This document shows, in pieces, positions 1-57,787 of a DNA stretch of 57,787 nucleotides. The translations under genes were made by a program, and so were the position numbers. The stretch is from Candidatus Saganbacteria bacterium CG08_land_8_20_14_0_20_45_16 (GTDB taxonomy: Bacteria > Margulisbacteria > WOR-1 > O2-12-FULL-45-9). The notes beneath the pieces were generated by a model that was not told the DNA's origin, searched no databases, and saw only the letters and a program-made list of their open reading frames with translations. The stretch's first letter is position 1. Each line of letters starts with the position of its first letter. The DNA is taken from the NCBI GenBank assembly GCA_002774365.1, contig PEYM01000120.1, positions 1-57,787 on the forward strand. Reading direction: 5' to 3'.

Positions 1-57
1 GTTATAGTCGGGAAAGCTCGCTTTAAACCAAAATTTTCTGGGTTGACCACTTTATAA

Positions 58-2769
58 TCAAAGCTCTTTAACTCTTTCCTTTACTATCGCCAGTTTTTCT
101 TGCGCCGCTTTCAGCGCCTCTTTTTGCTTAGTAATCGTCTCTGGCGGAGCTTTGGAGGTAAAATTCTTGTTAGCCAGCAGCCCTTCAAGCCGTTTAATTT
201 CTTGAGTTAGGTTTTGTTCTTCTTTTTTGAGCCTTTCAACCTCTTTTTCAAGATCAATTAGTCCTTTAAGCGGGATAAAGAACTGGATATCAGCCACAAC
301 ACCAGAGGCAGATTGTTCTGGCTTATCTTTCATTGCAGACTTAAACTCGATTTTGACTGCTTTTGCCAAGGATTTAATAAAGACTTCGGCTGATTTTAAG
401 GTTTCGTGCTCCGCCTTATTTTTTGCTACAAAAACCAGCTCTATATCTTTGGTCTGAACCCCCATCTCTGCCTTAATATTGCGAATTTTGATAATAACTT
501 CCTTGACCAACTCCATCTGTTTCTCTATTGTCGCATCAATTAACGTTTTCTCCGCCTTTGGCCATTTATCTAATAGTAAATACCTTGGTTGTAAGTTGTC
601 AGTTGTCAGTTGTGAGTTAATTTCCTCGGTTATAAAGGGCATAAACGGATGGAGTAACTTCAAGCTCCCCCCAAGCACATAAAGCAACACACATTGCACT
701 CTTGCTTTTTTTTCAGGGTCATCAGAGTAAAGATCATTTTTAGAGATTTCAACGTACCAATCGCAAAAGTCACCCCAAAGAAAATCATAGATTGCCCTGG
801 CTGCATCGCCAAACTCAAAGTTGTCAAAATATTTAGTTGTATCTGTAATTAAACTGTTGTAGCGGCTTAAAATCCACTTATCCGCCAATGTAGAGGCGCC
901 CTTTAGGTCGCCATTTAATGGGGGCCTAAAGGCCTCCGCTACACCCAAGCCTTGCATCACAAACCTTGCCACATTCCAAATTTTATTCGCAAAGTTCCTT
1001 GCTTCGGTAATTTTATCTGGGGTAAGTTTGATATCTTGCCCCTGCCCGGTAATTAAGGAGATCAGAGCAAACCGCAAGGCATCGGCCCCAACTTTATCAA
1101 TAATTTCCAGCGGGTCAATCACGTTGCCAAATGATTTACTCATCTTTTTGCCAGAGGCATCGCGCACCAACCCGTGGATAAAAACTGTACTAAAGGGAAC
1201 CTTCTTCATAAAGTGGGTCCCCATCATAATCATGCGCGAAACCCAAAAAGTGATGATGTCATAGCCAGTGACTAAAACCGAAGTTGGATAAAAAGTTTTA
1301 AGTTCTTTTGTCTGGTCCGGCCAACCCAAAGTTGAAAACGGCCAGAGAGCCGAGCTAAACCAGGTATCAAAAACATCAGGATCTTGCTCAATCTTTGATC
1401 CCCCGCACTTCGGACATTTTTTTGGCTTTTCCTCCGCTACAATAATTTCATTACATTGTTCGGGTTTCGGGTTTCGGATTTCGGATTTGCAATAATACAC
1501 AGGGATCCTATGTCCCCACCAAAGTTGCCGAGAAATACACCAATCTTTAAGATTTGTCATCCAGTTAATATAAACCTTGGTCCAACGGTCAGGGACATAT
1601 TTTATTTTCCTTTCCTCAACCACTTTGATCGCCTCACGAGCTAAATCCGCAACCTTAACATACCACTGGTCTGACAAATACGGCTCAATCACCGTCTTAC
1701 AGCGGTAGCACTCGCCAACAGAATTTTCATAATCCTCTATTTTCTCAATCAAGCCCTGCTCTTCTAGCTTTTCAACAACTTTTTTGCGCGCGTCAAAGCG
1801 GTCGAGCCCATTAAACTCGCCAACTGTAATTTTGGCATCAGGGGTCATAATAATAATGCGCGGCAGGTCGTGCCTCTCCCCTATTTCAAAGTCATTGTGA
1901 TCATGAGCCGGAGTAACCTTGACTGCCCCAGTGCCAAACTCAGGATCAACAAAATCATCAGCAATCACCGGGATTTTGCGATCAGTTAAAGGGAGCTTAA
2001 TCATTTGACCAACTAGGTGTTTATAACGCTCATCTTTCGGATTAACCGCCACCGCAGTATCCCCCAGCATCGTCTCCGGCCTCGTCGTCGCCACTATTAT
2101 ATAATTACTACCATGTTCTGATTTCGGATTTCTGATTTCGGATTTGGCAAGAGAATATTTCAAGTACCACAGCTTCCCCTTTTTATTCTCATACTCAACC
2201 TCAATATCAGAAATCGCGGTCCCGCATCTGGGACACCAGTTAATTAAACGTTTCCCTTTGTAAATCAAGCCTTCGCGGTATAAAGTGACAAACTCTTTGG
2301 TTACAGCTTGGGAGAGTCCCTCGTCCATAGTAAAGCGCTCGCGCGACCAATCTAAAGCACAGCCTAGTCTTCTCAATTGTTTAGTAATACGACCGCCATA
2401 CTCTTCTTTCCACTGCCAAACACGTTTCAAAAACTCTTCGCGGCCCAGCTTATCTTTACTGGTCCCTTCTTTGCGCAGGGCATTTTCAACAACATTTTGG
2501 GTCGCAATCCCAGCATGATCAGTCCCAGGGACCCACAAGGTGTTAAACCCTTGCATTTTTTTGTAGCGGATCAAACAATCTTGGATCCCATTATCTAAGG
2601 CATGGCCCATATGAAGAGAGCCGGTAACATTAGGTGGAGGAATTACTATTGTAAAAGGTTCTTTTGAGGAATCTTCTGCTGGCGCAAAAATCCCGCTCTC
2701 TTCCCAAATTTTGTACCATTTTTGTTCAACTTCTGCTGGATTATAGACTTTAGGAATCTCTTGGTTCAT
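58..2769 (-). CDS. valS: Valine--tRNA ligase
   Basis: 903-aa ORF. Class I HIGH-type motif PPPNVTGSLHMGHAL, KMSKS motif (GKKMSKSFGNV), ATTRPETMLGD, DVFDTWFSS, and the C-terminal coiled coil typical of ValRS. Confidence 0.96.
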   Translation of the reverse strand: MNQEIPKVYNPAEVEQKWYKIWEESGIFAPAEDSSKEPFTIVIPPPNVTGSLHMGHALDNGIQDCLIRYKKMQGFNTLWVPGTDHAGIATQNVVENALRKEGTSKDKLGREEFLKRVWQWKEEYGGRITKQLRRLGCALDWSRERFTMDEGLSQAVTKEFVTLYREGLIYKGKRLINWCPRCGTAISDIEVEYENKKGKLWYLKYSLAKSEIRNPKSEHGSNYIIVATTRPETMLGDTAVAVNPKDERYKHLVGQMIKLPLTDRKIPVIADDFVDPEFGTGAVKVTPAHDHNDFEIGERHDLPRIIIMTPDAKITVGEFNGLDRFDARKKVVEKLEEQGLIEKIEDYENSVGECYRCKTVIEPYLSDQWYVKVADLAREAIKVVEERKIKYVPDRWTKVYINWMTNLKDWCISRQLWWGHRIPVYYCKSEIRNPKPEQCNEIIVAEEKPKKCPKCGGSKIEQDPDVFDTWFSSALWPFSTLGWPDQTKELKTFYPTSVLVTGYDIITFWVSRMIMMGTHFMKKVPFSTVFIHGLVRDASGKKMSKSFGNVIDPLEIIDKVGADALRFALISLITGQGQDIKLTPDKITEARNFANKIWNVARFVMQGLGVAEAFRPPLNGDLKGASTLADKWILSRYNSLITDTTKYFDNFEFGDAARAIYDFLWGDFCDWYVEISKNDLYSDDPEKKARVQCVLLYVLGGSLKLLHPFMPFITEEINSQLTTDNLQPRYLLLDKWPKAEKTLIDATIEKQMELVKEVIIKIRNIKAEMGVQTKDIELVFVAKNKAEHETLKSAEVFIKSLAKAVKIEFKSAMKDKPEQSASGVVADIQFFIPLKGLIDLEKEVERLKKEEQNLTQEIKRLEGLLANKNFTSKAPPETITKQKEALKAAQEKLAIVKERVKEL
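587..621. repeat. Tandem heptanucleotide repeat (GGTTGTA AGTTGTC AGTTGTC AGTTGTG AGTTAAT) inside valS
   Basis: Five phased 7-nt units read directly. They are translated on the minus strand as ..NSQLTTDNLQP.. within ValRS. Confidence 0.7.
1458..1492. repeat. Tandem heptanucleotide repeat (GTTCGGG TTTCGGG TTTCGGA TTTCGGA TTTGCAA) inside valS
   Basis: Phased 7-nt units. The minus strand encodes C-KSEIRNPKPEQ-C in ValRS. Confidence 0.8.
2115..2149. repeat. Tandem heptanucleotide repeat (GTTCTGA TTTCGGA TTTCTGA TTTCGGA TTTGGCA) inside valS
   Basis: Same repeat family as 1458-1492. The minus strand encodes AKSEIRNPKSEHG just upstream of the ATTRPET motif. Confidence 0.8.
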
Positions 2770-2802
2770 AGTATCTTTATTTTAGCAAATTCTCATCTCA
2801 AA

Positions 2803-2831
2803 GTGAAATTTTTCTCTCATTTAACAGATAA
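2803..2831 (+). promoter_or_regulatory. Sigma-28-like promoter motif, copy 1 (GTGAAATTT ... ACAGATAA)
   Basis: GTGAAA at 2803-2808, exactly 15 nt, then ACAGATAA at 2824-2831, 16 nt upstream of ATG 2848. This is the weakest -10 of the seven copies (CAGATAA rather than CCGATAA). Confidence 0.45.
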
Positions 2832-2847
2832 ATATTAGGAGTAAATC

Positions 2848-3555
2848 ATGTCAAATGTTTCTATTCCAGCATATAGACCAGATCCATTAAGTGGTAAAAC
2901 AATCAAGAATTACCGCGATCGTGTTCGACCAATTGTGAATGGCATTAGCAATGCCACCATTGCCATTAAAGCGGCTGTCAATAAAGGACGCATCTTACTT
3001 TGCCCCTGGTTTCATCGAAAAAAAATCTACTTACCAGTTGAAACCCTAAGAGATAGAGAGCAAACCATTGTCCTCTGCTTTCCAAAAAAAGAAGAGGTCT
3101 TTGCCGCAGTCTTTACTGAAAAGGCGTGGCGCGATCAGAAGGGAAAGCCAAGCGAAGTCTTTCTCGTCAGAAATTCAGAAAGGGAGGTCTTTCTTGAAGG
3201 CCAGCCTGTTGATAAAAATGAAACTAAAGTAGAAGCGCCTAATACTAAAGGAGAAACAGAGACCACTAGAAAACGACGCGAAGGAAAAGAAGCAGCAAAT
3301 TTTTGGCTGAGAATAAGAGATAATCTGCCCTCTTCTTTTTCAAGAAAAGTTAAGCCAGATGGGACAGTAAATCTTTGTAGTATTGCTGGAATTCAGCGTT
3401 CTTTCCCGATTGGGATTCAATATAAAGGCAAAACAGCTAATATTTCATTCTTAGAAAATGAAGAAATTAGAGTGGTCTCTTTCCAAGTTGAATTCTTAAC
3501 TGTTAGCTTTTGCCTTTTCAAGAACGGTGATTTTAGTGAGGAGCCAAGGATTTGA
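2848..3555 (+). CDS. Hypothetical protein (235 aa)
   Basis: ORF with AGGAG 8 nt upstream of the ATG. No recognisable motif. Preceded by the shared promoter motif. Confidence 0.6.
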   Translation: MSNVSIPAYRPDPLSGKTIKNYRDRVRPIVNGISNATIAIKAAVNKGRILLCPWFHRKKIYLPVETLRDREQTIVLCFPKKEEVFAAVFTEKAWRDQKGKPSEVFLVRNSEREVFLEGQPVDKNETKVEAPNTKGETETTRKRREGKEAANFWLRIRDNLPSSFSRKVKPDGTVNLCSIAGIQRSFPIGIQYKGKTANISFLENEEIRVVSFQVEFLTVSFCLFKNGDFSEEPRI

Positions 3556-3654
3556 CGTCTCCAGGTAAAATTTTTCTCCAGAGTGCCAGAAGAAAGTACA
3601 CAGTTCGAATTTAAACTAGCAGATGATCTTGTGCGAGAGGAAAACGAAAGCCCT

Positions 3655-4527
3655 CTACACAACAACTAAAATCTGCTTGTCTATAAAAGAAGCCAGCTTT
3701 AAATAGTCGGCCATCCCCTCAAAAACAGCCTCTTGAGGGATCATCCCCACAAGCTCTGACTCTAAAATCTCCACCTGGTACTCTTGTGCCCAGTTTTTGA
3801 CTTCAGCAAAAACCTTTTTTAGTGAGGTCATCCGGTGGTCGCAGAGATTGATTGAGACTTGAGTTATTCCTCGAGAAAGAAGCGAAATCCCCAAGGCCCT
3901 CACCCCTTTCAGCCCACCGCTCTTTTCCCTAATATTCTTGGCAATTGACTTGGCAATATCCAGATCTGTGGTCTTAAGATTAACATTAAACGCAATTAAA
4001 AAATCCCGCACCCCAACAGCCACCACCCCTGCTGAAAAATGAAGGTCATGGCCCACATCCGGCTGGCGCTCTGGTATATTGATCTCCTGGCACAAAAGGT
4101 GATACCCACCCCGCCTGACAAAAGGGAGCTCTTTTCGCTCTGGTTTTAACGCCGACTCTCCATAATAATAAACAGGCAAAGCTAATTTTTGCCAGAGCTC
4201 TTCCCCTAATTCGCGCACCAAACATAAGACTTCAGGCAGAGGACAGCTAACAGGAACAAACGGAATAACATCTACTACTCCAATATATGGATGCTCCCCC
4301 TCATGCTCCCTAATATTTAAAAGCTGCATCGCCCGCAAAGTTAGATCAAAAGCCGCTTGCTTAACTTCTTGAGGCCCGCCAACCATGGTAACAACTGTGC
4401 GGTTATGGTCTGGATCAGAGTGGACATTAAAAACTTTAGCAGTTTTAACAGCAGCAACAATCTCATCAACTAAGGCTAAGTCACGGCCTTCGGAAAAGTT
4501 CGGGACACACTCAACCAGCTTATTCAT
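3655..4527 (-). CDS. Glutamate formimidoyltransferase (FtcD N-terminal-type, standalone)
   Basis: The N-terminus [16 protein letters not shown] is the hallmark start of formiminotransferases, and the ~290 aa size fits. I prefer the second Met (4527, ATGAATAA overlapping the ftsH stop) over the longest ORF start at 4548. Confidence 0.85.
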   Translation of the reverse strand: MNKLVECVPNFSEGRDLALVDEIVAAVKTAKVFNVHSDPDHNRTVVTMVGGPQEVKQAAFDLTLRAMQLLNIREHEGEHPYIGVVDVIPFVPVSCPLPEVLCLVRELGEELWQKLALPVYYYGESALKPERKELPFVRRGGYHLLCQEINIPERQPDVGHDLHFSAGVVAVGVRDFLIAFNVNLKTTDLDIAKSIAKNIREKSGGLKGVRALGISLLSRGITQVSINLCDHRMTSLKKVFAEVKNWAQEYQVEILESELVGMIPQEAVFEGMADYLKLASFIDKQILVVV

Positions 4528-6364
4528 CTGAGGCTGGGCGCGGAACATTTGACGTTAGACCTTTTAACCCTGCCAAGGCTTGCTCAAGGTCAGCGTTCTC
4601 TAAAGTTTCTTTAGTCATCAAGGCCTTAGCAATCAGGTGCATCTGATCTTTGTTTAAGGCCAGCAATTCCTTGGCCCGCTGAAAACATAGGTCAACAATC
4701 CCTTTGATCGCCTCATCAATTTTATCAGCGGTTTCTTCGCTGTAATCCTTCATTTCAGCAATGTCACGGCCAAGAAAGATCTGTCGGTCCTTACGGCCAA
4801 AGGTCCTGGGCCCTAGCTTGCTCATGCCAAATTCACAGACCATTTTTTTAGCTAAGTCAGTAGCCCGCTCGAGATCATTGTGCGCGCCAGAAGTAACCTC
4901 GTTAAAAATAATTTCTTCCGCCACCCTACCCCCCATCAAAACAGTAATCTGATCAAGGGCCTCACCATAGCTCACCAAATGCTTGTCTTGTTCCGGGAGC
5001 TGCAATGTATAACCCAAGGCCATCCCGCGCGGCAGAATGGAAATCTTGTGAACTGGGTCGGCATGGGAGAGCACTTTTGACAAAACAGCATGCCCGACCT
5101 CGTGAAAAGCCACAATCTCCCGCTCTTTATCTGAGATCACCCGGCTCTTCTTTTCTGGTCCAGCAAGCACCCTGTCAATTGCCTCCTCCACCTCTTCCAT
5201 TGTTACTTCTTTTTTTTCAGCTCGAGCCGCTAAGATCGCGGCCTCGTTTAAAACATTCTCTAGGTCAGCCCCGGTAAAACCCGGCGTCCGGCGCGCCACA
5301 ACATTAAGATTAACATCGCTGGCCAAGGGCTTACCCTTAGCATGAATCGCCATGATCCCTTCTCTCCCCTTTAAGTCAGGCTTATCCAAGACCACTTGGC
5401 GATCAAAGCGACCAGGCCGCAAGAGGGCTGGATCTAAAATATCCGGCCGATTGGTCGCCGCAATGATAATAATATTAGTCTTAGGGTCAAAACCATCCAT
5501 TTCAACCAGCAATTGGTTTAAAGTCTGCTCGCGCTCATCATGACCACCACCAAGCCCAGCCCCCCGATGCCGGCCCACGGCATCAATCTCATCCATAAAA
5601 ATAATCGCTGGGGGCTGTTTTTTGGCTTCGGCAAAGATCGAACGGACCCGCGACGCCCCCACCCCCACAAACATCTCAACAAAATCAGAACCAGAGATTG
5701 AAAAAAATGGGACCCCAGCCTCCCCGGCAATGGCCCGAGCCAGCAAGGTTTTACCTGTCCCCGGCGCCCCCATTAAAAGCAACCCTTTGGGCATCTTGGC
5801 CCCTAAGGCCTGGAACTTGGCCGGGTTTTTCAAAAAATCAACAATCTCATGGAGCTCTTCTTTGGCCTCATCCACCCCAGCCACATCAGCAAAAGTCACA
5901 TTAGTCTTGCCGACTTGGGGCTTGACCTTGGAGCGACCAAAAGCAATCGCCTGTTGATTGGTATTTTGCGCCTGACGAATGATTAGCCACCAGAGGAGGG
6001 CAAAAAAGGCAATTGGGATCAAGAGCTGGATCGCTAAATTCCAAAGCCAGTTTGACTCAACCGGAGCCTCAACCTTAATTGTCACCCCTTTGCTGCGCAG
6101 GTCTTTGACCAGATTAGGATAATTAAGGGCTCGACTGCTAAACTTGCTCTTATCAATCAGATCACCCTTAAGCTGATCGCCAGCGATTGTTACATCCTTG
6201 ACCTTTCCTTGTTCAACTAAATCAAGGAACTCTGAAAAACCAATCTCTTTTGAAGCCAGCTCAGACTGGAACATGGGCGAGATAAGCGCTAGGATCGCTA
6301 AAACAACAAGCAAATAAATAAAAATATTTTTCCAATTGGTCTTCATAAGATTTTTTCCAAACAC
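4520..6364 (-). CDS. ftsH: ATP-dependent zinc metalloprotease FtsH
   Basis: N-terminal TM helices, Walker [14 protein letters not shown], Walker [34 protein letters not shown], and zinc site HEVGHA. Confidence 0.97.
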
Positions 6365-6420
6365 TCACCCCAGTTAGGCAAACTTCTTCCCCCTCTCCCA
6401 GAGGGAAAGGGGTTTAGAGG
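6364..6420 (-). repeat. Hairpin-containing interspersed repeat, copy A (partial, inverted relative to copy B at 56359-56436)
   Basis: CTCACCCC end at 6364-6371. The inner hairpin CCCCCTCTCCCAGAGGGAAAGGGG (6389-6412) matches the reverse complement of 56386-56409 at about 21 of 24 positions. Confidence 0.55.
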
Positions 6421-6470
6421 GCTTAGTAGAACTATATTATAACATATTCTCGTCGGTAACTCTAGAATCA

Positions 6471-6866
6471 TCAGACTTTGCGCCGGCCTTTCTTCTCCTG
6501 CTGCTTGATCTCTTGCCAGCACTCCAAGACCTCGCTTGAATTTGCGGCCTTAAGGTCGCTAAAAACGTGAGGGTGGCGGCGCTTCATCTTTGCCGAGACA
6601 ATTTCGATCACTTGGGCTAAGTCAAAATGCTTGTCTTCTTCAGCAAAGACCGAGAGCATTACAACGTGAAGGAGCATATCCCCCACCTCTTCAGCCAAGT
6701 TTTCGTAGTCTTTCTTTTCAATCGCTTCGATTGCTTCGTTTACCTCTTCTAACAGAAAAGGACGTAAAGACTCAAGAGTTTGCTCTCTGTCCCAAGGACA
6801 TTCCTGGCGCAATTTCCTCACGATTTCAACAAATTGCTCAAATTTTTGGCCAAGTTTTTTCATCAT
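6471..6866 (-). CDS. mazG: MazG-like nucleoside triphosphate pyrophosphohydrolase
   Basis: 131 aa. EExxE-type motifs LLEEVNEAIEAI and AEEVGDMLLHV, and C-terminal RHPHVF, typical of small MazG-family proteins. Confidence 0.8.
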   Translation of the reverse strand: MMKKLGQKFEQFVEIVRKLRQECPWDREQTLESLRPFLLEEVNEAIEAIEKKDYENLAEEVGDMLLHVVMLSVFAEEDKHFDLAQVIEIVSAKMKRRHPHVFSDLKAANSSEVLECWQEIKQQEKKGRRKV

Positions 6867-6962
6867 TACTATTTTATTTTACCATATCCCTCACCTTGCT
6901 TCAAAATTCCACATGCTTTCATGCAAGATTTAGCCTGCTTATCCCGATATACTAAGTAGAAA

Positions 6963-7262
6963 ATGGCCACAAAAAATACTACAACCAAACAAGCGGTTGC
7001 GGACAAGCAAAACGGTCCGAGCCTTGAGTCCTTGGGGCTAAAATCACCCATTGAGATTTTTGATATTTTGTCGATCTTAAGGGTTGATAATGAACCGCTT
7101 ATCAAAAGCAGCCAAGCTTTACTGGACCAAAAGCTCAAGGCCCAAACTATTATGGAATATTTTAAGACTAAATTTAATATTAGCCCGGGCGATCTGCCCT
7201 ATCTTGCCTCAATGATCAAGCACGACCTAAAACACGGCAAGATCAAATTAAGGAGAAACTAA
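6963..7262 (+). CDS. Hypothetical protein (99 aa)
   Basis: First gene of a tightly packed three-ORF unit. No recognisable motif and no obvious SD. Confidence 0.45.
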   Translation: MATKNTTTKQAVADKQNGPSLESLGLKSPIEIFDILSILRVDNEPLIKSSQALLDQKLKAQTIMEYFKTKFNISPGDLPYLASMIKHDLKHGKIKLRRN

Positions 7263-7263
7263 G

Positions 7264-7656
7264 GTGGGTGACCTGTCACAAAATATCGGTAATATTGGTG
7301 GGGTTAGACCAACCCAGCGCTCAGAAGGTACCCAAGCTGGTGTCTACTTAAGCTCTGACCAAATCGAAGACTATAAAGCTAGAATCAGACAGGTCCAAAC
7401 CTCGCCAGCCGAAAGGTTCACAGAAATCCCAGCTACGTTAGGCCGGCTTAATCCAGACGCGGCCGCTCAAGACCCAACACCAATCAACCGGCAGATCATC
7501 CAAGAGGCAGCCCAAGCACCTGACCCAAGCAACAGCACGGCTGGCATTGAACAGCTAGCTGGCAATTTGCAAGTTATTTACGCACTGCTGCCACAGGCTC
7601 GGCCCCTGGCACGACAGGCTGCAGCAGAACAGCGCTTAGTAGGAGGCAAGGCATGA
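7264..7656 (+). CDS. Hypothetical protein (130 aa, GTG start)
   Basis: GTG one nt after the preceding TAA, with AAGGAG at 7250-7255. Low-complexity, Q/A/P-rich. Confidence 0.5.
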   Translation: MGDLSQNIGNIGGVRPTQRSEGTQAGVYLSSDQIEDYKARIRQVQTSPAERFTEIPATLGRLNPDAAAQDPTPINRQIIQEAAQAPDPSNSTAGIEQLAGNLQVIYALLPQARPLARQAAAEQRLVGGKA

Positions 7657-7979
7657 ACCCAGAAAAAAGCGCTTTAGAGCAATTAGAAGATATGCTTAAG
7701 GAATTTTGGCGGCAGCTGGCTAGGCCATCTATCATTGCCGCTCGCCACGCAGAATTTCTCATTGAGCCAAAGATCTTTATCGGCGATAAGCTCCATCCTG
7801 AGATCTTAAAGCTTTTGACCTTAAATTATTTGGCCAATACTTCACGCCAAGATTCTGGCACTGGCAATAACATTGAGGTTTCAACAGAAAAGATCGTGAT
7901 CAAAAATCAAAAGGGCAAACCAGTGGTCATTATCCGCGACCAAGAGATTGTCCAGCAATTCCTTGCTCAGCAAGCTTAA
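7653..7979 (+). CDS. Hypothetical protein (108 aa)
   Basis: ATGA start/stop overlap with the previous ORF (7653-7656). Its 3' end overlaps the mfd 3' end convergently by 50 nt. Confidence 0.5.
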   Translation: MNPEKSALEQLEDMLKEFWRQLARPSIIAARHAEFLIEPKIFIGDKLHPEILKLLTLNYLANTSRQDSGTGNNIEVSTEKIVIKNQKGKPVVIIRDQEIVQQFLAQQA

Positions 7980-10900
7980 GCTTATCGCAGCCTTTGATCT
8001 CTAACCGCCTCAGCCGACCATCAAAAAAAGCCACTATTAATTGATCGTTTTCCTCTTTGATGCTCTTAACCCCAGCTTGCAGCGCCTTGACCTTTAAGGA
8101 TAAGAGTTCAAATAACTTGGCCAGTTTAGCTGGGACAGGGCCAAAACGCTCAAGCAGCTCTTGCTTCATCTCCAAAAGCTCAGCTTGGCTCTGCAATAGG
8201 TTCATCCGACGGTAGACAGCAATCCGCTGTCGCTCGTCAACAATATAGGCTTCTGGAATAAACCCTTCGACTTTAAGGTCAAGCATTACCTCACGGGGAC
8301 TGACCGATTTTTGTCCCTTAACCTCGCGCACCGCCTGCTCCAGCAGTTCACAATAGAGGTCAAAACCAACTTCAAGAATGTGGCCTGACTGCTCTCGGCC
8401 TAAAAGATTGCCTGCACCCCTGATCTCTAGATCACGCATCGCCAATTTATAGCCAGAGCCCAAAGCTGTAAATTCAGTGATTGCTGCCAAACGCTGCTGA
8501 GCTTCGGTTGTCATAACCTGGTGTGGCTGATAAAACAAATAGGCGTAAGCCTTGACCGCAGACCGGCCCACCCTGCCCCTAATCTGGTAAAGCTGAGACA
8601 AACCAAAATGGTCAGCGTTATTGATCAAGATCGTATTAACGTTTTGGATATCAAGCCCAGATTCAATGATCGAGGTGCAGACCAAAACATCAAATTTGCG
8701 ATCAAGAAAATCGATCATGGTGTTTTCTAACTGACGCTCTGGCATTTGGCCATGGGCCACTGCTACCTTAGCCTCAGGCACTAATCTTTTGATCTTAGCC
8801 GCCGCCCCAACAATCGTTTTGACCACATTATGTAAAAAATAGATCTGCCCGCCGCGGTCAATCTCGCGCAAAATAGCTTCGCGGACCACGGCCTCGTTGT
8901 AAGGCAAAACATAAGTCCTAATCGGCGAGCGGTCAATGGGCGCGGTATTGATCACACTTAGGTCCCTTGCCCCGGCCAGGGACAGGTAAAGTGTCCGCGG
9001 GATCGGCGTAGCGCTTAAGGTCAGCACGTCAACATTTTGTTTTATTTTTTTTAGCCGCTCCTTGTCCCTGACCCCAAAGCGTTGCTCTTCATCAATGACC
9101 AGCAGTCCCAGATCGTGAAAGCGAACATCCTTGGACAACAAGCGATGGGTGCCAATCACAATATCAATTTTGGCCCGGGCCAGGTCCGCTACAGTTTGCG
9201 CCTGATCTTTTTTTAAGCGAAAACGAGACAGCATGGCAATGACAAACGGGGTTTCCTTAAAACGCTCTTTAAAATTATTATAATGCTGTTCAGCCAAGAT
9301 CGTGGTCGGCACCAAAATCACAACTTGTTTGCCTGCAGCCGCAGCTTTGGCCGCGGCTCGGACTGCGACCTCGGTCTTGCCATAGCCAACGTCACCACAA
9401 ACCAGGCGGTCCATGGGCCGTGACGCTGCCATATCTTCTTTGGTCGCAAGGATCGCTCTTTGCTGGTCAGGCGTTTCCTCAAAAGGAAAAGTGTCTGCCA
9501 GATCTTTTTGCCAAAGATCATCTCCCAAAAAACTAAAGCCTGGCAGTTTTTGGCGGTGGGCATAAAGGTGCAAGAGTTCGCTGGTCATGTCTGTGAGCGC
9601 TTTTTTTACCCGCGACTTGGTCTTTTCCCATTGACCGCTGCCTAACTTGGACAAGCGCGGGCTGGCGCCGCCAGCAGCGGAAAATTTCTCGACCATCCCG
9701 ACCATGCTCGGCGGCACATAAACCTTGGCCTTTTGCGCAAACTCTAAGACCAAATATTCACGCTCAATCCCTTCGATCGTCAAAAGCTCTAAGCCTTGAT
9801 AAAGCGCTACCCCATAATTTTCGTGCACCACATAATCACCTATTTTTAGCCGGGCCAACAACTCTTCAGCCACGCCTTCTTTAACCATAGGCCTGGCCCG
9901 ACGTGGCCGGCCGATTTCACCAAAAAGCTCGCGGTCAGACAAAAGCTCTAAGTCGGCTATTTGGCAACCGCCACGCAAATTCCCTTCAATTACAACCGCA
10001 CTAATTTCTTCGCGCAAGCGGGCCGCGTGCCGGCTGACCACAATTGTCTGATCAGATATATCAGTTAACTGCTGCCGGTAATCAAGCGGCTGGCTAAAGA
10101 GCACAGGAGTATCAGGCCCTAAAAAAGCAGATAATTCTAATTGTTTGAAAGGAGCAGCTAATTTTTTTATCTCTAAGAGATCAAGGTAGGCAAGCGGGCT
10201 GGGAAAAGTCTTGGCCCGAGCCAGCTCTCGTTTAACAAGCTGCTCAAGCTCAACAATATTATCAAAGGCCACCAAGGTTTGTTTAGAAAAATGTGCGAAA
10301 ACCGGCTTAGCAAACTCTTCACTAGCCGACACAACCACGGCTTCGGCTAACGAGCCCAACGAGCGCTGGTTATACGTTGCAAAACTGCGCAAACTGACCA
10401 AGAGATCATCAGCTAGCTCCAACCTAATTGGCTGCTTAAGGTTAACGGGAAAAATATCAACAAGTCCGCCCCTGACTGAAAACTCACCAGGCTCACCCAC
10501 AATGTCAAAGCGCTGGTAACCCAAATCAACCAAACGCATGATCAATTTATCTAAGGGTAAGCGCTGCTTAGAAACTAAGGACAGTGCCTCAATTGTTTGG
10601 CTAGTCTGCCACATTAACGCCTTGATCGGTGCCACGATTAGCAGCGGCGACTTTTTTTTGAGCTGCCAAAGCAAACCCAACCTTTCCCCAATTATCTCTC
10701 GGCTAACTAGCAAGCCCTCGCCTGGCAACATATCAGGAGCTGGAAAAAGCGCGACCTTGGCTCGGCTAAACAGCTCTAGCTCTTCTTTAACTGCCTCTGC
10801 CTTGGCTGTGGTGGCCACGACAATCAAAATTATAGGAAAATGAGCGTGGCAAGCTGTCAGCAGCAATGAGCTAGCTGCGCCTGGCAAACCAGCAAAAGCA

Positions 10901-10986
10901 GCTTGGCCTGAGTGACACAACAATGTTATCTGCTCTTTAAACTGTGGGTGTTGGCCTATTGTTTCAAGTAAACGGGTAAACGGCAT
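7930..10986 (-). CDS. mfd: Transcription-repair coupling factor Mfd
   Basis: 1018 aa. Superfamily-2 helicase motifs [31 protein letters not shown] and RGRVGRS, plus an N-terminal UvrB-homology-like region. Confidence 0.95.
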
Positions 10987-10993
10987 GGCAGAG

Positions 10994-11560
10994 TTATTCT
11001 AACACATTGAATTTATTCATGGCTGACTTAAAACCGTCCCTAACTGCCAGCTCAACTGCCTCGGTCGCTGTCAGGACTGCCTCGGCCAAAACTTTAGCTT
11101 CTGCAGGCGGAATTTTTGCCAAGACATAGTCAGCGGTTTCCTGGCTAGGCTGATTTTTGCCAATACCTAGGCGGACCCGGGGGAAAAGCGGCGAGCCAAT
11201 CGCCTCAATAATTGATTGCACCCCTCGGTGGCCGCCAGAGCTGCCGCTCTCACGCAACCTAAGCTGGGCCAACACCAGGTCAACATCATCGTAAATTACA
11301 ATCAGCTTTTCTGGCCCAAGTTTATACCAGGCTAATAAGGCTTGGACTGCCTGGCCAGAATTGTTCATAAAGGTCTGGGGTTTAGCAAAAATAACCTTGT
11401 GCCGGGCCACCCGTGTTTCAGCTATTAATGAGGAAAATTTTGTTTTGAACTGACCAATCTCCCAACGAGCAGCTAATTGATCAATAACCTGAAAGCCAAG
11501 ATTGTGTCGGGTTTTAGCATACTCCTCACCAGGATTGCCTAGCCCAACAATTAAGTACAT
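10994..11560 (-). CDS. pth: Peptidyl-tRNA hydrolase
   Basis: 188 aa. MYLIVGLGNPGEEYAKTRHNLGF and the GGHRGVQS motif. Confidence 0.95.
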   Translation of the reverse strand: MYLIVGLGNPGEEYAKTRHNLGFQVIDQLAARWEIGQFKTKFSSLIAETRVARHKVIFAKPQTFMNNSGQAVQALLAWYKLGPEKLIVIYDDVDLVLAQLRLRESGSSGGHRGVQSIIEAIGSPLFPRVRLGIGKNQPSQETADYVLAKIPPAEAKVLAEAVLTATEAVELAVRDGFKSAMNKFNVLE

Positions 11561-11563
11561 ACC

Positions 11564-12445
11564 CTATCTGCCGTAGGAAAATTCAATGCCAAAGCGAACA
11601 TCATGGGCGACTTCACTGATGGCTGCGGCTGGTTTATCCTTTAGGTAAGTCACGCCAAGTACCTCTGTAAACATTCTAAACTTATGAAAAAACTCAACTT
11701 CACTGGTGCGGCTGCGCCAGGGCTCAAAACGCACGCCCACGCCATAATCCGCAACATTCAAGAAAGAATAGCTCGCCCCGCTCTTGCCTGAATAAGTTAC
11801 ATCTGCCCTTAGGTACGGGGCAATCCCATCAGCCAGATAAATCCCAATCTTGGGCTGAAAGTAAACTACATAGTCCTTAAATTCTTCCCAGCCAAAATTT
11901 GTTTCTCGATAAGAAACAGTTGACCAAAGCTCGCCCCAAGGCTTTTGCCGGTCAGGCTTTTCTTGGTTCCACTCGTGCCAAATTTCCAGGCCATAGCGGG
12001 TATCTTCCTTGGCCAAAGTCTCGGCCGACGCGGCATTTTTTAAGTAGGAGGCAGAAAGCTTTTCAGCAAAGAGCTTGACCCCAGGCAGCCACTCGTTGGC
12101 CCAGTTGGTCGCTGGAAAATCGCGCAGCGGCATGACCCTTAGGCCATATCCAGAAAAAAGTGAATTGTCCCAATAATCATTTGATTGTGAGCCAACCCCA
12201 TAATACACACCATAAACCTGAAGCGGCGCACTCCCAACATTAAGACCAACTTTACCCTCAAAACGCGCCAGGCTAGAGGAAAAATTCTTGTTTTCCAAGT
12301 TGGTATCAAAGAAGGCCGCGTTATTCCACAGCTCAATAAAAAGAGCTGAGGGGACAAGCGTTTTAGGTTGACCGCTGTCCTGGGCCATGGCAAAGCCAGA
12401 CAAGAACATAGCCAGCAATAAACCTGACAATAAGATCTTTTTCAC
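11564..12445 (-). CDS. Secreted beta-rich protein, putative outer-membrane beta-barrel
   Basis: Signal peptide MKKILLSGLLLAMFLSGFAMA-QD. Aromatic/Gly-rich alternating pattern throughout, ending FGIEFSYGR. Function unknown. Confidence 0.55.
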   Translation of the reverse strand: MKKILLSGLLLAMFLSGFAMAQDSGQPKTLVPSALFIELWNNAAFFDTNLENKNFSSSLARFEGKVGLNVGSAPLQVYGVYYGVGSQSNDYWDNSLFSGYGLRVMPLRDFPATNWANEWLPGVKLFAEKLSASYLKNAASAETLAKEDTRYGLEIWHEWNQEKPDRQKPWGELWSTVSYRETNFGWEEFKDYVVYFQPKIGIYLADGIAPYLRADVTYSGKSGASYSFLNVADYGVGVRFEPWRSRTSEVEFFHKFRMFTEVLGVTYLKDKPAAAISEVAHDVRFGIEFSYGR

Positions 12446-12476
12446 TTATTCACCTTTAAGCCTATTAAGCCTTGGT

Positions 12477-13226
12477 TTAGTCTTCAACAATCAAGACAAT
12501 ATTGTCTAGGTTTAAATTCACCAAGGCATCGCCTTTTGAACCTAAACAGATTACTTGCAGTTGCAGCAAACCGCCAGAGCCGCTAGCTTGCTTGAAATTG
12601 AAAACATCATCGCCAACACCTGGGTTATCATCAACAAAGTCATCAAAAGCAATCACTACCCGCTTCCAACCCTGCCAATCCACCCGAATATCAGTCACAT
12701 ATTTGTCGTCATAAATTGGGGCATAGCTCTTGGCTGGATCCTGCTCTACTTGCCAATTGTTGTTATCATCATCAAGCAGCTCAATTTTGATCGTGCCAGA
12801 CCCTGGGCCATTGCCATAAATATCTACAGACAAGGCATTGTACTTGGCAAAATCAAGGTTTTCCTTGGCCAAATAAGTGCCGCAACCACCAGAATACCAA
12901 TTCTTGGCATTGCCTTTTAGCAACAGCGAGTATTTACCAGCCTGGCCAGCTACTTCACGCTCGCCACCAGTATAAGTATCATTGCTCACAGCCTTAGCAG
13001 TTTGAATGTCAAAGGTCCACCACTCCCGCGGGGCCCGTAAACTGCCAGACTCAAAATCATCAATCACATATTTGTCCCCTGCCTGACCCACTGTAGCAGT
13101 TTTATCACTGGTCGGGCTACTATTATTAGTAGTATTAGTATCAGGCGCCCCACCCATTGCCATGGCACTAGACACGAGCAAACCCAAACTGGCCAACAGA
13201 AACAAAGTCAATCCAATCTTTTTCAT
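12477..13226 (-). CDS. Secreted protein with CBM11/CIA30-like carbohydrate-binding fold (putative)
   Basis: Signal peptide MKKIGLTLFLLASLGLLVSSAMA, T/N/S-rich linker, then DDFESGSL..WWTFD..YSLLLKGNAKNWYSGG, reminiscent of CIA30/CBM11-type beta-sandwiches. Confidence 0.5.
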   Translation of the reverse strand: MKKIGLTLFLLASLGLLVSSAMAMGGAPDTNTTNNSSPTSDKTATVGQAGDKYVIDDFESGSLRAPREWWTFDIQTAKAVSNDTYTGGEREVAGQAGKYSLLLKGNAKNWYSGGCGTYLAKENLDFAKYNALSVDIYGNGPGSGTIKIELLDDDNNNWQVEQDPAKSYAPIYDDKYVTDIRVDWQGWKRVVIAFDDFVDDNPGVGDDVFNFKQASGSGGLLQLQVICLGSKGDALVNLNLDNIVLIVED

Positions 13227-13275
13227 ATTAACGCACCCCTTTCAATATATCTTTCGCTAGCTTTATAAAGAAATT

Positions 13276-15015
13276 TCACTCTAATTCTAAAATGCCCCAA
13301 ACACTCGGGTCCTTATAAAAATAATAGTCGCCGTTCCAAATAAACTGGCGCTCACGCACCCCAGCCTTATCAGCATCATCAAAAGCAATGTCAAAGCCTA
13401 ACTTTAACCCGCTGGCTGGCACAACTTTTGCCTTAAAAAAGCTCCAAGGCACCTTAGCCTCAAGCACATAACCAAACGGTTGGCTCTTTTTCTTAGCTAC
13501 AATCTCACCCCCTTCAGGAATTCGTCTTCTTTGCCAATTCCAAATGATCGGCAAATTGTCCTTGCCATCACCAGTGCTAAAACCAATTTGATAGTCCTTG
13601 CGGCCAAAAGAGGTCCGGGTTGGGTCAGCCGCTGGATCAAGGCCCAAGACCATCTCTAGCGCGTCGCCATTCCAGACGTTTTGATTTTGCTGTTTATTGG
13701 ACAAGGGATAGTTGTCTGTTATCTCAGCCGCCAGGTAAAGGTTGGTCTCGTCCCACATTAAATAGACTGTCCCTGAAAGATCTGCTAGCCCACCCCAACC
13801 AAGTCCTTCCTTAAAAAAGGCTTTATCTTTCATGACCAAGGCGTTCTTTTTGGGCCAGTCTGATAAATTACCATCAATTTTAATTGCCTGCTTGGCCTGG
13901 TCAGCAATGATCGTTTTTCTTCGCTGCTCCAGCTTGACCACCTTGGGTTGATAGCTTGCTAAAGCCTCGCCTGAACCAGAAAAAATCTGGTCTTTTAACA
14001 TCTCTTGATAAGCTGCCAAAGACTCTTTGGAAGACTTGATGCGCCAATCAACTTCTTTATCAACATCAAACCAAATCAAAAGATCTATATCCCTCATACT
14101 TGATTTTAGGGAACCAGGAAGATCCTTGAGCCAAGCGGCTTTTTCTCCGCCTTTTTCAGCACAGGAAAACTCAGCGATCATAATCGGCTTACCTAGCCAG
14201 AGCTTGTGAGCGACCCGCATCTGGTTGCGGAACAAACCCAGAAAAGTCTCCCACCCGCTCCAGGACTGGGTCTTGCCCCAGTTGTAGCCATCAATCCCGA
14301 TCCAATCAACATAAGCATCACCAGGATAAGTATCAACCCAATTATTCCATGGCTCATCAGGGTTTGAATAATTATTAAAGCTCCAAACCCATTTGACATT
14401 GCTCGCTTTTTCTTGCTTAAAGATATCAACAACATGACGATAAAACTTGATGAACTTTTCTGGATCTTTGCCATTCCTGCCCACACTCCACGAATAAATA
14501 TCAACATTAAACTCATGGCCAATCCTTAAAAAGAGCGGCTGGCCAAATTCCTTGGCTCCCTTGGCCCACTGGCGGATATAGCCATCCCACTTGCCAGCAA
14601 TAATATCATCAATCGTAATCTTACCTGGGTAAGTCCAATACATCGCCTCCCAAACAATATGCGGCACTGCGCCATAATCAGTGACTTTTTTTGCATCAGC
14701 GCTGGGGAAAGGGCACGCCCAATCCTGATACCACATGATGGTTGCTGGCTTGGCCCCAACTTGCTCTTCATATTTTGTAATATAGTTCATATTGTCCGGC
14801 GCACCTTGGCGAAATACGCCAATAAATACTTGCCTTATTCCTGGATTAGCTTCAGCTGCTTGGGACATTGCATAAGCCAAAGTTCCAACAAGCGTAAAAC
14901 TTAAAAGGCAAAGCCACAGCAAAAAATTCGAAAAGACAATAGACCATGGACTATGGACAATTGACCTCGGACATGGAACATAGGATATAGGACATTTTAA
15001 ATTTTGGCTTTCCAT
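13276..15015 (-). CDS. GH26-like glycoside hydrolase (beta-mannanase family) with C-terminal CBM9/DOMON-like module
   Basis: FLRIGHEFN (acid/base Glu context), GDAYVDWIGIDGYNWG and PIMIAEFSCAE (nucleophile context). C-terminal IKIDGNLSDWP..YLMWDETNLYLAAEITD..GDALEMVLG..GFDIAFDDAD is typical of family-9 CBM-like domains. Confidence 0.65.
   Translation of the reverse strand: MESQNLKCPISYVPCPRSIVHSPWSIVFSNFLLWLCLLSFTLVGTLAYAMSQAAEANPGIRQVFIGVFRQGAPDNMNYITKYEEQVGAKPATIMWYQDWACPFPSADAKKVTDYGAVPHIVWEAMYWTYPGKITIDDIIAGKWDGYIRQWAKGAKEFGQPLFLRIGHEFNVDIYSWSVGRNGKDPEKFIKFYRHVVDIFKQEKASNVKWVWSFNNYSNPDEPWNNWVDTYPGDAYVDWIGIDGYNWGKTQSWSGWETFLGLFRNQMRVAHKLWLGKPIMIAEFSCAEKGGEKAAWLKDLPGSLKSSMRDIDLLIWFDVDKEVDWRIKSSKESLAAYQEMLKDQIFSGSGEALASYQPKVVKLEQRRKTIIADQAKQAIKIDGNLSDWPKKNALVMKDKAFFKEGLGWGGLADLSGTVYLMWDETNLYLAAEITDNYPLSNKQQNQNVWNGDALEMVLGLDPAADPTRTSFGRKDYQIGFSTGDGKDNLPIIWNWQRRRIPEGGEIVAKKKSQPFGYVLEAKVPWSFFKAKVVPASGLKLGFDIAFDDADKAGVRERQFIWNGDYYFYKDPSVWGILELE
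14935..14997. repeat. Nine phased heptanucleotide units (GACNNNN on the plus strand, CATAGTC-type on the minus strand) at the 5' end of the GH26 gene
   Basis: GACAATA GACCATG GACTATG GACAATT GACCTCG GACATGG AACATAG GATATAG GACATTT. This is 63 nt (21 codons), encoding CPISYVPCPRSIVHSPWSIV ahead of the hydrophobic signal-like segment. Confidence 0.75.
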
Positions 15016-15018
15016 AAG

Positions 15019-16461
15019 TTATCCTTTCACTGCGCCGGCAGTTAAACCGCGCACGATATGACGTTGCAACAAAAAGAATATCACAACCACAGGCAGGGTC
15101 GCAACCGTGGCCGCGGCCATCATTAGATCAAAACGGTTTTGGTAATTACCAACAAACAAACGGATGCCAACTGGAATAGTCATGGTATCTGCATTGGTCA
15201 AGACCCAGGCAAACATTAGCTCGTCCCAGGCATTTAAGAAAACATAAATTCCAGTCGCAATAATCCCTGGCATGGCCAGCGGCAAAGCCACATGCCAAAA
15301 AACTCGCAAACGAGAACAACCATCAATCAAGGCTGCTTCTTCCAGCTCTCGCGGGATCGCGGCAAAGAAACCGCGCAAAATCCAGATAGAAAAAGGGAGA
15401 AACCAAGCTGAATAAATCAAGATGATCCCAGGGAAGGTCCCTTTGACTGGAATACCTGTCAGGGTAGTAAATTTAACAAACATAATGTAGATCGGGATCA
15501 GGTACATGATCATGGGAATCATTTGAGTAGCTAAAATAGCGTTGCTAAACAAGTCTGACCCAGGAAAGCGAAAACGTGACAAGGCATAAGCCGCGAAAGT
15601 AGCAAAGATCATGGCAAAGACCATAGTAAAACCACAGATAATTAAAGAATTCCGCAAATACAAGCCAAAGTTGACGTTTTTCCACATATCAATATAGTTA
15701 TTAAACCTGATCAAGAGATGGCCATTGGGTAAACGAGTCTGACCAAGCACTTGCTTAGAGCCGGCGTCGCAGCGAAAAAGCTTGCCCGAGCTGCCACCCA
15801 GGTAAAAAACATTGTTGTCTCTTACTTGAACAAAGATCTCGCTATCAATTCCGGCAAAAGCTGCCACATCAAGTGGCCGAGGCCTTTTTCTCTCAGGAAA
15901 ATAATTGTGTTTTTTCTCACGGATGAATTTGACGGCAAGGGTTGCTGGGTCAAACTGCCAAACCCCAGAGAAACTTTTATAGTCAAGTGAAGCCACAATC
16001 TTGCCATTAATCTTGGCTAGATAAGTAGTGGTAACTTTATTGTAGTCAATTACTGGCAGATCAAACCTAACTCGTTGGTGCTGCTTAAAATTATGCTGAT
16101 CAATGCGATACAGTCCCTTATCAGCCGAGAATAGCCAGATGTATTGACCATCCAGCAAATAAGAAGTAGCTGCAGTCTTATAAGAGTAATGCGCTCGCAG
16201 TTTAAGGTCAGCCGCCTGAAAACGATTAAGGCCACCGTCAGCAGCCAAGACCAGCAACTCCTGGCCAATAGGCTTGATGAGCAAAATGTCCGTGCCAGCT
16301 CGGCGCAGGCCAACCTTGCCAATAGCAATGTCAGTTGAGTCCTTAAGCGAAGAATAGACCATCCAGCCAATTGGCAAGAGGGTAAAGAACAAAAAGACCA
16401 GCATAAAAAAGCTAATAATAATATCAGTTAAGCGTTTTTTAAAATAATAAGATAGGTTCAT
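15019..16461 (-). CDS. Carbohydrate ABC transporter permease (MalG-type) with a large extracytoplasmic insertion
   Basis: The C-terminal 215 aa is a typical MalG-type core with EAA loop EEAALIDGCSRLRVFWHVALPLAMPG. About 230 extra residues lie between TM1 and TM2. Confidence 0.85.
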   Translation of the reverse strand: MNLSYYFKKRLTDIIISFFMLVFLFFTLLPIGWMVYSSLKDSTDIAIGKVGLRRAGTDILLIKPIGQELLVLAADGGLNRFQAADLKLRAHYSYKTAATSYLLDGQYIWLFSADKGLYRIDQHNFKQHQRVRFDLPVIDYNKVTTTYLAKINGKIVASLDYKSFSGVWQFDPATLAVKFIREKKHNYFPERKRPRPLDVAAFAGIDSEIFVQVRDNNVFYLGGSSGKLFRCDAGSKQVLGQTRLPNGHLLIRFNNYIDMWKNVNFGLYLRNSLIICGFTMVFAMIFATFAAYALSRFRFPGSDLFSNAILATQMIPMIMYLIPIYIMFVKFTTLTGIPVKGTFPGIILIYSAWFLPFSIWILRGFFAAIPRELEEAALIDGCSRLRVFWHVALPLAMPGIIATGIYVFLNAWDELMFAWVLTNADTMTIPVGIRLFVGNYQNRFDLMMAAATVATLPVVVIFFLLQRHIVRGLTAGAVKG

Positions 16462-17408
16462 TTCTCAACCAGTTCCTCGCTTCTCTTAAAATAAGTAAAC
16501 CAGATATTGACAATAATGATCATCACAATTAAGAGCAGGACCGACGTAGCTGCCCCAGTCCCGAAATTCCAGAGTTGGAAGGAATTGCGGAAAATATTGG
16601 TCATCATCAAATCGCCCCACTCCCCGGGATATCCTGCCCCAAAACCAAACATCATGATTACAATATTAAATGAATAAGTATTATAGATCAGACCAAAAAG
16701 GATCAAGATAAACCAAACTGGCCGGAGCAGCGGCCAGGTAATCATCCAAAATTTGCGCCAGGGACTGGCGCCGTCAATATCCGCTGCCTCATAAAGCTCT
16801 TCTGGAATAGTCTGCAAGCCAGCTAAAAGCATTAGCATTGAGAGCGGCCAAAAACGCCAGATCGTTGGGATAATGATGGCCCAGATAGTATTGGGGCCAG
16901 ACAGCCACGAGGGTTTGAACGGGATAATTTTGAGCCAGTCAGCCAGCATGACATTGACCAGGCCGCCCTGCTTGAGCCAAATAATCCCCCACAAAAGACC
17001 AGTCACATAAGTCGGCACAATCCAGGGAAAAAGAAACATGGTCCGGACAATCCGGCGGCCCCAAAATTTACGGTTAAGCATCAAAGCCACTACCATGCCA
17101 ACTCCCAGTGTCCCAATAGTCACAATAGTTGTATAAACTAAGGTATTGCGCACTGCCTCAAAAAGACCGATCCGAATAGGGCTGCCCGGATCAATCAAGA
17201 CTTTGTAGTAATTTTCTGAACCAACAAATGGGGCTAACAAATAACGCTGCAGGGTGAATTGGTCCAGCTTGAGGAAAGACATGTAAATGCCTTGGACAAT
17301 CGGGGAAAGATGCAAAAAGAGCATGGCCAAGGCAGTCGGTAAAATAAAATAATAGGCAAAACTATAACGTTTGATCTTTGCCCAAAGACTTTTTTTCTTT
17401 GCCTTCAT
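16458..17408 (-). CDS. Carbohydrate ABC transporter permease (MalF-type)
   Basis: Six predicted TM segments, EAA loop YEAADIDGASPWRKFWMITWPLLRP, and a 4-nt overlap with the downstream permease. Confidence 0.88.
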   Translation of the reverse strand: MKAKKKSLWAKIKRYSFAYYFILPTALAMLFLHLSPIVQGIYMSFLKLDQFTLQRYLLAPFVGSENYYKVLIDPGSPIRIGLFEAVRNTLVYTTIVTIGTLGVGMVVALMLNRKFWGRRIVRTMFLFPWIVPTYVTGLLWGIIWLKQGGLVNVMLADWLKIIPFKPSWLSGPNTIWAIIIPTIWRFWPLSMLMLLAGLQTIPEELYEAADIDGASPWRKFWMITWPLLRPVWFILILFGLIYNTYSFNIVIMMFGFGAGYPGEWGDLMMTNIFRNSFQLWNFGTGAATSVLLLIVMIIIVNIWFTYFKRSEELVEK

Positions 17409-17513
17409 TTTCCTTTTTCAAACACACTTTCTAAAAATTTGCCCGGCCGCTAGATCAGATTTTGTCTGCAGGGACACTGTCATCAGCCTAAGCAGGACAG
17501 CAAATTTTTAAGA

Positions 17514-18467
17514 TTATAACATCTTTTGCACAAAATAACTACTGGAAATCCCAGAGCGAAAAGCAGCTTCAGCCGACGGAGAAGAATTAAGCCGCCAATC
17601 TCGTTCTTTGTTAACATTAAAATAGCACAGGAGCTTGATCCTAGTATAATCTGTTTGAACCAGCGCTAAAGTTTCACTAAGCCAAACAGCCTTGCTCCCG
17701 CCCTGCTCAGCAGAAGCAAATTCAGCAATCATCAGTGGTTTATTAGTTAAAGTTATCAGTTGATTATAAGCTGAATTAAAAACAGCTGAAAAATCTTCCC
17801 AGGCACTATAGCCCCAGTTATAACCATCCAGGCCGACCCAGTCAACATATTGGTCGCCAGGGTAATAATTAGCCGGCTCATTCCAGGCCGCGTCCGGCAG
17901 ATTGTTATTATTGGGGATCCAAACCAGGCTAACATTGCTGGCCTTGACCCGCTCTCTTACATTATATATATAACGCCAAGCTTGTTGATACTTAGCCGGG
18001 CCAGCAGCTGCACCATTATGACTACCATCCCAGGGGTACCAGTTGCCATTCATTTCATGGGCAAAGCGCAGCAAGATCGGCCGGCCCCAATTTTTTGCTG
18101 CCAAGAGAAAATTACTGACATAAGCCTCAAAAGAGCCAGAAGCAATTGCCTCAAGTGTACCTAAAGTGTGGCTAACCCAAGGCTCCCAAGTAATTAAGGG
18201 GACACTGCCGCTAGCCGCCACCAAATTAGCCTCTGCGGTAGGGAATGGGTCTTGCCAGTGGACATACCAATGGACCACGGCTAAGTTTTGGCCAATCATG
18301 CTCTGAAAAGCCTCAAGATTGTCCAAACCACCCACAAAAGCGCCAACAGCGCAACCAGAGAAATTGCCAGTAATTTTTTCGTTCGAACTATTGGTCACAC
18401 CGCTACCTCCACAACCTGACAAAAATAAAATGAGGACAAGGCAAATAAAACATAGGGGCAGTTTCAT
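17514..18467 (-). CDS. GH26-like glycoside hydrolase, lipoprotein
   Basis: Lipobox LFLSGC after a signal peptide. LLRFAHEMNGNWYPWDG, GDQYVDWVGLDGYNWG and PLMIAEFASAE match the GH26 catalytic-region pattern. Confidence 0.7.
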   Translation of the reverse strand: MKLPLCFICLVLILFLSGCGGSGVTNSSNEKITGNFSGCAVGAFVGGLDNLEAFQSMIGQNLAVVHWYVHWQDPFPTAEANLVAASGSVPLITWEPWVSHTLGTLEAIASGSFEAYVSNFLLAAKNWGRPILLRFAHEMNGNWYPWDGSHNGAAAGPAKYQQAWRYIYNVRERVKASNVSLVWIPNNNNLPDAAWNEPANYYPGDQYVDWVGLDGYNWGYSAWEDFSAVFNSAYNQLITLTNKPLMIAEFASAEQGGSKAVWLSETLALVQTDYTRIKLLCYFNVNKERDWRLNSSPSAEAAFRSGISSSYFVQKML

Positions 18468-18871
18468 CTAATACAAACGTTTTTAATCTCAAGTTTGATA
18501 TCAGCTGGTCCAACAACCATAAACTGAACCTTATATGGGGCTTTAACAATCCCTAAAACTGGAAAAGAAAAATGATGATACGCTTTTGAGTCTAAATCAA
18601 CAGTCAGATAGTCGTTTTCAAACGAGGTAGCCGGCACATCAGGCTTATCTCGGTCAAAGATCTCAATCCTAAGTCTGGTCCATTCAGATTTTTTAATGAT
18701 CTCGCCGCGGACCTCAAGCTCAAGGAGTGACGGCCGTTTGATCTCTTCTTGAATGATCAAGTTACAGCCTAAATCAGTGCCTGAACCTTTAAGCGAATAA
18801 ACCCCTGATTTTTCATCAACCTCTTCCCCAGCCTTACCAAACCCAGCAAAGATCGGCCTTACTGTAATCAT
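18464..18871 (-). CDS. Hypothetical protein (135 aa)
   Basis: ORF overlapping the GH26 lipoprotein start by 4 nt (ATGA). Beta-rich with no motif recognised. Confidence 0.5.
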   Translation of the reverse strand: MITVRPIFAGFGKAGEEVDEKSGVYSLKGSGTDLGCNLIIQEEIKRPSLLELEVRGEIIKKSEWTRLRIEIFDRDKPDVPATSFENDYLTVDLDSKAYHHFSFPVLGIVKAPYKVQFMVVGPADIKLEIKNVCIR

Positions 18872-18898
18872 GGGAATATTTTAGCACATTGGGGAGGG

Positions 18899-19140
18899 AA
18901 AGACTAGCGAAACAAGAATTCTTTTTTCGTGTTATCTTGATAAAGAGAGCGACATTGATCTAGCGATAATCTCTCCTGATTTTTCAGGCAACCGTTATTT
19001 AGACAGCCTTAAGATAATTCCTTTTCGCAGAAAAATAGACAATCGCATTGAACCAGTACCTTTTAAGTCCGGTGATTTTGACGATGCTGACCCTCTTGGT
19101 TGCAGAGATAAAAGAAACCGGCCTTGAAGTAAACAGATAG
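18899..19140 (+). pseudogene. Decayed minimal nucleotidyltransferase (MNT-type) gene remnant
   Basis: My translation gives ..RILFSCYLDKESDIDLAIISPDF..RIEPVPFKSGDFDDADP, then a frameshift near 19100 to LVAEIKETGLEVNR*. There is no start codon and the N-terminal ~20 aa are missing. (S)DIDL is the NTase signature. Confidence 0.55.
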
Positions 19141-19351
19141 TTTCAGGCTTACCGCAACGATCTAGGGCCACAACCCTCATCCCAAAACAATCTCAATGGC
19201 ACCGACCCCCTTTCACAATTTCCCAAAAAGATCAAGTGAAATTTTTTTTAACAGTTCACGAAAAAAAGCCAAAGGGGCAAACCCTACCCTTTCTTACCAA
19301 CGACAAATGAGAAGATGGTAAGCTGGGGGCCAGAAAGGCAAAATAAATAAA

Positions 19352-19380
19352 GTGAAATTTTGCCAGGAAGTTAACGATAT
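19352..19380 (+). promoter_or_regulatory. Sigma-28-like promoter motif, copy 2 (upstream of gene A)
   Basis: GTGAAA 19352-19357, 15 nt, AACGATAT 19373-19380, followed by ATAT. 24 nt upstream of ATG 19405. Confidence 0.6.
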
Positions 19381-19404
19381 ATATGTAGAAAGGAGCTAAA
19401 ACTT

Positions 19405-22400
19405 ATGGAACTCTATACTCCAATTTATTTAAGGACTGCTGACCGAAGGAATTTGGGGCCAGGGCTGACACCTCGAACAGGACTGCATTGGGCACACAAT
19501 GTCTGGCGCAGGGCTTGGGCTGGCTATCATGCCAAGCAAATTGCTAAACTAACACTAGCTAATGTTGTTAATCTCCACGATCTAGCTGGTGATCCTAATT
19601 TAGCCGGCCACGTTGACCCCTTAATCAAATCAGGCATCACTCAATTAGTCATAAAAAGGTCGTTATTCTTTTCCAGAAAAGATTTTGGTTCCACCGTTGA
19701 TGAGCAAGATCAAAAGATAAGAGATCTTTGGCAAACTGTAAGAACTATATTAACTCCAAGTGCCCAGACATCAATAGACAATATCCCCACCATCCTTGAT
19801 AATTTAAACCAATTGCTTTGCGATCCTAGTCTTTATTACAAAAATACTACCATCAGCAACCAATTCAACGGCCCAGAAACCTTAAAAATTGAGCGAGAAA
19901 TCAAAGCTCAAAAACAGGCTAAAGACCGGCGTTTTGCTAATCTATCAAGACGAACACAAACACGAATCATTTTACTAAACCGCAAGATTATATATAGTTT
20001 AGATCAGACAAATTCCCCAAAACCATCAGAAGCATCAAAATATGCAAAACATATTAAACCTTTTGTCGCTAAAGTCATTCAAGGGGCTTGGCATGACTTA
20101 GAAAGAGAAGAAAGCCTAGCACAAACCCCTCGATGCGCCTTAGTCGTGTTGACACCACTAAGACATGAGCTGGGAGAAATGAAATACGTTGAAAGTAATT
20201 CTCCTTTATTTTCTGAAATGGAATTCTTGTCCAAAGAAGCAACAGCAATAAATCCTCTTTTCCAACTTTGTGAAGCAGTGAACAGAGCTCAATATACTGC
20301 TCCAACACCTCCTCAAGTTGCGGCGTCTCAACCTCCGGCTCAAGCTGCGGCTCTTCCTATTGAGATCAATACAGATACAACACCACATGCCATAGCTGAC
20401 CTTAACCAAAAAATAATTTGTAACCCTGATTTTATCAACGCTTGGGAAGCACAGCACCCCACCATTGAAATCCCTAGGAAATCAAGGCTAGGCCGTTTAA
20501 TAAGAAAAACAAGAGCCTATTCTAATGAAAATTTTGCTGACCTTACTGCCAAACAACGAGAAAGGATCAGACTAAGAAACCGCCTGCTGCTCGAAGAAGC
20601 TCATCGTGAATGCCCACAAACCAGGCCAAAACAGCTCCCGCTAGATTACTTGCTTGATGCCGGCCAAACCAAATTAATCAACCTGCCACTAATGGGTCGA
20701 GACACTTACAGTCTGGATCCATTGCTCCATGAAGCTCGACTGCCAAACCGCACCAGGCCATCGTACGGAGAACTATCAGCAATTTTCGCGGCCCTGCCCA
20801 GAAGGAAACACGCAGGAGACACCTGGGAAGTTTTGAAAAAACTTTTCCCTAACATTATTATTAAAGATGAAACCCCTGCTTCTTATTATTTAAGCATGTC
20901 TGCGGTCCTTAAGGGCTTAATTAAGATTGGCAAGCGTTATGTCTATGAGCTGGTGTTCAAAAATTGTCGTAATATTTTAGCCAGAATTGCCGCGAATGTT
21001 AGGGACAATTTTTGCGTTATCAGCTTAAGAGCCAACAGTATTCTAGAACTTGGCGATGAGATCACAGTTGGCAACAAAACATTAGAAGAACACACCTCAA
21101 CTGTCAGCGCCAAGAGCAATCAATTGTTGATCGTTTCCCAACCTATTAAAGATAAGGAAATGTACACTGGCCCAATTGTGCTGGAAAATATGCTGACCGG
21201 TCAAGTCAAATACGTTATTGCCGCTGATAATCACTCAAAACAAATGGAGTCACTCCTAATTAAAATGGGGGCTAAAGCAGCCAAATCAGCTACTGCCGCT
21301 GAAATCCTGGCTATTCTAAGCGAAGTCAAGGCAGCAGAATTAACAGATTTTGAGCGGGATGAAATCAAAGCAATGCGCAAAATTCTTGAGCAGCCAGACG
21401 TTGAGTCAACAAAATGGGTAATTCGCAAACATATTGATTCATTATATATAGCTGAAACTCAATGGTTAGACCGCTTACAAACAAATTTAGAAAGGATTAT
21501 AAACGACTTTCTGCGTCACACCGCTGGCCGCAGCGAACCCACCATGCTGGCGCGGGAAGGCAATCTCTTTAGTCTAATTAAAATGGTCATTCTGCCTATG
21601 ACCACCTCTGATTGCGGTGAATCAACTGATCCAGCACGAATTGTAGGAGATTATGCTACTGGCTTTGTTAAAAAAATTGCCACGGAATTTGATGTGTCTG
21701 AACAAATTGCGGCTGGGTTTTTGGCCCGTGTTTACCACGATGTGAGAGAAGAGGTTTTTAAGGCCGGTGGCCAAACTGGTAAAATTTTCTCAGCCAACCT
21801 AGGTGATGGCAGTAAAATCCACACACTTGAAGATAATCAGGGTAAAACTCTAGTAACTGAAGAAGACCAAGCCCTTGGTTTCGTTGAGAAAGCGCTTGAT
21901 TTTAGCTTAAGAAAAGCTGATAGCTATCGCTATTGGGGCAGGTTGCTTGATTTTCCACGCTGGGGCGAATATTCAAGGGTTACAACTGGGATAATTTCTG
22001 GTGCTTTCTACGGCAGTCTCGCCTCTGGCGGACTAGCTGGTTTATCATATGCTCTGCCCGGCAGCTTTGGTTGGCTTACGGTTGCTCTTACTGTTGGAGC
22101 TGCTAGCTTGGCAGCAGTTTTAACAACCCATCAACTACCAAAACCACAACCAACAGTGAGTAACAGTTATATTGGTTCCAGAAGAATGCACCTTAGAAAT
22201 TGGCGTAAGATTTTTAGCTGGCAGACTTTAAGACAATACTTTTTTTATGGCTTACTGCCTGATCACGCGGTTGAAGATGCCCCCTTAGGCGACAACTTAC
22301 ATTTTTGGGGCAAACACGCAATATTTGGGACCCAATTAACCGCGCCAGAGGGCCGAGTTGATTATCACAGCACTTTTGTTGCCAGCGGTTCCAGGGCTCA

Positions 22401-22788
22401 ACTTGGCAAAGGCATGAACAGTGGCTTATCTCCCACAATGCTGCACCGCTACGGCACTTTTGACGACAGCGCCAGAGGCGCCCAAAAAGTAATACAGCAG
22501 CCAGGACAATTGCACACGGTTGTAACTGAAAATGTCAGTCGGAGTAGGACCCAAAAATATAATGATCGACGCCCACATTCAAGCCCATTAAGGGCTGGGG
22601 TTAAAGGCGACAGGGTTGGTAAGGTCGGCAAAGAAAGACAGGAGAAAGCCCAAGCCAGCCTGCGAAAACTAACCTTGCTAGGAGCAAGCAAACATCACAC
22701 TGATGTAGCTCAAGCAGTTGACCGCGAGCTTGGTAAACAAATAAGTGACGATCCCTGGTTGCGGAGAGTTTTTAAGGAGGTAGACTAA
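19405..22788 (+). CDS. Giant-cluster protein A (1127 aa), ORFan with a C-proximal TM hairpin
   Basis: AAGGAG at 19390-19395. Two copies of the FA[DN]L[ST]..Q...I.L.NR module (19933-20000, 20533-20628). Hydrophobic pair GIISGAFYGSLASGGLAGLSYALPGSFGWLTVALTVGAASLAAVLTT (~21980-22130). No catalytic motif seen. Confidence 0.8.
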   Translation: MELYTPIYLRTADRRNLGPGLTPRTGLHWAHNVWRRAWAGYHAKQIAKLTLANVVNLHDLAGDPNLAGHVDPLIKSGITQLVIKRSLFFSRKDFGSTVDEQDQKIRDLWQTVRTILTPSAQTSIDNIPTILDNLNQLLCDPSLYYKNTTISNQFNGPETLKIEREIKAQKQAKDRRFANLSRRTQTRIILLNRKIIYSLDQTNSPKPSEASKYAKHIKPFVAKVIQGAWHDLEREESLAQTPRCALVVLTPLRHELGEMKYVESNSPLFSEMEFLSKEATAINPLFQLCEAVNRAQYTAPTPPQVAASQPPAQAAALPIEINTDTTPHAIADLNQKIICNPDFINAWEAQHPTIEIPRKSRLGRLIRKTRAYSNENFADLTAKQRERIRLRNRLLLEEAHRECPQTRPKQLPLDYLLDAGQTKLINLPLMGRDTYSLDPLLHEARLPNRTRPSYGELSAIFAALPRRKHAGDTWEVLKKLFPNIIIKDETPASYYLSMSAVLKGLIKIGKRYVYELVFKNCRNILARIAANVRDNFCVISLRANSILELGDEITVGNKTLEEHTSTVSAKSNQLLIVSQPIKDKEMYTGPIVLENMLTGQVKYVIAADNHSKQMESLLIKMGAKAAKSATAAEILAILSEVKAAELTDFERDEIKAMRKILEQPDVESTKWVIRKHIDSLYIAETQWLDRLQTNLERIINDFLRHTAGRSEPTMLAREGNLFSLIKMVILPMTTSDCGESTDPARIVGDYATGFVKKIATEFDVSEQIAAGFLARVYHDVREEVFKAGGQTGKIFSANLGDGSKIHTLEDNQGKTLVTEEDQALGFVEKALDFSLRKADSYRYWGRLLDFPRWGEYSRVTTGIISGAFYGSLASGGLAGLSYALPGSFGWLTVALTVGAASLAAVLTTHQLPKPQPTVSNSYIGSRRMHLRNWRKIFSWQTLRQYFFYGLLPDHAVEDAPLGDNLHFWGKHAIFGTQLTAPEGRVDYHSTFVASGSRAQLGKGMNSGLSPTMLHRYGTFDDSARGAQKVIQQPGQLHTVVTENVSRSRTQKYNDRRPHSSPLRAGVKGDRVGKVGKERQEKAQASLRKLTLLGASKHHTDVAQAVDRELGKQISDDPWLRRVFKEVD

Positions 22789-22789
22789 G

Positions 22790-25700
22790 ATGCCTATTAG
22801 AGTATGCCTTGGGCCTCAAGGGGGCCTAATCCCCAATCAAAAAAGAATTCTTGATCTCCTTAAACAGCACAAAGAACAGCTTCGCAGTTTGCCTTTGGGC
22901 AAAACAGTTGAAGTGGCAGTCCCAAAGATGGAGCTCAGGTATAACAGAATAACCATTGGTAATGCAACTCAAGACGCTCTAGTGGATAATGTTGACCATG
23001 AACTAAGAAAATTAGGGATTATCTCCATCACCCGTACCCGTAATAAGACAGGCGCACTTGATGACAAAATTATTTTTGACAATGGAGCCTTATCTACTGT
23101 AAACAAAATCGTTGCTTATGCCACGGAACTAGCTACGGCAGGCGATACCCACAAATTACAGCTTCTGCTTCATCTAATTTACACCACTGCCAGTTCTGGC
23201 CCCAGTACTGATTTCCAAGAAGCGACTAATAAAACTTTCCAAGCTATCAATAAAGCACTTGAGCAATTAATCGTCGCTACTGGCTATTCCGGGTCTCTGG
23301 GACTCATGGCCACAGGCAATTTTGGCGCATTTGTCCTGATGCCTATCCTCTGCCATATCATGGACGCGACCGCGTCTGTTCTTGGCGGTGGTTTTGGCAC
23401 CCGTCAAATGGGACATGAGCAGTACAAGGGCAACATTTGGCTGGGCTTATTTCGGCTCAATGTCTGTATGGCTTTGACCACAATTCTATATGATAGTTTT
23501 CTGCCAAGAGTGCCCAAGGGACGAGAACATAAGTGGACCTTTGCCAATGATAACCCGGTTATTTCATGCGGTGAATTAACAGAGGGCGGCCGCATGCTTA
23601 GCGAAGTTGGTTCAGTGGTAAAAGATGATCTTCGAGAGATTGTATGGGCTAATAATATAGACCAAGTTTGGACAAAGCTTATTGCTCTTGGGTTAATTGA
23701 AGAATTTATTGATGAAAAAACAGGTTTAACCCGCGGTCTGGTAACTAATGAGTTTAAAAGTGAATTGGATTTTTCGCACAAAGATGTTTATAAGAATGAG
23801 TTCAAAAGATTGGTGAGCCTCCCAACAACTCAACAACCACCAGCACCAGCAACGCCCATTCCCCCTCTTACTTTAAGCAACGACATCATTGACAATCTCT
23901 ATGTAGCCATCAAAGATGTTGGCAAGGTTAAAGGCATGTATTTTGTAGGCTCTCCGCATGATCCCAACCAGTTCCCTGTCATAAAAGTAGACGCGAGAGG
24001 TATCCCAATTGATGGCACAGAGCGCCTAGGCATGGCCTATGTTCTTATCGAAGCCATGGGAGAAGTGGTTGCTTCCACAGAAAAGATTGGCGGCCATCTC
24101 ACTGAACAAGTAGGTAAAGCAATTTTAGCTGCCCGCGGATTAAGAACTGCTAATGGCCGCAGGCTAATCAATTGGTATGCAGGAGCCCTAGACAAAGAGA
24201 TGGCCTTTGCGCTTCATGAAGCCTTAAGCACTCATATGTCTGGTTTGACCGTTGACCAAGCAGGCGATGGTGATACATATTCTAATCTTTTTGCCGCAGC
24301 AACTTTTGACACCCCAGAACAATTTGCCCAAGCCATCAGTAACCAGGGCCTGGCCAAAGAATTACTTGAGGATATAGCTGACAATGTTCTCTTCCCAGCC
24401 CTGCAAAAAGCAATGTACCGCACTGTATCCTTAACTGTTAATGGAGTAACTTACGAACGAAAAGTACCCAAATTTGCTTTTGCTGAATTAAATTATGGCG
24501 GCATGGCCATTGATGTCGGCACACTTGAAGCACTTTTTTCTGTATTTAACGACATGGTCAGATCATATCAAGCCACCCATGATGGTGAAACAAGAACAAA
24601 AATACTGCAAAGCATCCAAGAATTAGAAAGAATGGGTATTAAAGCAAATTTGGCCCAAGCCCATCAATTAGAAGCTGAAGCAGCTAACGCAGAAAGGGTT
24701 AGACAAGCCTTAACCCAAGGACTAGGAGGCATGGACCCAACCCTACCGCTTGAGCAATGTGAATTTCCACCAGTTTATTCGTATGAGATGGCACCTAGGA
24801 TCGCAGTCAGAGAAGACCCTCTGCCAAGCAGTATAAGGGAACGACGCTTTTCTTCTCTGACACTTGAAAACCTGCAAGGATTAATTGCCTGCGACGCCAC
24901 AGATAATCAAGAGCTTTGGGAGTGTCGCCAGATCAAGCAATCAGATGGTACATATGAAAGGGCATATACTCGTCATGACCCGCAAAAAGACATTTCTGCA
25001 ACCCCTGGAGAGTTACTTTACATCTATGACAGAGACAGAATAGTTTCAACCAAAGCTTTCCGTTGTCGTTTTTTGCCCAAAGCCAGACTAACCCCTGGGA
25101 CAGTAGGTCTTTATTCCCAAATTGGCAACGGCACTAATACCGTATCCTTGCCAGCAAACGGGGTTGTGATAGAAAGCAATATCACGGCATCAATAAGCCA
25201 TCAAGCCGCGGCCCAAGAACAAGAGGAAACCACTTATAATGCCTTAAGGCAAATCGCCCTCAAAGCGGAAAAAGGCGAATTATCTGAAAGTGAGAGGACA
25301 TATAAAGTCAATTTGCCCAACGGCTGGACAGCCCAATTCAAACGGATTTCCACCCAAGACGCGTTGGATTTTGCAGAACATTTCCACCAGGCAGCTGACC
25401 AACTCTTAGGTCAATATTATAGCCAAGTCAAAACACATTACGCAAAATCAGAATTTTCTGATAATAATCTAACAACTTTTTACGAGGAAGTTACAAAGTT
25501 TTTAAATGTCAACCCACCAACAGCAGACGAAAACACTCAAATTAAATGGCTAAACCAACAACTACAAGAGTATCAACTCCTGCCAACGTGCCAGAGCCAG
25601 GCAATAACCTTGACCCCTGAAATTTATCAACTCATTCAAGCTACCAATGCTTATTACGGACAAAATATTGACTTTGCGACTTTATCTGATGTCCAACAAC

Positions 25701-26902
25701 GTCATATTGAATTACTGAACAGGTTACTGCTTGAGCAAGCCATCAAGACAGGCCCAGCTGTTAAAGCAAAAGTTTCTGTGGCTAACGAACTCAAAGGCGT
25801 TGATCATATCCTCAATAGCTTAAGGCGGCGGGCTGGGCTTGAAGCGCGTGGACTCCTGATACCAATTAACACTAATAAGGGAATCAACAGGGTAGCAGGC
25901 AATTTGGGCGGGGTCAATTTTGGCGACGGCAGCAGCACCCATCTTTTTGAATTGTCCTTTGCCCACCAAGGCAGTGATGCCTACATTGTTTCTAACGCGG
26001 AAATTGACACTCCACAAGTAATTACTGAACCAACTCTTTTTACCCAACGCATGCCAGCCAATGGTTCTGTCCAGACATACCAGGCAGGCTTTGGGGATGA
26101 CCCAGGGAAAGACAAAAAGCCTGTCCTGGGCAAAAGAACTATTAAGGACCTGACCAGCAGCGGCGAGCTGGCTTGTGAACGCCTCTTTGTCTGGCGGACC
26201 AATCAAGAACTTGCCACCAAAGAGATGCTTAATAAATTAACGCAAGCAGTCATTCTTCAACTTAAGCTTTTGCCTTTTATCAAGGACATGAGCGTTGAGG
26301 CGGCAAAAAATGCTTTTGAAAAGCTTGATGTTAACGATACTGCCATTAAGGATGCAATAAAAAATGCCCTAGAAAAAAATCAAGCCGCCATAACCGCAAA
26401 TGTAGAAGGCGCGCTGGTCCAAGAAATCGTCGAACAAACCCCCCATATCTTGGGCCAGTATATTCACTATGCTTTAGCTGCAATTGGCGTTAACAAAACT
26501 GTCCAGGAAATCGAAAATATTTTAGCAGCTATGAAACCAACGTCACAGGAGGATGAAAAATCTGTCTCGGAATTTGTTAATCAAATCATTCCTAAAACTG
26601 ACACCTCTTCAGAGGCAAGCCAAGCCAGGGGTTTAATTAGAAAAATCGTTCATAATTATCCTGTGGCTGAGATGTTCTTTGCCGACGCCAAGTCCGGCAC
26701 CTTCTCCATTACTGATGTTTTTGAAAAACTGGTCAAGTTCCATAGGATCCAACCAATCTCGCTCATGCCAAAACTTGACGACAGCAAGCTAATAAGTCAT
26801 CCGTCACCCACAAATCAGCGCGCTCAAATAGTCGATGATACAAAAGAATTCGCTCTCAACGATCTAGACACTATGACATTAATTTCACAACCAACAGCTT
26901 AA
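22790..26902 (+). CDS. Giant-cluster protein B (1370 aa), ORFan with N-proximal hydrophobic segments
   Basis: ATG one nt after the stop of A (TAAgATG), with AAGGAGG at 22774-22780. Hydrophobic segments at ~23283-23505. FATLSDVQQRHIELLNRLLLEQ module at 25673-25756. Confidence 0.8.
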   Translation: MPIRVCLGPQGGLIPNQKRILDLLKQHKEQLRSLPLGKTVEVAVPKMELRYNRITIGNATQDALVDNVDHELRKLGIISITRTRNKTGALDDKIIFDNGALSTVNKIVAYATELATAGDTHKLQLLLHLIYTTASSGPSTDFQEATNKTFQAINKALEQLIVATGYSGSLGLMATGNFGAFVLMPILCHIMDATASVLGGGFGTRQMGHEQYKGNIWLGLFRLNVCMALTTILYDSFLPRVPKGREHKWTFANDNPVISCGELTEGGRMLSEVGSVVKDDLREIVWANNIDQVWTKLIALGLIEEFIDEKTGLTRGLVTNEFKSELDFSHKDVYKNEFKRLVSLPTTQQPPAPATPIPPLTLSNDIIDNLYVAIKDVGKVKGMYFVGSPHDPNQFPVIKVDARGIPIDGTERLGMAYVLIEAMGEVVASTEKIGGHLTEQVGKAILAARGLRTANGRRLINWYAGALDKEMAFALHEALSTHMSGLTVDQAGDGDTYSNLFAAATFDTPEQFAQAISNQGLAKELLEDIADNVLFPALQKAMYRTVSLTVNGVTYERKVPKFAFAELNYGGMAIDVGTLEALFSVFNDMVRSYQATHDGETRTKILQSIQELERMGIKANLAQAHQLEAEAANAERVRQALTQGLGGMDPTLPLEQCEFPPVYSYEMAPRIAVREDPLPSSIRERRFSSLTLENLQGLIACDATDNQELWECRQIKQSDGTYERAYTRHDPQKDISATPGELLYIYDRDRIVSTKAFRCRFLPKARLTPGTVGLYSQIGNGTNTVSLPANGVVIESNITASISHQAAAQEQEETTYNALRQIALKAEKGELSESERTYKVNLPNGWTAQFKRISTQDALDFAEHFHQAADQLLGQYYSQVKTHYAKSEFSDNNLTTFYEEVTKFLNVNPPTADENTQIKWLNQQLQEYQLLPTCQSQAITLTPEIYQLIQATNAYYGQNIDFATLSDVQQRHIELLNRLLLEQAIKTGPAVKAKVSVANELKGVDHILNSLRRRAGLEARGLLIPINTNKGINRVAGNLGGVNFGDGSSTHLFELSFAHQGSDAYIVSNAEIDTPQVITEPTLFTQRMPANGSVQTYQAGFGDDPGKDKKPVLGKRTIKDLTSSGELACERLFVWRTNQELATKEMLNKLTQAVILQLKLLPFIKDMSVEAAKNAFEKLDVNDTAIKDAIKNALEKNQAAITANVEGALVQEIVEQTPHILGQYIHYALAAIGVNKTVQEIENILAAMKPTSQEDEKSVSEFVNQIIPKTDTSSEASQARGLIRKIVHNYPVAEMFFADAKSGTFSITDVFEKLVKFHRIQPISLMPKLDDSKLISHPSPTNQRAQIVDDTKEFALNDLDTMTLISQPTA

Positions 26903-26921
26903 CTGTTATACTTATGGAGCA

Positions 26922-27221
26922 ATGATAAAAGTCTACACAAAAGGCGAGCCAGATGAGCAGATCAAACAATACGCTGGCGCAATTTTTGCCCTGGAAAAGA
27001 AAAAACGAGCTTATAACTTACCACTACCCGGACATCCCCAACAAGATCTTTTTGAGAAACTTTTTAAACTGGGGGTTGTCCAGATTATTCACGACGGAAA
27101 ATCCGACAAAATCCACTGCCTGAACGGGTATACCCAATCGATCAATGTTATGTTAGGACGGAAAACTAATTTTGGCCGGGAAATTATTATAGAAAACGAA
27201 TTCCCTGAAAAGCTCCCCTAA
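26922..27221 (+). CDS. Small hypothetical protein (99 aa), last gene of the A-B unit
   Basis: GGAG 5 nt upstream of the ATG, 19 nt after the stop of B. No motif recognised. Confidence 0.5.
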   Translation: MIKVYTKGEPDEQIKQYAGAIFALEKKKRAYNLPLPGHPQQDLFEKLFKLGVVQIIHDGKSDKIHCLNGYTQSINVMLGRKTNFGREIIIENEFPEKLP

Positions 27222-27229
27222 CAATAGTC

Positions 27230-27264
27230 CATAGTCACCCAAAAAACCTCGCGCATTTTAGTCT
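27230..27264 (+). repeat. Direct repeat, left copy, flanking the AAA+ ATPase gene
   Basis: CATAGTCACCCAAAAAACCTCGCGCATTTTAGTCT versus 28473-28508 CATAGTCCCCCAAAAAACCAGGGCGCATTTTAGTCT. It is preceded by the heptamer pair ATAGTCC ATAGTCA (27224-27237). Confidence 0.7.
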
Positions 27265-27283
27265 GACGATGCTAATTCGAAAT

Positions 27284-28411
27284 CTATCCCGCTAAATCAG
27301 CTAACCATTCGCCAGCCGGGACAATATTGATCTTACCCACAGTTTTTACTCGAGTCGCAGTTTGAACAAGCTGGATCGATTGCCGGGGGTTTAGTTTTTG
27401 CTGGAAATAAGCCAGGCTAGAAGCTAGGTTTGTATCTGAAACTTTTACCTCGATCAAGTGTTCAAGCCTATGGTCAATTTCAATCAAAAAATCAACCTCC
27501 CGCTTTTCTTTATCCCTGACATAGTGCAAGGCGACATCCTTGCCTTCGGTATCTTCTAAAAAGTGCAGCCACTTGCGCAAACTGACAGCGACCAAATTCT
27601 CCAGCCTGGCACCGCTATCGCCATTGACAGCACCGGTATCATAAAAGTAGACTTTGGGTTCTTTCAGTATCGCCCTAGCTAAATTACGGTGATAAGGGGT
27701 AATAATAAAGATAACATAAAGGTGCTCAAGTACTTGGATCCAATGCTTAACGGTTTGGGGTGAAACACGCAGATCCTCGGCTAACGAGGCGTAAGAGATT
27801 CGCGACCCTACTCGTTCGCGCAACAAATCAACCAAGAGCAAAAGAGAAGAGATATCCTTAATTGGCTCCAAGTCTTGAATATCTTCACGAATAATTCTCT
27901 CTAGATGTTGTTTGCGCCAGCGCTTGGCCTCTGTTTCTGATTGACTAAAGAACGGCTCTGGGAACCCGCCTAAAAGCATCAGTCGCGCTAGGCTCTTAGC
28001 TGGCGGCATTTCTGATCTCAATTCTCTTATTGAAAGTGGATACAGGCGATGCAAAAAGTAACGTCCAGCTAGCGAGTCACCACCGCGACGATACAGATCA
28101 AGCCGCGCGCTACCAGTAATTAAAAGCCTGGGGAAAACCCCTTCTGTATCATAAATTCCCTTAAGCCGCGACTTCCAGTTCTTAAACTTATGAAATTCAT
28201 CTAAAATTACTAGTTCAGCCTGACGATTCCATTCCTGTCTAAGCATAATTTTGCGGTCACGATCAGCGTCCCAATTTAGATATTCTACTTTTGGCCAGAG
28301 ACTCTTTAATGCCCTGGCCAAAGTGGTTTTACCGACCTGGCGAGGACCAGCCAGAAGGACCATCTTCTTCTCCAAGTCTTTGGCAATAACCTCTTTTTGT
28401 AAGCGCTCCAT
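27284..28411 (-). CDS. AAA+ superfamily ATPase (COG1373-type, DUF4143-like C-terminus)
   Basis: 375 aa. Walker A LLAGPRQVGKTTLARAL, Walker B LVILDEFHKF, and a C-terminal REVDFLIE restriction-endonuclease-like segment typical of this family. It is the only minus-strand gene inside the plus-strand block. Confidence 0.8.
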   Translation of the reverse strand: MERLQKEVIAKDLEKKMVLLAGPRQVGKTTLARALKSLWPKVEYLNWDADRDRKIMLRQEWNRQAELVILDEFHKFKNWKSRLKGIYDTEGVFPRLLITGSARLDLYRRGGDSLAGRYFLHRLYPLSIRELRSEMPPAKSLARLMLLGGFPEPFFSQSETEAKRWRKQHLERIIREDIQDLEPIKDISSLLLLVDLLRERVGSRISYASLAEDLRVSPQTVKHWIQVLEHLYVIFIITPYHRNLARAILKEPKVYFYDTGAVNGDSGARLENLVAVSLRKWLHFLEDTEGKDVALHYVRDKEKREVDFLIEIDHRLEHLIEVKVSDTNLASSLAYFQQKLNPRQSIQLVQTATRVKTVGKINIVPAGEWLADLAG

Positions 28412-28421
28412 ATTAATGACT

Positions 28422-28449
28422 ATTATACACCAAGCTGTAGTTTAGTCAA
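28422..28449 (-). promoter_or_regulatory. Sigma-70-type promoter for the ATPase gene (TTGACT-N16-TGTATAAT)
   Basis: The minus strand reads TTGACT (28449-28444), a 16-nt spacer ending in TG, then TATAAT (28427-22). The -10 ends 10 nt before ATG 28411, so the 5' leader would be very short or absent. Confidence 0.5.
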
Positions 28450-28472
28450 GACCAAAACATGATCAGTCACAT

Positions 28473-28508
28473 CATAGTCCCCCAAAAAACCAGGGCGCAT
28501 TTTAGTCT
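28473..28508 (+). repeat. Direct repeat, right copy, flanking the AAA+ ATPase gene
   Basis: See 27230-27264. About 33 of 36 positions are shared. Confidence 0.7.
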
Positions 28509-28527
28509 ATTTTCCCTCAAAAAACAA

Positions 28528-28556
28528 GTGAAATTTCTGGCAGAAAGTGTCGATAT
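28528..28556 (+). promoter_or_regulatory. Sigma-28-like promoter motif, copy 3 (upstream of gene C)
   Basis: GTGAAA 28528-28533, 15 nt, GTCGATAT 28549-28556, then ATATAT. 48 nt upstream of ATG 28605. Confidence 0.6.
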
Positions 28557-28604
28557 ATATATGAGAGGAAGGAGGCAGCAGCTCCAGAAAAGAGAGCGAT
28601 AATT

Positions 28605-31600
28605 ATGCCACAAATACGCGACACGTTAAAACAATACTTAGGCGTTGTGCCTCGCTTGCGCCAGGGACCAAAGCCGCCCCAATATCTCCTCACAAACTTT
28701 TTTAGAAAAGCTCAAGTTGGGCCAGTTGTCACCCGCACTGACACCAACAATCCTGTAACTCATCACCTGTCTGTACCAGGAGTAATTCCTGGCCTGGCCA
28801 AAGCCGTGGCAGAAGTTGACGATGATCCAAAAGCCCTAGAAAAAATCTTGGCCGCTAACAAGCTCAGGGCTTGGAACAACGAAGACCCAGAAACAACAGA
28901 GGTCATCTACCAACCCAGAAGCAAGCTGCGCACCATTGCCACAGCCGCAACAATTGTGGGAGTGGCTGGGGTCACAGCCCTCTTAGGCTTACCAGACCTT
29001 ATCAAAGCAGTTTCGTTTTATACCAGCTCAACAGTGGGACTGCTCATTTTTATTGGCACTGGACTCGCGGCCGCTAGGATCGCGTATGTCAATCGCCACA
29101 AACTAAAAAGCTATCATTTCAACTCCCGCACTGGCGGAGTGCTGGCCGGGCAAAACAGCATTAACAAAATTCTAAAGACTGTGATCCTACCAGCAACTGC
29201 CATCAGTCTTGGCGCTGGGCTGGCAATCAACGGTATTTATACCTGGCTGGAGCTACCGCTAGGACTGCCCTACGGTACCATTGGCTGGAAGTTCGTGTTT
29301 GGCGGTGCGCTTGCTTACAAGCTCGCGCCAGCGTTTTTTAGATTTGTGGTCAGGCTGGGCACCAAGTTTAAAAACTGGTGGAAAAAACAGCCAAACATTG
29401 AGAAACATTTTCCCAAACGCGGCCTAAGGGCTTTGACCATCACAGATTTTTTGTCCAATATTAGCTGGGTCTTTACAGCTGCGCTCTATGGCCAGATAAC
29501 CAAGGTCTTCAGCGGTCAGATTGCGGGAGGGCTAAAAATTTTTACTAGTCATGTCTGGGATAACATGTTTGGCTCAATGGATGGGTCAGATGATTTTCTA
29601 AAAACCGCTATCCCCTTAGCTGGATCAGCCATCCTGATCTTTTTGATCAAAGGCACAAGAAAAAAAGTACTAGGCAGTCCTTTACTGCAAAAACCAATCA
29701 TCAAAGGGATTGCCAGGTGGGGAGCAGCCGGCTTAGGCATTGGCGCGCTGGTGGGCCTGGTTGGCGCGCCCACTATGGCCTCAACCTTGCTCGTCTACCT
29801 GCTCACCCTACTCTATTTCCATAGTTCGCTCCTGCACAGCTTGAAACAGCAAGAAGGGACAGTGACACTAGCCTTGGACCGCTCACAAGTTATTGACTGG
29901 GTCCAAAGCTGGCTACCAGGCGGCTCGCAGCATCCAGGCGGAGCAACCTCCACCACTAACAAACCAGCCTTTAACATGGTGGACGCCTATATCTCAATTT
30001 ATGCCATGTCCGTCTTAAGCCAAGGGGCAAACAGGATCTTTCGCGGGATTAGCGGGACTAAGAACACTTTTGACTTTATCCAAGCCCAGATCATGGTCAG
30101 GCGCTTGGTCAACCCAGTTGAAGAGCGGATGCGCCAGATTTTTTATAATGCTTATGTTGATGTCGAGGCAATAATGGCAGCGGCTAATCAAAACAGCTCA
30201 AACTCTCGACGCGCCGCGATTACTGCAAGCTGCAACGCAGTTAGCCTGGCCATGCAAAGATGCGCCTGGCTCATTGATGATGAGAAATTTGAGGAGGGCC
30301 CGCACCAAGGTCAATACAAGCATCCGGAAATCCATGGCGGCCACCCACTCTGCCTGGGCGACCTTAACACTGCGGCCACCAAAATGCAGGTCCCACAGGC
30401 CCGTGACAAGAGCGGCAAATTCACGCATTTAGAAATGGGGGAAGAGACATCATACGAAGAGCGGCTAGCGGTCCACTTTTTTGACCAAAAGAGCTTGACT
30501 CCGGCAGAAAAAAAAGAGATCGCGATCATGGACAAGGCACTTAAGGACCACACTTTTTCTGCCTATGGCCTCACTGACCAGCTGCAACGCAATGACCAGG
30601 ATAAAATTTTTAATGGGGTGTACATGAGGGACCAAGCCAGGATACTTGAATACTTGGCCAGTGTCCATAAAAATCATGCTAATGCCTTATTTGATTTTGA
30701 AGATAGAGAAACCAAGGAGATTGTACTGGATGCTGGGCCGCAACAAGAGTCGCTCAAAACCTTTTTAGTAGACATACTTGAGGGCTATTGCCGCCGGGCC
30801 AGCCATCACCTTGATACCTTCCCTGTTAGCTTTTCCCGCGATTATATGTTTAAGGACTATATTGCCAAACTAGCAGCTAATGACTTTTCTTCAGAAATCG
30901 CCAGGGACTCTATCGGTGTTATGACCATGCCGGTGATGACCCCTGACGGCATGATTGAGCCTTGGACAATCAGACTAAATGTAATCAAAAATTTTGGGCC
31001 GGACTATCGTACCAAGAGGTCAATTAAAAATGTGCCTGATAAGTTCAAGGACGATCGTTTTGATTGGGAGGTCAGGAGCGGCCATGACCTGGGGATGCCA
31101 ACCCCCAATCCCTTCCGCTGCCTTGATATGCGCTCTCATTTTGAAAAATACCGCCAGCTTGGCGGCCGGGCCTTTATTGAGACCTACCCAACGGCTGAGA
31201 TCACTAGCGCCCCCCAGCTTAAGAGCTTTGACGAAAATGGTCAGCCAGCTAAGCAAAAAGATCATCTGACTGGCTGGATTGAGGAGCAAGAATTTTACGA
31301 TCTGGTTTACAAGGATAATGGAGCCCGCTTGCGCACTTTTGCCGATGGGAGTCAAGCCATTGTTGTTAAGATTGATGAAAACTTTCAAAAACTAGATATT
31401 AACAACCCAGCAGCCAGGGGTTTTATCCCTGACCCCAGCGTGGTCTTAATGGTGCCAGGGACCAAGCTGCACCAAAAAATCGCCCAGCGGCTCAAAGCCA
31501 AGGAAAAAGTTTTTGACAAGATCAAGGTAGTTAAAAAACTGCTGGACAGGATCCAAAAAGCCGATGTCCCCCACCCCTTTGGCAGGTACCCCTTTGGCGG

Positions 31601-32771
31601 GTCATTTAGTCTTGATCCTGACCTAGCGCCGCGCTGGTATTTTATGTACCCCACAGATTTTTTTGGCATTACTGACAGCGACCAGATGGAATGGGGGATT
31701 GGCACGCTGGACCAGTGGTTTCGCAAAGCTGCCCATTATCAACGCTTTATCATCCGCCGGCCCAGAGGAGAAAAATTGCGCTTTCCTGACTACGCAGAAC
31801 CATTTAAAGCCCACATGCTGGAGCGCAAGGGCGATGCCTGCTTAGTCATTAACGAAGCAGTCTCTTGGATGATGCTCAAGGTCACGATCAAGGTCCCCAA
31901 GTTGAACAAAACTGGCGAGCCAGAACGCAATGAGGACGACCAAGTGGTTGAAGAAGAAAAAGTGCTTTTTTGTCCTTTTAATGAACCTAAGTCAAATGGG
32001 ACCTGGAAAGACCAGCTCTGGCGGGGTATTCAGCAAGGGGGAAAAGTAATTAAACATAAAACCAAAGACGGCCGCTGGAAGATATTTCTTACTTATGACC
32101 TGCAAACAGTTAGCGACCAGGCTTTTCACTCTCAATTTAACGCTGACCCAGCCAATCCCCAAGGCTTTGCTGGTCTGCCGATCAATGCCTTTGACATGCC
32201 GCCTGAAATGCTCCGTTACGCTGAACAAATTGTTAGCATTGAAATTGACCGGGGCCAGTATGATGATCCAGGCGGCCCTTATCCTGTCCATGCCTTTATT
32301 ATGGGCCGACGAGAGAACAATGATTTTTTTACTGACCAAAGCCGCACCAAGCCCCTGCCCAAGCGCGTGGCCCAAATGCTGACCATGGGCTATTACGGCC
32401 ACTTTAGCCAGCATGATGCTGATCATTTGCGCCGAGTCGGTCGGCGGCTTAACAATTTTGCCTGGACTGACGATGGAGCCAGGGTCCACCTGAAGCTCTC
32501 TGGTTCTGAGCTAAAGCACCTTTTGTTCTGGCTGCCAAAATACTTTGGCCCTAAAAAGCCTCTCTATAATGAGAAGACTGGTGATTTTACCATGGACCTT
32601 GATCATTATCTAGCCCTCTGCAACAGCTTTTACGACGAGTGCTGCTACATCACCTATATGCCTAGTACTGAATTTAAAGAGCACTGGGTTAGAGGGTCAG
32701 ATACCCTCCTCTTTTATAATGAACATGTTAAAAAACTTGATGAACAAAGGATGGAGGCAATGTCATGTTAG
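28605..32771 (+). CDS. Giant-cluster protein C (1388 aa), polytopic N-terminal membrane domain plus large soluble C-terminal region
   Basis: At least 8 hydrophobic helices between aa ~110 and 440 (for example IATAATIVGVAGVTALLGL, VGLLIFIGTGLAAARIAYV, IARWGAAGLGIGALVGLVGAPTMASTLLVYLLTLLYF). The remaining ~950 aa has no recognisable motif. Confidence 0.8.
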   Translation: MPQIRDTLKQYLGVVPRLRQGPKPPQYLLTNFFRKAQVGPVVTRTDTNNPVTHHLSVPGVIPGLAKAVAEVDDDPKALEKILAANKLRAWNNEDPETTEVIYQPRSKLRTIATAATIVGVAGVTALLGLPDLIKAVSFYTSSTVGLLIFIGTGLAAARIAYVNRHKLKSYHFNSRTGGVLAGQNSINKILKTVILPATAISLGAGLAINGIYTWLELPLGLPYGTIGWKFVFGGALAYKLAPAFFRFVVRLGTKFKNWWKKQPNIEKHFPKRGLRALTITDFLSNISWVFTAALYGQITKVFSGQIAGGLKIFTSHVWDNMFGSMDGSDDFLKTAIPLAGSAILIFLIKGTRKKVLGSPLLQKPIIKGIARWGAAGLGIGALVGLVGAPTMASTLLVYLLTLLYFHSSLLHSLKQQEGTVTLALDRSQVIDWVQSWLPGGSQHPGGATSTTNKPAFNMVDAYISIYAMSVLSQGANRIFRGISGTKNTFDFIQAQIMVRRLVNPVEERMRQIFYNAYVDVEAIMAAANQNSSNSRRAAITASCNAVSLAMQRCAWLIDDEKFEEGPHQGQYKHPEIHGGHPLCLGDLNTAATKMQVPQARDKSGKFTHLEMGEETSYEERLAVHFFDQKSLTPAEKKEIAIMDKALKDHTFSAYGLTDQLQRNDQDKIFNGVYMRDQARILEYLASVHKNHANALFDFEDRETKEIVLDAGPQQESLKTFLVDILEGYCRRASHHLDTFPVSFSRDYMFKDYIAKLAANDFSSEIARDSIGVMTMPVMTPDGMIEPWTIRLNVIKNFGPDYRTKRSIKNVPDKFKDDRFDWEVRSGHDLGMPTPNPFRCLDMRSHFEKYRQLGGRAFIETYPTAEITSAPQLKSFDENGQPAKQKDHLTGWIEEQEFYDLVYKDNGARLRTFADGSQAIVVKIDENFQKLDINNPAARGFIPDPSVVLMVPGTKLHQKIAQRLKAKEKVFDKIKVVKKLLDRIQKADVPHPFGRYPFGGSFSLDPDLAPRWYFMYPTDFFGITDSDQMEWGIGTLDQWFRKAAHYQRFIIRRPRGEKLRFPDYAEPFKAHMLERKGDACLVINEAVSWMMLKVTIKVPKLNKTGEPERNEDDQVVEEEKVLFCPFNEPKSNGTWKDQLWRGIQQGGKVIKHKTKDGRWKIFLTYDLQTVSDQAFHSQFNADPANPQGFAGLPINAFDMPPEMLRYAEQIVSIEIDRGQYDDPGGPYPVHAFIMGRRENNDFFTDQSRTKPLPKRVAQMLTMGYYGHFSQHDADHLRRVGRRLNNFAWTDDGARVHLKLSGSELKHLLFWLPKYFGPKKPLYNEKTGDFTMDLDHYLALCNSFYDECCYITYMPSTEFKEHWVRGSDTLLFYNEHVKKLDEQRMEAMSC

Positions 32772-35700
32772 ACGGTCGCTTATCAGCTAGCAATACAATC
32801 CATCATCCCGCGATAACAACTCGACCCAAGGTAGCTAAGAGATATCCTGGACACCACCTTGGTTACACCTTGCCAGTCCCAAATTTCAAGGATAAACCAG
32901 GCGGCTTGCCAGACAAGGCCCTGGATGGCGAGGGGATTGATGTAAAGGTTGAAAGCTTGGGGGCTGAAACATATACCTGCGACCCGCGCCAAAGTGGCCT
33001 TAACCCTGACGGGCTACACTGGCTCGAGGTGTCTGGCCCAGACGAATTTTGGAAAGCCAATAATATCGAGGCCAAAGGCGAAGGATGGGTCGCCCAAGTG
33101 GTTAGCCGCGACCCTGAAACCGGCGCCCTATCAAAAGAGCCAAAGTATCAATACATCCCTAAAAGTAAAATCCCGCCCAGCCTGCGCGGCGGACTAGGTA
33201 ACCGCATTTTGCAACACCTTGGCCTGCCGCCAGTTGGCGCTGAGATTATTGTCAACCATCAGTTCCAGGTCGGAAGCAAGGATCTGACAGTGGATTGCAT
33301 CCTGCCAGAAGCAGACGAGCGGTGGGTAGAATTTAACTGTGATGGCTGGGAAGACCTGCCAGACAGCGGGGAGAGGGCTGCTTTTATGGCCGCGATTGGT
33401 GAGATCCCAATGGAGAGCATTTATAAACATGAGTTGATCGGCACTGGCCAAGCCACCAAGCTGCGGCTCTATTCCAGGGTCCCGGCCAAGGACGAGCAAG
33501 GCAAGGTTGCCTCTGTCTTTTATGAACTTGACCTGGGCTGGCTTAATCTGGACACCAGCAAAATTTTTATCAAGCCCGAAGACCAGGAACTTAATGCCCA
33601 GCTCATTGTCCCAAACTATGTTCACAATCAAGAAATCCCAGAACGCCACGACAGCCTCCTCTTTTATACCCACGCGGCCGAAGAAAATACTTACGCCATT
33701 GTCTCAGCTTATAAAGGCCATGGCACTAAAGAAGCTGACGACAAAGAGCACGATAAAACAATTCATATCAATATCAACCCAAAGTCCTTTCAACCGATTA
33801 TTAACTTTGGCAAAGCGGGTAAAGCCGCTGTCTTAGCCTATCATCAGGATGACGGCTCAACCATTGTCCAAATCATCAATGCTTTTCCTGGGCAAAACGG
33901 GGGCGAGGATAAATTCATCTCTATTAAGGCGGCTGATGAATATGACTTGGAAACAAAAATAAACAACCTATCCAGTGAGATGAAAAAACAAGGTCTAAAT
34001 CTATACCTCCCCCAAGAGATCGAAAATGCGGCCATGAATGCTTTTGCCAGGGCCAAGCCGATTAAGCTTGCTGGTAAATCTTGGGCAGAGATCAAAGAGC
34101 AGTATTTGCGCGCGAGCCGGACAGACCCTATCCTTAGGCAGCGCGATGGCGCCACTCACAGACTAACTGTTTTAAAAGATGTCAAACGGGTCTTTAAAGA
34201 TGTTCAATCAAAAGAAAACTACCTAGCAGAGGAAGCTAAAACCGCTAGACTGCGCTATGCCCTTAGGTTTTTCTACTACCGCCAGGTTCAGCTGCCAGAC
34301 GTCCTAGAAGAACCAATGAAAGCTGGCGAAGAGGTCTTTCTTATTCACGTTAAAGGGACACAAAAGGTCATTCACCTTGATGAGAGCAATGGCCCGCTAA
34401 ATGAGGCAGAGAAAAAGGCAGCCGCGGCCACAGCCCAAGAATCCATTGCTGACGACACCCCCACCACCCCTAAGATCAGCTTTATACCGACCCCATTCCT
34501 CCCTTTTGAAGGGAAAGAAGGGATCTATGAATTAGTTATCCATGACCCAGCGCCACACGCAATCTTTACCACCAAGTGGCTGTTTTCCAAAGTCCATACT
34601 GTTTTAACTGGTCAAAACCTAACTGACCCCAATGCCCAAGGGACAAATTGCATGGTCTCCCAAGGCGTAGGCTATGACCAGAAACCATTTTTTGGCATGG
34701 ACCCCAGAGGCCCAATGACCGCGCCATGGGGCTCGCTCTTTAAAGGAGAAAAAGCAGTAGCTTGGTATATTAACTGGGTCCAAAATGTGCCGCAAAGCAT
34801 TTTTAGGGCCAAATATTTTGCTGGCCAAGAAACCAGTTGGTTAACTGGGATGCCCTCGCTGGACGCTTATCTTAAGAGTTTTGGCCGGGCCATGGTTACC
34901 GGCCCTAACACCTATTATCTTAACCCAGCGGTTGAGGGGCTGTTCCCCAGAATTATCCCTGGCACTAAAAAGATCATCTGGAGCTCGATCTTAGACCATT
35001 ATCCCGAAGACGTGACTGAAGACCTAAAATCATCAATGATGGCCATGATGTACCTGGGGCTGGAAACTGTACCTCTTACCCTCTCACTTTCTGGCGGCGG
35101 CGGGGTTGACAACTGGTACATTGGCCTGGTCCAACGCGCCCTGCGCTGGAACACTGGTCTCGTAACTTGGTTGATCAACGTAGCTGGCCGGGTCTGGCAG
35201 GACATAACCCGCGGGATAAAAGCTTATTATTACGTTACCCGCTTTGGCAAGATCAAAGGCTTTGAGCGGATGCACGCGATTGACGCGGTCAGCGCGGATG
35301 AGAACCCAGCAGCAGCCAAAGCAGCAATCCTTGACGCGGACGCCACCACCCATCTCCCACTGGCAAAATCAGGCAAACTAGGTGAGGTAAGAGAAGATGC
35401 CAATGTCGGCACCTGGTATTATGTCTTTGCTAAGATAATCCAGTTTGTGGCGGTTGGGCTGATGGTCGCCCTGGCTGTCCTGCCAATCCCAGTCCTTGGC
35501 ATATGTTTTCTCTTAACTTGTATTGCCAATTCGCTGACCAGTTGGCCATCCTGGGGTTTTTCCGCCCAAAAGGTCGGTATTAATCCTAAAGATATTATTG
35601 CCGTCAGACCAAAACATATCTTTTTTAATGATCTGTATATTTATGAAATGGCCAATGCCACCAAGGTAATCGAGCTGATGGGCCATGGTAAATTTAGGGC

Positions 35701-36931
35701 GAGTGAAAAGAGCGTTGGTAACCGGCTCACCCCTCGGACGATCAGGAACGCCTTGTGGATCGGCACCATTACCCCGCTTTTAGCCTCAACAGGTTTAATT
35801 GGCGCTTTTGTGGCCATTGTGTCAGGGGTTGGCCTGATCCCTGTCTTGGTCGCAGCCGCGCCAGTTGCTCTTGGCTATCTGCTTAGCAAATTAATGGATA
35901 AATTCTCATATCGTTTCCTTAGAAACCCTGGCACAACCAGTGCCTGGAAAAGCGTAGCCCATACCATCCTCAATAATGCTCCATTCTTTGGCGGTATCTT
36001 GCTCTCATATGCTTTCTCTCCACTATATGCCTTCGTGTGGATCCCCGCGGTGATTGGGGCCATGGCTGGCGGCTGGACACTCTTTATGGCTTATAACAAA
36101 GGCATGACCCTGTTTGAATATCTTAAGGAACATAAGCGGACCTACTTGCGCCAAGCCCCTAATGAGCAGACCCCTGGTATTCCCAAACACTTGGGTGAGA
36201 ACAGTCGCAGGTTCACCCGCATTATCTTTGGCATTGACCAGCCAAGCTTTGAACCTTGGGAATTTAATTACTATGGCTTAAGCTCAGAGCTGCTATGGGG
36301 AATAATTAATGGGATCAATATTAAAAATTCCTTTTTGCCAGAAGAGCTGCAAGAGCTCTTGATAACGCACAAGCTTGCGGAAAAAGGGATTGTAAAACAA
36401 GATTATAATTTTGATCAATTATACAAATTAATGGAAAAACTGGAGATTAGTGAGGAAGATTTTATGGAACGCTTTGGGGTTGATATGTTTACTGTCAGCT
36501 CAGTGCTAGACTGGAGCAAGGGTATTGTCCCTGGTCTCTTGCCTAACGAACCGGCTGATCCGCTTGACGCTTTAAACGCGGTGATCGATGGTACCCGTTC
36601 AGATAAAAGCTCACTGCTCTTTGATCTTTATGGAGCAGTAGAGCACAGACTACCAAAAGAGCTGCAAGCTGACAAGATCCAAGGTCACAAATTCTTCCGC
36701 TTTAGCAAGGCTGGCCGCCTGGCCCGCTTGCTAAAAAAGACTAAAAAAGTCAGGGAAAAAATAGCTGAAAACCCAACACGCACACAAAACACTGCTGAGT
36801 ATTTGCAGATTTCTGCAGTTGAATACGAATACTTGCGCGAGCTAAATCGCTTGACCATGGAGGTCGTGGGTGGGCAGTGGGCCCCGCCACGCAATGACGG
36901 ACTAGAAACAATTTTGCAAGGGCTTTTTTAG
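32765..36931 (+). CDS. Giant-cluster protein D (1388 aa), large soluble N-terminal region plus C-proximal polytopic membrane domain
   Basis: The ATG overlaps the end of C by 7 nt (ATGTCATGTTAG), with GGAGG 8 nt upstream. Hydrophobic helices at ~35410-36100 (YYVFAKIIQFVAVGLMVALAVLPIPVLGICFLL, LWIGTITPLLASTGLIGAFVAIVSGVGLIPVLVAAAPVALGYLL, FVWIPAVIGAMAGGWTLFMAY). Confidence 0.8.
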   Translation: MLDGRLSASNTIHHPAITTRPKVAKRYPGHHLGYTLPVPNFKDKPGGLPDKALDGEGIDVKVESLGAETYTCDPRQSGLNPDGLHWLEVSGPDEFWKANNIEAKGEGWVAQVVSRDPETGALSKEPKYQYIPKSKIPPSLRGGLGNRILQHLGLPPVGAEIIVNHQFQVGSKDLTVDCILPEADERWVEFNCDGWEDLPDSGERAAFMAAIGEIPMESIYKHELIGTGQATKLRLYSRVPAKDEQGKVASVFYELDLGWLNLDTSKIFIKPEDQELNAQLIVPNYVHNQEIPERHDSLLFYTHAAEENTYAIVSAYKGHGTKEADDKEHDKTIHININPKSFQPIINFGKAGKAAVLAYHQDDGSTIVQIINAFPGQNGGEDKFISIKAADEYDLETKINNLSSEMKKQGLNLYLPQEIENAAMNAFARAKPIKLAGKSWAEIKEQYLRASRTDPILRQRDGATHRLTVLKDVKRVFKDVQSKENYLAEEAKTARLRYALRFFYYRQVQLPDVLEEPMKAGEEVFLIHVKGTQKVIHLDESNGPLNEAEKKAAAATAQESIADDTPTTPKISFIPTPFLPFEGKEGIYELVIHDPAPHAIFTTKWLFSKVHTVLTGQNLTDPNAQGTNCMVSQGVGYDQKPFFGMDPRGPMTAPWGSLFKGEKAVAWYINWVQNVPQSIFRAKYFAGQETSWLTGMPSLDAYLKSFGRAMVTGPNTYYLNPAVEGLFPRIIPGTKKIIWSSILDHYPEDVTEDLKSSMMAMMYLGLETVPLTLSLSGGGGVDNWYIGLVQRALRWNTGLVTWLINVAGRVWQDITRGIKAYYYVTRFGKIKGFERMHAIDAVSADENPAAAKAAILDADATTHLPLAKSGKLGEVREDANVGTWYYVFAKIIQFVAVGLMVALAVLPIPVLGICFLLTCIANSLTSWPSWGFSAQKVGINPKDIIAVRPKHIFFNDLYIYEMANATKVIELMGHGKFRASEKSVGNRLTPRTIRNALWIGTITPLLASTGLIGAFVAIVSGVGLIPVLVAAAPVALGYLLSKLMDKFSYRFLRNPGTTSAWKSVAHTILNNAPFFGGILLSYAFSPLYAFVWIPAVIGAMAGGWTLFMAYNKGMTLFEYLKEHKRTYLRQAPNEQTPGIPKHLGENSRRFTRIIFGIDQPSFEPWEFNYYGLSSELLWGIINGINIKNSFLPEELQELLITHKLAEKGIVKQDYNFDQLYKLMEKLEISEEDFMERFGVDMFTVSSVLDWSKGIVPGLLPNEPADPLDALNAVIDGTRSDKSSLLFDLYGAVEHRLPKELQADKIQGHKFFRFSKAGRLARLLKKTKKVREKIAENPTRTQNTAEYLQISAVEYEYLRELNRLTMEVVGGQWAPPRNDGLETILQGLF

Positions 36932-36943
36932 GAGGCGAGTGAA

Positions 36944-39058
36944 ATGGGCTTTACTGATCTATATTGTGAATATATTGGCTGGGGCTGCTCGCCTTATCGC
37001 GTACCCCAATGCAACCCTGACAGGATGACCCAAGCAGATTATGAGCAATGCCTGGACCGTTATTATAATGCCCCAGGCCAAGACAGCTCGGCAATAAATT
37101 GCGAGGCTGGAGCCCCGGAGTGCGACCCAGCAAATTCCTCAAAAAACGATTACAACCTCTGCCTGTTGGAACGCAATATGATTGTTCAGCGTTGTCTTGA
37201 CAATGTGGTGGCAGAATCAACGCTCTCCAGGGCTGATGATTTTTTAACTGTGCTCGACGGTAATGTCAGCTTTAGCGACAATCCAGTTCTTTATCTACGC
37301 TCTGAGATCATGAGCTCGGCTAGACGTCTTTATTTTCAAGGTGATAACTGGCTGCTTTTATCAGCTGCCCAGCTCTGCCTGGGTAATTATTTTACCGAGC
37401 TGCATCAATATCAACTAGAGTATCACCCTACCCCACGACAAACAGAGGTGGCTAGAGAGGAGCGCTTAAGAGAGCTTGATCGAGCCATTGGTTATCTGCA
37501 AGCCGCCCTATCTAATCCCTCGGAAGGGATGGCCACTGATTGGCGTGACCAGAGCGTCATTGAATTCGTGACCACCCCAGCCATCCCTCATATCGAGGCT
37601 TACTTTGAGCTGCAAACCAGCTTAATCGAGATCAATATCCTTTACGCTTCAGAATCACCAGACCAACGGCAAGGGTATGTTCGGCCAGGTTTTTCCTCCC
37701 AAGGTCAGCTGATGCGAGAGCGTGACTTTCTCCCTCTCGTCGGTAATGACGCGGCTAAAGCCGCTCAAATCTGGGAAGGGTTGATCAATGCCGGCTATCT
37801 TAACGAGAACGGCGGGATCAACATGCTTAACTTTGACCTGCGCCACGATGAATTTATGGAACAGGAACTGACCGATGATTTAGGAATACCAGTTGAACTC
37901 TCCTATGAAGAACAAGAAGAGCTATATAGTCTTTTGGCCGGGAATTTATCTACGGTCGGCCAGCTGGTTTTTCAGGTCCAAGAAAACCTTAGCAGCACGC
38001 GCTTTCTCTTGGCTCAAGGTTCGTTCCATGAGTCAGCCGAGGGTTATGAGAACAGGATCAGGCTGGCCATGATCTCAGCTTATATTTATGACCAGACCGC
38101 TAATCCAGATGATCTGCTCGACTGGATCAATACCAGCGAAGCTTGGGCTAATCAAGCGATCAACACTAACCTGATGACAACCTGGATGTATGGCCGCAGC
38201 CTGATGGACCTGCGCCACGACGAACTAGTTGCCAGGATGCACCGCGGCCGGCTCTTTTTAACTGGCCGAATGCGCGCTGAACATCAAGACGAGGCCGCAG
38301 AACTTTTTAGGAACATGCTAGAAAGGCCTGTAACCACCCGACGCTACGGCGGCTTTCTTGATATTGGGACCGAGTCCATGTTTTATCTCCTTAGCCTGGC
38401 CATGACTGACCCAGCTACCATTGATCGCGAAACCGCGGCTGAAAGGTTTTCTGAACTGATTGGCGGAGAAGAGGGGTGGTACCGGCTCAATAACAATAAT
38501 GATTTTAAAGAAACCCTGGGACTCCTGGTCAGGGGGCGGGATTGGCGAGACAAGATCCCTCAATATAACAGGGAGCTTAGCACTTCATTGGGTGAGATCC
38601 CTGACCCCTTTGAATCACTCGGCGAATGGAGCTTGGCTCTGGGCTTTGACTGGGGCCCGCCTAACTGGTCACCTCTTAGAAGTGTGTTAACCAATATTGA
38701 TCTTTGCGGCCACGTTGAGGCCAGCAGTTTTGCCAACCTTGGGCCGGTCTCAGTTGACGAAGCGACTCAAGACCGCATCATGGCCCAGCTTAGGACAGAC
38801 AATTTTGTCGACGCTAGAGGCACAATTATGCCGCGGCTAGCTAACCTTAGCCAAGAAGATTTTGTCAGGGATTTTCACGTTAGCAGCCTGACCCCAGCAA
38901 ACATCTCTGCCATCTATGAGATCATCCAGCAAACGCGACCCAGCTACTTGCAGCGGACCGATATCTTAATGCGCAGCCTAAGATATCGGCATTATAATGA
39001 CCGGATGATCTATCCACTGGTCAGCCAATGGCAAGCCTGGCGAGAAAGCGAAATTTAA
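36944..39058 (+). CDS. Giant-cluster protein E (704 aa), Cys-rich N-terminus plus helical region
   Basis: GGAGG overlaps the stop of D, with a 12-nt gap. 8 of its 9 Cys lie in the first 84 aa. Carries the IWEGLINAGYLNENGG module. Confidence 0.75.
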   Translation: MGFTDLYCEYIGWGCSPYRVPQCNPDRMTQADYEQCLDRYYNAPGQDSSAINCEAGAPECDPANSSKNDYNLCLLERNMIVQRCLDNVVAESTLSRADDFLTVLDGNVSFSDNPVLYLRSEIMSSARRLYFQGDNWLLLSAAQLCLGNYFTELHQYQLEYHPTPRQTEVAREERLRELDRAIGYLQAALSNPSEGMATDWRDQSVIEFVTTPAIPHIEAYFELQTSLIEINILYASESPDQRQGYVRPGFSSQGQLMRERDFLPLVGNDAAKAAQIWEGLINAGYLNENGGINMLNFDLRHDEFMEQELTDDLGIPVELSYEEQEELYSLLAGNLSTVGQLVFQVQENLSSTRFLLAQGSFHESAEGYENRIRLAMISAYIYDQTANPDDLLDWINTSEAWANQAINTNLMTTWMYGRSLMDLRHDELVARMHRGRLFLTGRMRAEHQDEAAELFRNMLERPVTTRRYGGFLDIGTESMFYLLSLAMTDPATIDRETAAERFSELIGGEEGWYRLNNNNDFKETLGLLVRGRDWRDKIPQYNRELSTSLGEIPDPFESLGEWSLALGFDWGPPNWSPLRSVLTNIDLCGHVEASSFANLGPVSVDEATQDRIMAQLRTDNFVDARGTIMPRLANLSQEDFVRDFHVSSLTPANISAIYEIIQQTRPSYLQRTDILMRSLRYRHYNDRMIYPLVSQWQAWRESEI

Positions 39059-39087
39059 TTGAAATTTCCAGTAAAAAGTAACGATAT
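39059..39087 (+). promoter_or_regulatory. Sigma-28-like promoter motif, copy 4 (upstream of gene F)
   Basis: TTGAAA 39059-39064 immediately after the TAA of E, 15 nt, AACGATAT 39080-39087, then ATATATA. 68 nt upstream of ATG 39156. Confidence 0.6.
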
Positions 39088-39113
39088 ATATATAGGAGAG
39101 AGAGAGGGGGCCC

Positions 39114-39141
39114 GATGTCCTAGGTCCCAAGTCCTATGTCA
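39114..39141 (+). repeat. Four phased heptamers (GATGTCC TAGGTCC CAAGTCC TATGTCA) in the 5' leader of gene F
   Basis: Read directly. Same NNNGTCC family as 27224-27237 and the minus strand of 14935-14997. Confidence 0.65.
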
Positions 39142-39155
39142 TTGGGAGCAAAGAA

Positions 39156-42100
39156 ATGGAAGTACGTAGTTTTGCAGGATATACGAATAATCCCAGAGAT
39201 GTGCATCCGCTGCAGTACTATCTGGCTGACAGTGATCCAGATACTACTGACCCCAGCCACAATGATCCAGAGAGCAGTGATGACGTAGCAGTTGCCCAGT
39301 GGCGGAGCGAAATTTTAGATGACGTGGCTGGGGCTATGCGGCATCGCAGGGATACTCGTTATGCCCCCATATATTATGATCAAGATGGTAATCAATTAGT
39401 CTCACTTGATTTTACGCAAGACAGCCGCGTCACCAGCCACGATTTAAGAAATATTTTTAGGGATCAAAACATGATAGATTCCGCGCTTAGAGGACTAGAA
39501 ACTGCTGGCTATATTGACAGAGATGGCAGGGTTACAACAACCTTTACTGGGAGAGTTGATGTTAGCAGATTTAATATCAGGGGCTTTCCTAACTATTATG
39601 CTAATGATCTTGCTGGCCTGCTACAAAGGGCTAGAAATGAAGAAACAACAATGCATAATCTTTGCCAGGCCATTAATAATGCTCACATCCCCAACCTTGA
39701 CTTGGTCAATAATCTAGATGACCTCAACCAATTAATAAGAAATCTGAACTTTTTTGACCTGGTTAGCCAAGCTCATTTAACTCTCCCGTCTGGACAAGCG
39801 CTGCAAGAGCTAAAAAGACTACACCATTCATCGTTCAGCTCTCGCAGCAGCACGACTGCTTTTGCTGATCTAACTGAACTAGAACAAGCTTACGTTATGA
39901 CCCTTAATAGAATGCTACTGGAAACACTCTTTAACCACGAATGCCCCCAACTCAACCCGCAGCTAACTATTCGACCATTGCAAGACCCAGACACAACTGA
40001 TCATGATTCTGATGGAGACAGATCTGAATATATCTCTGTTTCTGAGGCCTCGGCTTATTTTATGCGGGACGAAGCCCTATTCCACGATGATATGTCAGCA
40101 GACTATTTTCACCGTATTTGGCAATTTACCCGGTTGGGCTTGCAACGAGATCTCATTCCTTACGTTTGGCAAGCCCGCAGTGGATATCACAGAAACAGTT
40201 TTGGAGGTTGGCTTCCTACTGCCATGCCAGCTCGGCTAGTAAACGCAGGGATTGCTTGGAGATTTTTTGATGACATAAACAACTTTCCTGATGGAGAGAG
40301 ATCCTTGGGTGGCATTCTTGCCGGTGTAGGCAAACAATATAATGGCATGGATGCAGCTTCGGATGATCTTGAACTTGCTTCTGCGCTAATCTACGCCTCT
40401 CAGTTTGATCGAGCTAGTGGCTGGCAAAACGAACAATATTTAACTCAAGCCCAACAATTCCTTGACACTGCCTGGTCATCTTATATTATTGAACGCAGAC
40501 CAGGCCAGTTTTGCTTGGCAGCAGGCGACCAGTTTATTAGACAAGGGGAATTTAACCCTAGTTACATGCTTTTTGCTGATTTTCAAAATGTTTTCCCGTT
40601 AATTGATAATCACAACTGGCCTTTGGTAGGCAATTGCGGTTATGATCTAATTGAGCAGTTTGGCACCCTGCACCTTGATAATACTCCAGGGCCAATTACC
40701 CCTATCCCAACAGACTGGGTTGGCATGGACAGGTTTGGAGATTTTGTTCCCAGTCGCGTTTTTAATACACTAACAACCTTAGCTGCCTGGGATGCTCAAA
40801 GGGTCTTTATTAGGACAGCCATGGACTATGCTTGGTTTGGCAATGATCGCGCTTATCATTATCTCCATGCTGACATCCCTGACCCCAATCGGCCTGAATG
40901 TCACAGCACTGGTCCTTTATGCACTTATAGAAATATTTTATTAAACAATCACAACACAATCCCTGCCCTGGTTAATTATCATGGCCAGCCAGGCGAGCGA
41001 GATCCTGAAGTTCCCCAAACCCGGGATACAGCTAGGCAAACTACTTTTGCCAATGCCGCCTACCTCCTCCTCTTTTATTATGGCGGTGACCTAAGTTCAG
41101 CTATGACTATTTATCAAAACCTAAGAAGCATGAGACACTGCTACACTGCAATGGAGGTATCGGCAGATCACCACAACTACACCCCTCACGGAGAGTGCGA
41201 CAGCAGCAATGTAGCAGAACATCATGTTTATTGGGACGCACCAGCAGAAAGACAATATTCTGGCCCAATCCCAGGCAGCTACTATGGTGATTCAATGGCC
41301 ATATTAAGCCTGTTTCTCTTAGCCAATGATCTCCCCCACCCAATCAGACAAGGGATTGATAACACCCGAGCTACCCAGCGACAAGAGTACTTAGACAATA
41401 AACCGCGTGAGCCAGGGAGGGTAGTCTCTGCGGCTGACTTTGTTTTTAATGGCAACAGGGGCCGGGCCGCGGAAATTTTTATGGTGCTTAAAACTGCTGA
41501 CTTGATTGACGCTCATAGTGAAGTCACACTCAACCAAATTTATACTTTAGAAGATTTTGAAAGCTTTATTAATGATCACCCAAATTTAAGAGGGCTCCAC
41601 TTAAGGAGCGAAGAGCGAAACAGGGCTTTGTACGCCTTGCAAGGAGACACAATTCCAATTGATCCTAATATCGGTATGCCAGTCTACTTTGGCCGGATAG
41701 TTAGAAGGATGCTCGACCAGAACGCCCTGGTAGACCAGGCAAATATTGCTCAACTGCGGGCTACTCTAGAAATTATCACGACTAATCCTAGACCAACAAT
41801 TAATATCGAGCGTGAGCTCTTCTTAAACGAAACCTCATCAGTCAGGGCAGAGATCGCCAGGGTTGATCGCCAACACAACCTGCAGCTTATGCCTTATTTT
41901 GCTGATGCCTGGTCATACTACAATAACGCGGCAATCTTGCTTGCTGCCTATACCCAGCAAGCAGTTGAAACAGACAGTCAAGAAGACTTGCGCGCTGCTC
42001 TTAACTTTTGCCAAACAGTCAGGGAAATGATTGGCCAGCAAGAGGTAGAAGAATTTAGCGCGGATACGTACAACCAGGGACGGATTGACTTAATTGAGGC

Positions 42101-44963
42101 ACAAATAAGGTCGCAAATCCGCTTTCTTGACAGCAATGGCTCGATCTCAAGTGAAGAACTCAATAACCTTTGCGAAACCCATAGCGGCGCTGAAATATTT
42201 GAATGTCTGCTCTGCCTTGGTTATGTGAATGAAGCTGGCGAAATCCAAGATGCTTTTAATGCCGGAGCAATTGACTTTATTAATAGCCTGCAAGCTAATG
42301 ATTTCAGCGAAAGTGACGCTCGCTCTGTCTATGACACCTTAGATCAGGTCAATAGCCCTGAAGCAGCTATGGCTTTTTGCCAAATAGGAGTTGAACAGAC
42401 CATTAATGGTATCAATAGCTTGCTTCTGGTTGACACTCACTCAGCCATGCCTGATTACTACTCAATTACCCGCGCCCTACTAACCCTAGGCGACCTGTAC
42501 TTACGAATGTACGACGCAACTGAGCGGGCACAAAACCCAAATGAATATTATCTTGACAAGGCTTTTGAGTTTTATAATTATGTCGCCCACCTTGATGTCA
42601 CAGATGACAGCAATGAAGAATCAGGCCTTGAGGTCTACACGCTTGAAGAAAATCTTGTTATCTCGGCTACGCCAGCAGAAATGCTAACTGCTCTAAGGTT
42701 TAATTATGGCCGCGATGATAACAACGCTGAAATAGCTCACCTCCCTCTTGCGGAGAGAAACCTGCTTCAGGGGATCTATATTAGCCGCGGCCAATATGAG
42801 GATGCCCGCCTGGCCCTTCACACCCAACTGCGCGGCTTGGCCATGGCCAAGCTCTCATCACTTTATATGCGCCGCACTGGAGAGAGAAGGCTTGATGATG
42901 TTTTGCAACAGATCTCTTATTGCCAAAACGCGGTTGAAACTTTAGAAGAATCAGGTTTAGAAGATAACGACTTTTCCCTAGTATTTAGCCGGGCCACCTT
43001 AACTGACCTTAATCTGCTTTTAGCCGATAGGATGAGGTTTTATCTCTGGCCACAAGATCAAGATATTGCTTCTACAGAAAGGAGCTTAGCAGATCTTGAG
43101 ATTATTGTTTCGAACCAACCCTTAGCAGCCCAACAAGCAGCCAGGAGCCGGCTCATGGAAAATCTGCAGCGCGAAAGGTTTGTCAACCGCAGTGATTTTG
43201 CGACTTTTGGCAGAAGAGGAGATGAGATCTGGCAAGGCTTACTTGATGCTAATTATATCAGCCGGGCCAGGCTCCAGCTAACTGATTTTGAAGAGATCCA
43301 TAATAGTGATGATCAACCGTTATCTGAAATTATCTGGCAATTGCTGCTTACTACTGGCCATATCAATGAACATGGTTATCTGCAAGATCGGTTCTGGGAC
43401 AATCGAGAAACTTTTATAGCTGATCTCACTAGTACAGCAATCCTTAGTGGTCAAGAGATTAATTGCCATGATCTTGACCAGGTTTTTGATATTCTGTCAC
43501 AAAACTACAACACAGCTTATCTAACTGATCGATTAACAGAGGTTGGTAGAGAGAACCTAAGACAGGACAACTCTTTTCTTGTCCCTGTTTCAGACGAAGA
43601 AGCAGCACAGATCAGCCGCGTCTTGGAGCAAGCTGATCAACGCTATTCACCAATTGAGGAGTCTGATTTGGAGATTGTGCAAACAATTGCCCGTAATTAT
43701 GCTAGTCATGAAACACCCATACCCCAAGATCAAGTTGTTGCCATGCTCTCAAGAAGGATCTCTGGGCAGGCTATTTCAGAGGCCGATATGTTGCAGTTGA
43801 TCCAGAGTAATATTACATTTCTCGAACAAGCATTAGAAAATAATACTGATAAGCCAAGTCTTAGTGTTTTTATTATGAACCAGCTTATTATAGTTTTTGA
43901 TCTATTCACTCAACTACATCCAGAATTAAGCCATGAGATCACCCCTGTCTTAGAAAGCCTTAGAACACTACTGGCTAACCTTGGGCGCACCTCTCCAGAT
44001 ATTGAAAGACTTTCCCATTCCCAAATGAGCCAGAGAATTATTCAACGCTTAAGCGCTATCGTAGACATTATTAATTTAAGGATCCCTCAACTATCAACCA
44101 ATATTCCAAGGCAAGATCAAAACTCAAGAGCTGTGCAAATAAGCAACTACTTAAGATATACTATAAGATTGAGATCTTTAGACATTATTAGACAGATTAC
44201 CCAAAGGGCCAGAGAAGTATATGCCACTACCCCCTCAGAGTTTCATTATCTTTATGATCAAGCCAACACAAAAATACTGGAAATTGGTGTTAGAACTGGA
44301 GATTTTATGAACCATGAATTCAGCTATCTTTTCCCCACTTTCACTGATCCAATTTTAAGAGAACAACCTATTCCTGCCATTGAATTTGTTGGGGTTCAAC
44401 GTGAGTACATGACCGCGCTTTTAACTCTCTCTCAAGCAACCCAAGTAACCAGGAATCAAACCAGGAGACGTTATGAAGAACGACTGGTACATGGAGGAGA
44501 CCTTGAAATTGCCAACCGAATGCTAACTAATGTCATCCAAAATTCCAGGGGTCTGCACCCACCCTTCCCTACTTATTTCAGGATGCATGCTAGATTAAAG
44601 CAAGCTGAAATAATTATCAGGAGAGAAGATAACAGGGCAAGTGCCCGAGGCGCCAGTCATGCCAATTACGAGGAAGCGATTATTATCTTTAGGGAAATTT
44701 TGCAAGATCTATCCACTCTAAGCCATGAAGATTATCGAGAAATGGCTTGGAGACCATATTCATTTTTGGCTGAGCTTTTCCATGAGTGGGCCAATATCGC
44801 CACTGCTGGCGGTCCGGACCTAGCCACTCTGTCTCTACATTTCTGTTATCTTTCAGATTCAGAATATGACTATACTAGAAGAATTGAGGTTTTGATCCCA
44901 AGATTCACCCAGTTGAATAACAGGGATAATGAATTAAAGGTCATGATCGGCAGAAACAATTAA
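39156..44963 (+). CDS. Giant-cluster protein F (1935 aa), acidic helical-repeat ORFan
   Basis: GGGAG 8 nt upstream. FADLTELEQAYVMTLNRMLLETLFNHECPQLNP at 39861-39959. At least 5 copies of the GYIN-type module. No TM segment or catalytic motif seen. Confidence 0.8.
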   Translation: MEVRSFAGYTNNPRDVHPLQYYLADSDPDTTDPSHNDPESSDDVAVAQWRSEILDDVAGAMRHRRDTRYAPIYYDQDGNQLVSLDFTQDSRVTSHDLRNIFRDQNMIDSALRGLETAGYIDRDGRVTTTFTGRVDVSRFNIRGFPNYYANDLAGLLQRARNEETTMHNLCQAINNAHIPNLDLVNNLDDLNQLIRNLNFFDLVSQAHLTLPSGQALQELKRLHHSSFSSRSSTTAFADLTELEQAYVMTLNRMLLETLFNHECPQLNPQLTIRPLQDPDTTDHDSDGDRSEYISVSEASAYFMRDEALFHDDMSADYFHRIWQFTRLGLQRDLIPYVWQARSGYHRNSFGGWLPTAMPARLVNAGIAWRFFDDINNFPDGERSLGGILAGVGKQYNGMDAASDDLELASALIYASQFDRASGWQNEQYLTQAQQFLDTAWSSYIIERRPGQFCLAAGDQFIRQGEFNPSYMLFADFQNVFPLIDNHNWPLVGNCGYDLIEQFGTLHLDNTPGPITPIPTDWVGMDRFGDFVPSRVFNTLTTLAAWDAQRVFIRTAMDYAWFGNDRAYHYLHADIPDPNRPECHSTGPLCTYRNILLNNHNTIPALVNYHGQPGERDPEVPQTRDTARQTTFANAAYLLLFYYGGDLSSAMTIYQNLRSMRHCYTAMEVSADHHNYTPHGECDSSNVAEHHVYWDAPAERQYSGPIPGSYYGDSMAILSLFLLANDLPHPIRQGIDNTRATQRQEYLDNKPREPGRVVSAADFVFNGNRGRAAEIFMVLKTADLIDAHSEVTLNQIYTLEDFESFINDHPNLRGLHLRSEERNRALYALQGDTIPIDPNIGMPVYFGRIVRRMLDQNALVDQANIAQLRATLEIITTNPRPTINIERELFLNETSSVRAEIARVDRQHNLQLMPYFADAWSYYNNAAILLAAYTQQAVETDSQEDLRAALNFCQTVREMIGQQEVEEFSADTYNQGRIDLIEAQIRSQIRFLDSNGSISSEELNNLCETHSGAEIFECLLCLGYVNEAGEIQDAFNAGAIDFINSLQANDFSESDARSVYDTLDQVNSPEAAMAFCQIGVEQTINGINSLLLVDTHSAMPDYYSITRALLTLGDLYLRMYDATERAQNPNEYYLDKAFEFYNYVAHLDVTDDSNEESGLEVYTLEENLVISATPAEMLTALRFNYGRDDNNAEIAHLPLAERNLLQGIYISRGQYEDARLALHTQLRGLAMAKLSSLYMRRTGERRLDDVLQQISYCQNAVETLEESGLEDNDFSLVFSRATLTDLNLLLADRMRFYLWPQDQDIASTERSLADLEIIVSNQPLAAQQAARSRLMENLQRERFVNRSDFATFGRRGDEIWQGLLDANYISRARLQLTDFEEIHNSDDQPLSEIIWQLLLTTGHINEHGYLQDRFWDNRETFIADLTSTAILSGQEINCHDLDQVFDILSQNYNTAYLTDRLTEVGRENLRQDNSFLVPVSDEEAAQISRVLEQADQRYSPIEESDLEIVQTIARNYASHETPIPQDQVVAMLSRRISGQAISEADMLQLIQSNITFLEQALENNTDKPSLSVFIMNQLIIVFDLFTQLHPELSHEITPVLESLRTLLANLGRTSPDIERLSHSQMSQRIIQRLSAIVDIINLRIPQLSTNIPRQDQNSRAVQISNYLRYTIRLRSLDIIRQITQRAREVYATTPSEFHYLYDQANTKILEIGVRTGDFMNHEFSYLFPTFTDPILREQPIPAIEFVGVQREYMTALLTLSQATQVTRNQTRRRYEERLVHGGDLEIANRMLTNVIQNSRGLHPPFPTYFRMHARLKQAEIIIRREDNRASARGASHANYEEAIIIFREILQDLSTLSHEDYREMAWRPYSFLAELFHEWANIATAGGPDLATLSLHFCYLSDSEYDYTRRIEVLIPRFTQLNNRDNELKVMIGRNN

Positions 44964-44978
44964 AGGGAGTGAATTACA

Positions 44979-47900
44979 ATGAGCGAACCAGGCATCTTTA
45001 TACCAAGTAGTTATTCAAGGTTTTCATTTTCTCCTTCTCAAGAAGAAGCCGCTCCTGAAACAAGCAGGTTTACAGGGAGTAATTTCTATGCTGACGCCAG
45101 TGAAGTGCCTAGCGCCATCTCCATCGATGCAATTAGTCCAGTAGACTTAACTACTTTATGTAGCAATGATATCCCTTGCAGCTTATTTGCTAGAAATCCT
45201 TTTGCTTGGGATATCTTTAGTCAATTTTTGTCTTTCTTGACCAGCGAAAGCGAGGACATTAGACATGATGTTTGGAATGCACGCGGTGTTATAGGAATGC
45301 TAAACCGACGTGTTCATGATGCCCAGTTAAGAGATGAGATCGTTGGTGTTCAAGATACTCCCGATCAGGCAGAATCAGCTGGAGAGTTCGAAACACAAGC
45401 TGAAAGCACCGAAAGAGATAATCAAAGTCAATTAGCTGAAGCAACTATTCTCTCTTGGATTTTTGCTCGCAACCTAGGACATCAGCGGCCTGGTTTTACT
45501 TTGGGGAGAGTTTCAAGAAGTAGTATAATTGCAATTTTTGGAACAGAAGATAATTCTTGGGAACAATTTTTCGAAGACCCGACCCAAAACACTCTGACTT
45601 TTAAAGCTGATATTGAAGATGCTATCAGAACTCAAATAACAGATACCGACAAGCGCGAAAGATTGCTCACTCTTTTCCAAAACACTCATCCAACAGACTA
45701 CGATCCTCTTATTTTGGCCATTAGAAGCTTGCGCGTTCGGCCAGGCAGCAACCAATGGATCTCTTGGCGCCGTGAATACTGGGAACCACAACTGGCTTTG
45801 ATCTTATGCAGTGAACTTGACGACCCTATGCTGCGCAACAATTTTCTTTATTTGGTCCGCAATCATCCCAACCTGCACACCCGGGCCAGCCTGGCCAACC
45901 AACCATTCCTAGAGGACCGGCCGCTATTGCATGGCGTGCTAGTCCATGAAGATGGCAGCGATATAACCTGGTCAGGAACAGACTGGGCCAACAGGGTTCA
46001 AGCCAGATGGGCAGAGATCAGGGCTCGTGAATTTATTAATGACCTCTTTTTGGGCAGCGGCGATGTGACCCATGAAGGAGTTACCCGTCATCCTTTTTCT
46101 TTTTTGGAAAGCGGCAACTTTTTTAGTCTGGCCCTGCTCTACAAGAGCCTGGGCCGAACAGACACCTATCTCAGCCTGCTTTCTCGCGGCAGATTGGTCA
46201 TTGAGGGGCGTCTGGCACCACGGGCCAATAACGATGGCTCACTCGCAGACCTACCAGAAGCAGACCGGACCTTCTATGTGCCAAACCTAACCTCCCGCAG
46301 CGGCGGCCGAGAGGTCAGCCGTATGCAAGCCATGGCCAATGTGCAGATGAGCAATCTTTTAGAAATGCAGGCCAATGAACTAGACGAAGCAATTGCCCGC
46401 TTGCAAAGGACGCTAACAGAAGCTGGCGAAGACAATCTTTCTAGCCAAGGACACGCCGCGATTAGCAGTATTCTAACCATCTTCCGCGGTCGGCCAGGCA
46501 ACAATGACAGCGGGCTTGGCTTAAACCAACAACACCTAACCCTCTCTGATCTGGAACCAATTGTTAGAGCAAGGTTTCCAGGGGCTGAGAATGAAAGGCT
46601 GTCAGCAAGCAGAAGAAACGCTATTTTAACCCAGCGTCGTGACGAGCGGGGAAGGATTTGGCAAGCGCTAGTAGACGCTCATTTTATTAATACCGATGGT
46701 TTGATCCTTTCTCGCGATTTTGCGCAATTAAGGTCGCAGCTTTCTGGCAATCGCCTGAGAGTTTCTATTGACGACATCATTAGCCTATTACAGCAGGTTC
46801 CTGAACGACTGGAATATCATTTTGTTGACCATTTAACCAGCCTGGACCCAGCAGCCAATACTTTAACCAGAGAACAGCTTGAACAATTGCTAAATGAAGC
46901 CCACGCGGTTCAGGATTTCTTGATCCAAAGCGCTATGTCATATCGTTGCTTTGCTTCTCATGTTCCGTTTGCCAGGGCTGACAATGAAGATGATGTGGCA
47001 CTACACACTATTGATCAACTTGAGGTCAGAAACGGCATAGCCAATGAAGAGATCAGGCGCGGCTTCAGGCTAAAAGACGCGCACAATCCTTGCTATCTTA
47101 CAACCCTACGCGAAGGGGCAATGCATCTTGAAGAGGTCATACACATGGGCGAGCAATACGAAGCTTATGCCGCAACCCTATCTCCTCACGGAGTTGCACC
47201 AAGGCAACTGCGTCAGATATTAACTTTTGCCACCATTGCCCGGGCCAAGCTCAATATGGCCTTGCTCGGTGAAATAGACCAACAAGTAGACCCGATCGTG
47301 CTAACTATATTAGAGCCAGCCATTTTGCAATTGACAAACGGCCAACAAATATTTGATCGGCTCAATTCAACAACAGGTATCACCAGAGAAGATGCTCTAG
47401 AAGTCCAAGCACAGCTTCTTACCCAAGCCGCTGAGCAGCTAGCAGCAGCCGGAGCAGCAAGGTACACTTATCCGTACCGGACAAATACTATTACCCCAGC
47501 TATGTTTGATAATCTACAACAACCAGGGCCAGCCCCCACCAGACGTGGCCAAACACAAAGAGCTCCCCTGCCAATTTCCACTGCGGAACTGCTTACTCTC
47601 CTGGAAACAACAGGCTACATCAATGAGCAAAGAGAGGTGCAGCCCGCTATCTCTGATTTCACTGAATTTGCAGAAACCTTGCAAGCTCAAAACTCAGGGC
47701 TATCACAAGCTCAATTACGCGCTATTCATCTGATATTAAAAAACGCTCCCCGCACAGATCACGAATACACCATCAACCTTATCCGCGACCAGCAGTTAAC
47801 AGATGTCCAGCTGGCCCAGGCTGAAAACCTGGCCCGCCGGGCTTTTCTAGCCCAGGACCTTGGCAACATTGAAGGGGAAGAAGGCCACGAGGGCTCGCGC

Positions 47901-50900
47901 GCCCTTGCCAACCAAGCCAAGGATATTTTAAGACAGCTCCTAAACAGAAACAACTTGGTCAATCTCACCCCCATGACCCTGGCCTTGGCAAACTTTTGGC
48001 TGGGTAAGATCTACGCGATTGAGGCCAGCAATGCAAATTCAATCGAAGAGACAGAACATATCCTTGATCAGGCTGACGAATATATTAGGCAGGCGCTTGA
48101 CGCCAATATTTTACAAGGCTCACTGCTTTCTTCAGCTTATCAAACTAGGGGAGAGATCCATCTTTTTAGACGCCATCTCAGTGAAGCCAGCGAAGATTTT
48201 GCCCGGGCCATCAGTCTTAACTCAGAAAACTTTGAGGCGCGGGTTAATCTGGCCGATATCCATAATCAGCAAGGTGATTACGCCAGAGCAATTACCGAGT
48301 ATCAAGAACTGGTGGCCCGCTTTGACCCCTCGCTACCGACTGCCACGACTTTCAGTGGCCACTTGCTCCTAACCAGAAGCAGGCTCGGCCTTTTAGAAGC
48401 ACAAATGCGACAGCACGGAGCTTACACTGACGCAAGCATTGCAGCCTTAGAAGAATTTATCTTTGGCGCTAACGAGCAGGAAGGTATTTTTCACACTGAG
48501 CCGCGCGGCTCATTTGTTGTTAGGCGGGCCATTGACGCTTTGCTTGAGGCTTATTCAGCCAATGAAGATTATCACGCTAGCATTGTTTCTTTAACTCATC
48601 TGCTGTTAACAGAAGACCAGGCTGGCACCAATCCCAGGATCCTATCTGATCTTGATCTGCTTTTTGTCAGGAATAGGCAGCAAAGAGCCCAAGTCTTAGA
48701 AGCGCTCATAGCTGGCCACTTGCTTAACAACGATAATTCGGTTGCGGCTGATTTTGACCTGACAGATTCTGCCAGGGCCAGCTTTGTGGCAAGTTTTGGA
48801 CCTGATATCAATGGTTTAACTACTGAACAAAAAGGTCAAGTCTTTGACTTGCTGCGCCTAGCAGCCAGGCTGCGCCAAGACCAAAATTACATTAATGAGC
48901 AGACAGTGGCGCTCAGGGGACGGGTCACCCCCAATACCCACTCGCATTTCCCGCAACGCTACCGCGCCCACCTTTATCTAAAAATGATCGAGGCTACCTC
49001 CTGGGACCGCAGCCAGGGCATTAGCGAAAGGTTTGATCGGGCCAGGACATTATTAGACAATATTCCAGATGACTTGAGCAGGATTATTGAGGCTGATCGC
49101 GAACTTAAGGCAGAACTTGCTTTACTAGACGCCGAGGTCCAAATGCGGCAGCGAGCAGTCTCTGGCCGGCATCAGCGCCAACGCGCCCAGGAACCGGTGT
49201 TTACGGCTGAATTAAACACCATAGTCACACGCAGCCAGGACCCTAACCTTACCTCTCGTCTCTTGCGCGATCAGCTCGAAGGCCTGGCTTACTCCAAACA
49301 CTTTAGAGCAGCCGCTGACCTGGCCGCGCAATATCAGGCACCAAGCGAAGACGCCCCAGCGCTTACACCAGCTCAACAAACCGCTCGCGAACTTTTTGTC
49401 GCCACTCAAAATCGTTTTGAGGAAAGAGGTTTGCCGCTGGCTTACCAACGCTTTGATTTTGAAATGAGAATGCAGCAAGTCGATGCCTTGACCTATCACA
49501 TCTCTGACAGAGAAAGATTAAGGCCTGATTACACTGAACCGCTGGGAGTTCTAGCCCAGATTATTGCTGATTCAGGCCAGCTAGAACACAATACTCCTAC
49601 CTTGGCCACCTTTTATCAAGCAGCTAGGGCCAGGGCTTTCCAGCGCCGCGGTGATCTTTTCCGTTATCACTGGCGCGGCAGGAGCTTTGAACAAGCGCTT
49701 AGCAATTATGGCGCCTCGATCAGGACAGTTAACAGCCTGCCAGCTCGGCCACGAGCCACTGCCATTGACCGGACCAGGAGTTTTTTGGGATTGGCTGAAA
49801 CCTATGCTGACCCCAATACTGCCAGAGAGGTTCCGGCCCTGACCCGCGAAGAATCCCTGCGTTTAGCCAGCTCCAACTACGAGCTCGCCATGGCAGAGAC
49901 CCTAACCCTCCCCTACTTTAGCGAGAACCGCGACTTCTTGCTGGTCCAGGTCAACCGCAGCCGCAGCCAATTTGAAGAGCGGGGCGGCAACATGGAAGAC
50001 GCGATTTATTATCTCCAGGCAGCTCAGCACGGACTAGAGCTGGTCAACGGCCTGGACGACGAGTTCTTAGCCGGGATGGACGATGCTTACCGTCGCTACG
50101 CTAGACTGCGCGGGATAACAACAGAAGTCAACTGGAACTCATATTCTGGCTTTCCGCAAGACGGTGACACGGTGCGCGAAAATCAGCTTACCCTGGAAAT
50201 GGGCCTGTCCCCTGGCTGGATCAACAGCCGCACCGGTCAGCGGATCTATGAACGCTTTTTACTTAGCGGTCAGGCTGATTTCTACGGCGGCGACACAACC
50301 TCTCAAACACTTTACGGCGGAATGGAGTTAGCTGGCCGCACCCCAGAGCTAGCCTGGTCAACCAGGGCCATGGTCATGCTCTACTCGCACACCGAGGGTG
50401 ATGGCGTGGCTAATTTCTTGCGGCGGCCAAATGCCAGGATGAACGCCTATCTTTGGCACGACAGTTTTACTCTTTCCGCCGCGCTTGACCTCAATACCCA
50501 ACAGCCTGAATACACTAGTGCGTTTGTCAGGGCCATGTACAACTCCCCTGATACCCTGAGCCGCCGGCCCTGGATTCCCACCCGGCTTTTTAATAATTTC
50601 CAGGCTGGTGGAGAATACCTCACTTACATTTTTAACTTTAGCGGCAACAGCCACCGCATTCATGCCTTTGGCTTGCGCGGCGATTGGCAGGTTAATTTAA
50701 ATCGGGCCACCCTGCGCACCGCCATCTCGCTCCGGTTGCTTTATGATTCATATGTCGGCGACCAACACCAAAGTGGCCGGCAGCTTGAGCAGAGTGCCTG
50801 GGACGTAGCCTTGATCGGCGAATTAGGCATTGACATAAATATCAACCGCAATTTTGTCCTCACGGCTCAATGTGAGGTCCAGGGCCAATCAGGCTTTGCC

Positions 50901-51047
50901 AGTCTGCACTGCGGGATTGGTTTTAGGTTCCCGTACTTGTTTGATAATTCCCGGGCTGGGCACGGAGCACACAATAATCACAGCGCAGAATTGAATGAGG
51001 ACGAAGTACTCCACGAGCTTCCATTACTTGACGATGGAGAAAATTAG
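44979..51047 (+). CDS. Giant-cluster protein G (2022 aa), helical/TPR region plus C-terminal beta-barrel-like domain
   Basis: AGGGAG upstream, 15-nt gap after F. TPR-like repeats at aa ~1000-1118 (..AYQTRGEIHLFRRHLSEASEDFARAISLNSENFEARVNLADIHNQQGDYARAITEYQELV..). The last ~300 aa alternate hydrophobic/polar residues and include ..GIGFRF. Confidence 0.8.
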   Translation: MSEPGIFIPSSYSRFSFSPSQEEAAPETSRFTGSNFYADASEVPSAISIDAISPVDLTTLCSNDIPCSLFARNPFAWDIFSQFLSFLTSESEDIRHDVWNARGVIGMLNRRVHDAQLRDEIVGVQDTPDQAESAGEFETQAESTERDNQSQLAEATILSWIFARNLGHQRPGFTLGRVSRSSIIAIFGTEDNSWEQFFEDPTQNTLTFKADIEDAIRTQITDTDKRERLLTLFQNTHPTDYDPLILAIRSLRVRPGSNQWISWRREYWEPQLALILCSELDDPMLRNNFLYLVRNHPNLHTRASLANQPFLEDRPLLHGVLVHEDGSDITWSGTDWANRVQARWAEIRAREFINDLFLGSGDVTHEGVTRHPFSFLESGNFFSLALLYKSLGRTDTYLSLLSRGRLVIEGRLAPRANNDGSLADLPEADRTFYVPNLTSRSGGREVSRMQAMANVQMSNLLEMQANELDEAIARLQRTLTEAGEDNLSSQGHAAISSILTIFRGRPGNNDSGLGLNQQHLTLSDLEPIVRARFPGAENERLSASRRNAILTQRRDERGRIWQALVDAHFINTDGLILSRDFAQLRSQLSGNRLRVSIDDIISLLQQVPERLEYHFVDHLTSLDPAANTLTREQLEQLLNEAHAVQDFLIQSAMSYRCFASHVPFARADNEDDVALHTIDQLEVRNGIANEEIRRGFRLKDAHNPCYLTTLREGAMHLEEVIHMGEQYEAYAATLSPHGVAPRQLRQILTFATIARAKLNMALLGEIDQQVDPIVLTILEPAILQLTNGQQIFDRLNSTTGITREDALEVQAQLLTQAAEQLAAAGAARYTYPYRTNTITPAMFDNLQQPGPAPTRRGQTQRAPLPISTAELLTLLETTGYINEQREVQPAISDFTEFAETLQAQNSGLSQAQLRAIHLILKNAPRTDHEYTINLIRDQQLTDVQLAQAENLARRAFLAQDLGNIEGEEGHEGSRALANQAKDILRQLLNRNNLVNLTPMTLALANFWLGKIYAIEASNANSIEETEHILDQADEYIRQALDANILQGSLLSSAYQTRGEIHLFRRHLSEASEDFARAISLNSENFEARVNLADIHNQQGDYARAITEYQELVARFDPSLPTATTFSGHLLLTRSRLGLLEAQMRQHGAYTDASIAALEEFIFGANEQEGIFHTEPRGSFVVRRAIDALLEAYSANEDYHASIVSLTHLLLTEDQAGTNPRILSDLDLLFVRNRQQRAQVLEALIAGHLLNNDNSVAADFDLTDSARASFVASFGPDINGLTTEQKGQVFDLLRLAARLRQDQNYINEQTVALRGRVTPNTHSHFPQRYRAHLYLKMIEATSWDRSQGISERFDRARTLLDNIPDDLSRIIEADRELKAELALLDAEVQMRQRAVSGRHQRQRAQEPVFTAELNTIVTRSQDPNLTSRLLRDQLEGLAYSKHFRAAADLAAQYQAPSEDAPALTPAQQTARELFVATQNRFEERGLPLAYQRFDFEMRMQQVDALTYHISDRERLRPDYTEPLGVLAQIIADSGQLEHNTPTLATFYQAARARAFQRRGDLFRYHWRGRSFEQALSNYGASIRTVNSLPARPRATAIDRTRSFLGLAETYADPNTAREVPALTREESLRLASSNYELAMAETLTLPYFSENRDFLLVQVNRSRSQFEERGGNMEDAIYYLQAAQHGLELVNGLDDEFLAGMDDAYRRYARLRGITTEVNWNSYSGFPQDGDTVRENQLTLEMGLSPGWINSRTGQRIYERFLLSGQADFYGGDTTSQTLYGGMELAGRTPELAWSTRAMVMLYSHTEGDGVANFLRRPNARMNAYLWHDSFTLSAALDLNTQQPEYTSAFVRAMYNSPDTLSRRPWIPTRLFNNFQAGGEYLTYIFNFSGNSHRIHAFGLRGDWQVNLNRATLRTAISLRLLYDSYVGDQHQSGRQLEQSAWDVALIGELGIDININRNFVLTAQCEVQGQSGFASLHCGIGFRFPYLFDNSRAGHGAHNNHSAELNEDEVLHELPLLDDGEN

Positions 51048-51076
51048 GTGAAATTTTTTAAAAAAGCTGACGATAT
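51048..51076 (+). promoter_or_regulatory. Sigma-28-like promoter motif, copy 5 (upstream of gene H)
   Basis: GTGAAA 51048-51053 immediately after the TAG of G, 15 nt, GACGATAT 51069-51076, then ATATAT. 21 nt upstream of ATG 51098. Confidence 0.6.
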
Positions 51077-51097
51077 ATATATGAGAAGGGGACGAAA

Positions 51098-53872
51098 ATG
51101 TTTTCAAGAATAGGGTCTTATCTTTCACAATATTTTTCTTGGGTGCCTGGCTTATCAACTCTTAGCTGCGCACCTAATGATGGCGAGCAGGTCTGTATTG
51201 CCCCAGAGCCGCATCTGCCTCACCTTTCCCGAGATGAAACTGGTATGGTTTGCGGCAATGATGAGATCACCGAAGCTATCCAACCAGGTGATTTTCCCGT
51301 TTCACTTCACTGCGAGAGCAATGACGGTATTGGCGCAGCCAATTGCCTCGGTGGCAATGATGCTGATAGAATCAACAGGGACTCACTGCAAATTACCTGT
51401 CTAAACAACGGAGAAGAATTCTCCCCAAGTCTTAACCCAGACGGCACAATGGATGTTGAGCTCTTCGAGCAGCCTTTAGGTGAGATTGGCTGTTATGTTT
51501 CACAATACTATGACCGCAATGCTAACGAAGTTAAAACAATTGGCTCTTACGCAGAAGCGTTGTACTTGGACCAAGAACGAAAGTCCAACTACCAAGACCC
51601 GGCTTTTACTTTCTGGTTAACAATGAACGGCATCAGCTATGAACCTAATTACCGTGAGATCCCTGATTTTGGCACCATTGACCCCAGACCACAAGCAGCC
51701 ATGTCTCGTGGCTCTGACAACATCTACAACTGGCAAATTGACAATTTAACTGACGATTTTGGCAATCGGCTCCATTTAATTGACAGCAATGCAAACTATT
51801 TCCTTAATAACAACGAAAATTTTTCGAGCGGTTATACAGAAAGAAACACTTACCGCATTCAAGGGCAAATGCTGCCTAATGCCGGACCAGGAACATTCTA
51901 CGCTATTTTTAGTGATGACTACGGCCACACACGCCGGGTCACTTTTTATCAGCCAACCATTACACCACTGGAGTTTAACAGTAATGATATTTCCTGGTAC
52001 ACCGTCAACCCAGAAAGCCCTTACTGGATTTGTATAAACCCGGGCCTGCCTGTTTCTGGCGCTACCAACTACTTGTTTTCTGCCACCTTTACCGACCCTA
52101 CAACCAATGAAACCGCTCCCCCCTATGCCATAGCCAGTCAACCAAGTAACTGCATTGCCTTTAGCCCCACCCGCTTAGGCGACTATTCCCTGCAAGCAGA
52201 AATTACTACCTATAGCGGAGACATCTTAAATGCTAGAACGACTGATACAATTACAGCGCATGAAAACGGCACAGCCGTGCTCATGGGCTCAATGCTAGGC
52301 GTACACACCGCTCACATCGGCGATGATGTTGTGCTGATGGGCAATTCCAGCGACCCAGACGCAACTTATGATTGGGAAATTTTACCGCCTCGTGGCGATG
52401 TCATGAGCTTTAACGGACAAACCGCCAGCTTTACAGCAGAATTAGAGGGCGATTATGATGTTAGACTAGTCATTACTTCTAGCGACGGCCGCACCCAAAA
52501 AGTTATTTCTCGAGATATTGAAGTTTATCCGCCTTACACAATTATTCCTTCAGCCACAATAAGCCGCGAACTCACCTACTCTTATCATCTTGGTGACACG
52601 GCAAGAGATATCATTTGCCGCTCTGATGATCCGGCCGCCACCTTTGCTTGGACTGTTACCAGACCAGCTCCAAATGAGCACGGCGAGGTCATAGAAAGAT
52701 TTGCTGGCCCAGTCATTCGCTCATATACTTTTGACAGTATTGGGGATTTTGATTTTAGATGCACGGTCGTTGCTAGTGACAGCATAACAACCAGTGGTGA
52801 AAGCCGTTCAGTCAATGTTTATCCATCAAATGTTGAGCTACCGCTGGCTGGGATGGCGGCCTCGTTTGCCGCGGAAGTAGGCACAGACGTTGTTTTTGCA
52901 ACCCCAAGCCCTGATACTTCAAGGTATAGCTACACTTGGGAGTTTGTTGATGACGGCTCAACAGAAACCGGCACAGAAGTTACGCATAATTTTGCTGAAA
53001 CAGGGACCTACATGGTCAGGCTAACAGTTGCTTCCCTGGCAGACCCAACACTTAAAAATTCAGTTGTTCAAACTATTACTATTGTTCCGATTGGTGTTGA
53101 GATCCCAACTTTGTCAATCGTGGGGCTGCCAGCTGTTCACGAAGACACTCCCTTTACCTTAAGTGTAGCCGACCCTGACACAGACAATTTTGTCTACACA
53201 TGGGAAATTGCTGGCGAGCCAACCCCTGTCACTGGAGCCAGCATTACCCACACCTTTAATAACCCTGGTCAATACGGAGTAGTCTTGCGCGCCACCAGCA
53301 GGCGAGATTCTAGCGTCTCTTTTGTCACCCCAGCATATTATATTTATGTAATCCAAAACAGCATTCCTTTACCTAACTTATCAATCATTGCGCCATTCTC
53401 TGGCCAAGTTAGTACCGCTACTACAACAAACAATATTAGGTTTAGGGCCTCTGACCCCAGCCCAGAATATAATTACTCCTTTGATTTTGTTGGCAGTGCC
53501 AGCGCTATGGGTTCTGACGTTACCCACGCCTTTAATGAACTTGGGACCTACAGTGTCATCTTAACCGCAACACTAAGATCGGATCCATCAGTAACTTATC
53601 AGATCACTCATAACATAACTATTGTGCCTTATCATGTACCAAATGTTGGCATTGAAGGCCCGCTCTCTGCGCCAGTTAACACAGCAGTAAGCTATAATGT
53701 TCCTGAACCAACACCAGGCGCGACTTACACCTGGCATTTTGGCGACGGGACAACGGCCACAGGGACTTCGGTCTCCCATACTTATCGCTCTATTGCTGAT
53801 TTTCAGGTTAGATTAACCGCCGATAACCACGGCACAACCAACGAAATCCGACATAATATTACGATCTATTAA
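51098..53872 (+). CDS. Giant-cluster protein H (924 aa), Cys-rich N-terminal region plus six tandem PKD/Ig-like repeats
   Basis: Repeats of ~88 aa from aa ~393 to the end, with PKD-like signatures. Examples are YSYTWEFVDDGSTETGTEVTHNFAETGTYMVRLTV, FVYTWEIAGEPTPVTGASITHTFNNPGQYGVVLRA and ATYTWHFGDGTTATGTSVSHTYRSIADFQVRLTA. Confidence 0.8.
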   Translation: MFSRIGSYLSQYFSWVPGLSTLSCAPNDGEQVCIAPEPHLPHLSRDETGMVCGNDEITEAIQPGDFPVSLHCESNDGIGAANCLGGNDADRINRDSLQITCLNNGEEFSPSLNPDGTMDVELFEQPLGEIGCYVSQYYDRNANEVKTIGSYAEALYLDQERKSNYQDPAFTFWLTMNGISYEPNYREIPDFGTIDPRPQAAMSRGSDNIYNWQIDNLTDDFGNRLHLIDSNANYFLNNNENFSSGYTERNTYRIQGQMLPNAGPGTFYAIFSDDYGHTRRVTFYQPTITPLEFNSNDISWYTVNPESPYWICINPGLPVSGATNYLFSATFTDPTTNETAPPYAIASQPSNCIAFSPTRLGDYSLQAEITTYSGDILNARTTDTITAHENGTAVLMGSMLGVHTAHIGDDVVLMGNSSDPDATYDWEILPPRGDVMSFNGQTASFTAELEGDYDVRLVITSSDGRTQKVISRDIEVYPPYTIIPSATISRELTYSYHLGDTARDIICRSDDPAATFAWTVTRPAPNEHGEVIERFAGPVIRSYTFDSIGDFDFRCTVVASDSITTSGESRSVNVYPSNVELPLAGMAASFAAEVGTDVVFATPSPDTSRYSYTWEFVDDGSTETGTEVTHNFAETGTYMVRLTVASLADPTLKNSVVQTITIVPIGVEIPTLSIVGLPAVHEDTPFTLSVADPDTDNFVYTWEIAGEPTPVTGASITHTFNNPGQYGVVLRATSRRDSSVSFVTPAYYIYVIQNSIPLPNLSIIAPFSGQVSTATTTNNIRFRASDPSPEYNYSFDFVGSASAMGSDVTHAFNELGTYSVILTATLRSDPSVTYQITHNITIVPYHVPNVGIEGPLSAPVNTAVSYNVPEPTPGATYTWHFGDGTTATGTSVSHTYRSIADFQVRLTADNHGTTNEIRHNITIY

Positions 53873-54216
53873 GGACAAAATACAAAGTAATCATTTGGAG
53901 AAAAAAAATAATGGAAGCTGGCAACAAGATTAATGCCTTCACCCCCACCCTGAGCCAGGAAACAAATAGCTCAAAGCTGACGAACTCCTCAAAAAACTAA
54001 ACCACTGAATTATTTTTCGCTTAAAAAAGCCCTCTTGCTAAAACAGGGTGGAGCTTGGCCAATTTGCTTCTCTGGCTGACATTCCCTTTCCAAAACTCTC
54101 CAATTTCGTAAAAACGCAAAAAATCACAACAAACCCAAAAAGGCATTTTTCATCCCGCTTTACCGACGACAAACAAAAAATCGCAATTACTTTCAATTTC
54201 TCAGTCAGCCCAAAAA

Positions 54217-54245
54217 CTGAAATTTTCTCCACATCCTAACGATAT
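54217..54245 (+). promoter_or_regulatory. Sigma-28-like promoter motif, copy 6 (upstream of gene I)
   Basis: CTGAAA 54217-54222, 15 nt, AACGATAT 54238-54245. Only 11 nt upstream of ATG 54257, with no SD. Confidence 0.55.
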
Positions 54246-54256
54246 AGCTATAACCT

Positions 54257-56326
54257 ATGCTAAGATCAACTTTTACTAGCAGGCTCAATAATAATCAATG
54301 GTACCAAGCTTTAATCGGCCGGGAGCTAAGAGATAACATTAAGACTTGGTTGAATAAACCCCACCCCCCCCTTGGCCATACATTTGCCTTTCCTGGCCTA
54401 GCATCTGGTATTGATCCCACTCGAATTAAAAGGGTTTCGGTCACAGAAGTCAGGGCCTGGCGGATGAGCGGCACTGGAACAACCAGCACTACTGGCACAC
54501 CCCCTAATTCCCCACCCCCAGCACCCAGTCCCACCCCAAAAACCACGTTAATCCAAAAAATCTTTCGCAATTGGATGACCAAGCTCGCTTCAATGGCTGC
54601 TTCAGCCTACACAATTTATTACTTAGCCTGGAATTTGCCGCTCAAAAACGGGATTACCCTGATTGATCTGGTTTTTACTGATTGGCATTCTCAACATAGT
54701 TTAAAAAACGAAGGCCGCATCATTGCCGGGGTCACAACTTTAATCCTTTTTCTCCCACTCGGTTCAATTCTCTATCTCTTAGTCCAATTAGCCAAAAAGG
54801 TCCCTAGCCTCGCTAAAAAAATTGCCTCAATTTCACAAAATAAAGAGCTGGCAACAACAAGGCGAGAACTTACTCTTGCCAACCAAGATCTAGCAGCCGA
54901 GCAAAGGAAATTTCAGGAAAAAACTGATGAAGTAGAAAAATTGACGCAACAAATTGAGAAAATTAGAAAAGTATCAAAGAAAACACTTGACGAATTACAA
55001 AATAAATATAATCCAGCCACTAATAAATATAATCTAACCACTAATAAAATAAAAACCTTAACGCAAGCCCTTAAAACTGCTGCCGAAGAAAAAGCCTTAA
55101 GAGAGAAAGCTGAGGCAAACCCAAGAGAAGAAGAGACTCGAACCCAGGGAGCAGCAGACAAAAGAGAGCTTGCCCAATTAAAACCAAGATTAGAAAGAGC
55201 AGAAAAAAGAGTTGAAGATCTTGAGGGGGAGAGTAACTCTCTTATAAAATTAGGGGATGCCAATCGAAGATTAGATGAAGAGCTTGATGCAGAAAGAGAA
55301 AAAGTCAACCAAGCAATTGCTTCCCGCAAACAAGCAGAAGCAGCCAAATTAGCTGCCGAAAACGTTGCTAGCCAAGAGCGCGACACAGCACACCAAGCAA
55401 TCATCGCCCAACAAAAAGCCGAAGGCAATCTCGAGAGAAGAACAGAAGAGGTAACTACCTTAAGGCGAAAGCTTGAGGCTGCCCTGTCACTGCTTAGACA
55501 ATCAGAAGAAACTCTTGAAGGATTAGAGCTTGATCTTGAAAGAAAACAACAAACTGAAGCAGAACATTTAGATGTGTCTGCCGAGCTTGATAATTTTGAG
55601 CAAAGAATAGATGGACTTATCACAGACAAAAAGCAAGCTGGGCACGAGGCCAAAAAACTCGAAGCCCGCGCCATTAGTGCAGAAGCTGGGCTTGAAGATC
55701 TACGAGTCCAGGTAAAAGAGTTAAAGGGCTTAAAAGATGTCAAACTTGCTCAAGGAAGAATTGAGGAACATAGAGAAGAAGCAGAGAGACAAAAAAGACG
55801 AGCTGATGGCTTGGAAGATAGAGCCAAAAGAGCCGAAGATCAAGCTCAAGCAGCAGAAAAAACAGCTGAAGCAGCCAACAGAGAAAGAGATGAGCTCAAA
55901 AGAAATCTTGAAAGGCTCACAGCTAATCACCGAGAGCTTGAACAAGCTCTCGAGGCTGAAAGAGAGCAAGTCAGGGAAGCTGCCAAAGGGACCGAAGCTG
56001 CATTTGCCAGTATCCGGCAAGAGCTTGAAGAAAAAAAATCGAAAGCCAATCTTCTACAGCAACGGCTTGATGATGCTACTGCAAAAAGTGCCAGGGAGTT
56101 GCAAGAGGTAAGGGACGAACTCAACAACACAACAACAAAAGCTACAAAAGTATGGAATGATCTTACGGCTCTTCGCCAAGAGACAGGACCATTGAAAACA
56201 GCCAACCAAGAAATGACCAGGCGCCTAAATAAGCTTGAGGGAGAAAACGCTAACTCGAAAAAACAAAAAGATTTTTACTTCGAGCAGGTTAAGAATCTAG
56301 AAGAAGAAGTTAAGCGTCTGAAATAG
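54257..56326 (+). CDS. Giant-cluster protein I (689 aa): conserved N-domain, Pro/Thr linker, two TM helices, ~480-aa coiled coil
   Basis: N-domain ..PPLGHTFAFPGLASGIDPTRIKRVSVTEVRAWRMSG. Linker TPPNSPPPAPSPTPK. TMs LASMAASAYTIYYLAWNL and IIAGVTTLILFLPLGSILYLLVQLA. The rest is E/K/A/L/Q/R-rich heptad-like sequence. Confidence 0.8.
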   Translation: MLRSTFTSRLNNNQWYQALIGRELRDNIKTWLNKPHPPLGHTFAFPGLASGIDPTRIKRVSVTEVRAWRMSGTGTTSTTGTPPNSPPPAPSPTPKTTLIQKIFRNWMTKLASMAASAYTIYYLAWNLPLKNGITLIDLVFTDWHSQHSLKNEGRIIAGVTTLILFLPLGSILYLLVQLAKKVPSLAKKIASISQNKELATTRRELTLANQDLAAEQRKFQEKTDEVEKLTQQIEKIRKVSKKTLDELQNKYNPATNKYNLTTNKIKTLTQALKTAAEEKALREKAEANPREEETRTQGAADKRELAQLKPRLERAEKRVEDLEGESNSLIKLGDANRRLDEELDAEREKVNQAIASRKQAEAAKLAAENVASQERDTAHQAIIAQQKAEGNLERRTEEVTTLRRKLEAALSLLRQSEETLEGLELDLERKQQTEAEHLDVSAELDNFEQRIDGLITDKKQAGHEAKKLEARAISAEAGLEDLRVQVKELKGLKDVKLAQGRIEEHREEAERQKRRADGLEDRAKRAEDQAQAAEKTAEAANRERDELKRNLERLTANHRELEQALEAEREQVREAAKGTEAAFASIRQELEEKKSKANLLQQRLDDATAKSARELQEVRDELNNTTTKATKVWNDLTALRQETGPLKTANQEMTRRLNKLEGENANSKKQKDFYFEQVKNLEEEVKRLK

Positions 56327-56358
56327 ACAGTAGAAAGGCCAACAATTATTTTTTTTAA

Positions 56359-56436
56359 CTCACCCCCGGATTCTCTAAGTTATCCACCCCTCGCCCACTG
56401 GGAGAGGGGGCTAAATTTTAGAATGTCTGGGGTGAG
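56359..56436 (+). repeat. Hairpin-containing interspersed repeat, copy B (MITE-like; possible terminator for gene I)
   Basis: Terminal inverted repeats CTCACCCC (56359-66) and GGGGTGAG (56429-36). Inner hairpin CCCCTCGCCC-ACT-GGGAGAGGGG (56387-56409) followed by GCTAAATTTTA. Related to 6364-6420 in inverted orientation. Confidence 0.55.
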
Positions 56437-56458
56437 GGCTAAAATAGTTGCCATAACA

Positions 56459-56487
56459 GTGAAATTTTCTGCAAACCAAGCCGATAA
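56459..56487 (+). promoter_or_regulatory. Sigma-28-like promoter motif, copy 7 (upstream of gene J)
   Basis: GTGAAA 56459-56464, 15 nt, GCCGATAA 56480-56487 (a perfect consensus -10), then ATATAT. 18 nt upstream of GTG 56506. Confidence 0.6.
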
Positions 56488-56505
56488 ATATATGGAGCAT
56501 AAAAA

Positions 56506-57787
56506 GTGCCTAATCTAACAGCAAAAATACTTAAGAGCGGGGCCTGGCAGATCGCCACTGGCTATCAACTGCGACGCAATGTACGCAACTGGCTGCGTCA
56601 TACTAATCTAAGACCACCCTTGGGTCAAACATTTGCCTGTCCCGGAGCGCCTGGCATTGATCCCACTAGAATTAGAAGGGTTTCTCCCACAGAAGTCAGG
56701 GCCTGGCGGATGAGCAGCACTAATGCAGCCAGCACAACTCCCCCAGTACCTATGACCCAGCCCCCAACACCTACCCCACCCATCAGCAAAACCCTTAAAC
56801 TCGCTATCAATCACCTAATTGGCTTTCGAGCCAGGGCTGCCTCTTTTCTACTCGGAGCCACCATTGCCGCTCCATTAACCGCTTGGGCAGCCTGGTCTCT
56901 ACCGCTTCAAGGCAGCATAACTTTTATTGACCTTGTACCTTCTGATCTTTTTCTAAGACATGGCATTGTCATGTCACTTTACGCAGAAGGCGTGGCCATT
57001 AGCCTTATGTCAGCCCTGCCAGTCGCTTTATTGTCTGGCTTTATTTTTGTTAGTCTGGCCCAAAGGATTACCAAGTCGTTCCTGACCAAAAATTGTCAAA
57101 CAAACAAATTGCTTGGTTTCAAAGCCGCAGTTGAAACCTTATCACCCAAACAAAAACGCAAACTCTTCAATAAACTCCCGATCATTGAGGTCTCTTTCAG
57201 TCGGCTAAATGAGCGAGCTGCTAAACTTGAAGCTGAGGCTAGCAGCGTGGCTGACCTGGAACATAAAATTGCCGAGTTAGAGCTCCTTAAACAACAGGTT
57301 GGGGCTTTAACAAGCGAAAAAGAGGAAGTTACGCAACGCGCTCAACAAGCAGAAAGAGCTAAATCAGAGGCAAAACAAAGAAAAAATGAGCTTGAACAAG
57401 AGGTAAAAACCAACAAAGATATTATTAAGACTTTGCAAACAAAAAATGAGAAGCTTGACCGAACAATTAAAAAACAAAATAAGGCTCTGGCTGCCCTTAA
57501 AATCACTGAGGATGCCTTAGCAGACCTCAAAACTGAGCTTGCAGAACTGCAAAAACAAATCAAAGAATTAAAAACAAAGAAAGGACGACTAAACGAAAAA
57601 CTTGAGTCAGCTAACACATTAGCAAAAAACCTGCAACAAGAGCTAAGAAAAAAAGAAGTACGGATTCAAGAGTTAAGCCAAGATATTCTAGAAGTTGAAG
57701 GGTTCAACACTAACCTAACGCTAAAAATATCAGAAGTAGAGGCCAGAGCAGAAAGATCTGGCCTTGAGCTAGTGGCAGCAAACACAA
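56506..57787 (+). CDS. Giant-cluster protein J (partial, more than 427 aa), paralogue of I; absent from the supplied ORF track
   Basis: My own translation from GTG 56506, with GGAG at 56494-56497 and an in-frame TAA at 56500-56502 upstream: VPNLTAKILKSGAWQIATGYQLRRNVRNWLRHTNLRPPLGQTFACPGAPGIDPTRIRRVSPTEVRAWRMSS.., a P/T linker, two hydrophobic segments, then coiled coil. The frame stays open to the window end. Confidence 0.75.
   Translation, partial: MPNLTAKILKSGAWQIATGYQLRRNVRNWLRHTNLRPPLGQTFACPGAPGIDPTRIRRVSPTEVRAWRMSSTNAASTTPPVPMTQPPTPTPPISKTLKLAINHLIGFRARAASFLLGATIAAPLTAWAAWSLPLQGSITFIDLVPSDLFLRHGIVMSLYAEGVAISLMSALPVALLSGFIFVSLAQRITKSFLTKNCQTNKLLGFKAAVETLSPKQKRKLFNKLPIIEVSFSRLNERAAKLEAEASSVADLEHKIAELELLKQQVGALTSEKEEVTQRAQQAERAKSEAKQRKNELEQEVKTNKDIIKTLQTKNEKLDRTIKKQNKALAALKITEDALADLKTELAELQKQIKELKTKKGRLNEKLESANTLAKNLQQELRKKEVRIQELSQDILEVEGFNTNLTLKISEVEARAERSGLELVAANT

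Follow-up and report, generated by a model that had tools for sequence, protein, structure and literature searches.

The window examined here, a 57,787 nt stretch of DNA from a Candidatus Saganbacteria genome, encodes a ValRS with best named matches in WOR-1, Saganbacteria and Margulisiibacteriota (60–71% identity), which places the window in that lineage. It also contains a block of giant genes made up of six transcription units on the + strand, each preceded by a copy of a conserved motif. The units are as follows.

19405..27221, + strand: unit 1, tightly coupled genes of 1127, 1370 and 99 aa, no Pfam domains
28605..39058, + strand: unit 2, two genes of 1388 aa and one of 704 aa, no Pfam domains
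39156..51047, + strand: unit 3, genes of 1935 and 2022 aa, with one TPR stretch in the 2022 aa product
51098..57787, + strand: units 4–6, each with its own site, encoding a 924 aa PKD protein and two coiled-coil proteins, the first of 689 aa and the second of more than 427 aa

Units 4, 5 and 6 correspond to 51098–53872, 54257–56326 and 56506 to the end of the window, respectively, and the N-terminus of the protein encoded from 56506 is 41% identical to that of the product of 54257–56326. For the 1127 aa protein of unit 1, a set of 1.84 billion representatives held just 11 relatives. Flagellar domains were not found in the proteins encoded in the window, in agreement with an earlier note on this DNA that had reported no flagellar gene here.

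That note had also described seven copies of the motif on the + strand. All seven are present with the coordinates and sequences given there, and the observation of the motif is confirmed. They are not equal copies, as the note's own listing already shows: six are strong, scoring 42–49 bits with a position weight matrix (PWM) and standing clearly apart from all other sequence in the window, and the seventh, at 2803, is weaker (16 bits in a PWM built without it) and has a shifted −10. Two further candidates, one on the − strand at 13279–13248 and a weak one on the + strand at 19236, had been missed. The sites are listed below.

2803..2834, + strand: weak variant site, perfect GTGAAATTT with the −10 one base off (CAGATAAATAT), heads hypothetical gene 2848–3555
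13248..13279, − strand: additional candidate site, GTGAAATTT-N14-CGAAAGATAT, PWM score 20–30 bits
19236..19267, + strand: weak second candidate, GTGAAATTT-N14-CGAAAAAAAG, in the same gap as the site at 19352
19352..19383, + strand: putative promoter site, −35 TGAAAT at 19353, −10 CGATAT at 19375–19380, predicted transcription start at about 19388, heads 19405–27221
28528..28559, + strand: putative promoter site, −10 CGATAT at 28551–28556, heads unit 28605–39058
39059..39090, + strand: putative promoter site, −10 at 39082–39087, heads unit 39156–51047
51048..51079, + strand: putative promoter site, −10 at 51071–51076, heads PKD-domain gene 51098–53872
54217..54248, + strand: putative promoter site, −10 at 54240–54245, CGATATAGCT, heads coiled-coil gene 54257–56326
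56459..56490, + strand: putative promoter site, −10 CGATAA at 56482–56487, heads a gene with a GTG start at 56506 that runs off the window

The −10 core CGATA, which is that of the sigma-28 −10 sequence CGATAA/T, is exact in the six strong sites, and the three weak sites have the variants CGAAA and AGATA. At 2803 the −10 reads C-A-GATAAATAT, equivalent to a one-base insertion or shift. The gene behind this site (2848–3555) is divergent from valS, and the equivalent slot in two loci from the lineage, L191 and L192, is occupied by non-homologous hypothetical genes that also have a motif-like site. The − strand candidate lies 21 nt upstream of a gene for a secreted 249 aa protein (13226–12477), which is followed by a gene for a 293 aa putative outer-membrane protein. 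Two of the strong sites abut the gene before them: those at 39059 and 51048 begin immediately after its stop codon, and for the latter site this gene is 44979–51047. The 61 nt leader of the site at 39059 includes three GTCCYA repeats, and the predicted leader of the site at 54217 is only about 4 nt.

The sequence TGAAA-N17-CGATA has six exact matches on the + strand of the whole window and none on the − strand, compared with 0.11±0.35 expected (maximum 2) from 100 dinucleotide shuffles. Genes leave just 2180 nt (3.8%) of the window as intergenic DNA, and all of the sites fall within it, occupying eight of the 14 intergenic gaps longer than 30 nt. Each is co-oriented with the next gene, and the distances from the −10 8-mer to the start codon for the seven sites (16, 24, 48, 68, 21, 11 and 18 nt) span the previously reported 11–68 nt. 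Junctions within the giant-block units are 1–19 nt long or overlapping and have no site, so the claim that six sites open units of this block and none lies between coupled genes also stands. Pairwise identity between sites was 0.70 in a 33 nt core and 0.28–0.30 in the 60 nt flanks. Because the flanks are unrelated, duplication of one segment does not account for the sites.

The sites do not fit the sigma-70 arrangement TTGACA-N16–18-TATAAT. The best TATATA is 20 nt from TTGAAA, and a consensus scan of 38800–57787 found 23 sigma-70-like matches against 24.9 expected, which is the chance level. None of these matches was in the gaps heading units 3–5, and two weak 9-of-12 matches were in the 56327–56505 gap.

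An exact 18-base search of metagenomes recovered at least 120 loci with the motif. Among those listed, 106 unique sites had an N14 spacer and 15 had N13. Unseeded GAAATT-N-CGATA sites in the same loci showed the same preference, with 34 at N14 and 0–3 at each other spacing from 9 to 20. A Shine–Dalgarno sequence and start codon were found within 300 nt in 80 of the 106 N14 sites (median 38 nt). The PWM found further sites in the lineage loci at about 5 per 100 kb; 369 kb from unrelated genomes gave none, nor did shuffled sequence. Across the lineage, the downstream genes mostly lack Pfam domains. The regulon is not specific to giant genes, contrary to the first proposal; the motif does head each giant-block unit, and this block is one dense patch of a set of genes that extends across the lineage and mostly lacks known domains.

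Flagellar and chemotaxis genes had been suggested as possible bearers of the motif. The 62 downstream proteins scanned included no product of a flagellin, chemotaxis, motor or flgM gene, approximately 750 kb of motif loci yielded no flagellin at all, and no flagellar genes were found in motif loci other than L075 and L091. In L075, two motif-driven ORFan genes sit between fliI and fliJ. In the related contig L091, the motif heads an operon that ends in a gene for a FliA-like sigma factor and adjoins flhA.

The sigma-28 consensus, which the earlier note had given correctly, consists of (−36)TCTAAAG(−30) and (−15)GCCGATAA(−8), i.e. TAAA-N15-GCCGATAA (PMC12784957). The FliA promoters of Escherichia coli and Pseudomonas aeruginosa (TAAAGTTT-N11-GCCGATAA) are bipartite, as is the window motif, and share with it the CGATA core and the N15 distance from xAAA to the −10 8-mer (PMC12784957). 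However, the lineage motif has (G/C)TGAAAT in place of TCTAAAG at −35, with the AAA kept and G replacing T, and a conserved ATAT after the −10 that FliA promoters do not have. It also lacks the GC extended −10 found at −15/−14 in FliA promoters; instead, positions −16 to −14 favour T-G-A (in a logo of 105 sites, T 79% at −16, G 57% at −15, and A 50% with C only 16% at −14). Bacillus subtilis SigD promoters have the form TAAA-N15-GCCGATAT, and SigD controls the hag, mot and che genes as well as genes beyond flagella (autolysins), with sigD located at the end of the fla/che operon. As in SigD promoters, the −10 of the lineage motif ends in T (CGATAT), and both regulons are wider than flagella, but the genes found downstream of the lineage motif included no late flagellar gene.

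A homologue of fliA/sigD/whiG was found at the lineage level; flgM was not found among the 62 downstream proteins scanned. The gene at L075:7621–8331 encodes a 236 aa sigma factor whose best NCBIfam match is TIGR02479 (FliA_WhiG), aligned over its full length (model positions 2–224 of 224) with a score of 133.6 bits, which is below the trusted cut-off of 189.6. Its PDB matches are led by WhiG (6pfj), followed by FliA (6pmi, 9wsf and 1rp3), at least 15 bits above any SigA or RpoS. It has 414 homologues, the best 120 of which are 65–97% identical; some homologues are named SigD, FliA or WhiG from Saganbacteria or assigned to WOR-1, and Margulisiibacteriota is among the named lineages. In all four family members examined, the gene is between flgJ-N-like and flgB in a flagellar basal-body cluster with the order fliK-like, flhB-CTD-like, flgF, flgG, flgA, flgH, flgI, flgJ-N-like, sigma, flgB, flgC, fliE, fliF, fliG, fliH, fliI, fliJ. 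FliA systems likewise have the sigma gene embedded among such genes. In the Saganbacteria clusters, the 10 kb on either side of the sigma gene contained no motif site.

The region 2.4 residues Y70, R74 and D81 (E. coli numbering; P. aeruginosa Y76, R80 and D87), which read −11A, −12G and −13C, respectively, are invariant in the best 120 of the 414 members, so the readers of these bases in E. coli and P. aeruginosa FliA are kept. In the same 120 members, R91 (P. aeruginosa R97), the reader of the GC extended −10, is invariantly Y, and the −35 reader Q (P. aeruginosa Q228, in ESRVSQ) is invariantly R (RPKVCR). The distant second FliA-like sigma, that of L091 (203 aa, encoded downstream of flhA), likewise has R at the −35-reader position. 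A Y in place of the extended −10 arginine matches a motif without GC there, and an R in place of the −35 glutamine matches TGAAAT instead of CTAAAG. The DNA-reading residues of the lineage sigma co-vary with the departures of the motif from TAAA-N15-GCCGATAA.

A different sigma family could also be considered. B. subtilis sigma-W and sigma-V promoters read tGAAACnTTTt followed by CGTA about 16 nt later (PMC5758882), and the TGAAA-type −35, the T-tract after it and the CG-initiated −10 about 16 nt downstream are common to both (TGAAAT-N16-CGAT in the window). Envelope and hypothetical proteins are also common in ECF regulons, and the motif could then be a sigma-W-like, ECF (group 4) promoter of an envelope or stress-type regulon. 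We regard this as unlikely. All six window sites have AAT where the ECF −35 has AAC, and this T was fixed in the lineage search, which still gave more than 100 sites. Likewise, the CGT of the ECF −10 consensus (PMC5758882) is CGA in the window sites, and CGATA agrees with sigma-28 at five of five positions. A phmmer search with SigW and RpoE detected no ECF-type sigma in approximately 925 kb of lineage DNA in which FliA-like sigmas were found. No site precedes an ECF-type sigma/anti-sigma pair, and the sole sigma operon with a site is the FliA-like one adjoining flhA.

The frequency of the sites and the ATATAT after the −10, which resembles a TATAAT-like stretch, would also fit a strong housekeeping promoter of this lineage, read by the primary sigma with no special regulon, and in candidate phyla such promoters may follow a consensus of their own. 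We consider this highly improbable, since valS, ftsH, mfd, recA, rny, mreB and rplY in the window and syntenic loci do not have the motif, and all three sites in L192 are ahead of domain-less hypothetical genes. In addition, a TTGAAA-N20-TATATA reading gives an impossible spacer, and promoters read by primary sigmas do not show an invariant CGA at −13 to −11. The preference expressed earlier for sigma-28 over sigma-70 is supported. Conservation as high as that seen here is commoner in repeats or operators than in promoters, and instead of being recognised by a sigma factor, the motif might be bound by a transcription factor or be a small repeat or mobile element. This is hardly credible for an asymmetric, bipartite motif with blocks 14 nt apart and one spacing allowed, which has a fixed orientation with start codons close by and is found ahead of unrelated genes in many genomes, with flanks at background identity and no terminal repeats.

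A sigma-28-type promoter is the best-supported explanation, and we think it probable that the motif is a variant of this type, read most likely by a FliA/WhiG-family sigma and serving a large, non-flagellar ORFan regulon. The sequence aAAAA(G/C)TGAAATTT(C/T)-N13-CGATAT-ATAT would be a bipartite promoter with TGAAAT as the −35 and CGATAT as the −10 element. Alignment to the Pseudomonas fliC promoter would place CGATAT at −13 to −8, with transcription predicted to begin about 8 nt beyond it, within the purine-rich Shine–Dalgarno stretch. We infer from sequence that the reader is most likely the sigma encoded between flgI–flgJ and flgB–flgC in Saganbacteria/WOR-1, and the lineage-level data suggest that the genome containing this window would carry that gene. 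The promoter would independently drive each of the six giant-block units and hypothetical gene 2848, and the − strand unit at 13226 is probably driven by the same type of promoter. Lineage-wide, it would head chiefly lineage-specific genes without known domains.

Several points count against the sigma-28 reading. Among them are the departures of the −35 and extended −10 from the consensus, the resemblance to the sigma-W pattern in box positions and spacing, the FliA_WhiG score of the lineage sigma below the trusted cut-off, and the lack of a site near the sigma gene in the Saganbacteria clusters. The canonical sigma-28 regulon includes flagellin, chemotaxis, motor and flgM genes, none of which was found behind the sites scanned; the lineage regulon consists of ORFans, in contrast to the flagellin, che and mot genes of FliA. 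An estimate of about 100 sites in 2 Mb also makes the regulon large for a sigma-28. Use of a FliA/WhiG-family sigma for non-motility genes, as proposed here, is seen in Chlamydia, where sigma-28 serves late genes (PMC12282069), and in Streptomyces, where WhiG serves sporulation (PMC12871210). Among PDB entries, the lineage sigma matches WhiG best. Those systems have no flagellar genes and small regulons, whereas here the sigma belongs to a basal-body cluster and the regulon is apparently large.

The seven copies of a promoter-like element (a TGAAAT -35 and a CGATAT -10) that the earlier note had described in the window are correct in both position and sequence. The pattern TGAAA-N17-CGATA was found six times on the plus strand of the window and not at all on the minus strand, against an expectation of 0.11 from dinucleotide shuffles, and in a PWM scan six sites scored 42–49 bits, set apart from the rest of the window. 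The site at 2803 has a perfect -35 and a -10 displaced by one base, and is weaker. Two extra candidates were recorded:

13279–13248, minus strand, candidate site a short distance upstream of the 13226 gene
19236, weak candidate site from the PWM scan

All of the sites fall in intergenic DNA, which makes up 3.8% of the window. As had been claimed, there is one site for each of the six plus-strand transcription units in the block of giant ORFan genes and none at the close-packed junctions within units, and the end of the 8-mer lies 11–68 nt from the start codon. These positions support a promoter role. Identity among the sites was 0.70 in the core and 0.28–0.30 in the flanks, so they did not arise by duplication of a segment. 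In a consensus scan of 38800–57787, sigma-70-like matches occurred at chance level only; there were none in the gaps heading units 3–5, and the gap at 56327–56505 contained just two weak matches (9 of 12). The minus-strand candidate precedes the genes for a secreted 249-aa protein and a 293-aa putative outer-membrane beta-barrel protein (11564–13226, minus strand), with pth and mfd further downstream. In L070, L123 and L125, motif sites again adjoin genes for homologues of the secreted protein.

The window is a piece of bacterial chromosome known from metagenome assemblies only, and the named best matches to its ValRS (60–71% identity) all belong to candidate division WOR-1, Candidatus Saganbacteria or Margulisiibacteriota. 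The genes of the minus strand are of ordinary kinds, among them valS, an FTCD-like gene, ftsH, mazG, mfd, pth, GH26/CBM9 genes and ABC permeases, and the plus-strand block is essentially without Pfam domains except PKD, TPR and coiled coil. A full HMMER scan of 1.84 billion representative proteins found only 11 relatives of the 1127-aa giant, and a 1388-aa giant matched only itself in a word-indexed search. The giants of the window are mutually non-paralogous, except that the last two genes are related at their N-termini. Two adjacent, overlapping genes (28605–32771 and 32765–36931) each encode exactly 1388 aa with around five predicted membrane segments, and their products share no BLASTP similarity at E < 1e-3. 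The giant block is broken by an AAA_14/DUF4143 ATPase gene on the opposite strand (27284–28411, minus), and copies belonging to this gene's family flank the syntenic valS region of WOR-1 RIFOXYB2_FULL_42_35 (L192:1–368 and 12995–14146). Rfam gave no match in the window.

The exact pattern TGAAATTT-N13/14-CGATATATAT was searched in JGI metagenome contigs, giving at least 120 loci. Among the loci listed there were at least 106 unique sites at N14, the form found in the window, and at least 15 at N13. In 80 of the 106 N14 sites listed, a Shine-Dalgarno sequence and a same-strand start codon followed within 300 nt (median 38 nt). A logo of 105 sites showed preferences outside the bases of the search pattern: an A-rich run just upstream, AAA within the spacer, T-G-A from -16 to -14, and purines directly after ATAT. 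When spacing was examined independently of the search pattern, using non-seeded GAAATT-N-CGATA in the motif loci, 34 instances were found at the N14 spacing and 0–3 at every other spacing from 9 to 20. Further PWM sites occurred at around 5 per 100 kb in the motif loci, whereas 369 kb of unrelated genomes and the shuffles yielded no site. When genome contigs were scanned for the N13 form, promoter-like sites turned up in MAGs of Saganbacteria, WOR-1 and Margulisiibacteriota, and proteins from these contigs were 46–65% identical to those of the metagenome loci.

A repeat or an operator fails to account for the motif because of its asymmetry, its single spacing, its orientation and the unrelated flanks. 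A housekeeping promoter also fails, because housekeeping genes do not carry the motif; in L192, the syntenic WOR-1 locus, it was absent from recA, rny, ftsH, valS and mfd. The layout is the same as that of promoters read by ECF sigma factors of the sigma-W type (tGAAACnTTTt ... CGTA; PMC5758882), but the motif differs at both diagnostic bases and this reading has no candidate sigma, none of the ECF class having been detected in approximately 925 kb of lineage DNA; we consider it unlikely.

A search of the motif loci with E. coli FliA (phmmer) found two sigma genes, in L075 and L091. The 236-aa L075 sigma has FliA_WhiG as its best NCBIfam match, aligned over the full length and under the cut-off, and WhiG and three FliA structures as its best PDB matches. 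It has 414 homologues, the best 120 of which are 65–97% identical to it, and some of those listed are named sigma-28 SigD/FliA/WhiG [Saganbacteria] or are assigned to WOR-1. The evidence on this family comes from related loci of the lineage, with the homologues P0109, P0040 and P0044 lying outside the window's samples. In L075 the sigma gene heads flgB-flgC-fliE-fliF-fliG-fliH-fliI, and in all four family members with genomic context examined it was found in one type of cluster, preceded by fliK-like, flhB-CTD-like, flgF, flgG, flgA, flgH, flgI and flgJ-N-like genes and followed by flgB, flgC, fliE, fliF, a short fliG, fliH, fliI and fliJ. The small gene before the sigma gene was considered as a possible FlgM and rejected, as it resembles the rod-binding N-terminal domain of FlgJ. 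Of the partners named in the earlier note, a FliA/WhiG-type sigma was found in loci of the lineage and no FlgM or other anti-sigma factor was identified. The L091 sigma (203 aa) is without region 3 and is encoded downstream of flhA, in a three-gene operon with a motif site in front; this 10.5 kb locus contains five motif sites.

Sigma-28 promoters have TCTAAAG at -36 to -30 and GCCGATAA at -15 to -8; Y76 contacts -11A, R80 contacts -12G, D87 contacts -13C/-12G, R97 contacts the GC extended -10 and Q228 contacts -36/-35 (PMC12784957). Across 120 members of the lineage family of sigma factors, the equivalents of Y76, R80 and D87 are invariant Y, R and D, and the equivalent of R97 is Y in 120 of 120. 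ESRVSQ is replaced by an invariant RPKVCR, so that the equivalent of Q228 is R, as it is in the distant L091 sigma. The motif shares CGATA and the spacing with the canonical promoter, but it has no GC extended -10, and its -35 is TGAAAT instead of CTAAAG. Sigma protein and DNA therefore depart from the canonical pair at matching places, which points specifically to the lineage sigma as the putative reader of the motif. The earlier note's sigma-28 reading stands to the extent that the element would work like a sigma-28 promoter; as a canonical member of the class it falls short, in both the extended -10 and the flagellar targets. The parallel changes, loss of the extended -10 with R to Y and alteration of the -35 with Q to R, amount to a natural experiment in switching the specificity of sigma-28, one that is directly testable in vitro.

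Flagellin, chemotaxis and motor families are absent from the 62 downstream proteins, and phmmer found no flagellin in approximately 750 kb of motif loci. Most of the 62 are without a Pfam domain; the scattered matches include kinases, HEAT, SLH, GGDEF, pentapeptide and subtilase, amongst others, and one protein of more than 420 aa has a Sigma70_r4 match. Each of the three sites of L192 lies in front of a hypothetical gene with no known domain. Among sigma-28 factors that serve non-flagellar targets, Chlamydia sigma-28 and Streptomyces WhiG come closest. Unlike these, the lineage sigma is still within a basal-body cluster and its putative regulon looks large, at about a hundred genes when extrapolated from loci picked for carrying a site.

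To our knowledge, almost nothing is known of the transcription signals of uncultivated phyla, and we found no publication on sigma regulons or promoters of the lineage. The motif is an easily searched 18-base signature by which transcription units, and inferentially sets of co-regulated genes, can be flagged in genomes and metagenomes of Saganbacteria/Margulisbacteria. One regulon linked to a flagellar-type sigma would thereby take in dozens of 'dark matter' genes, giant ORFans among them, leading to testable hypotheses on the timing of their expression and their function.

FliG from the Saganbacteria clusters that were examined is short, around 165–172 aa, with the N domain and a portion of the M domain but not the torque-generating C domain:

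L182:13226–13723, short FliG
L185:12363–12863, short FliG
L075:4462–4980, minus strand, short FliG

None of the sampled loci showed a filament, hook, motor or chemotaxis gene, and the flagellar apparatus may be a reduced one. A further reading, which we consider rather unlikely, is that, given the short FliG and the lack of these genes, the lineage keeps a non-rotating, flagellum-derived basal body and type III export machine, and that the embedded sigma-28 variant has been re-purposed to control around a hundred lineage-specific ORFans including the giants; if true, a free-living candidate phylum would have evolved a module for regulation and secretion out of the flagellum. Some regulon ORFans could then be substrates exported by the putative machine, or surface structures belonging to it. 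Regulon proteins were compared with controls for a depletion of N-terminal signal peptides, which might have hinted at type III export, and no difference was seen (15% of regulon proteins vs 18% of controls, p = 0.70). Between fliI and fliJ in L075 (636–2473) are two plus-strand ORFan genes (365 and 206 aa), oriented opposite to the flagellar cluster and with their own motif sites at 659 and 1817.

In four related genomes, the hypothetical gene that occupies the slot between valS and the FTCD-like gene differs each time and has no homology to the others:

2770–3654 in the window
L191:3028–4000
L192:9136–10000
L179:4483–5195

A motif-like site was found in the slot in three of the four. As the L191 and L192 slot genes are non-homologous and have motif-like sites, their similarity to site 2803 is positional and not one of orthology. 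A perfect site in L179 was rejected as its orthologue, since another gene occupies the slot and the site is elsewhere. The slot seems to be a hot spot of ORFan turnover.

Small conserved protein families of 63–99 aa were found repeatedly, on different contigs, in the position right after the motif (L095, L114, L133 and L067; L138 and L159; L117, L180 and L064; L076 and L108), for example a 63-aa family ending YF and a 72–76-aa family ending GRT(V/I)D(A/T)VV. None has a Pfam or NCBIfam match. A conserved candidate regulon small RNA of approximately 70 nt (AUAGAAGGGAACCAUACCUUU...), with a GC hairpin and U-tract at its 3' end, no ORF and no Rfam match, was also found behind the motif; it is absent from the window:

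L081:945, candidate small RNA
L093:846, candidate small RNA
L107:4835, minus strand, candidate small RNA
L141:1676, minus strand, candidate small RNA
L156:578, minus strand, candidate small RNA

Leaders behind the motif had no Rfam match. Three or four tandem ATCAGR repeats precede the Shine-Dalgarno sequence in 7 of 108 motif-driven leaders (L064, L111, L113, L123, L130, L170 and L180), and a 61-nt leader in the window (39095–39155) contains three GTCCYA repeats. Both repeats may be sites for an RNA-binding regulator, perhaps CsrA-like.

Follow-up and report, generated by a model that had tools for sequence, protein, structure and literature searches.

A co-regulated block of giant genes in a Margulisbacteria/WOR-1 genome, most likely devoted to cell-surface polysaccharide

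The analysis of a 57,787-nt stretch of DNA (the window) from Candidatus Saganbacteria CG08_land_8_20_14_0_20_45_16 (contig PEYM01000120.1, GCA_002774365.1) revealed that a run of giant genes of about 38 kb (A, B, s, C, D, E, F, G, H, I and J) forms one real co-regulated system, since the same promoter is shared by 22 sites in 8 loci and the gene order recurs among relatives. The system is restricted to Margulisbacteria/WOR-1, and its most likely role is the synthesis, export or trimming of a polysaccharide at the cell surface. One co-regulated system had already been proposed in an earlier note on this DNA, and this part holds, but its "structural, adhesion or motility-type" assignment is too vague and probably off target, and the assembly may be "envelope-spanning" as that note suggested.

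Gene order, promoters and relatives

The features of the block and its surroundings are the following:
13246–13279, minus strand: looser motif copy, GTGAAATTT-N14-CGAAAG, upstream of ORF 12477–13226
19352–19387, plus strand: promoter of A-B-s, GTGAAATTT-N14-CGATATATAT, sigma-28/FliA-like, alternatively ECF-like
19405–22788, plus strand: A, 1127 aa
22790–26902, plus strand: B, 1370 aa, translationally coupled to A
26922–27221, plus strand: s, small conserved protein of 99 aa
27229–28508, minus strand: inserted cassette of gene X, outside the system
28528–28563, plus strand: promoter of C-D-E, same motif as for A-B-s
28605–32771, plus strand: C, 1388 aa, core family
32765–36931, plus strand: D, 1388 aa, 7-nt overlap with C
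36944–39058, plus strand: E, 704 aa, helical, Cys-rich N-terminus
39059–39094, plus strand: promoter of F-G, same motif, beginning right after the E stop codon
39156–44963, plus strand: F, 1935 aa
39972–41135, plus strand: divergent GH8-like domain of F (residues 273–660)
44979–51047, plus strand: G, 2022 aa, helical/TPR scaffold
50124–50948, plus strand: beta-rich C-terminal region of G (residues 1716–1990)
51048–51083, plus strand: promoter of H, same motif, beginning right after the G stop codon
51098–53872, plus strand: H, 924 aa, Cys-rich N-terminus
54217–54246, plus strand: promoter of I, same motif as for A-B-s
54257–56326, plus strand: I, 689 aa
56459–56494, plus strand: promoter of J, same motif, with GCCGATAA as -10 block
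56506–57787, plus strand: J, GTG start at 56506, incomplete, leaving the window end

The ORF coordinates agree with the layout and sizes previously described for A–J, including a single minus-strand gene (27284–28411) in an otherwise plus-strand block whose GC content resembles that of its flanks. Translational coupling could be seen, as noted before, in the TAAgATG junction between A and B (22786–22792) and in the overlap of C and D (32765–32771), and the other within-unit gaps, which carry GGAG(G), span 12–19 nt. The minus-strand gene, X, encodes an AAA_14 + DUF4143 ATPase (PADLOC candidate family PDC-S01, the only PADLOC match in the block), and an imperfect direct repeat of about 35 nt borders its cassette on either side (27229–27264 and 28472–28508). 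It was rejected as a member of the system; in relatives C directly follows s.

The motif TGAAATTT-N14-CGATA appears exactly six times in the window, always on the plus strand and upstream of A, C, F, H, I and J, against 0.03 copies expected in shuffled sequence, in agreement with the earlier report of one promoter motif at the head of each of the six units. The 22 sites, aligned from 8 loci of 40–57% GC, give the consensus TGAAATTT-N14-CGATAtATAtaTgG, the conserved form of the system motif being TGAAATTT-N14-CGATATATAT. Matches are concentrated in the system loci (17 in 123 kb, versus 4 in 143 kb of Margulis housekeeping loci), and none was found in 1.29 Mb of other bacteria. Compared with published consensus sequences (PMC12784957, PMC5758882), the promoter appears to fit best the sigma-28 class (FliA/SigD/WhiG), with which it shares the two-block architecture, a -10 of the form (GC)CGATA(A/T), a 21-nt offset (PMC12784957) and an A-rich -35 (GAAAT here, TAAAG in sigma-28). 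As in sigma-28 regulons, several promoters drive a set of cell-surface genes. In contrast to that class, the -35 begins TGAAATTT rather than TCTAAAG, which brings the motif close to the ECF consensus tGAAACnTTTt as well; a conserved TATATAT-GG tract lengthens the -10, and the target genes are not flagellar. None of these sites was called by a generic sigma-70 scan, and no sigma factor is encoded within the window. The looser copy precedes the gene for a secreted, CBM-like protein of 249 aa; strict copies precede its homologues in two relatives (L005 and L008), which makes ORF 12477–13226 a probable outlying member of the regulon.

An exhaustive HMMER search combined with contig look-ups recovered a small family of syntenic loci in Margulisiibacteriota/WOR-1 MAGs, all annotated as hypothetical, with orthologues of A, B, s, C, D, E, F, G and H. 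The check for synteny in related MAGs that the earlier note had proposed thus yielded a conserved gene order in seven other loci: L084 repeats A-B-s-C-D-E-F-G, the order C-D-E-F(-G) is kept in L083, L086, L087, L091 and L092, and F-G-H in L002. The conserved core is C-D-E-F-G, to which some loci add A-B-s or H. The term "ORFan" remains appropriate in that characterized homologues are lacking, but not for A, B, s and C–H as regards syntenic orthologues, nor for D, with its 19 relatives. In relatives the core is linked to sugar-nucleotide genes, which are absent from the window: L083, L091 and L092 have NTP_transferase/GMPPB-like genes directly upstream of C and in its orientation, together with UDPGP in the last two, and those of L083 carry the system promoter motif. 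The upstream 19 kb of the window is collinear throughout with WOR-1/Margulisiibacteriota MAGs (Mfd 59–60% identical); no A–J orthologues appeared in the examined sequence of these relatives, and at the corresponding chromosomal site L005 and L008 have a gene headed by the system promoter.

Glycanase modules and the other proteins

A closer inspection of F showed an acidic N-terminus, the GH8-like domain and then about 1200 aa of helical repeats, an arrangement collinear with protein P0002 of L002. Residues 273–660 share 32% identity with P0002 (E 2e-38), a bona fide Pfam GH8 member (53 bits), and both proteins contain NPSY- and YYG-type motifs; F alone falls below Pfam detection. The profile of the two matches CelA (1KWF/1CEM) at E 6e-10, with CelA residues D152 and D278 aligned to invariant Asp residues and the glutamate of the 6VC5 SEGQ motif aligned to E297 of F. 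Equivalents of all three GH8 catalytic residues are found at E297 (VSEASAY), D403 (AASDD) and D546 (WDAQR), corresponding to the proton-donor Glu and both Asp positions of the GH8 family (known examples are C. thermocellum CelA and BcsZ), and at the sequence level the triad is intact. The former statement that these proteins offer no catalytic context is wrong for F. Unlike typical GH8 enzymes, this domain sits in a virtually lysine-free, signal-less protein of 1935 aa (AlphaFold pLDDT 32.8). The F and G positions of relatives carry GH26 and/or GH8 (GH26 in proteins of four relatives, GH8 in one more, with GH8 at the G position of L091 and L092), and glycanase modules are thus swapped between loci at these positions.

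The TPR reported earlier in G was located by Pfam at residues 1053–1121 (nt 48135–48341), and the protein is collinear with its counterparts at the G position of L084 and L091, and also with one of 1872 aa in L002. Its C-terminal region displays alternating amphipathic strands and ends in ...GIGFRFPYLF, which makes it a candidate outer-membrane barrel; it has no PDB match and was modeled by AlphaFold at pLDDT 33.8. H contains an Ig-like domain of about 190 aa, common to a 779-aa protein of L002, and six PKD-like units (residues ~395–924), the number of PKD repeats counted before. Orthologues of E occur in five loci and measure about 460–500 aa. No Sec signal peptide is present in E, F and G, here or in most relatives, so that their export is an assumption; the L002 orthologues of F and H have lipoprotein-type signal sequences.

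Transmembrane (TM) segments were confirmed in A, B, C, D, I and J, and none is present in E, F, G or H. A (6.2% lysine) has a hydrophobic hairpin at about residues 860–909 and an orthologue in L084; B has a TM hairpin at residues 170–234 and orthologues in L084 and L086. An "LLNRxLLE" module is common to A, B and the N-terminus of F. The small protein s, always placed between B and C, has orthologues in L084, L085 and L086 (E 1e-21 to 1e-24). C places 6–7 TM helices (approximately; residues 108–411) before a soluble domain of some 950 aa that is highly conserved and has H827 D828 and D1024-x-D1026-Q1027 among its invariant residues. In D a soluble N-terminal part and a conserved core (FFG 642–644, E752-D753, Q790-R791-x-x-R794-W795) precede about 5–6 TM helices (881–1109). 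All 19 relatives of D among 1.84 billion cluster representatives are Margulisiibacteriota/WOR-1 MAG proteins. C and D have no detectable relationship to each other, families A–E matched no Pfam family, and the profiles of B, C, D and E matched no solved structure, including BcsA, CesA and chitin/hyaluronan synthases. The long coiled coils recognized earlier in I and J are indeed present as tails: I consists of an N-terminal domain, one TM helix (152–180) and a lysine-rich coiled coil of about 500 aa, and J, at least 516 aa long on the source contig, combines TM helices with a coiled coil, its N-terminal 190 aa being a paralogue of I (41% identity).

Lysine depletion in E–H

The near-absence of lysine in E–H had been overlooked in the earlier note. 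Only 30 lysines (0.54%) are found in their 5,585 aa, namely 4 in E (0.6%), 10 in F (0.5%), 12 in G (0.6%) and 4 in H (0.4%), with lysine-free stretches of up to 582 aa (in G) and arginine retained. Lysine is normal in the orthologues and in all neighboring genes, and the loss is limited to the present genome. Composition is not its cause, the genome having 45% GC; the loss reflects selection on the proteins and might protect exposed components from lysine-directed chemistry or proteolysis. Lysine deserts have been described in ubiquitin-system components and in the proteomes of pupylating Actinobacteria, where they are read as avoiding lysine-directed modification (PMC10665810, PMC10169902). 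E–H resemble them in their long lysine-free stretches with arginine kept, and differ in that whole giant proteins rather than regions are affected, in four adjacent genes only. We know of no ubiquitin-like or Pup system in the Margulisbacteria/WOR-1 lineage.

Nature of the system

Since the only enzymes are GH8/GH26 and sugar-nucleotide genes are linked in relatives, polysaccharide handling is indicated. An envelope association is plausible in view of the six membrane proteins, the lipoprotein signals of the L002 F and H orthologues and the GH, PKD and TPR domains, types typical of exported proteins. The closest parallel in gene order is bcsZ-bcsC, in which a GH8 gene is followed by that of a TPR + beta-rich protein; as in bcsA-B-Z-C, the gene of glycanase F (compare BcsZ) lies directly before that of G, which resembles BcsC, PelB and PgaA in its TPR and beta-rich C-terminus. 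Further likenesses to synthase-dependent exopolysaccharide systems (Bcs, Pel, Pga, Alg) are the co-directional large membrane proteins that precede F-G, the linked sugar-nucleotide genes (here in relatives) and a hydrolase that differs in type from locus to locus, just as known systems pair different hydrolases with different polymers. Unlike bcs, the block has no GT2 synthase, QxxRW-type profile match or PilZ/c-di-GMP module. Sequence profiles relate neither C nor D to BcsA/BcsB, the hydrolase of F forms one polypeptide with some 1200 aa of helical scaffold, E–G are devoid of Sec signal peptides and the components are 2 to 10 times larger. No glycosyltransferase, PilZ/GGDEF, flippase or ABC exporter was detectable in A–J or their orthologues.

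The system could instead be a surface-displayed complex that forages on polysaccharides, a functional analogue of the cellulosome or Sus system, in which F and G serve as giant scaffolds for GH8/GH26 endo-beta-glycanases that attack glucan, mannan or xylan outside the cell, the PKD/Ig domains of H attach to the substrate, and A–D, I and J provide anchorage and export. Enzymes of families GH8 and GH26 are mainly endo-acting and classically degradative, with catalytic residues kept here, and the block divergently adjoins a conserved operon of two GH26 proteins, CBM9 and ABC sugar permeases; enzymes and operon fit foraging equally well. The promoter copies at the CBM-like 249-aa protein, here and in L005/L008, point the same way, and module swaps are typical of substrate-driven diversification. 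We nevertheless regard foraging as less likely: the pyrophosphorylases upstream of C in three loci, one of them under the system promoter, are biosynthetic, the block holds no CBMs, cohesin/dockerin pairs, SusC/D-like proteins or uptake transporters, and the need for two conserved giant polytopic membrane proteins is not obvious.

An apparatus for motility, adhesion or surface structure, such as a holdfast or a machine for slime- or sheath-associated gliding, appears more doubtful still. A FliA-type sigma factor would turn it on, and the glycanases would serve only in accessory remodeling. The sigma-28-like promoter, of a class whose usual targets are late motility and cell-surface genes, leaves room for a link to motility, and the long membrane-anchored coiled coils of I and J, the PKD/Ig repeats of H and the six membrane proteins would suit such a machine. 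However, the class is deduced from a consensus in a window that has no sigma factor gene, H, I and J lie outside the core and only H of these has an orthologue (L002), and the main genomic description of these bacteria does not mention flagella (PMC6349859). Neither known gliding, flagellar or pilus components nor the systems whose homology could have overturned the earlier proposal (Glt/Nfs, T9SS, RHS, adhesin operons) were matched by Pfam, NCBIfam or PADLOC. A chance run of unrelated hypothetical genes, or a recent toxin, defence or phage-derived island, is very improbable. Families A–E without known domains, the mobile-looking ATPase cassette and the collinear relatives devoid of A–J would agree with it, but synteny across seven other loci of 40–57% GC, the conserved promoter, the coupled genes, a GC content like that of the flanks, PADLOC matching only X and the same-promoter gene of L005 and L008 argue against it.

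Other clusters of giant surface or predation proteins are the "Archaeovorins" of Omnitrophota and Giant1-5 of Apilactobacillus kunkeei, and very large genes have a high incidence in Margulisbacteria (10.1101/2023.11.21.568195, PMC12863079). The present block shares with these clusters a succession of very large genes in a lineage that is uncultivated or streamlined, a proposed action at the cell surface and GH and TPR domains, and differs in having no sequence relationship, smaller proteins (0.7–2 kaa versus 3–40 kaa) and a defined operon structure of several families, with a promoter class of its own.

Our tentative preference is a lineage-specific, polysaccharide-handling envelope machine. 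Six or more promoters, all of one alternative-sigma class, drive its transcription, and it comprises a core of the membrane giants C and D, the helical E and the helical/TPR scaffolds F and G with interchangeable beta-glycanase modules, and A, B, s, H, I and J as accessory membrane or surface components. C and D may constitute a cytoplasmic-membrane platform that polymerizes and/or translocates a polysaccharide, perhaps a beta-linked glucan or (gluco)mannan-type polymer with nucleotide sugars as precursors. E–H would work outside the cytoplasm, where F may trim or release the chain, as BcsZ does, G may scaffold it and perhaps conduct it across the outer layer (compare BcsC, PelB and PgaA), and the Ig/PKD domains of H may bind the chain or the cell surface. 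With these roles, the system would act like synthase-dependent exopolysaccharide secretion, assembled from other components.

Gene block and related loci in Margulisiibacteriota

The open reading frame map was reproduced with every coordinate in agreement with the earlier note: on the plus strand, ten large ORFs (A–J) and s, an ORF of 99 aa, run from 19405 to the window end, J starting at a GTG codon (56506), with one minus-strand gene only (27284–28411). The junctions also proved correct, as A and B meet at TAAgATG (22786–22792) with AGGAGG ahead, C and D overlap by 7 nt (32765–32771) and short gaps with GGAG(G) separate B from s, D from E and F from G. D and E lie in one reading frame, a TAG stop and four codons apart (36929–36946), so that a hypothetical read-through of the D stop would fuse both proteins; F and G are likewise in one frame, with two in-frame stops between them (44961–44981). 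The minus-strand gene between s and C, X, encodes an AAA_14/DUF4143 ATPase (PADLOC candidate family PDC-S01). Since imperfect direct repeats of about 35 nt flank it (27229–27264 and 28472–28508), and since C directly follows s in the relatives with no X between, the X cassette (27229–28508) is an insertion. A defence system was discarded because PADLOC matches none of the block except this inserted gene.

Hydrophobic segments were found in the six proteins for which they had been claimed, at the following positions:

Hydrophobic segments of the block proteins
A: hairpin, residues ~860–909
B: residues 170–234
C: ~6–7 TM helices, residues 108–411
D: ~5–6 TM helices, residues 881–1109
I: residues 152–180
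J: residues 112–190

No TM-type hydrophobic segment was found in E, F, G or H; at the N-terminus E, F and G show no hydrophobic segment and H only a weak one, and the L002 orthologues of F and H carry lipoprotein-like signals. Pfam gives the TPR of G (1053–1121) and the PKD domains of H, six PKD-like units in all, and nothing else, in agreement with the domain assignments of the earlier note. The coiled-coil matches of I and J are generic only, and their N-terminal domains are paralogous to each other.

The label of ORFan genes has to be abandoned, as syntenic orthologue loci exist in Margulisiibacteriota/WOR-1 metagenome-assembled genomes (MAGs). A word-indexed search with F gave one relative (P0002), the same search with G (alignment A2) and with C returned the query itself only, and scans of genome and metagenome contigs with the F and G alignments gave no match. 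From 1.84 billion cluster representatives, exhaustive HMMER with residues 189–1388 of D recovered 19 relatives, of which 13 reach E<1e-30; they are annotated as hypothetical proteins of Margulisiibacteriota/WOR-1 MAGs. The word index misses the family. P0002 belongs to locus L002, which holds collinear orthologues of F, G and H (phmmer E 4e-87, 5e-50 and 3e-23 in a small database). The gene content of the fetched loci and the family of their glycanase modules (GH8 or GH26) are as follows:

Gene content and glycanase modules of the window and related loci
Window: A, B, s, C–J; predicted GH8 in F only
L002: F, G, H; GH8 in F, GH8-like domain at the C-terminus of G
L083: three NTP-transferase-like genes, then C, D, E, F (GH26), protein >1500 aa
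L084: A, B, s, C, D, E, F (GH26), G (GH26)
L085: s, C, D, E
L086: B, s, C, D, E, F
L087: C, D, E, F (GH8)
L091, L092: UDPGP-receiver fusion, histidine kinase, two NTP-transferases (one GMPPB-like), then C, D, E, GH26 protein (F), GH8+TPR protein (G, GH8 at the N-terminus)

L091 and L092 come from WOR-1/Margulisiibacteriota genomes, one of the contigs being 1.67 Mb long. C-D-E-F-G is the core of the system, with A-B-s, H, I and J variable or untraced. Sugar-nucleotide supply is linked to this core in three loci, and in L083 these genes carry the promoter motif of the block. The precursor genes lie upstream of the core at L091:1–6365, L092:1–6401 and L083:1529–5725. In L091 and L092 the UDP-glucose pyrophosphorylase is fused to a response-regulator receiver domain, which suggests direct two-component control of precursor supply.

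The 19 kb upstream of the block (ValRS, formiminotransferase, FtsH, MazG, Mfd, Pth, two GH26 proteins, CBM9 and ABC permeases) are collinear gene by gene with MAG contigs of candidate division WOR-1/Candidatus Margulisiibacteriota, with identities of 59–60% for Mfd, up to 70% for ValRS, up to 80% for FtsH and 90% for one permease. WOR-1 corresponds to Saganbacteria, a sibling lineage of Cyanobacteria (PMC6349859).

Glycanase modules and the membrane pair C/D

The earlier note had seen no catalytic motif in the block, a statement contradicted by the GH8-like domain with catalytic residues in F. F alone gives no GH8 match in Pfam even at E≤1. Residues 273–660, however, share 32% identity (E 2e-38) with that part of P0002 to which Pfam GH8 gives 53 bits (cut-off 24), and the two-sequence profile of F and P0002 matches the Clostridium thermocellum cellulase CelA (1KWF/1CEM) with E 6e-10; the assignment of F is therefore a transitive one, through the Pfam score of P0002, its identity with F and the profile match. 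Glu297, Asp403 and Asp546 of F are invariant in P0002. The two aspartates align to the catalytic Asp152 and Asp278 of CelA, and Glu297, the equivalent of the proton donor, falls on the glutamate of SEGQ in 6VC5, a GH8 structure. On the basis of the identity with P0002, the CelA match and the aligned catalytic residues, F is predicted to carry a GH8 glycanase which, though divergent, appears to be competent; helical repeats make up the ~1200 aa behind it. The AlphaFold2 model of this domain, built from the two-sequence alignment with P0002, was unusable (pLDDT 32.8).

The dedicated glycanase expected of an EPS system is thus present as the GH8-like domain of F and as GH26 and/or GH8 at the F/G positions of the relatives. 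Between orthologous scaffolds (the window, L002, L083, L084, L087, L091 and L092) the module shifts both in position and in family, so that these loci carry swappable beta-glycanase modules on giant helical/TPR scaffolds. The TPR of G was confirmed by Pfam. By sequence, the last ~280 residues of G would be amphipathic beta-strands, with ...GIGFRFPYLF at the end; the single-sequence AlphaFold2 model of residues 1700–2022 was unusable (pLDDT 33.8), and the G profile retrieved no barrel from the PDB and nothing beyond generic TPR.

A Pfam batch scan of 30 proteins of the relatives gave only GH26 (4), GH8 (1), TPR and nucleotidyl-transferase/hexapeptide domains, with no match for any A, B, C, D or E family member, and PDB profile searches with the D, C, E and B families gave no solved structure. 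A–E are therefore five protein families without a Pfam family, the four tested (B–E) also being without a solved-structure relative. Directly before the TM bundle, members of the D family share an invariant core, FFG...ED...(37 residues)...QRxxRW, which recalls the TED/QxxRW of processive GT2 synthases with similar spacing, a resemblance of sequence only. Assignment of D as a GT2 synthase found no backing in the PDB profile search or in Pfam: even at E≤10 the D-family profile retrieved no BcsA, CesA, chitin synthase or hyaluronan synthase, and for this reason the core is kept as a lead only. A match between D and a 2157-aa giant of L002 (E 3e-6) was reproduced neither by BLAST nor by small-database phmmer, and is taken as an architectural analogy only. 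In C, a soluble domain of ~650 aa is very strongly conserved; acidic, basic and histidine residues are invariant at many of its positions, a DxDQ string among them. Paralogy between C and D was rejected (hhalign probability 5.5%).

Two short private helical modules recur in the block, and both may be docking elements between components:

Positions (residues) of the shared helical modules
IWxxLxxxGY[IL]NxxGxI...F: E 276; F 1014 and 1393; G 560; L002 2157-aa giant 1072 and 1127
F[AS]xL[ST]xxQxxxIxLLNRxLLExA: A ~170–200 and 364–409; B 947–994; F 187–273 (N-terminus)

Cys-rich regions are found near the N-termini of E (residues 8–84) and H (24–132). The E-like proteins of L083–L087 and L091, in which a canonical Sec signal was not found, begin with a short uncharged leader followed by conserved Cys and a Y.LCLLE.N motif; this leader/Cys region could be a non-classical export or processing signal.

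Promoter motif and lysine content

The promoter motif proposed for the head of each unit was borne out. TGAAATTT-N14-CGATA occurs six times in the window at constant spacing, always on the plus strand and 39–96 nt upstream of A, C, F, H, I and J, against 0.03 occurrences expected from shuffled sequence. A generic sigma-70 scan gave nothing above chance and did not call the six sites. The motif also precedes the orthologous genes in every related locus found, and 22 aligned sites from 8 loci of 40–57% GC give the consensus TGAAATTT-N14-CGATAtATAtaTgG. The strict pattern matches 17 times in 123 kb of system loci and not once in 1.29 Mb of other bacterial loci. Four matches were obtained in 143 kb of Margulisbacteria housekeeping loci: two precede a homologue of a secreted 249-aa protein, and the other two are located where, on the chromosome, the A promoter would be expected.

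CGATA is invariant in 22/22 sites, with GAAAT at the sigma-28 offset, and the J site reads GCCGATAA, i.e. the sigma-28 -10 element. The published sigma-28/FliA consensus is TCTAAAG at -35 and GCCGATAA at -10 (PMC12784957). Both the -10 CGATA(A/T) and its 21-nt offset from GAAA agree with this consensus, a -10 of the GCCGATAA type and a -35 of the TAAA(G) type being recognizable, with the -35 T replaced by G. ECF promoters have the consensus tGAAACnTTTt / CGTA (PMC5758882); the -35 of the motif, TGAAATTTT with a T-tract, resembles the first of these elements, whereas its -10 is CGAT instead of CGTA or CGTC. No sigma factor gene is encoded in the window. By consensus match, the units would together form a regulon under a single alternative sigma factor, for which the FliA class is the most likely candidate.

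Further copies of the motif were seen outside the six unit heads:

13246–13279 (−): looser copy, upstream of the ORF 12477–13226 (secreted 249-aa protein)
2803–2832 (+): partial motif GTGAAATTT...AGATAA, upstream of an uncharacterised 235-aa ORF (2848–3555)
19236–19263: partial motif GTGAAATTTTTTTT...CGAAA, 116 nt upstream of the A promoter
L005:7777 and L008:5973: strict copies before homologues of the 249-aa protein in two Margulisbacteria MAGs
L005:1–820 and L008:1–1191 (−): strict copy just past the homologue of gene u135, in two MAGs collinear with the upstream 19 kb

The 249-aa protein shows weak CIA30 / F5-F8-type-C (CBM-like) similarity, and its gene is a probable outlying member of the regulon. 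The copy next to the u135 homologue drives a gene that reads outward and is cut off by the end of the fetched sequence, with the position and orientation of gene A; BLAST of this gene against A–J gave no similarity.

A second feature concerns E, F, G and H (36944–53872), which contain 4, 10, 12 and 4 lysines, respectively (30 in 5,585 residues, 0.54%). The gaps between lysines are longest in G (up to 582 aa), followed by F (355), H (305) and E (249). All four proteins are lysine deserts under a definition that asks for 150 aa or more without lysine, or for 50% or more of the protein, beyond composition. Arginine amounts to 4–9% and net charge to -46 to -110. The other genes of the window have 3.2–13% lysine (5.6–7.0% in A–D, 9.3% in I and J), except for a doubtful 130-aa GTG-start ORF (7264–7656, plus strand; lysine 1.5%, GC 0.54, no family match) that may perhaps be no real gene. 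In 80 control loci, 570 ORFs have a length of 300 aa or more, and none of these has less than 1% lysine.

Several general causes were considered for this depletion and rejected. Compositional or mutational bias does not account for it, with AAR at 1.7–6% (mostly 3–6%) out of frame versus 0.5% in frame, and neither does GC content, which is lower in the window than in relatives with normal lysine. It is no trait of the families, since the E, F, G and H orthologues have 3.3–10.6% lysine, nor an alkaliphile or halophile trait of exported proteins, since the window proteins with Sec or lipoprotein signals have 3.2–8.3%. An inside/outside rule is at odds with the lysines found on either side of the TM segments in A–D, I and J, and recent single K-to-R transitions with the lack of a clear AGR codon excess in E–H. 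At the lysine positions of the orthologues the window has mostly Arg, then Glu, Gln, Asn or Thr, and in the F and G alignments about half of the surviving window lysines coincide with lysines of L002. The depletion amounts to selection against lysine at the level of the protein, and it affects, in one lineage, only these four products, which are soluble, carry no signal and by their domains are of the 'extracellular type'. The chemistry peculiar to a primary amine suggests that they may be protected against proteolysis, cross-linking, acylation or tagging directed at lysine, or against Schiff-base formation. The lysine deserts described in publications are those of ubiquitin-system proteins and of Actinobacteria using pupylation (PMC10665810, PMC10169902), which do not cover the case of E–H, and no precedent for lysine-purged bacterial surface proteins was found in the literature.

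Candidate mechanism and meaning of the locus

The block is one conserved, co-regulated, lineage-specific system. The central idea of the earlier note, a co-regulated and undescribed envelope system, is upheld and is strengthened by the conserved synteny and the promoter motif. Of the systems listed there as able to refute it (Glt/Nfs gliding complexes, T9SS Spr proteins, RHS/toxin cassettes, adhesin operons) none is matched by any member in Pfam, NCBIfam or PADLOC, which beyond generic TPR, PKD and coiled coil gave no Glt/Nfs, Spr, RHS/YD or RTX/Big adhesin match. The closest working likeness is with synthase-dependent EPS systems (Bcs/Pel/Pga/Alg), from which the block differs in having neither a GT2 synthase nor a c-di-GMP module: no GT family, and so no inner-membrane processive GT2 (D,D,D,Q(Q/R)xRW), was found in A–J or in the 30 proteins of the relatives, and Pfam and NCBIfam gave no PilZ or degenerate GGDEF/EAL c-di-GMP receptor in the window or the relatives. 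E, F and G are also without signal peptides, and the barrel of G is only a candidate. In the bcs operon, bcsZ is followed by bcsC, and the block resembles cellulose synthesis in having a GH8 gene followed by a TPR/beta-rich gene. Cellulosome and Sus hallmarks (cohesin-dockerin, SusC/SusD, CBMs) are found neither in A–J nor in the relatives, CBM9 occurring only in the neighbouring minus-strand operon. The block is not a cellulosome, a Sus system, a T9SS/gliding complex, an RHS toxin cassette or an RTX adhesin operon, and is rated a member of the polysaccharide-handling envelope systems.

In the mechanism that we propose, C and D would constitute a membrane platform polymerising and/or translocating a beta-linked glucan or (gluco)mannan, which F would trim and G would scaffold or conduct outward; H would bind the polymer or a surface, and A, B, s, I and J may be accessory anchoring or regulatory parts. 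This specific division of roles is tentative, with a probability somewhat below even; the more general reading of the block, as one glycan-related envelope system, is considerably more probable. The main rival is a foraging complex, in which the same modules would serve to degrade glycans: GH8 and GH26 enzymes are degradative in nature and a GH26/CBM9/ABC operon adjoins the block. A motility or adhesion apparatus is kept alive by the sigma-28-like promoter.

There is a real, if minor, chance that the system is categorically new in mechanism. A wider combination of ideas, in which a non-GT2 synthase/translocon formed by C and D, an own export route for the signal-less giants and a lysine-purged extracellular assembly all hold together, is improbable as a whole. 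In that combination, the C/D pair would be a previously unrecognised membrane polysaccharide synthase/translocon, with the FFG...ED...QRxxRW of D as a convergent or extremely diverged acceptor-binding site, and the purge of E–H would confer immunity to lysine-directed cross-linking, acylation, tagging or Lys-specific proteolysis, an activity deployed by the own cell or by its neighbours. If true, this would make E–H the first 'whole-protein lysine desert' of a prokaryote to be known from a context other than pupylation.

Margulisbacteria/WOR-1 are uncultivated, sister to Cyanobacteria and essentially unknown in their cell biology, which gives this locus its interest. It defines a lineage-specific promoter class with 22 conserved instances, whose consensus is an immediate handle on whole-regulon mapping in MAGs, as well as a modular mounting of GH8/GH26 glycanases on giant scaffolds. 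Should C/D be a true new polysaccharide synthase/exporter, the exopolysaccharide pathways of bacteria, of which the list is short, would gain a new class. As a natural experiment the lysine purge is clean, since orthologous giants with and without lysine stand under the same promoter, and it could expose a lysine-directed process at the surface of environmental bacteria.
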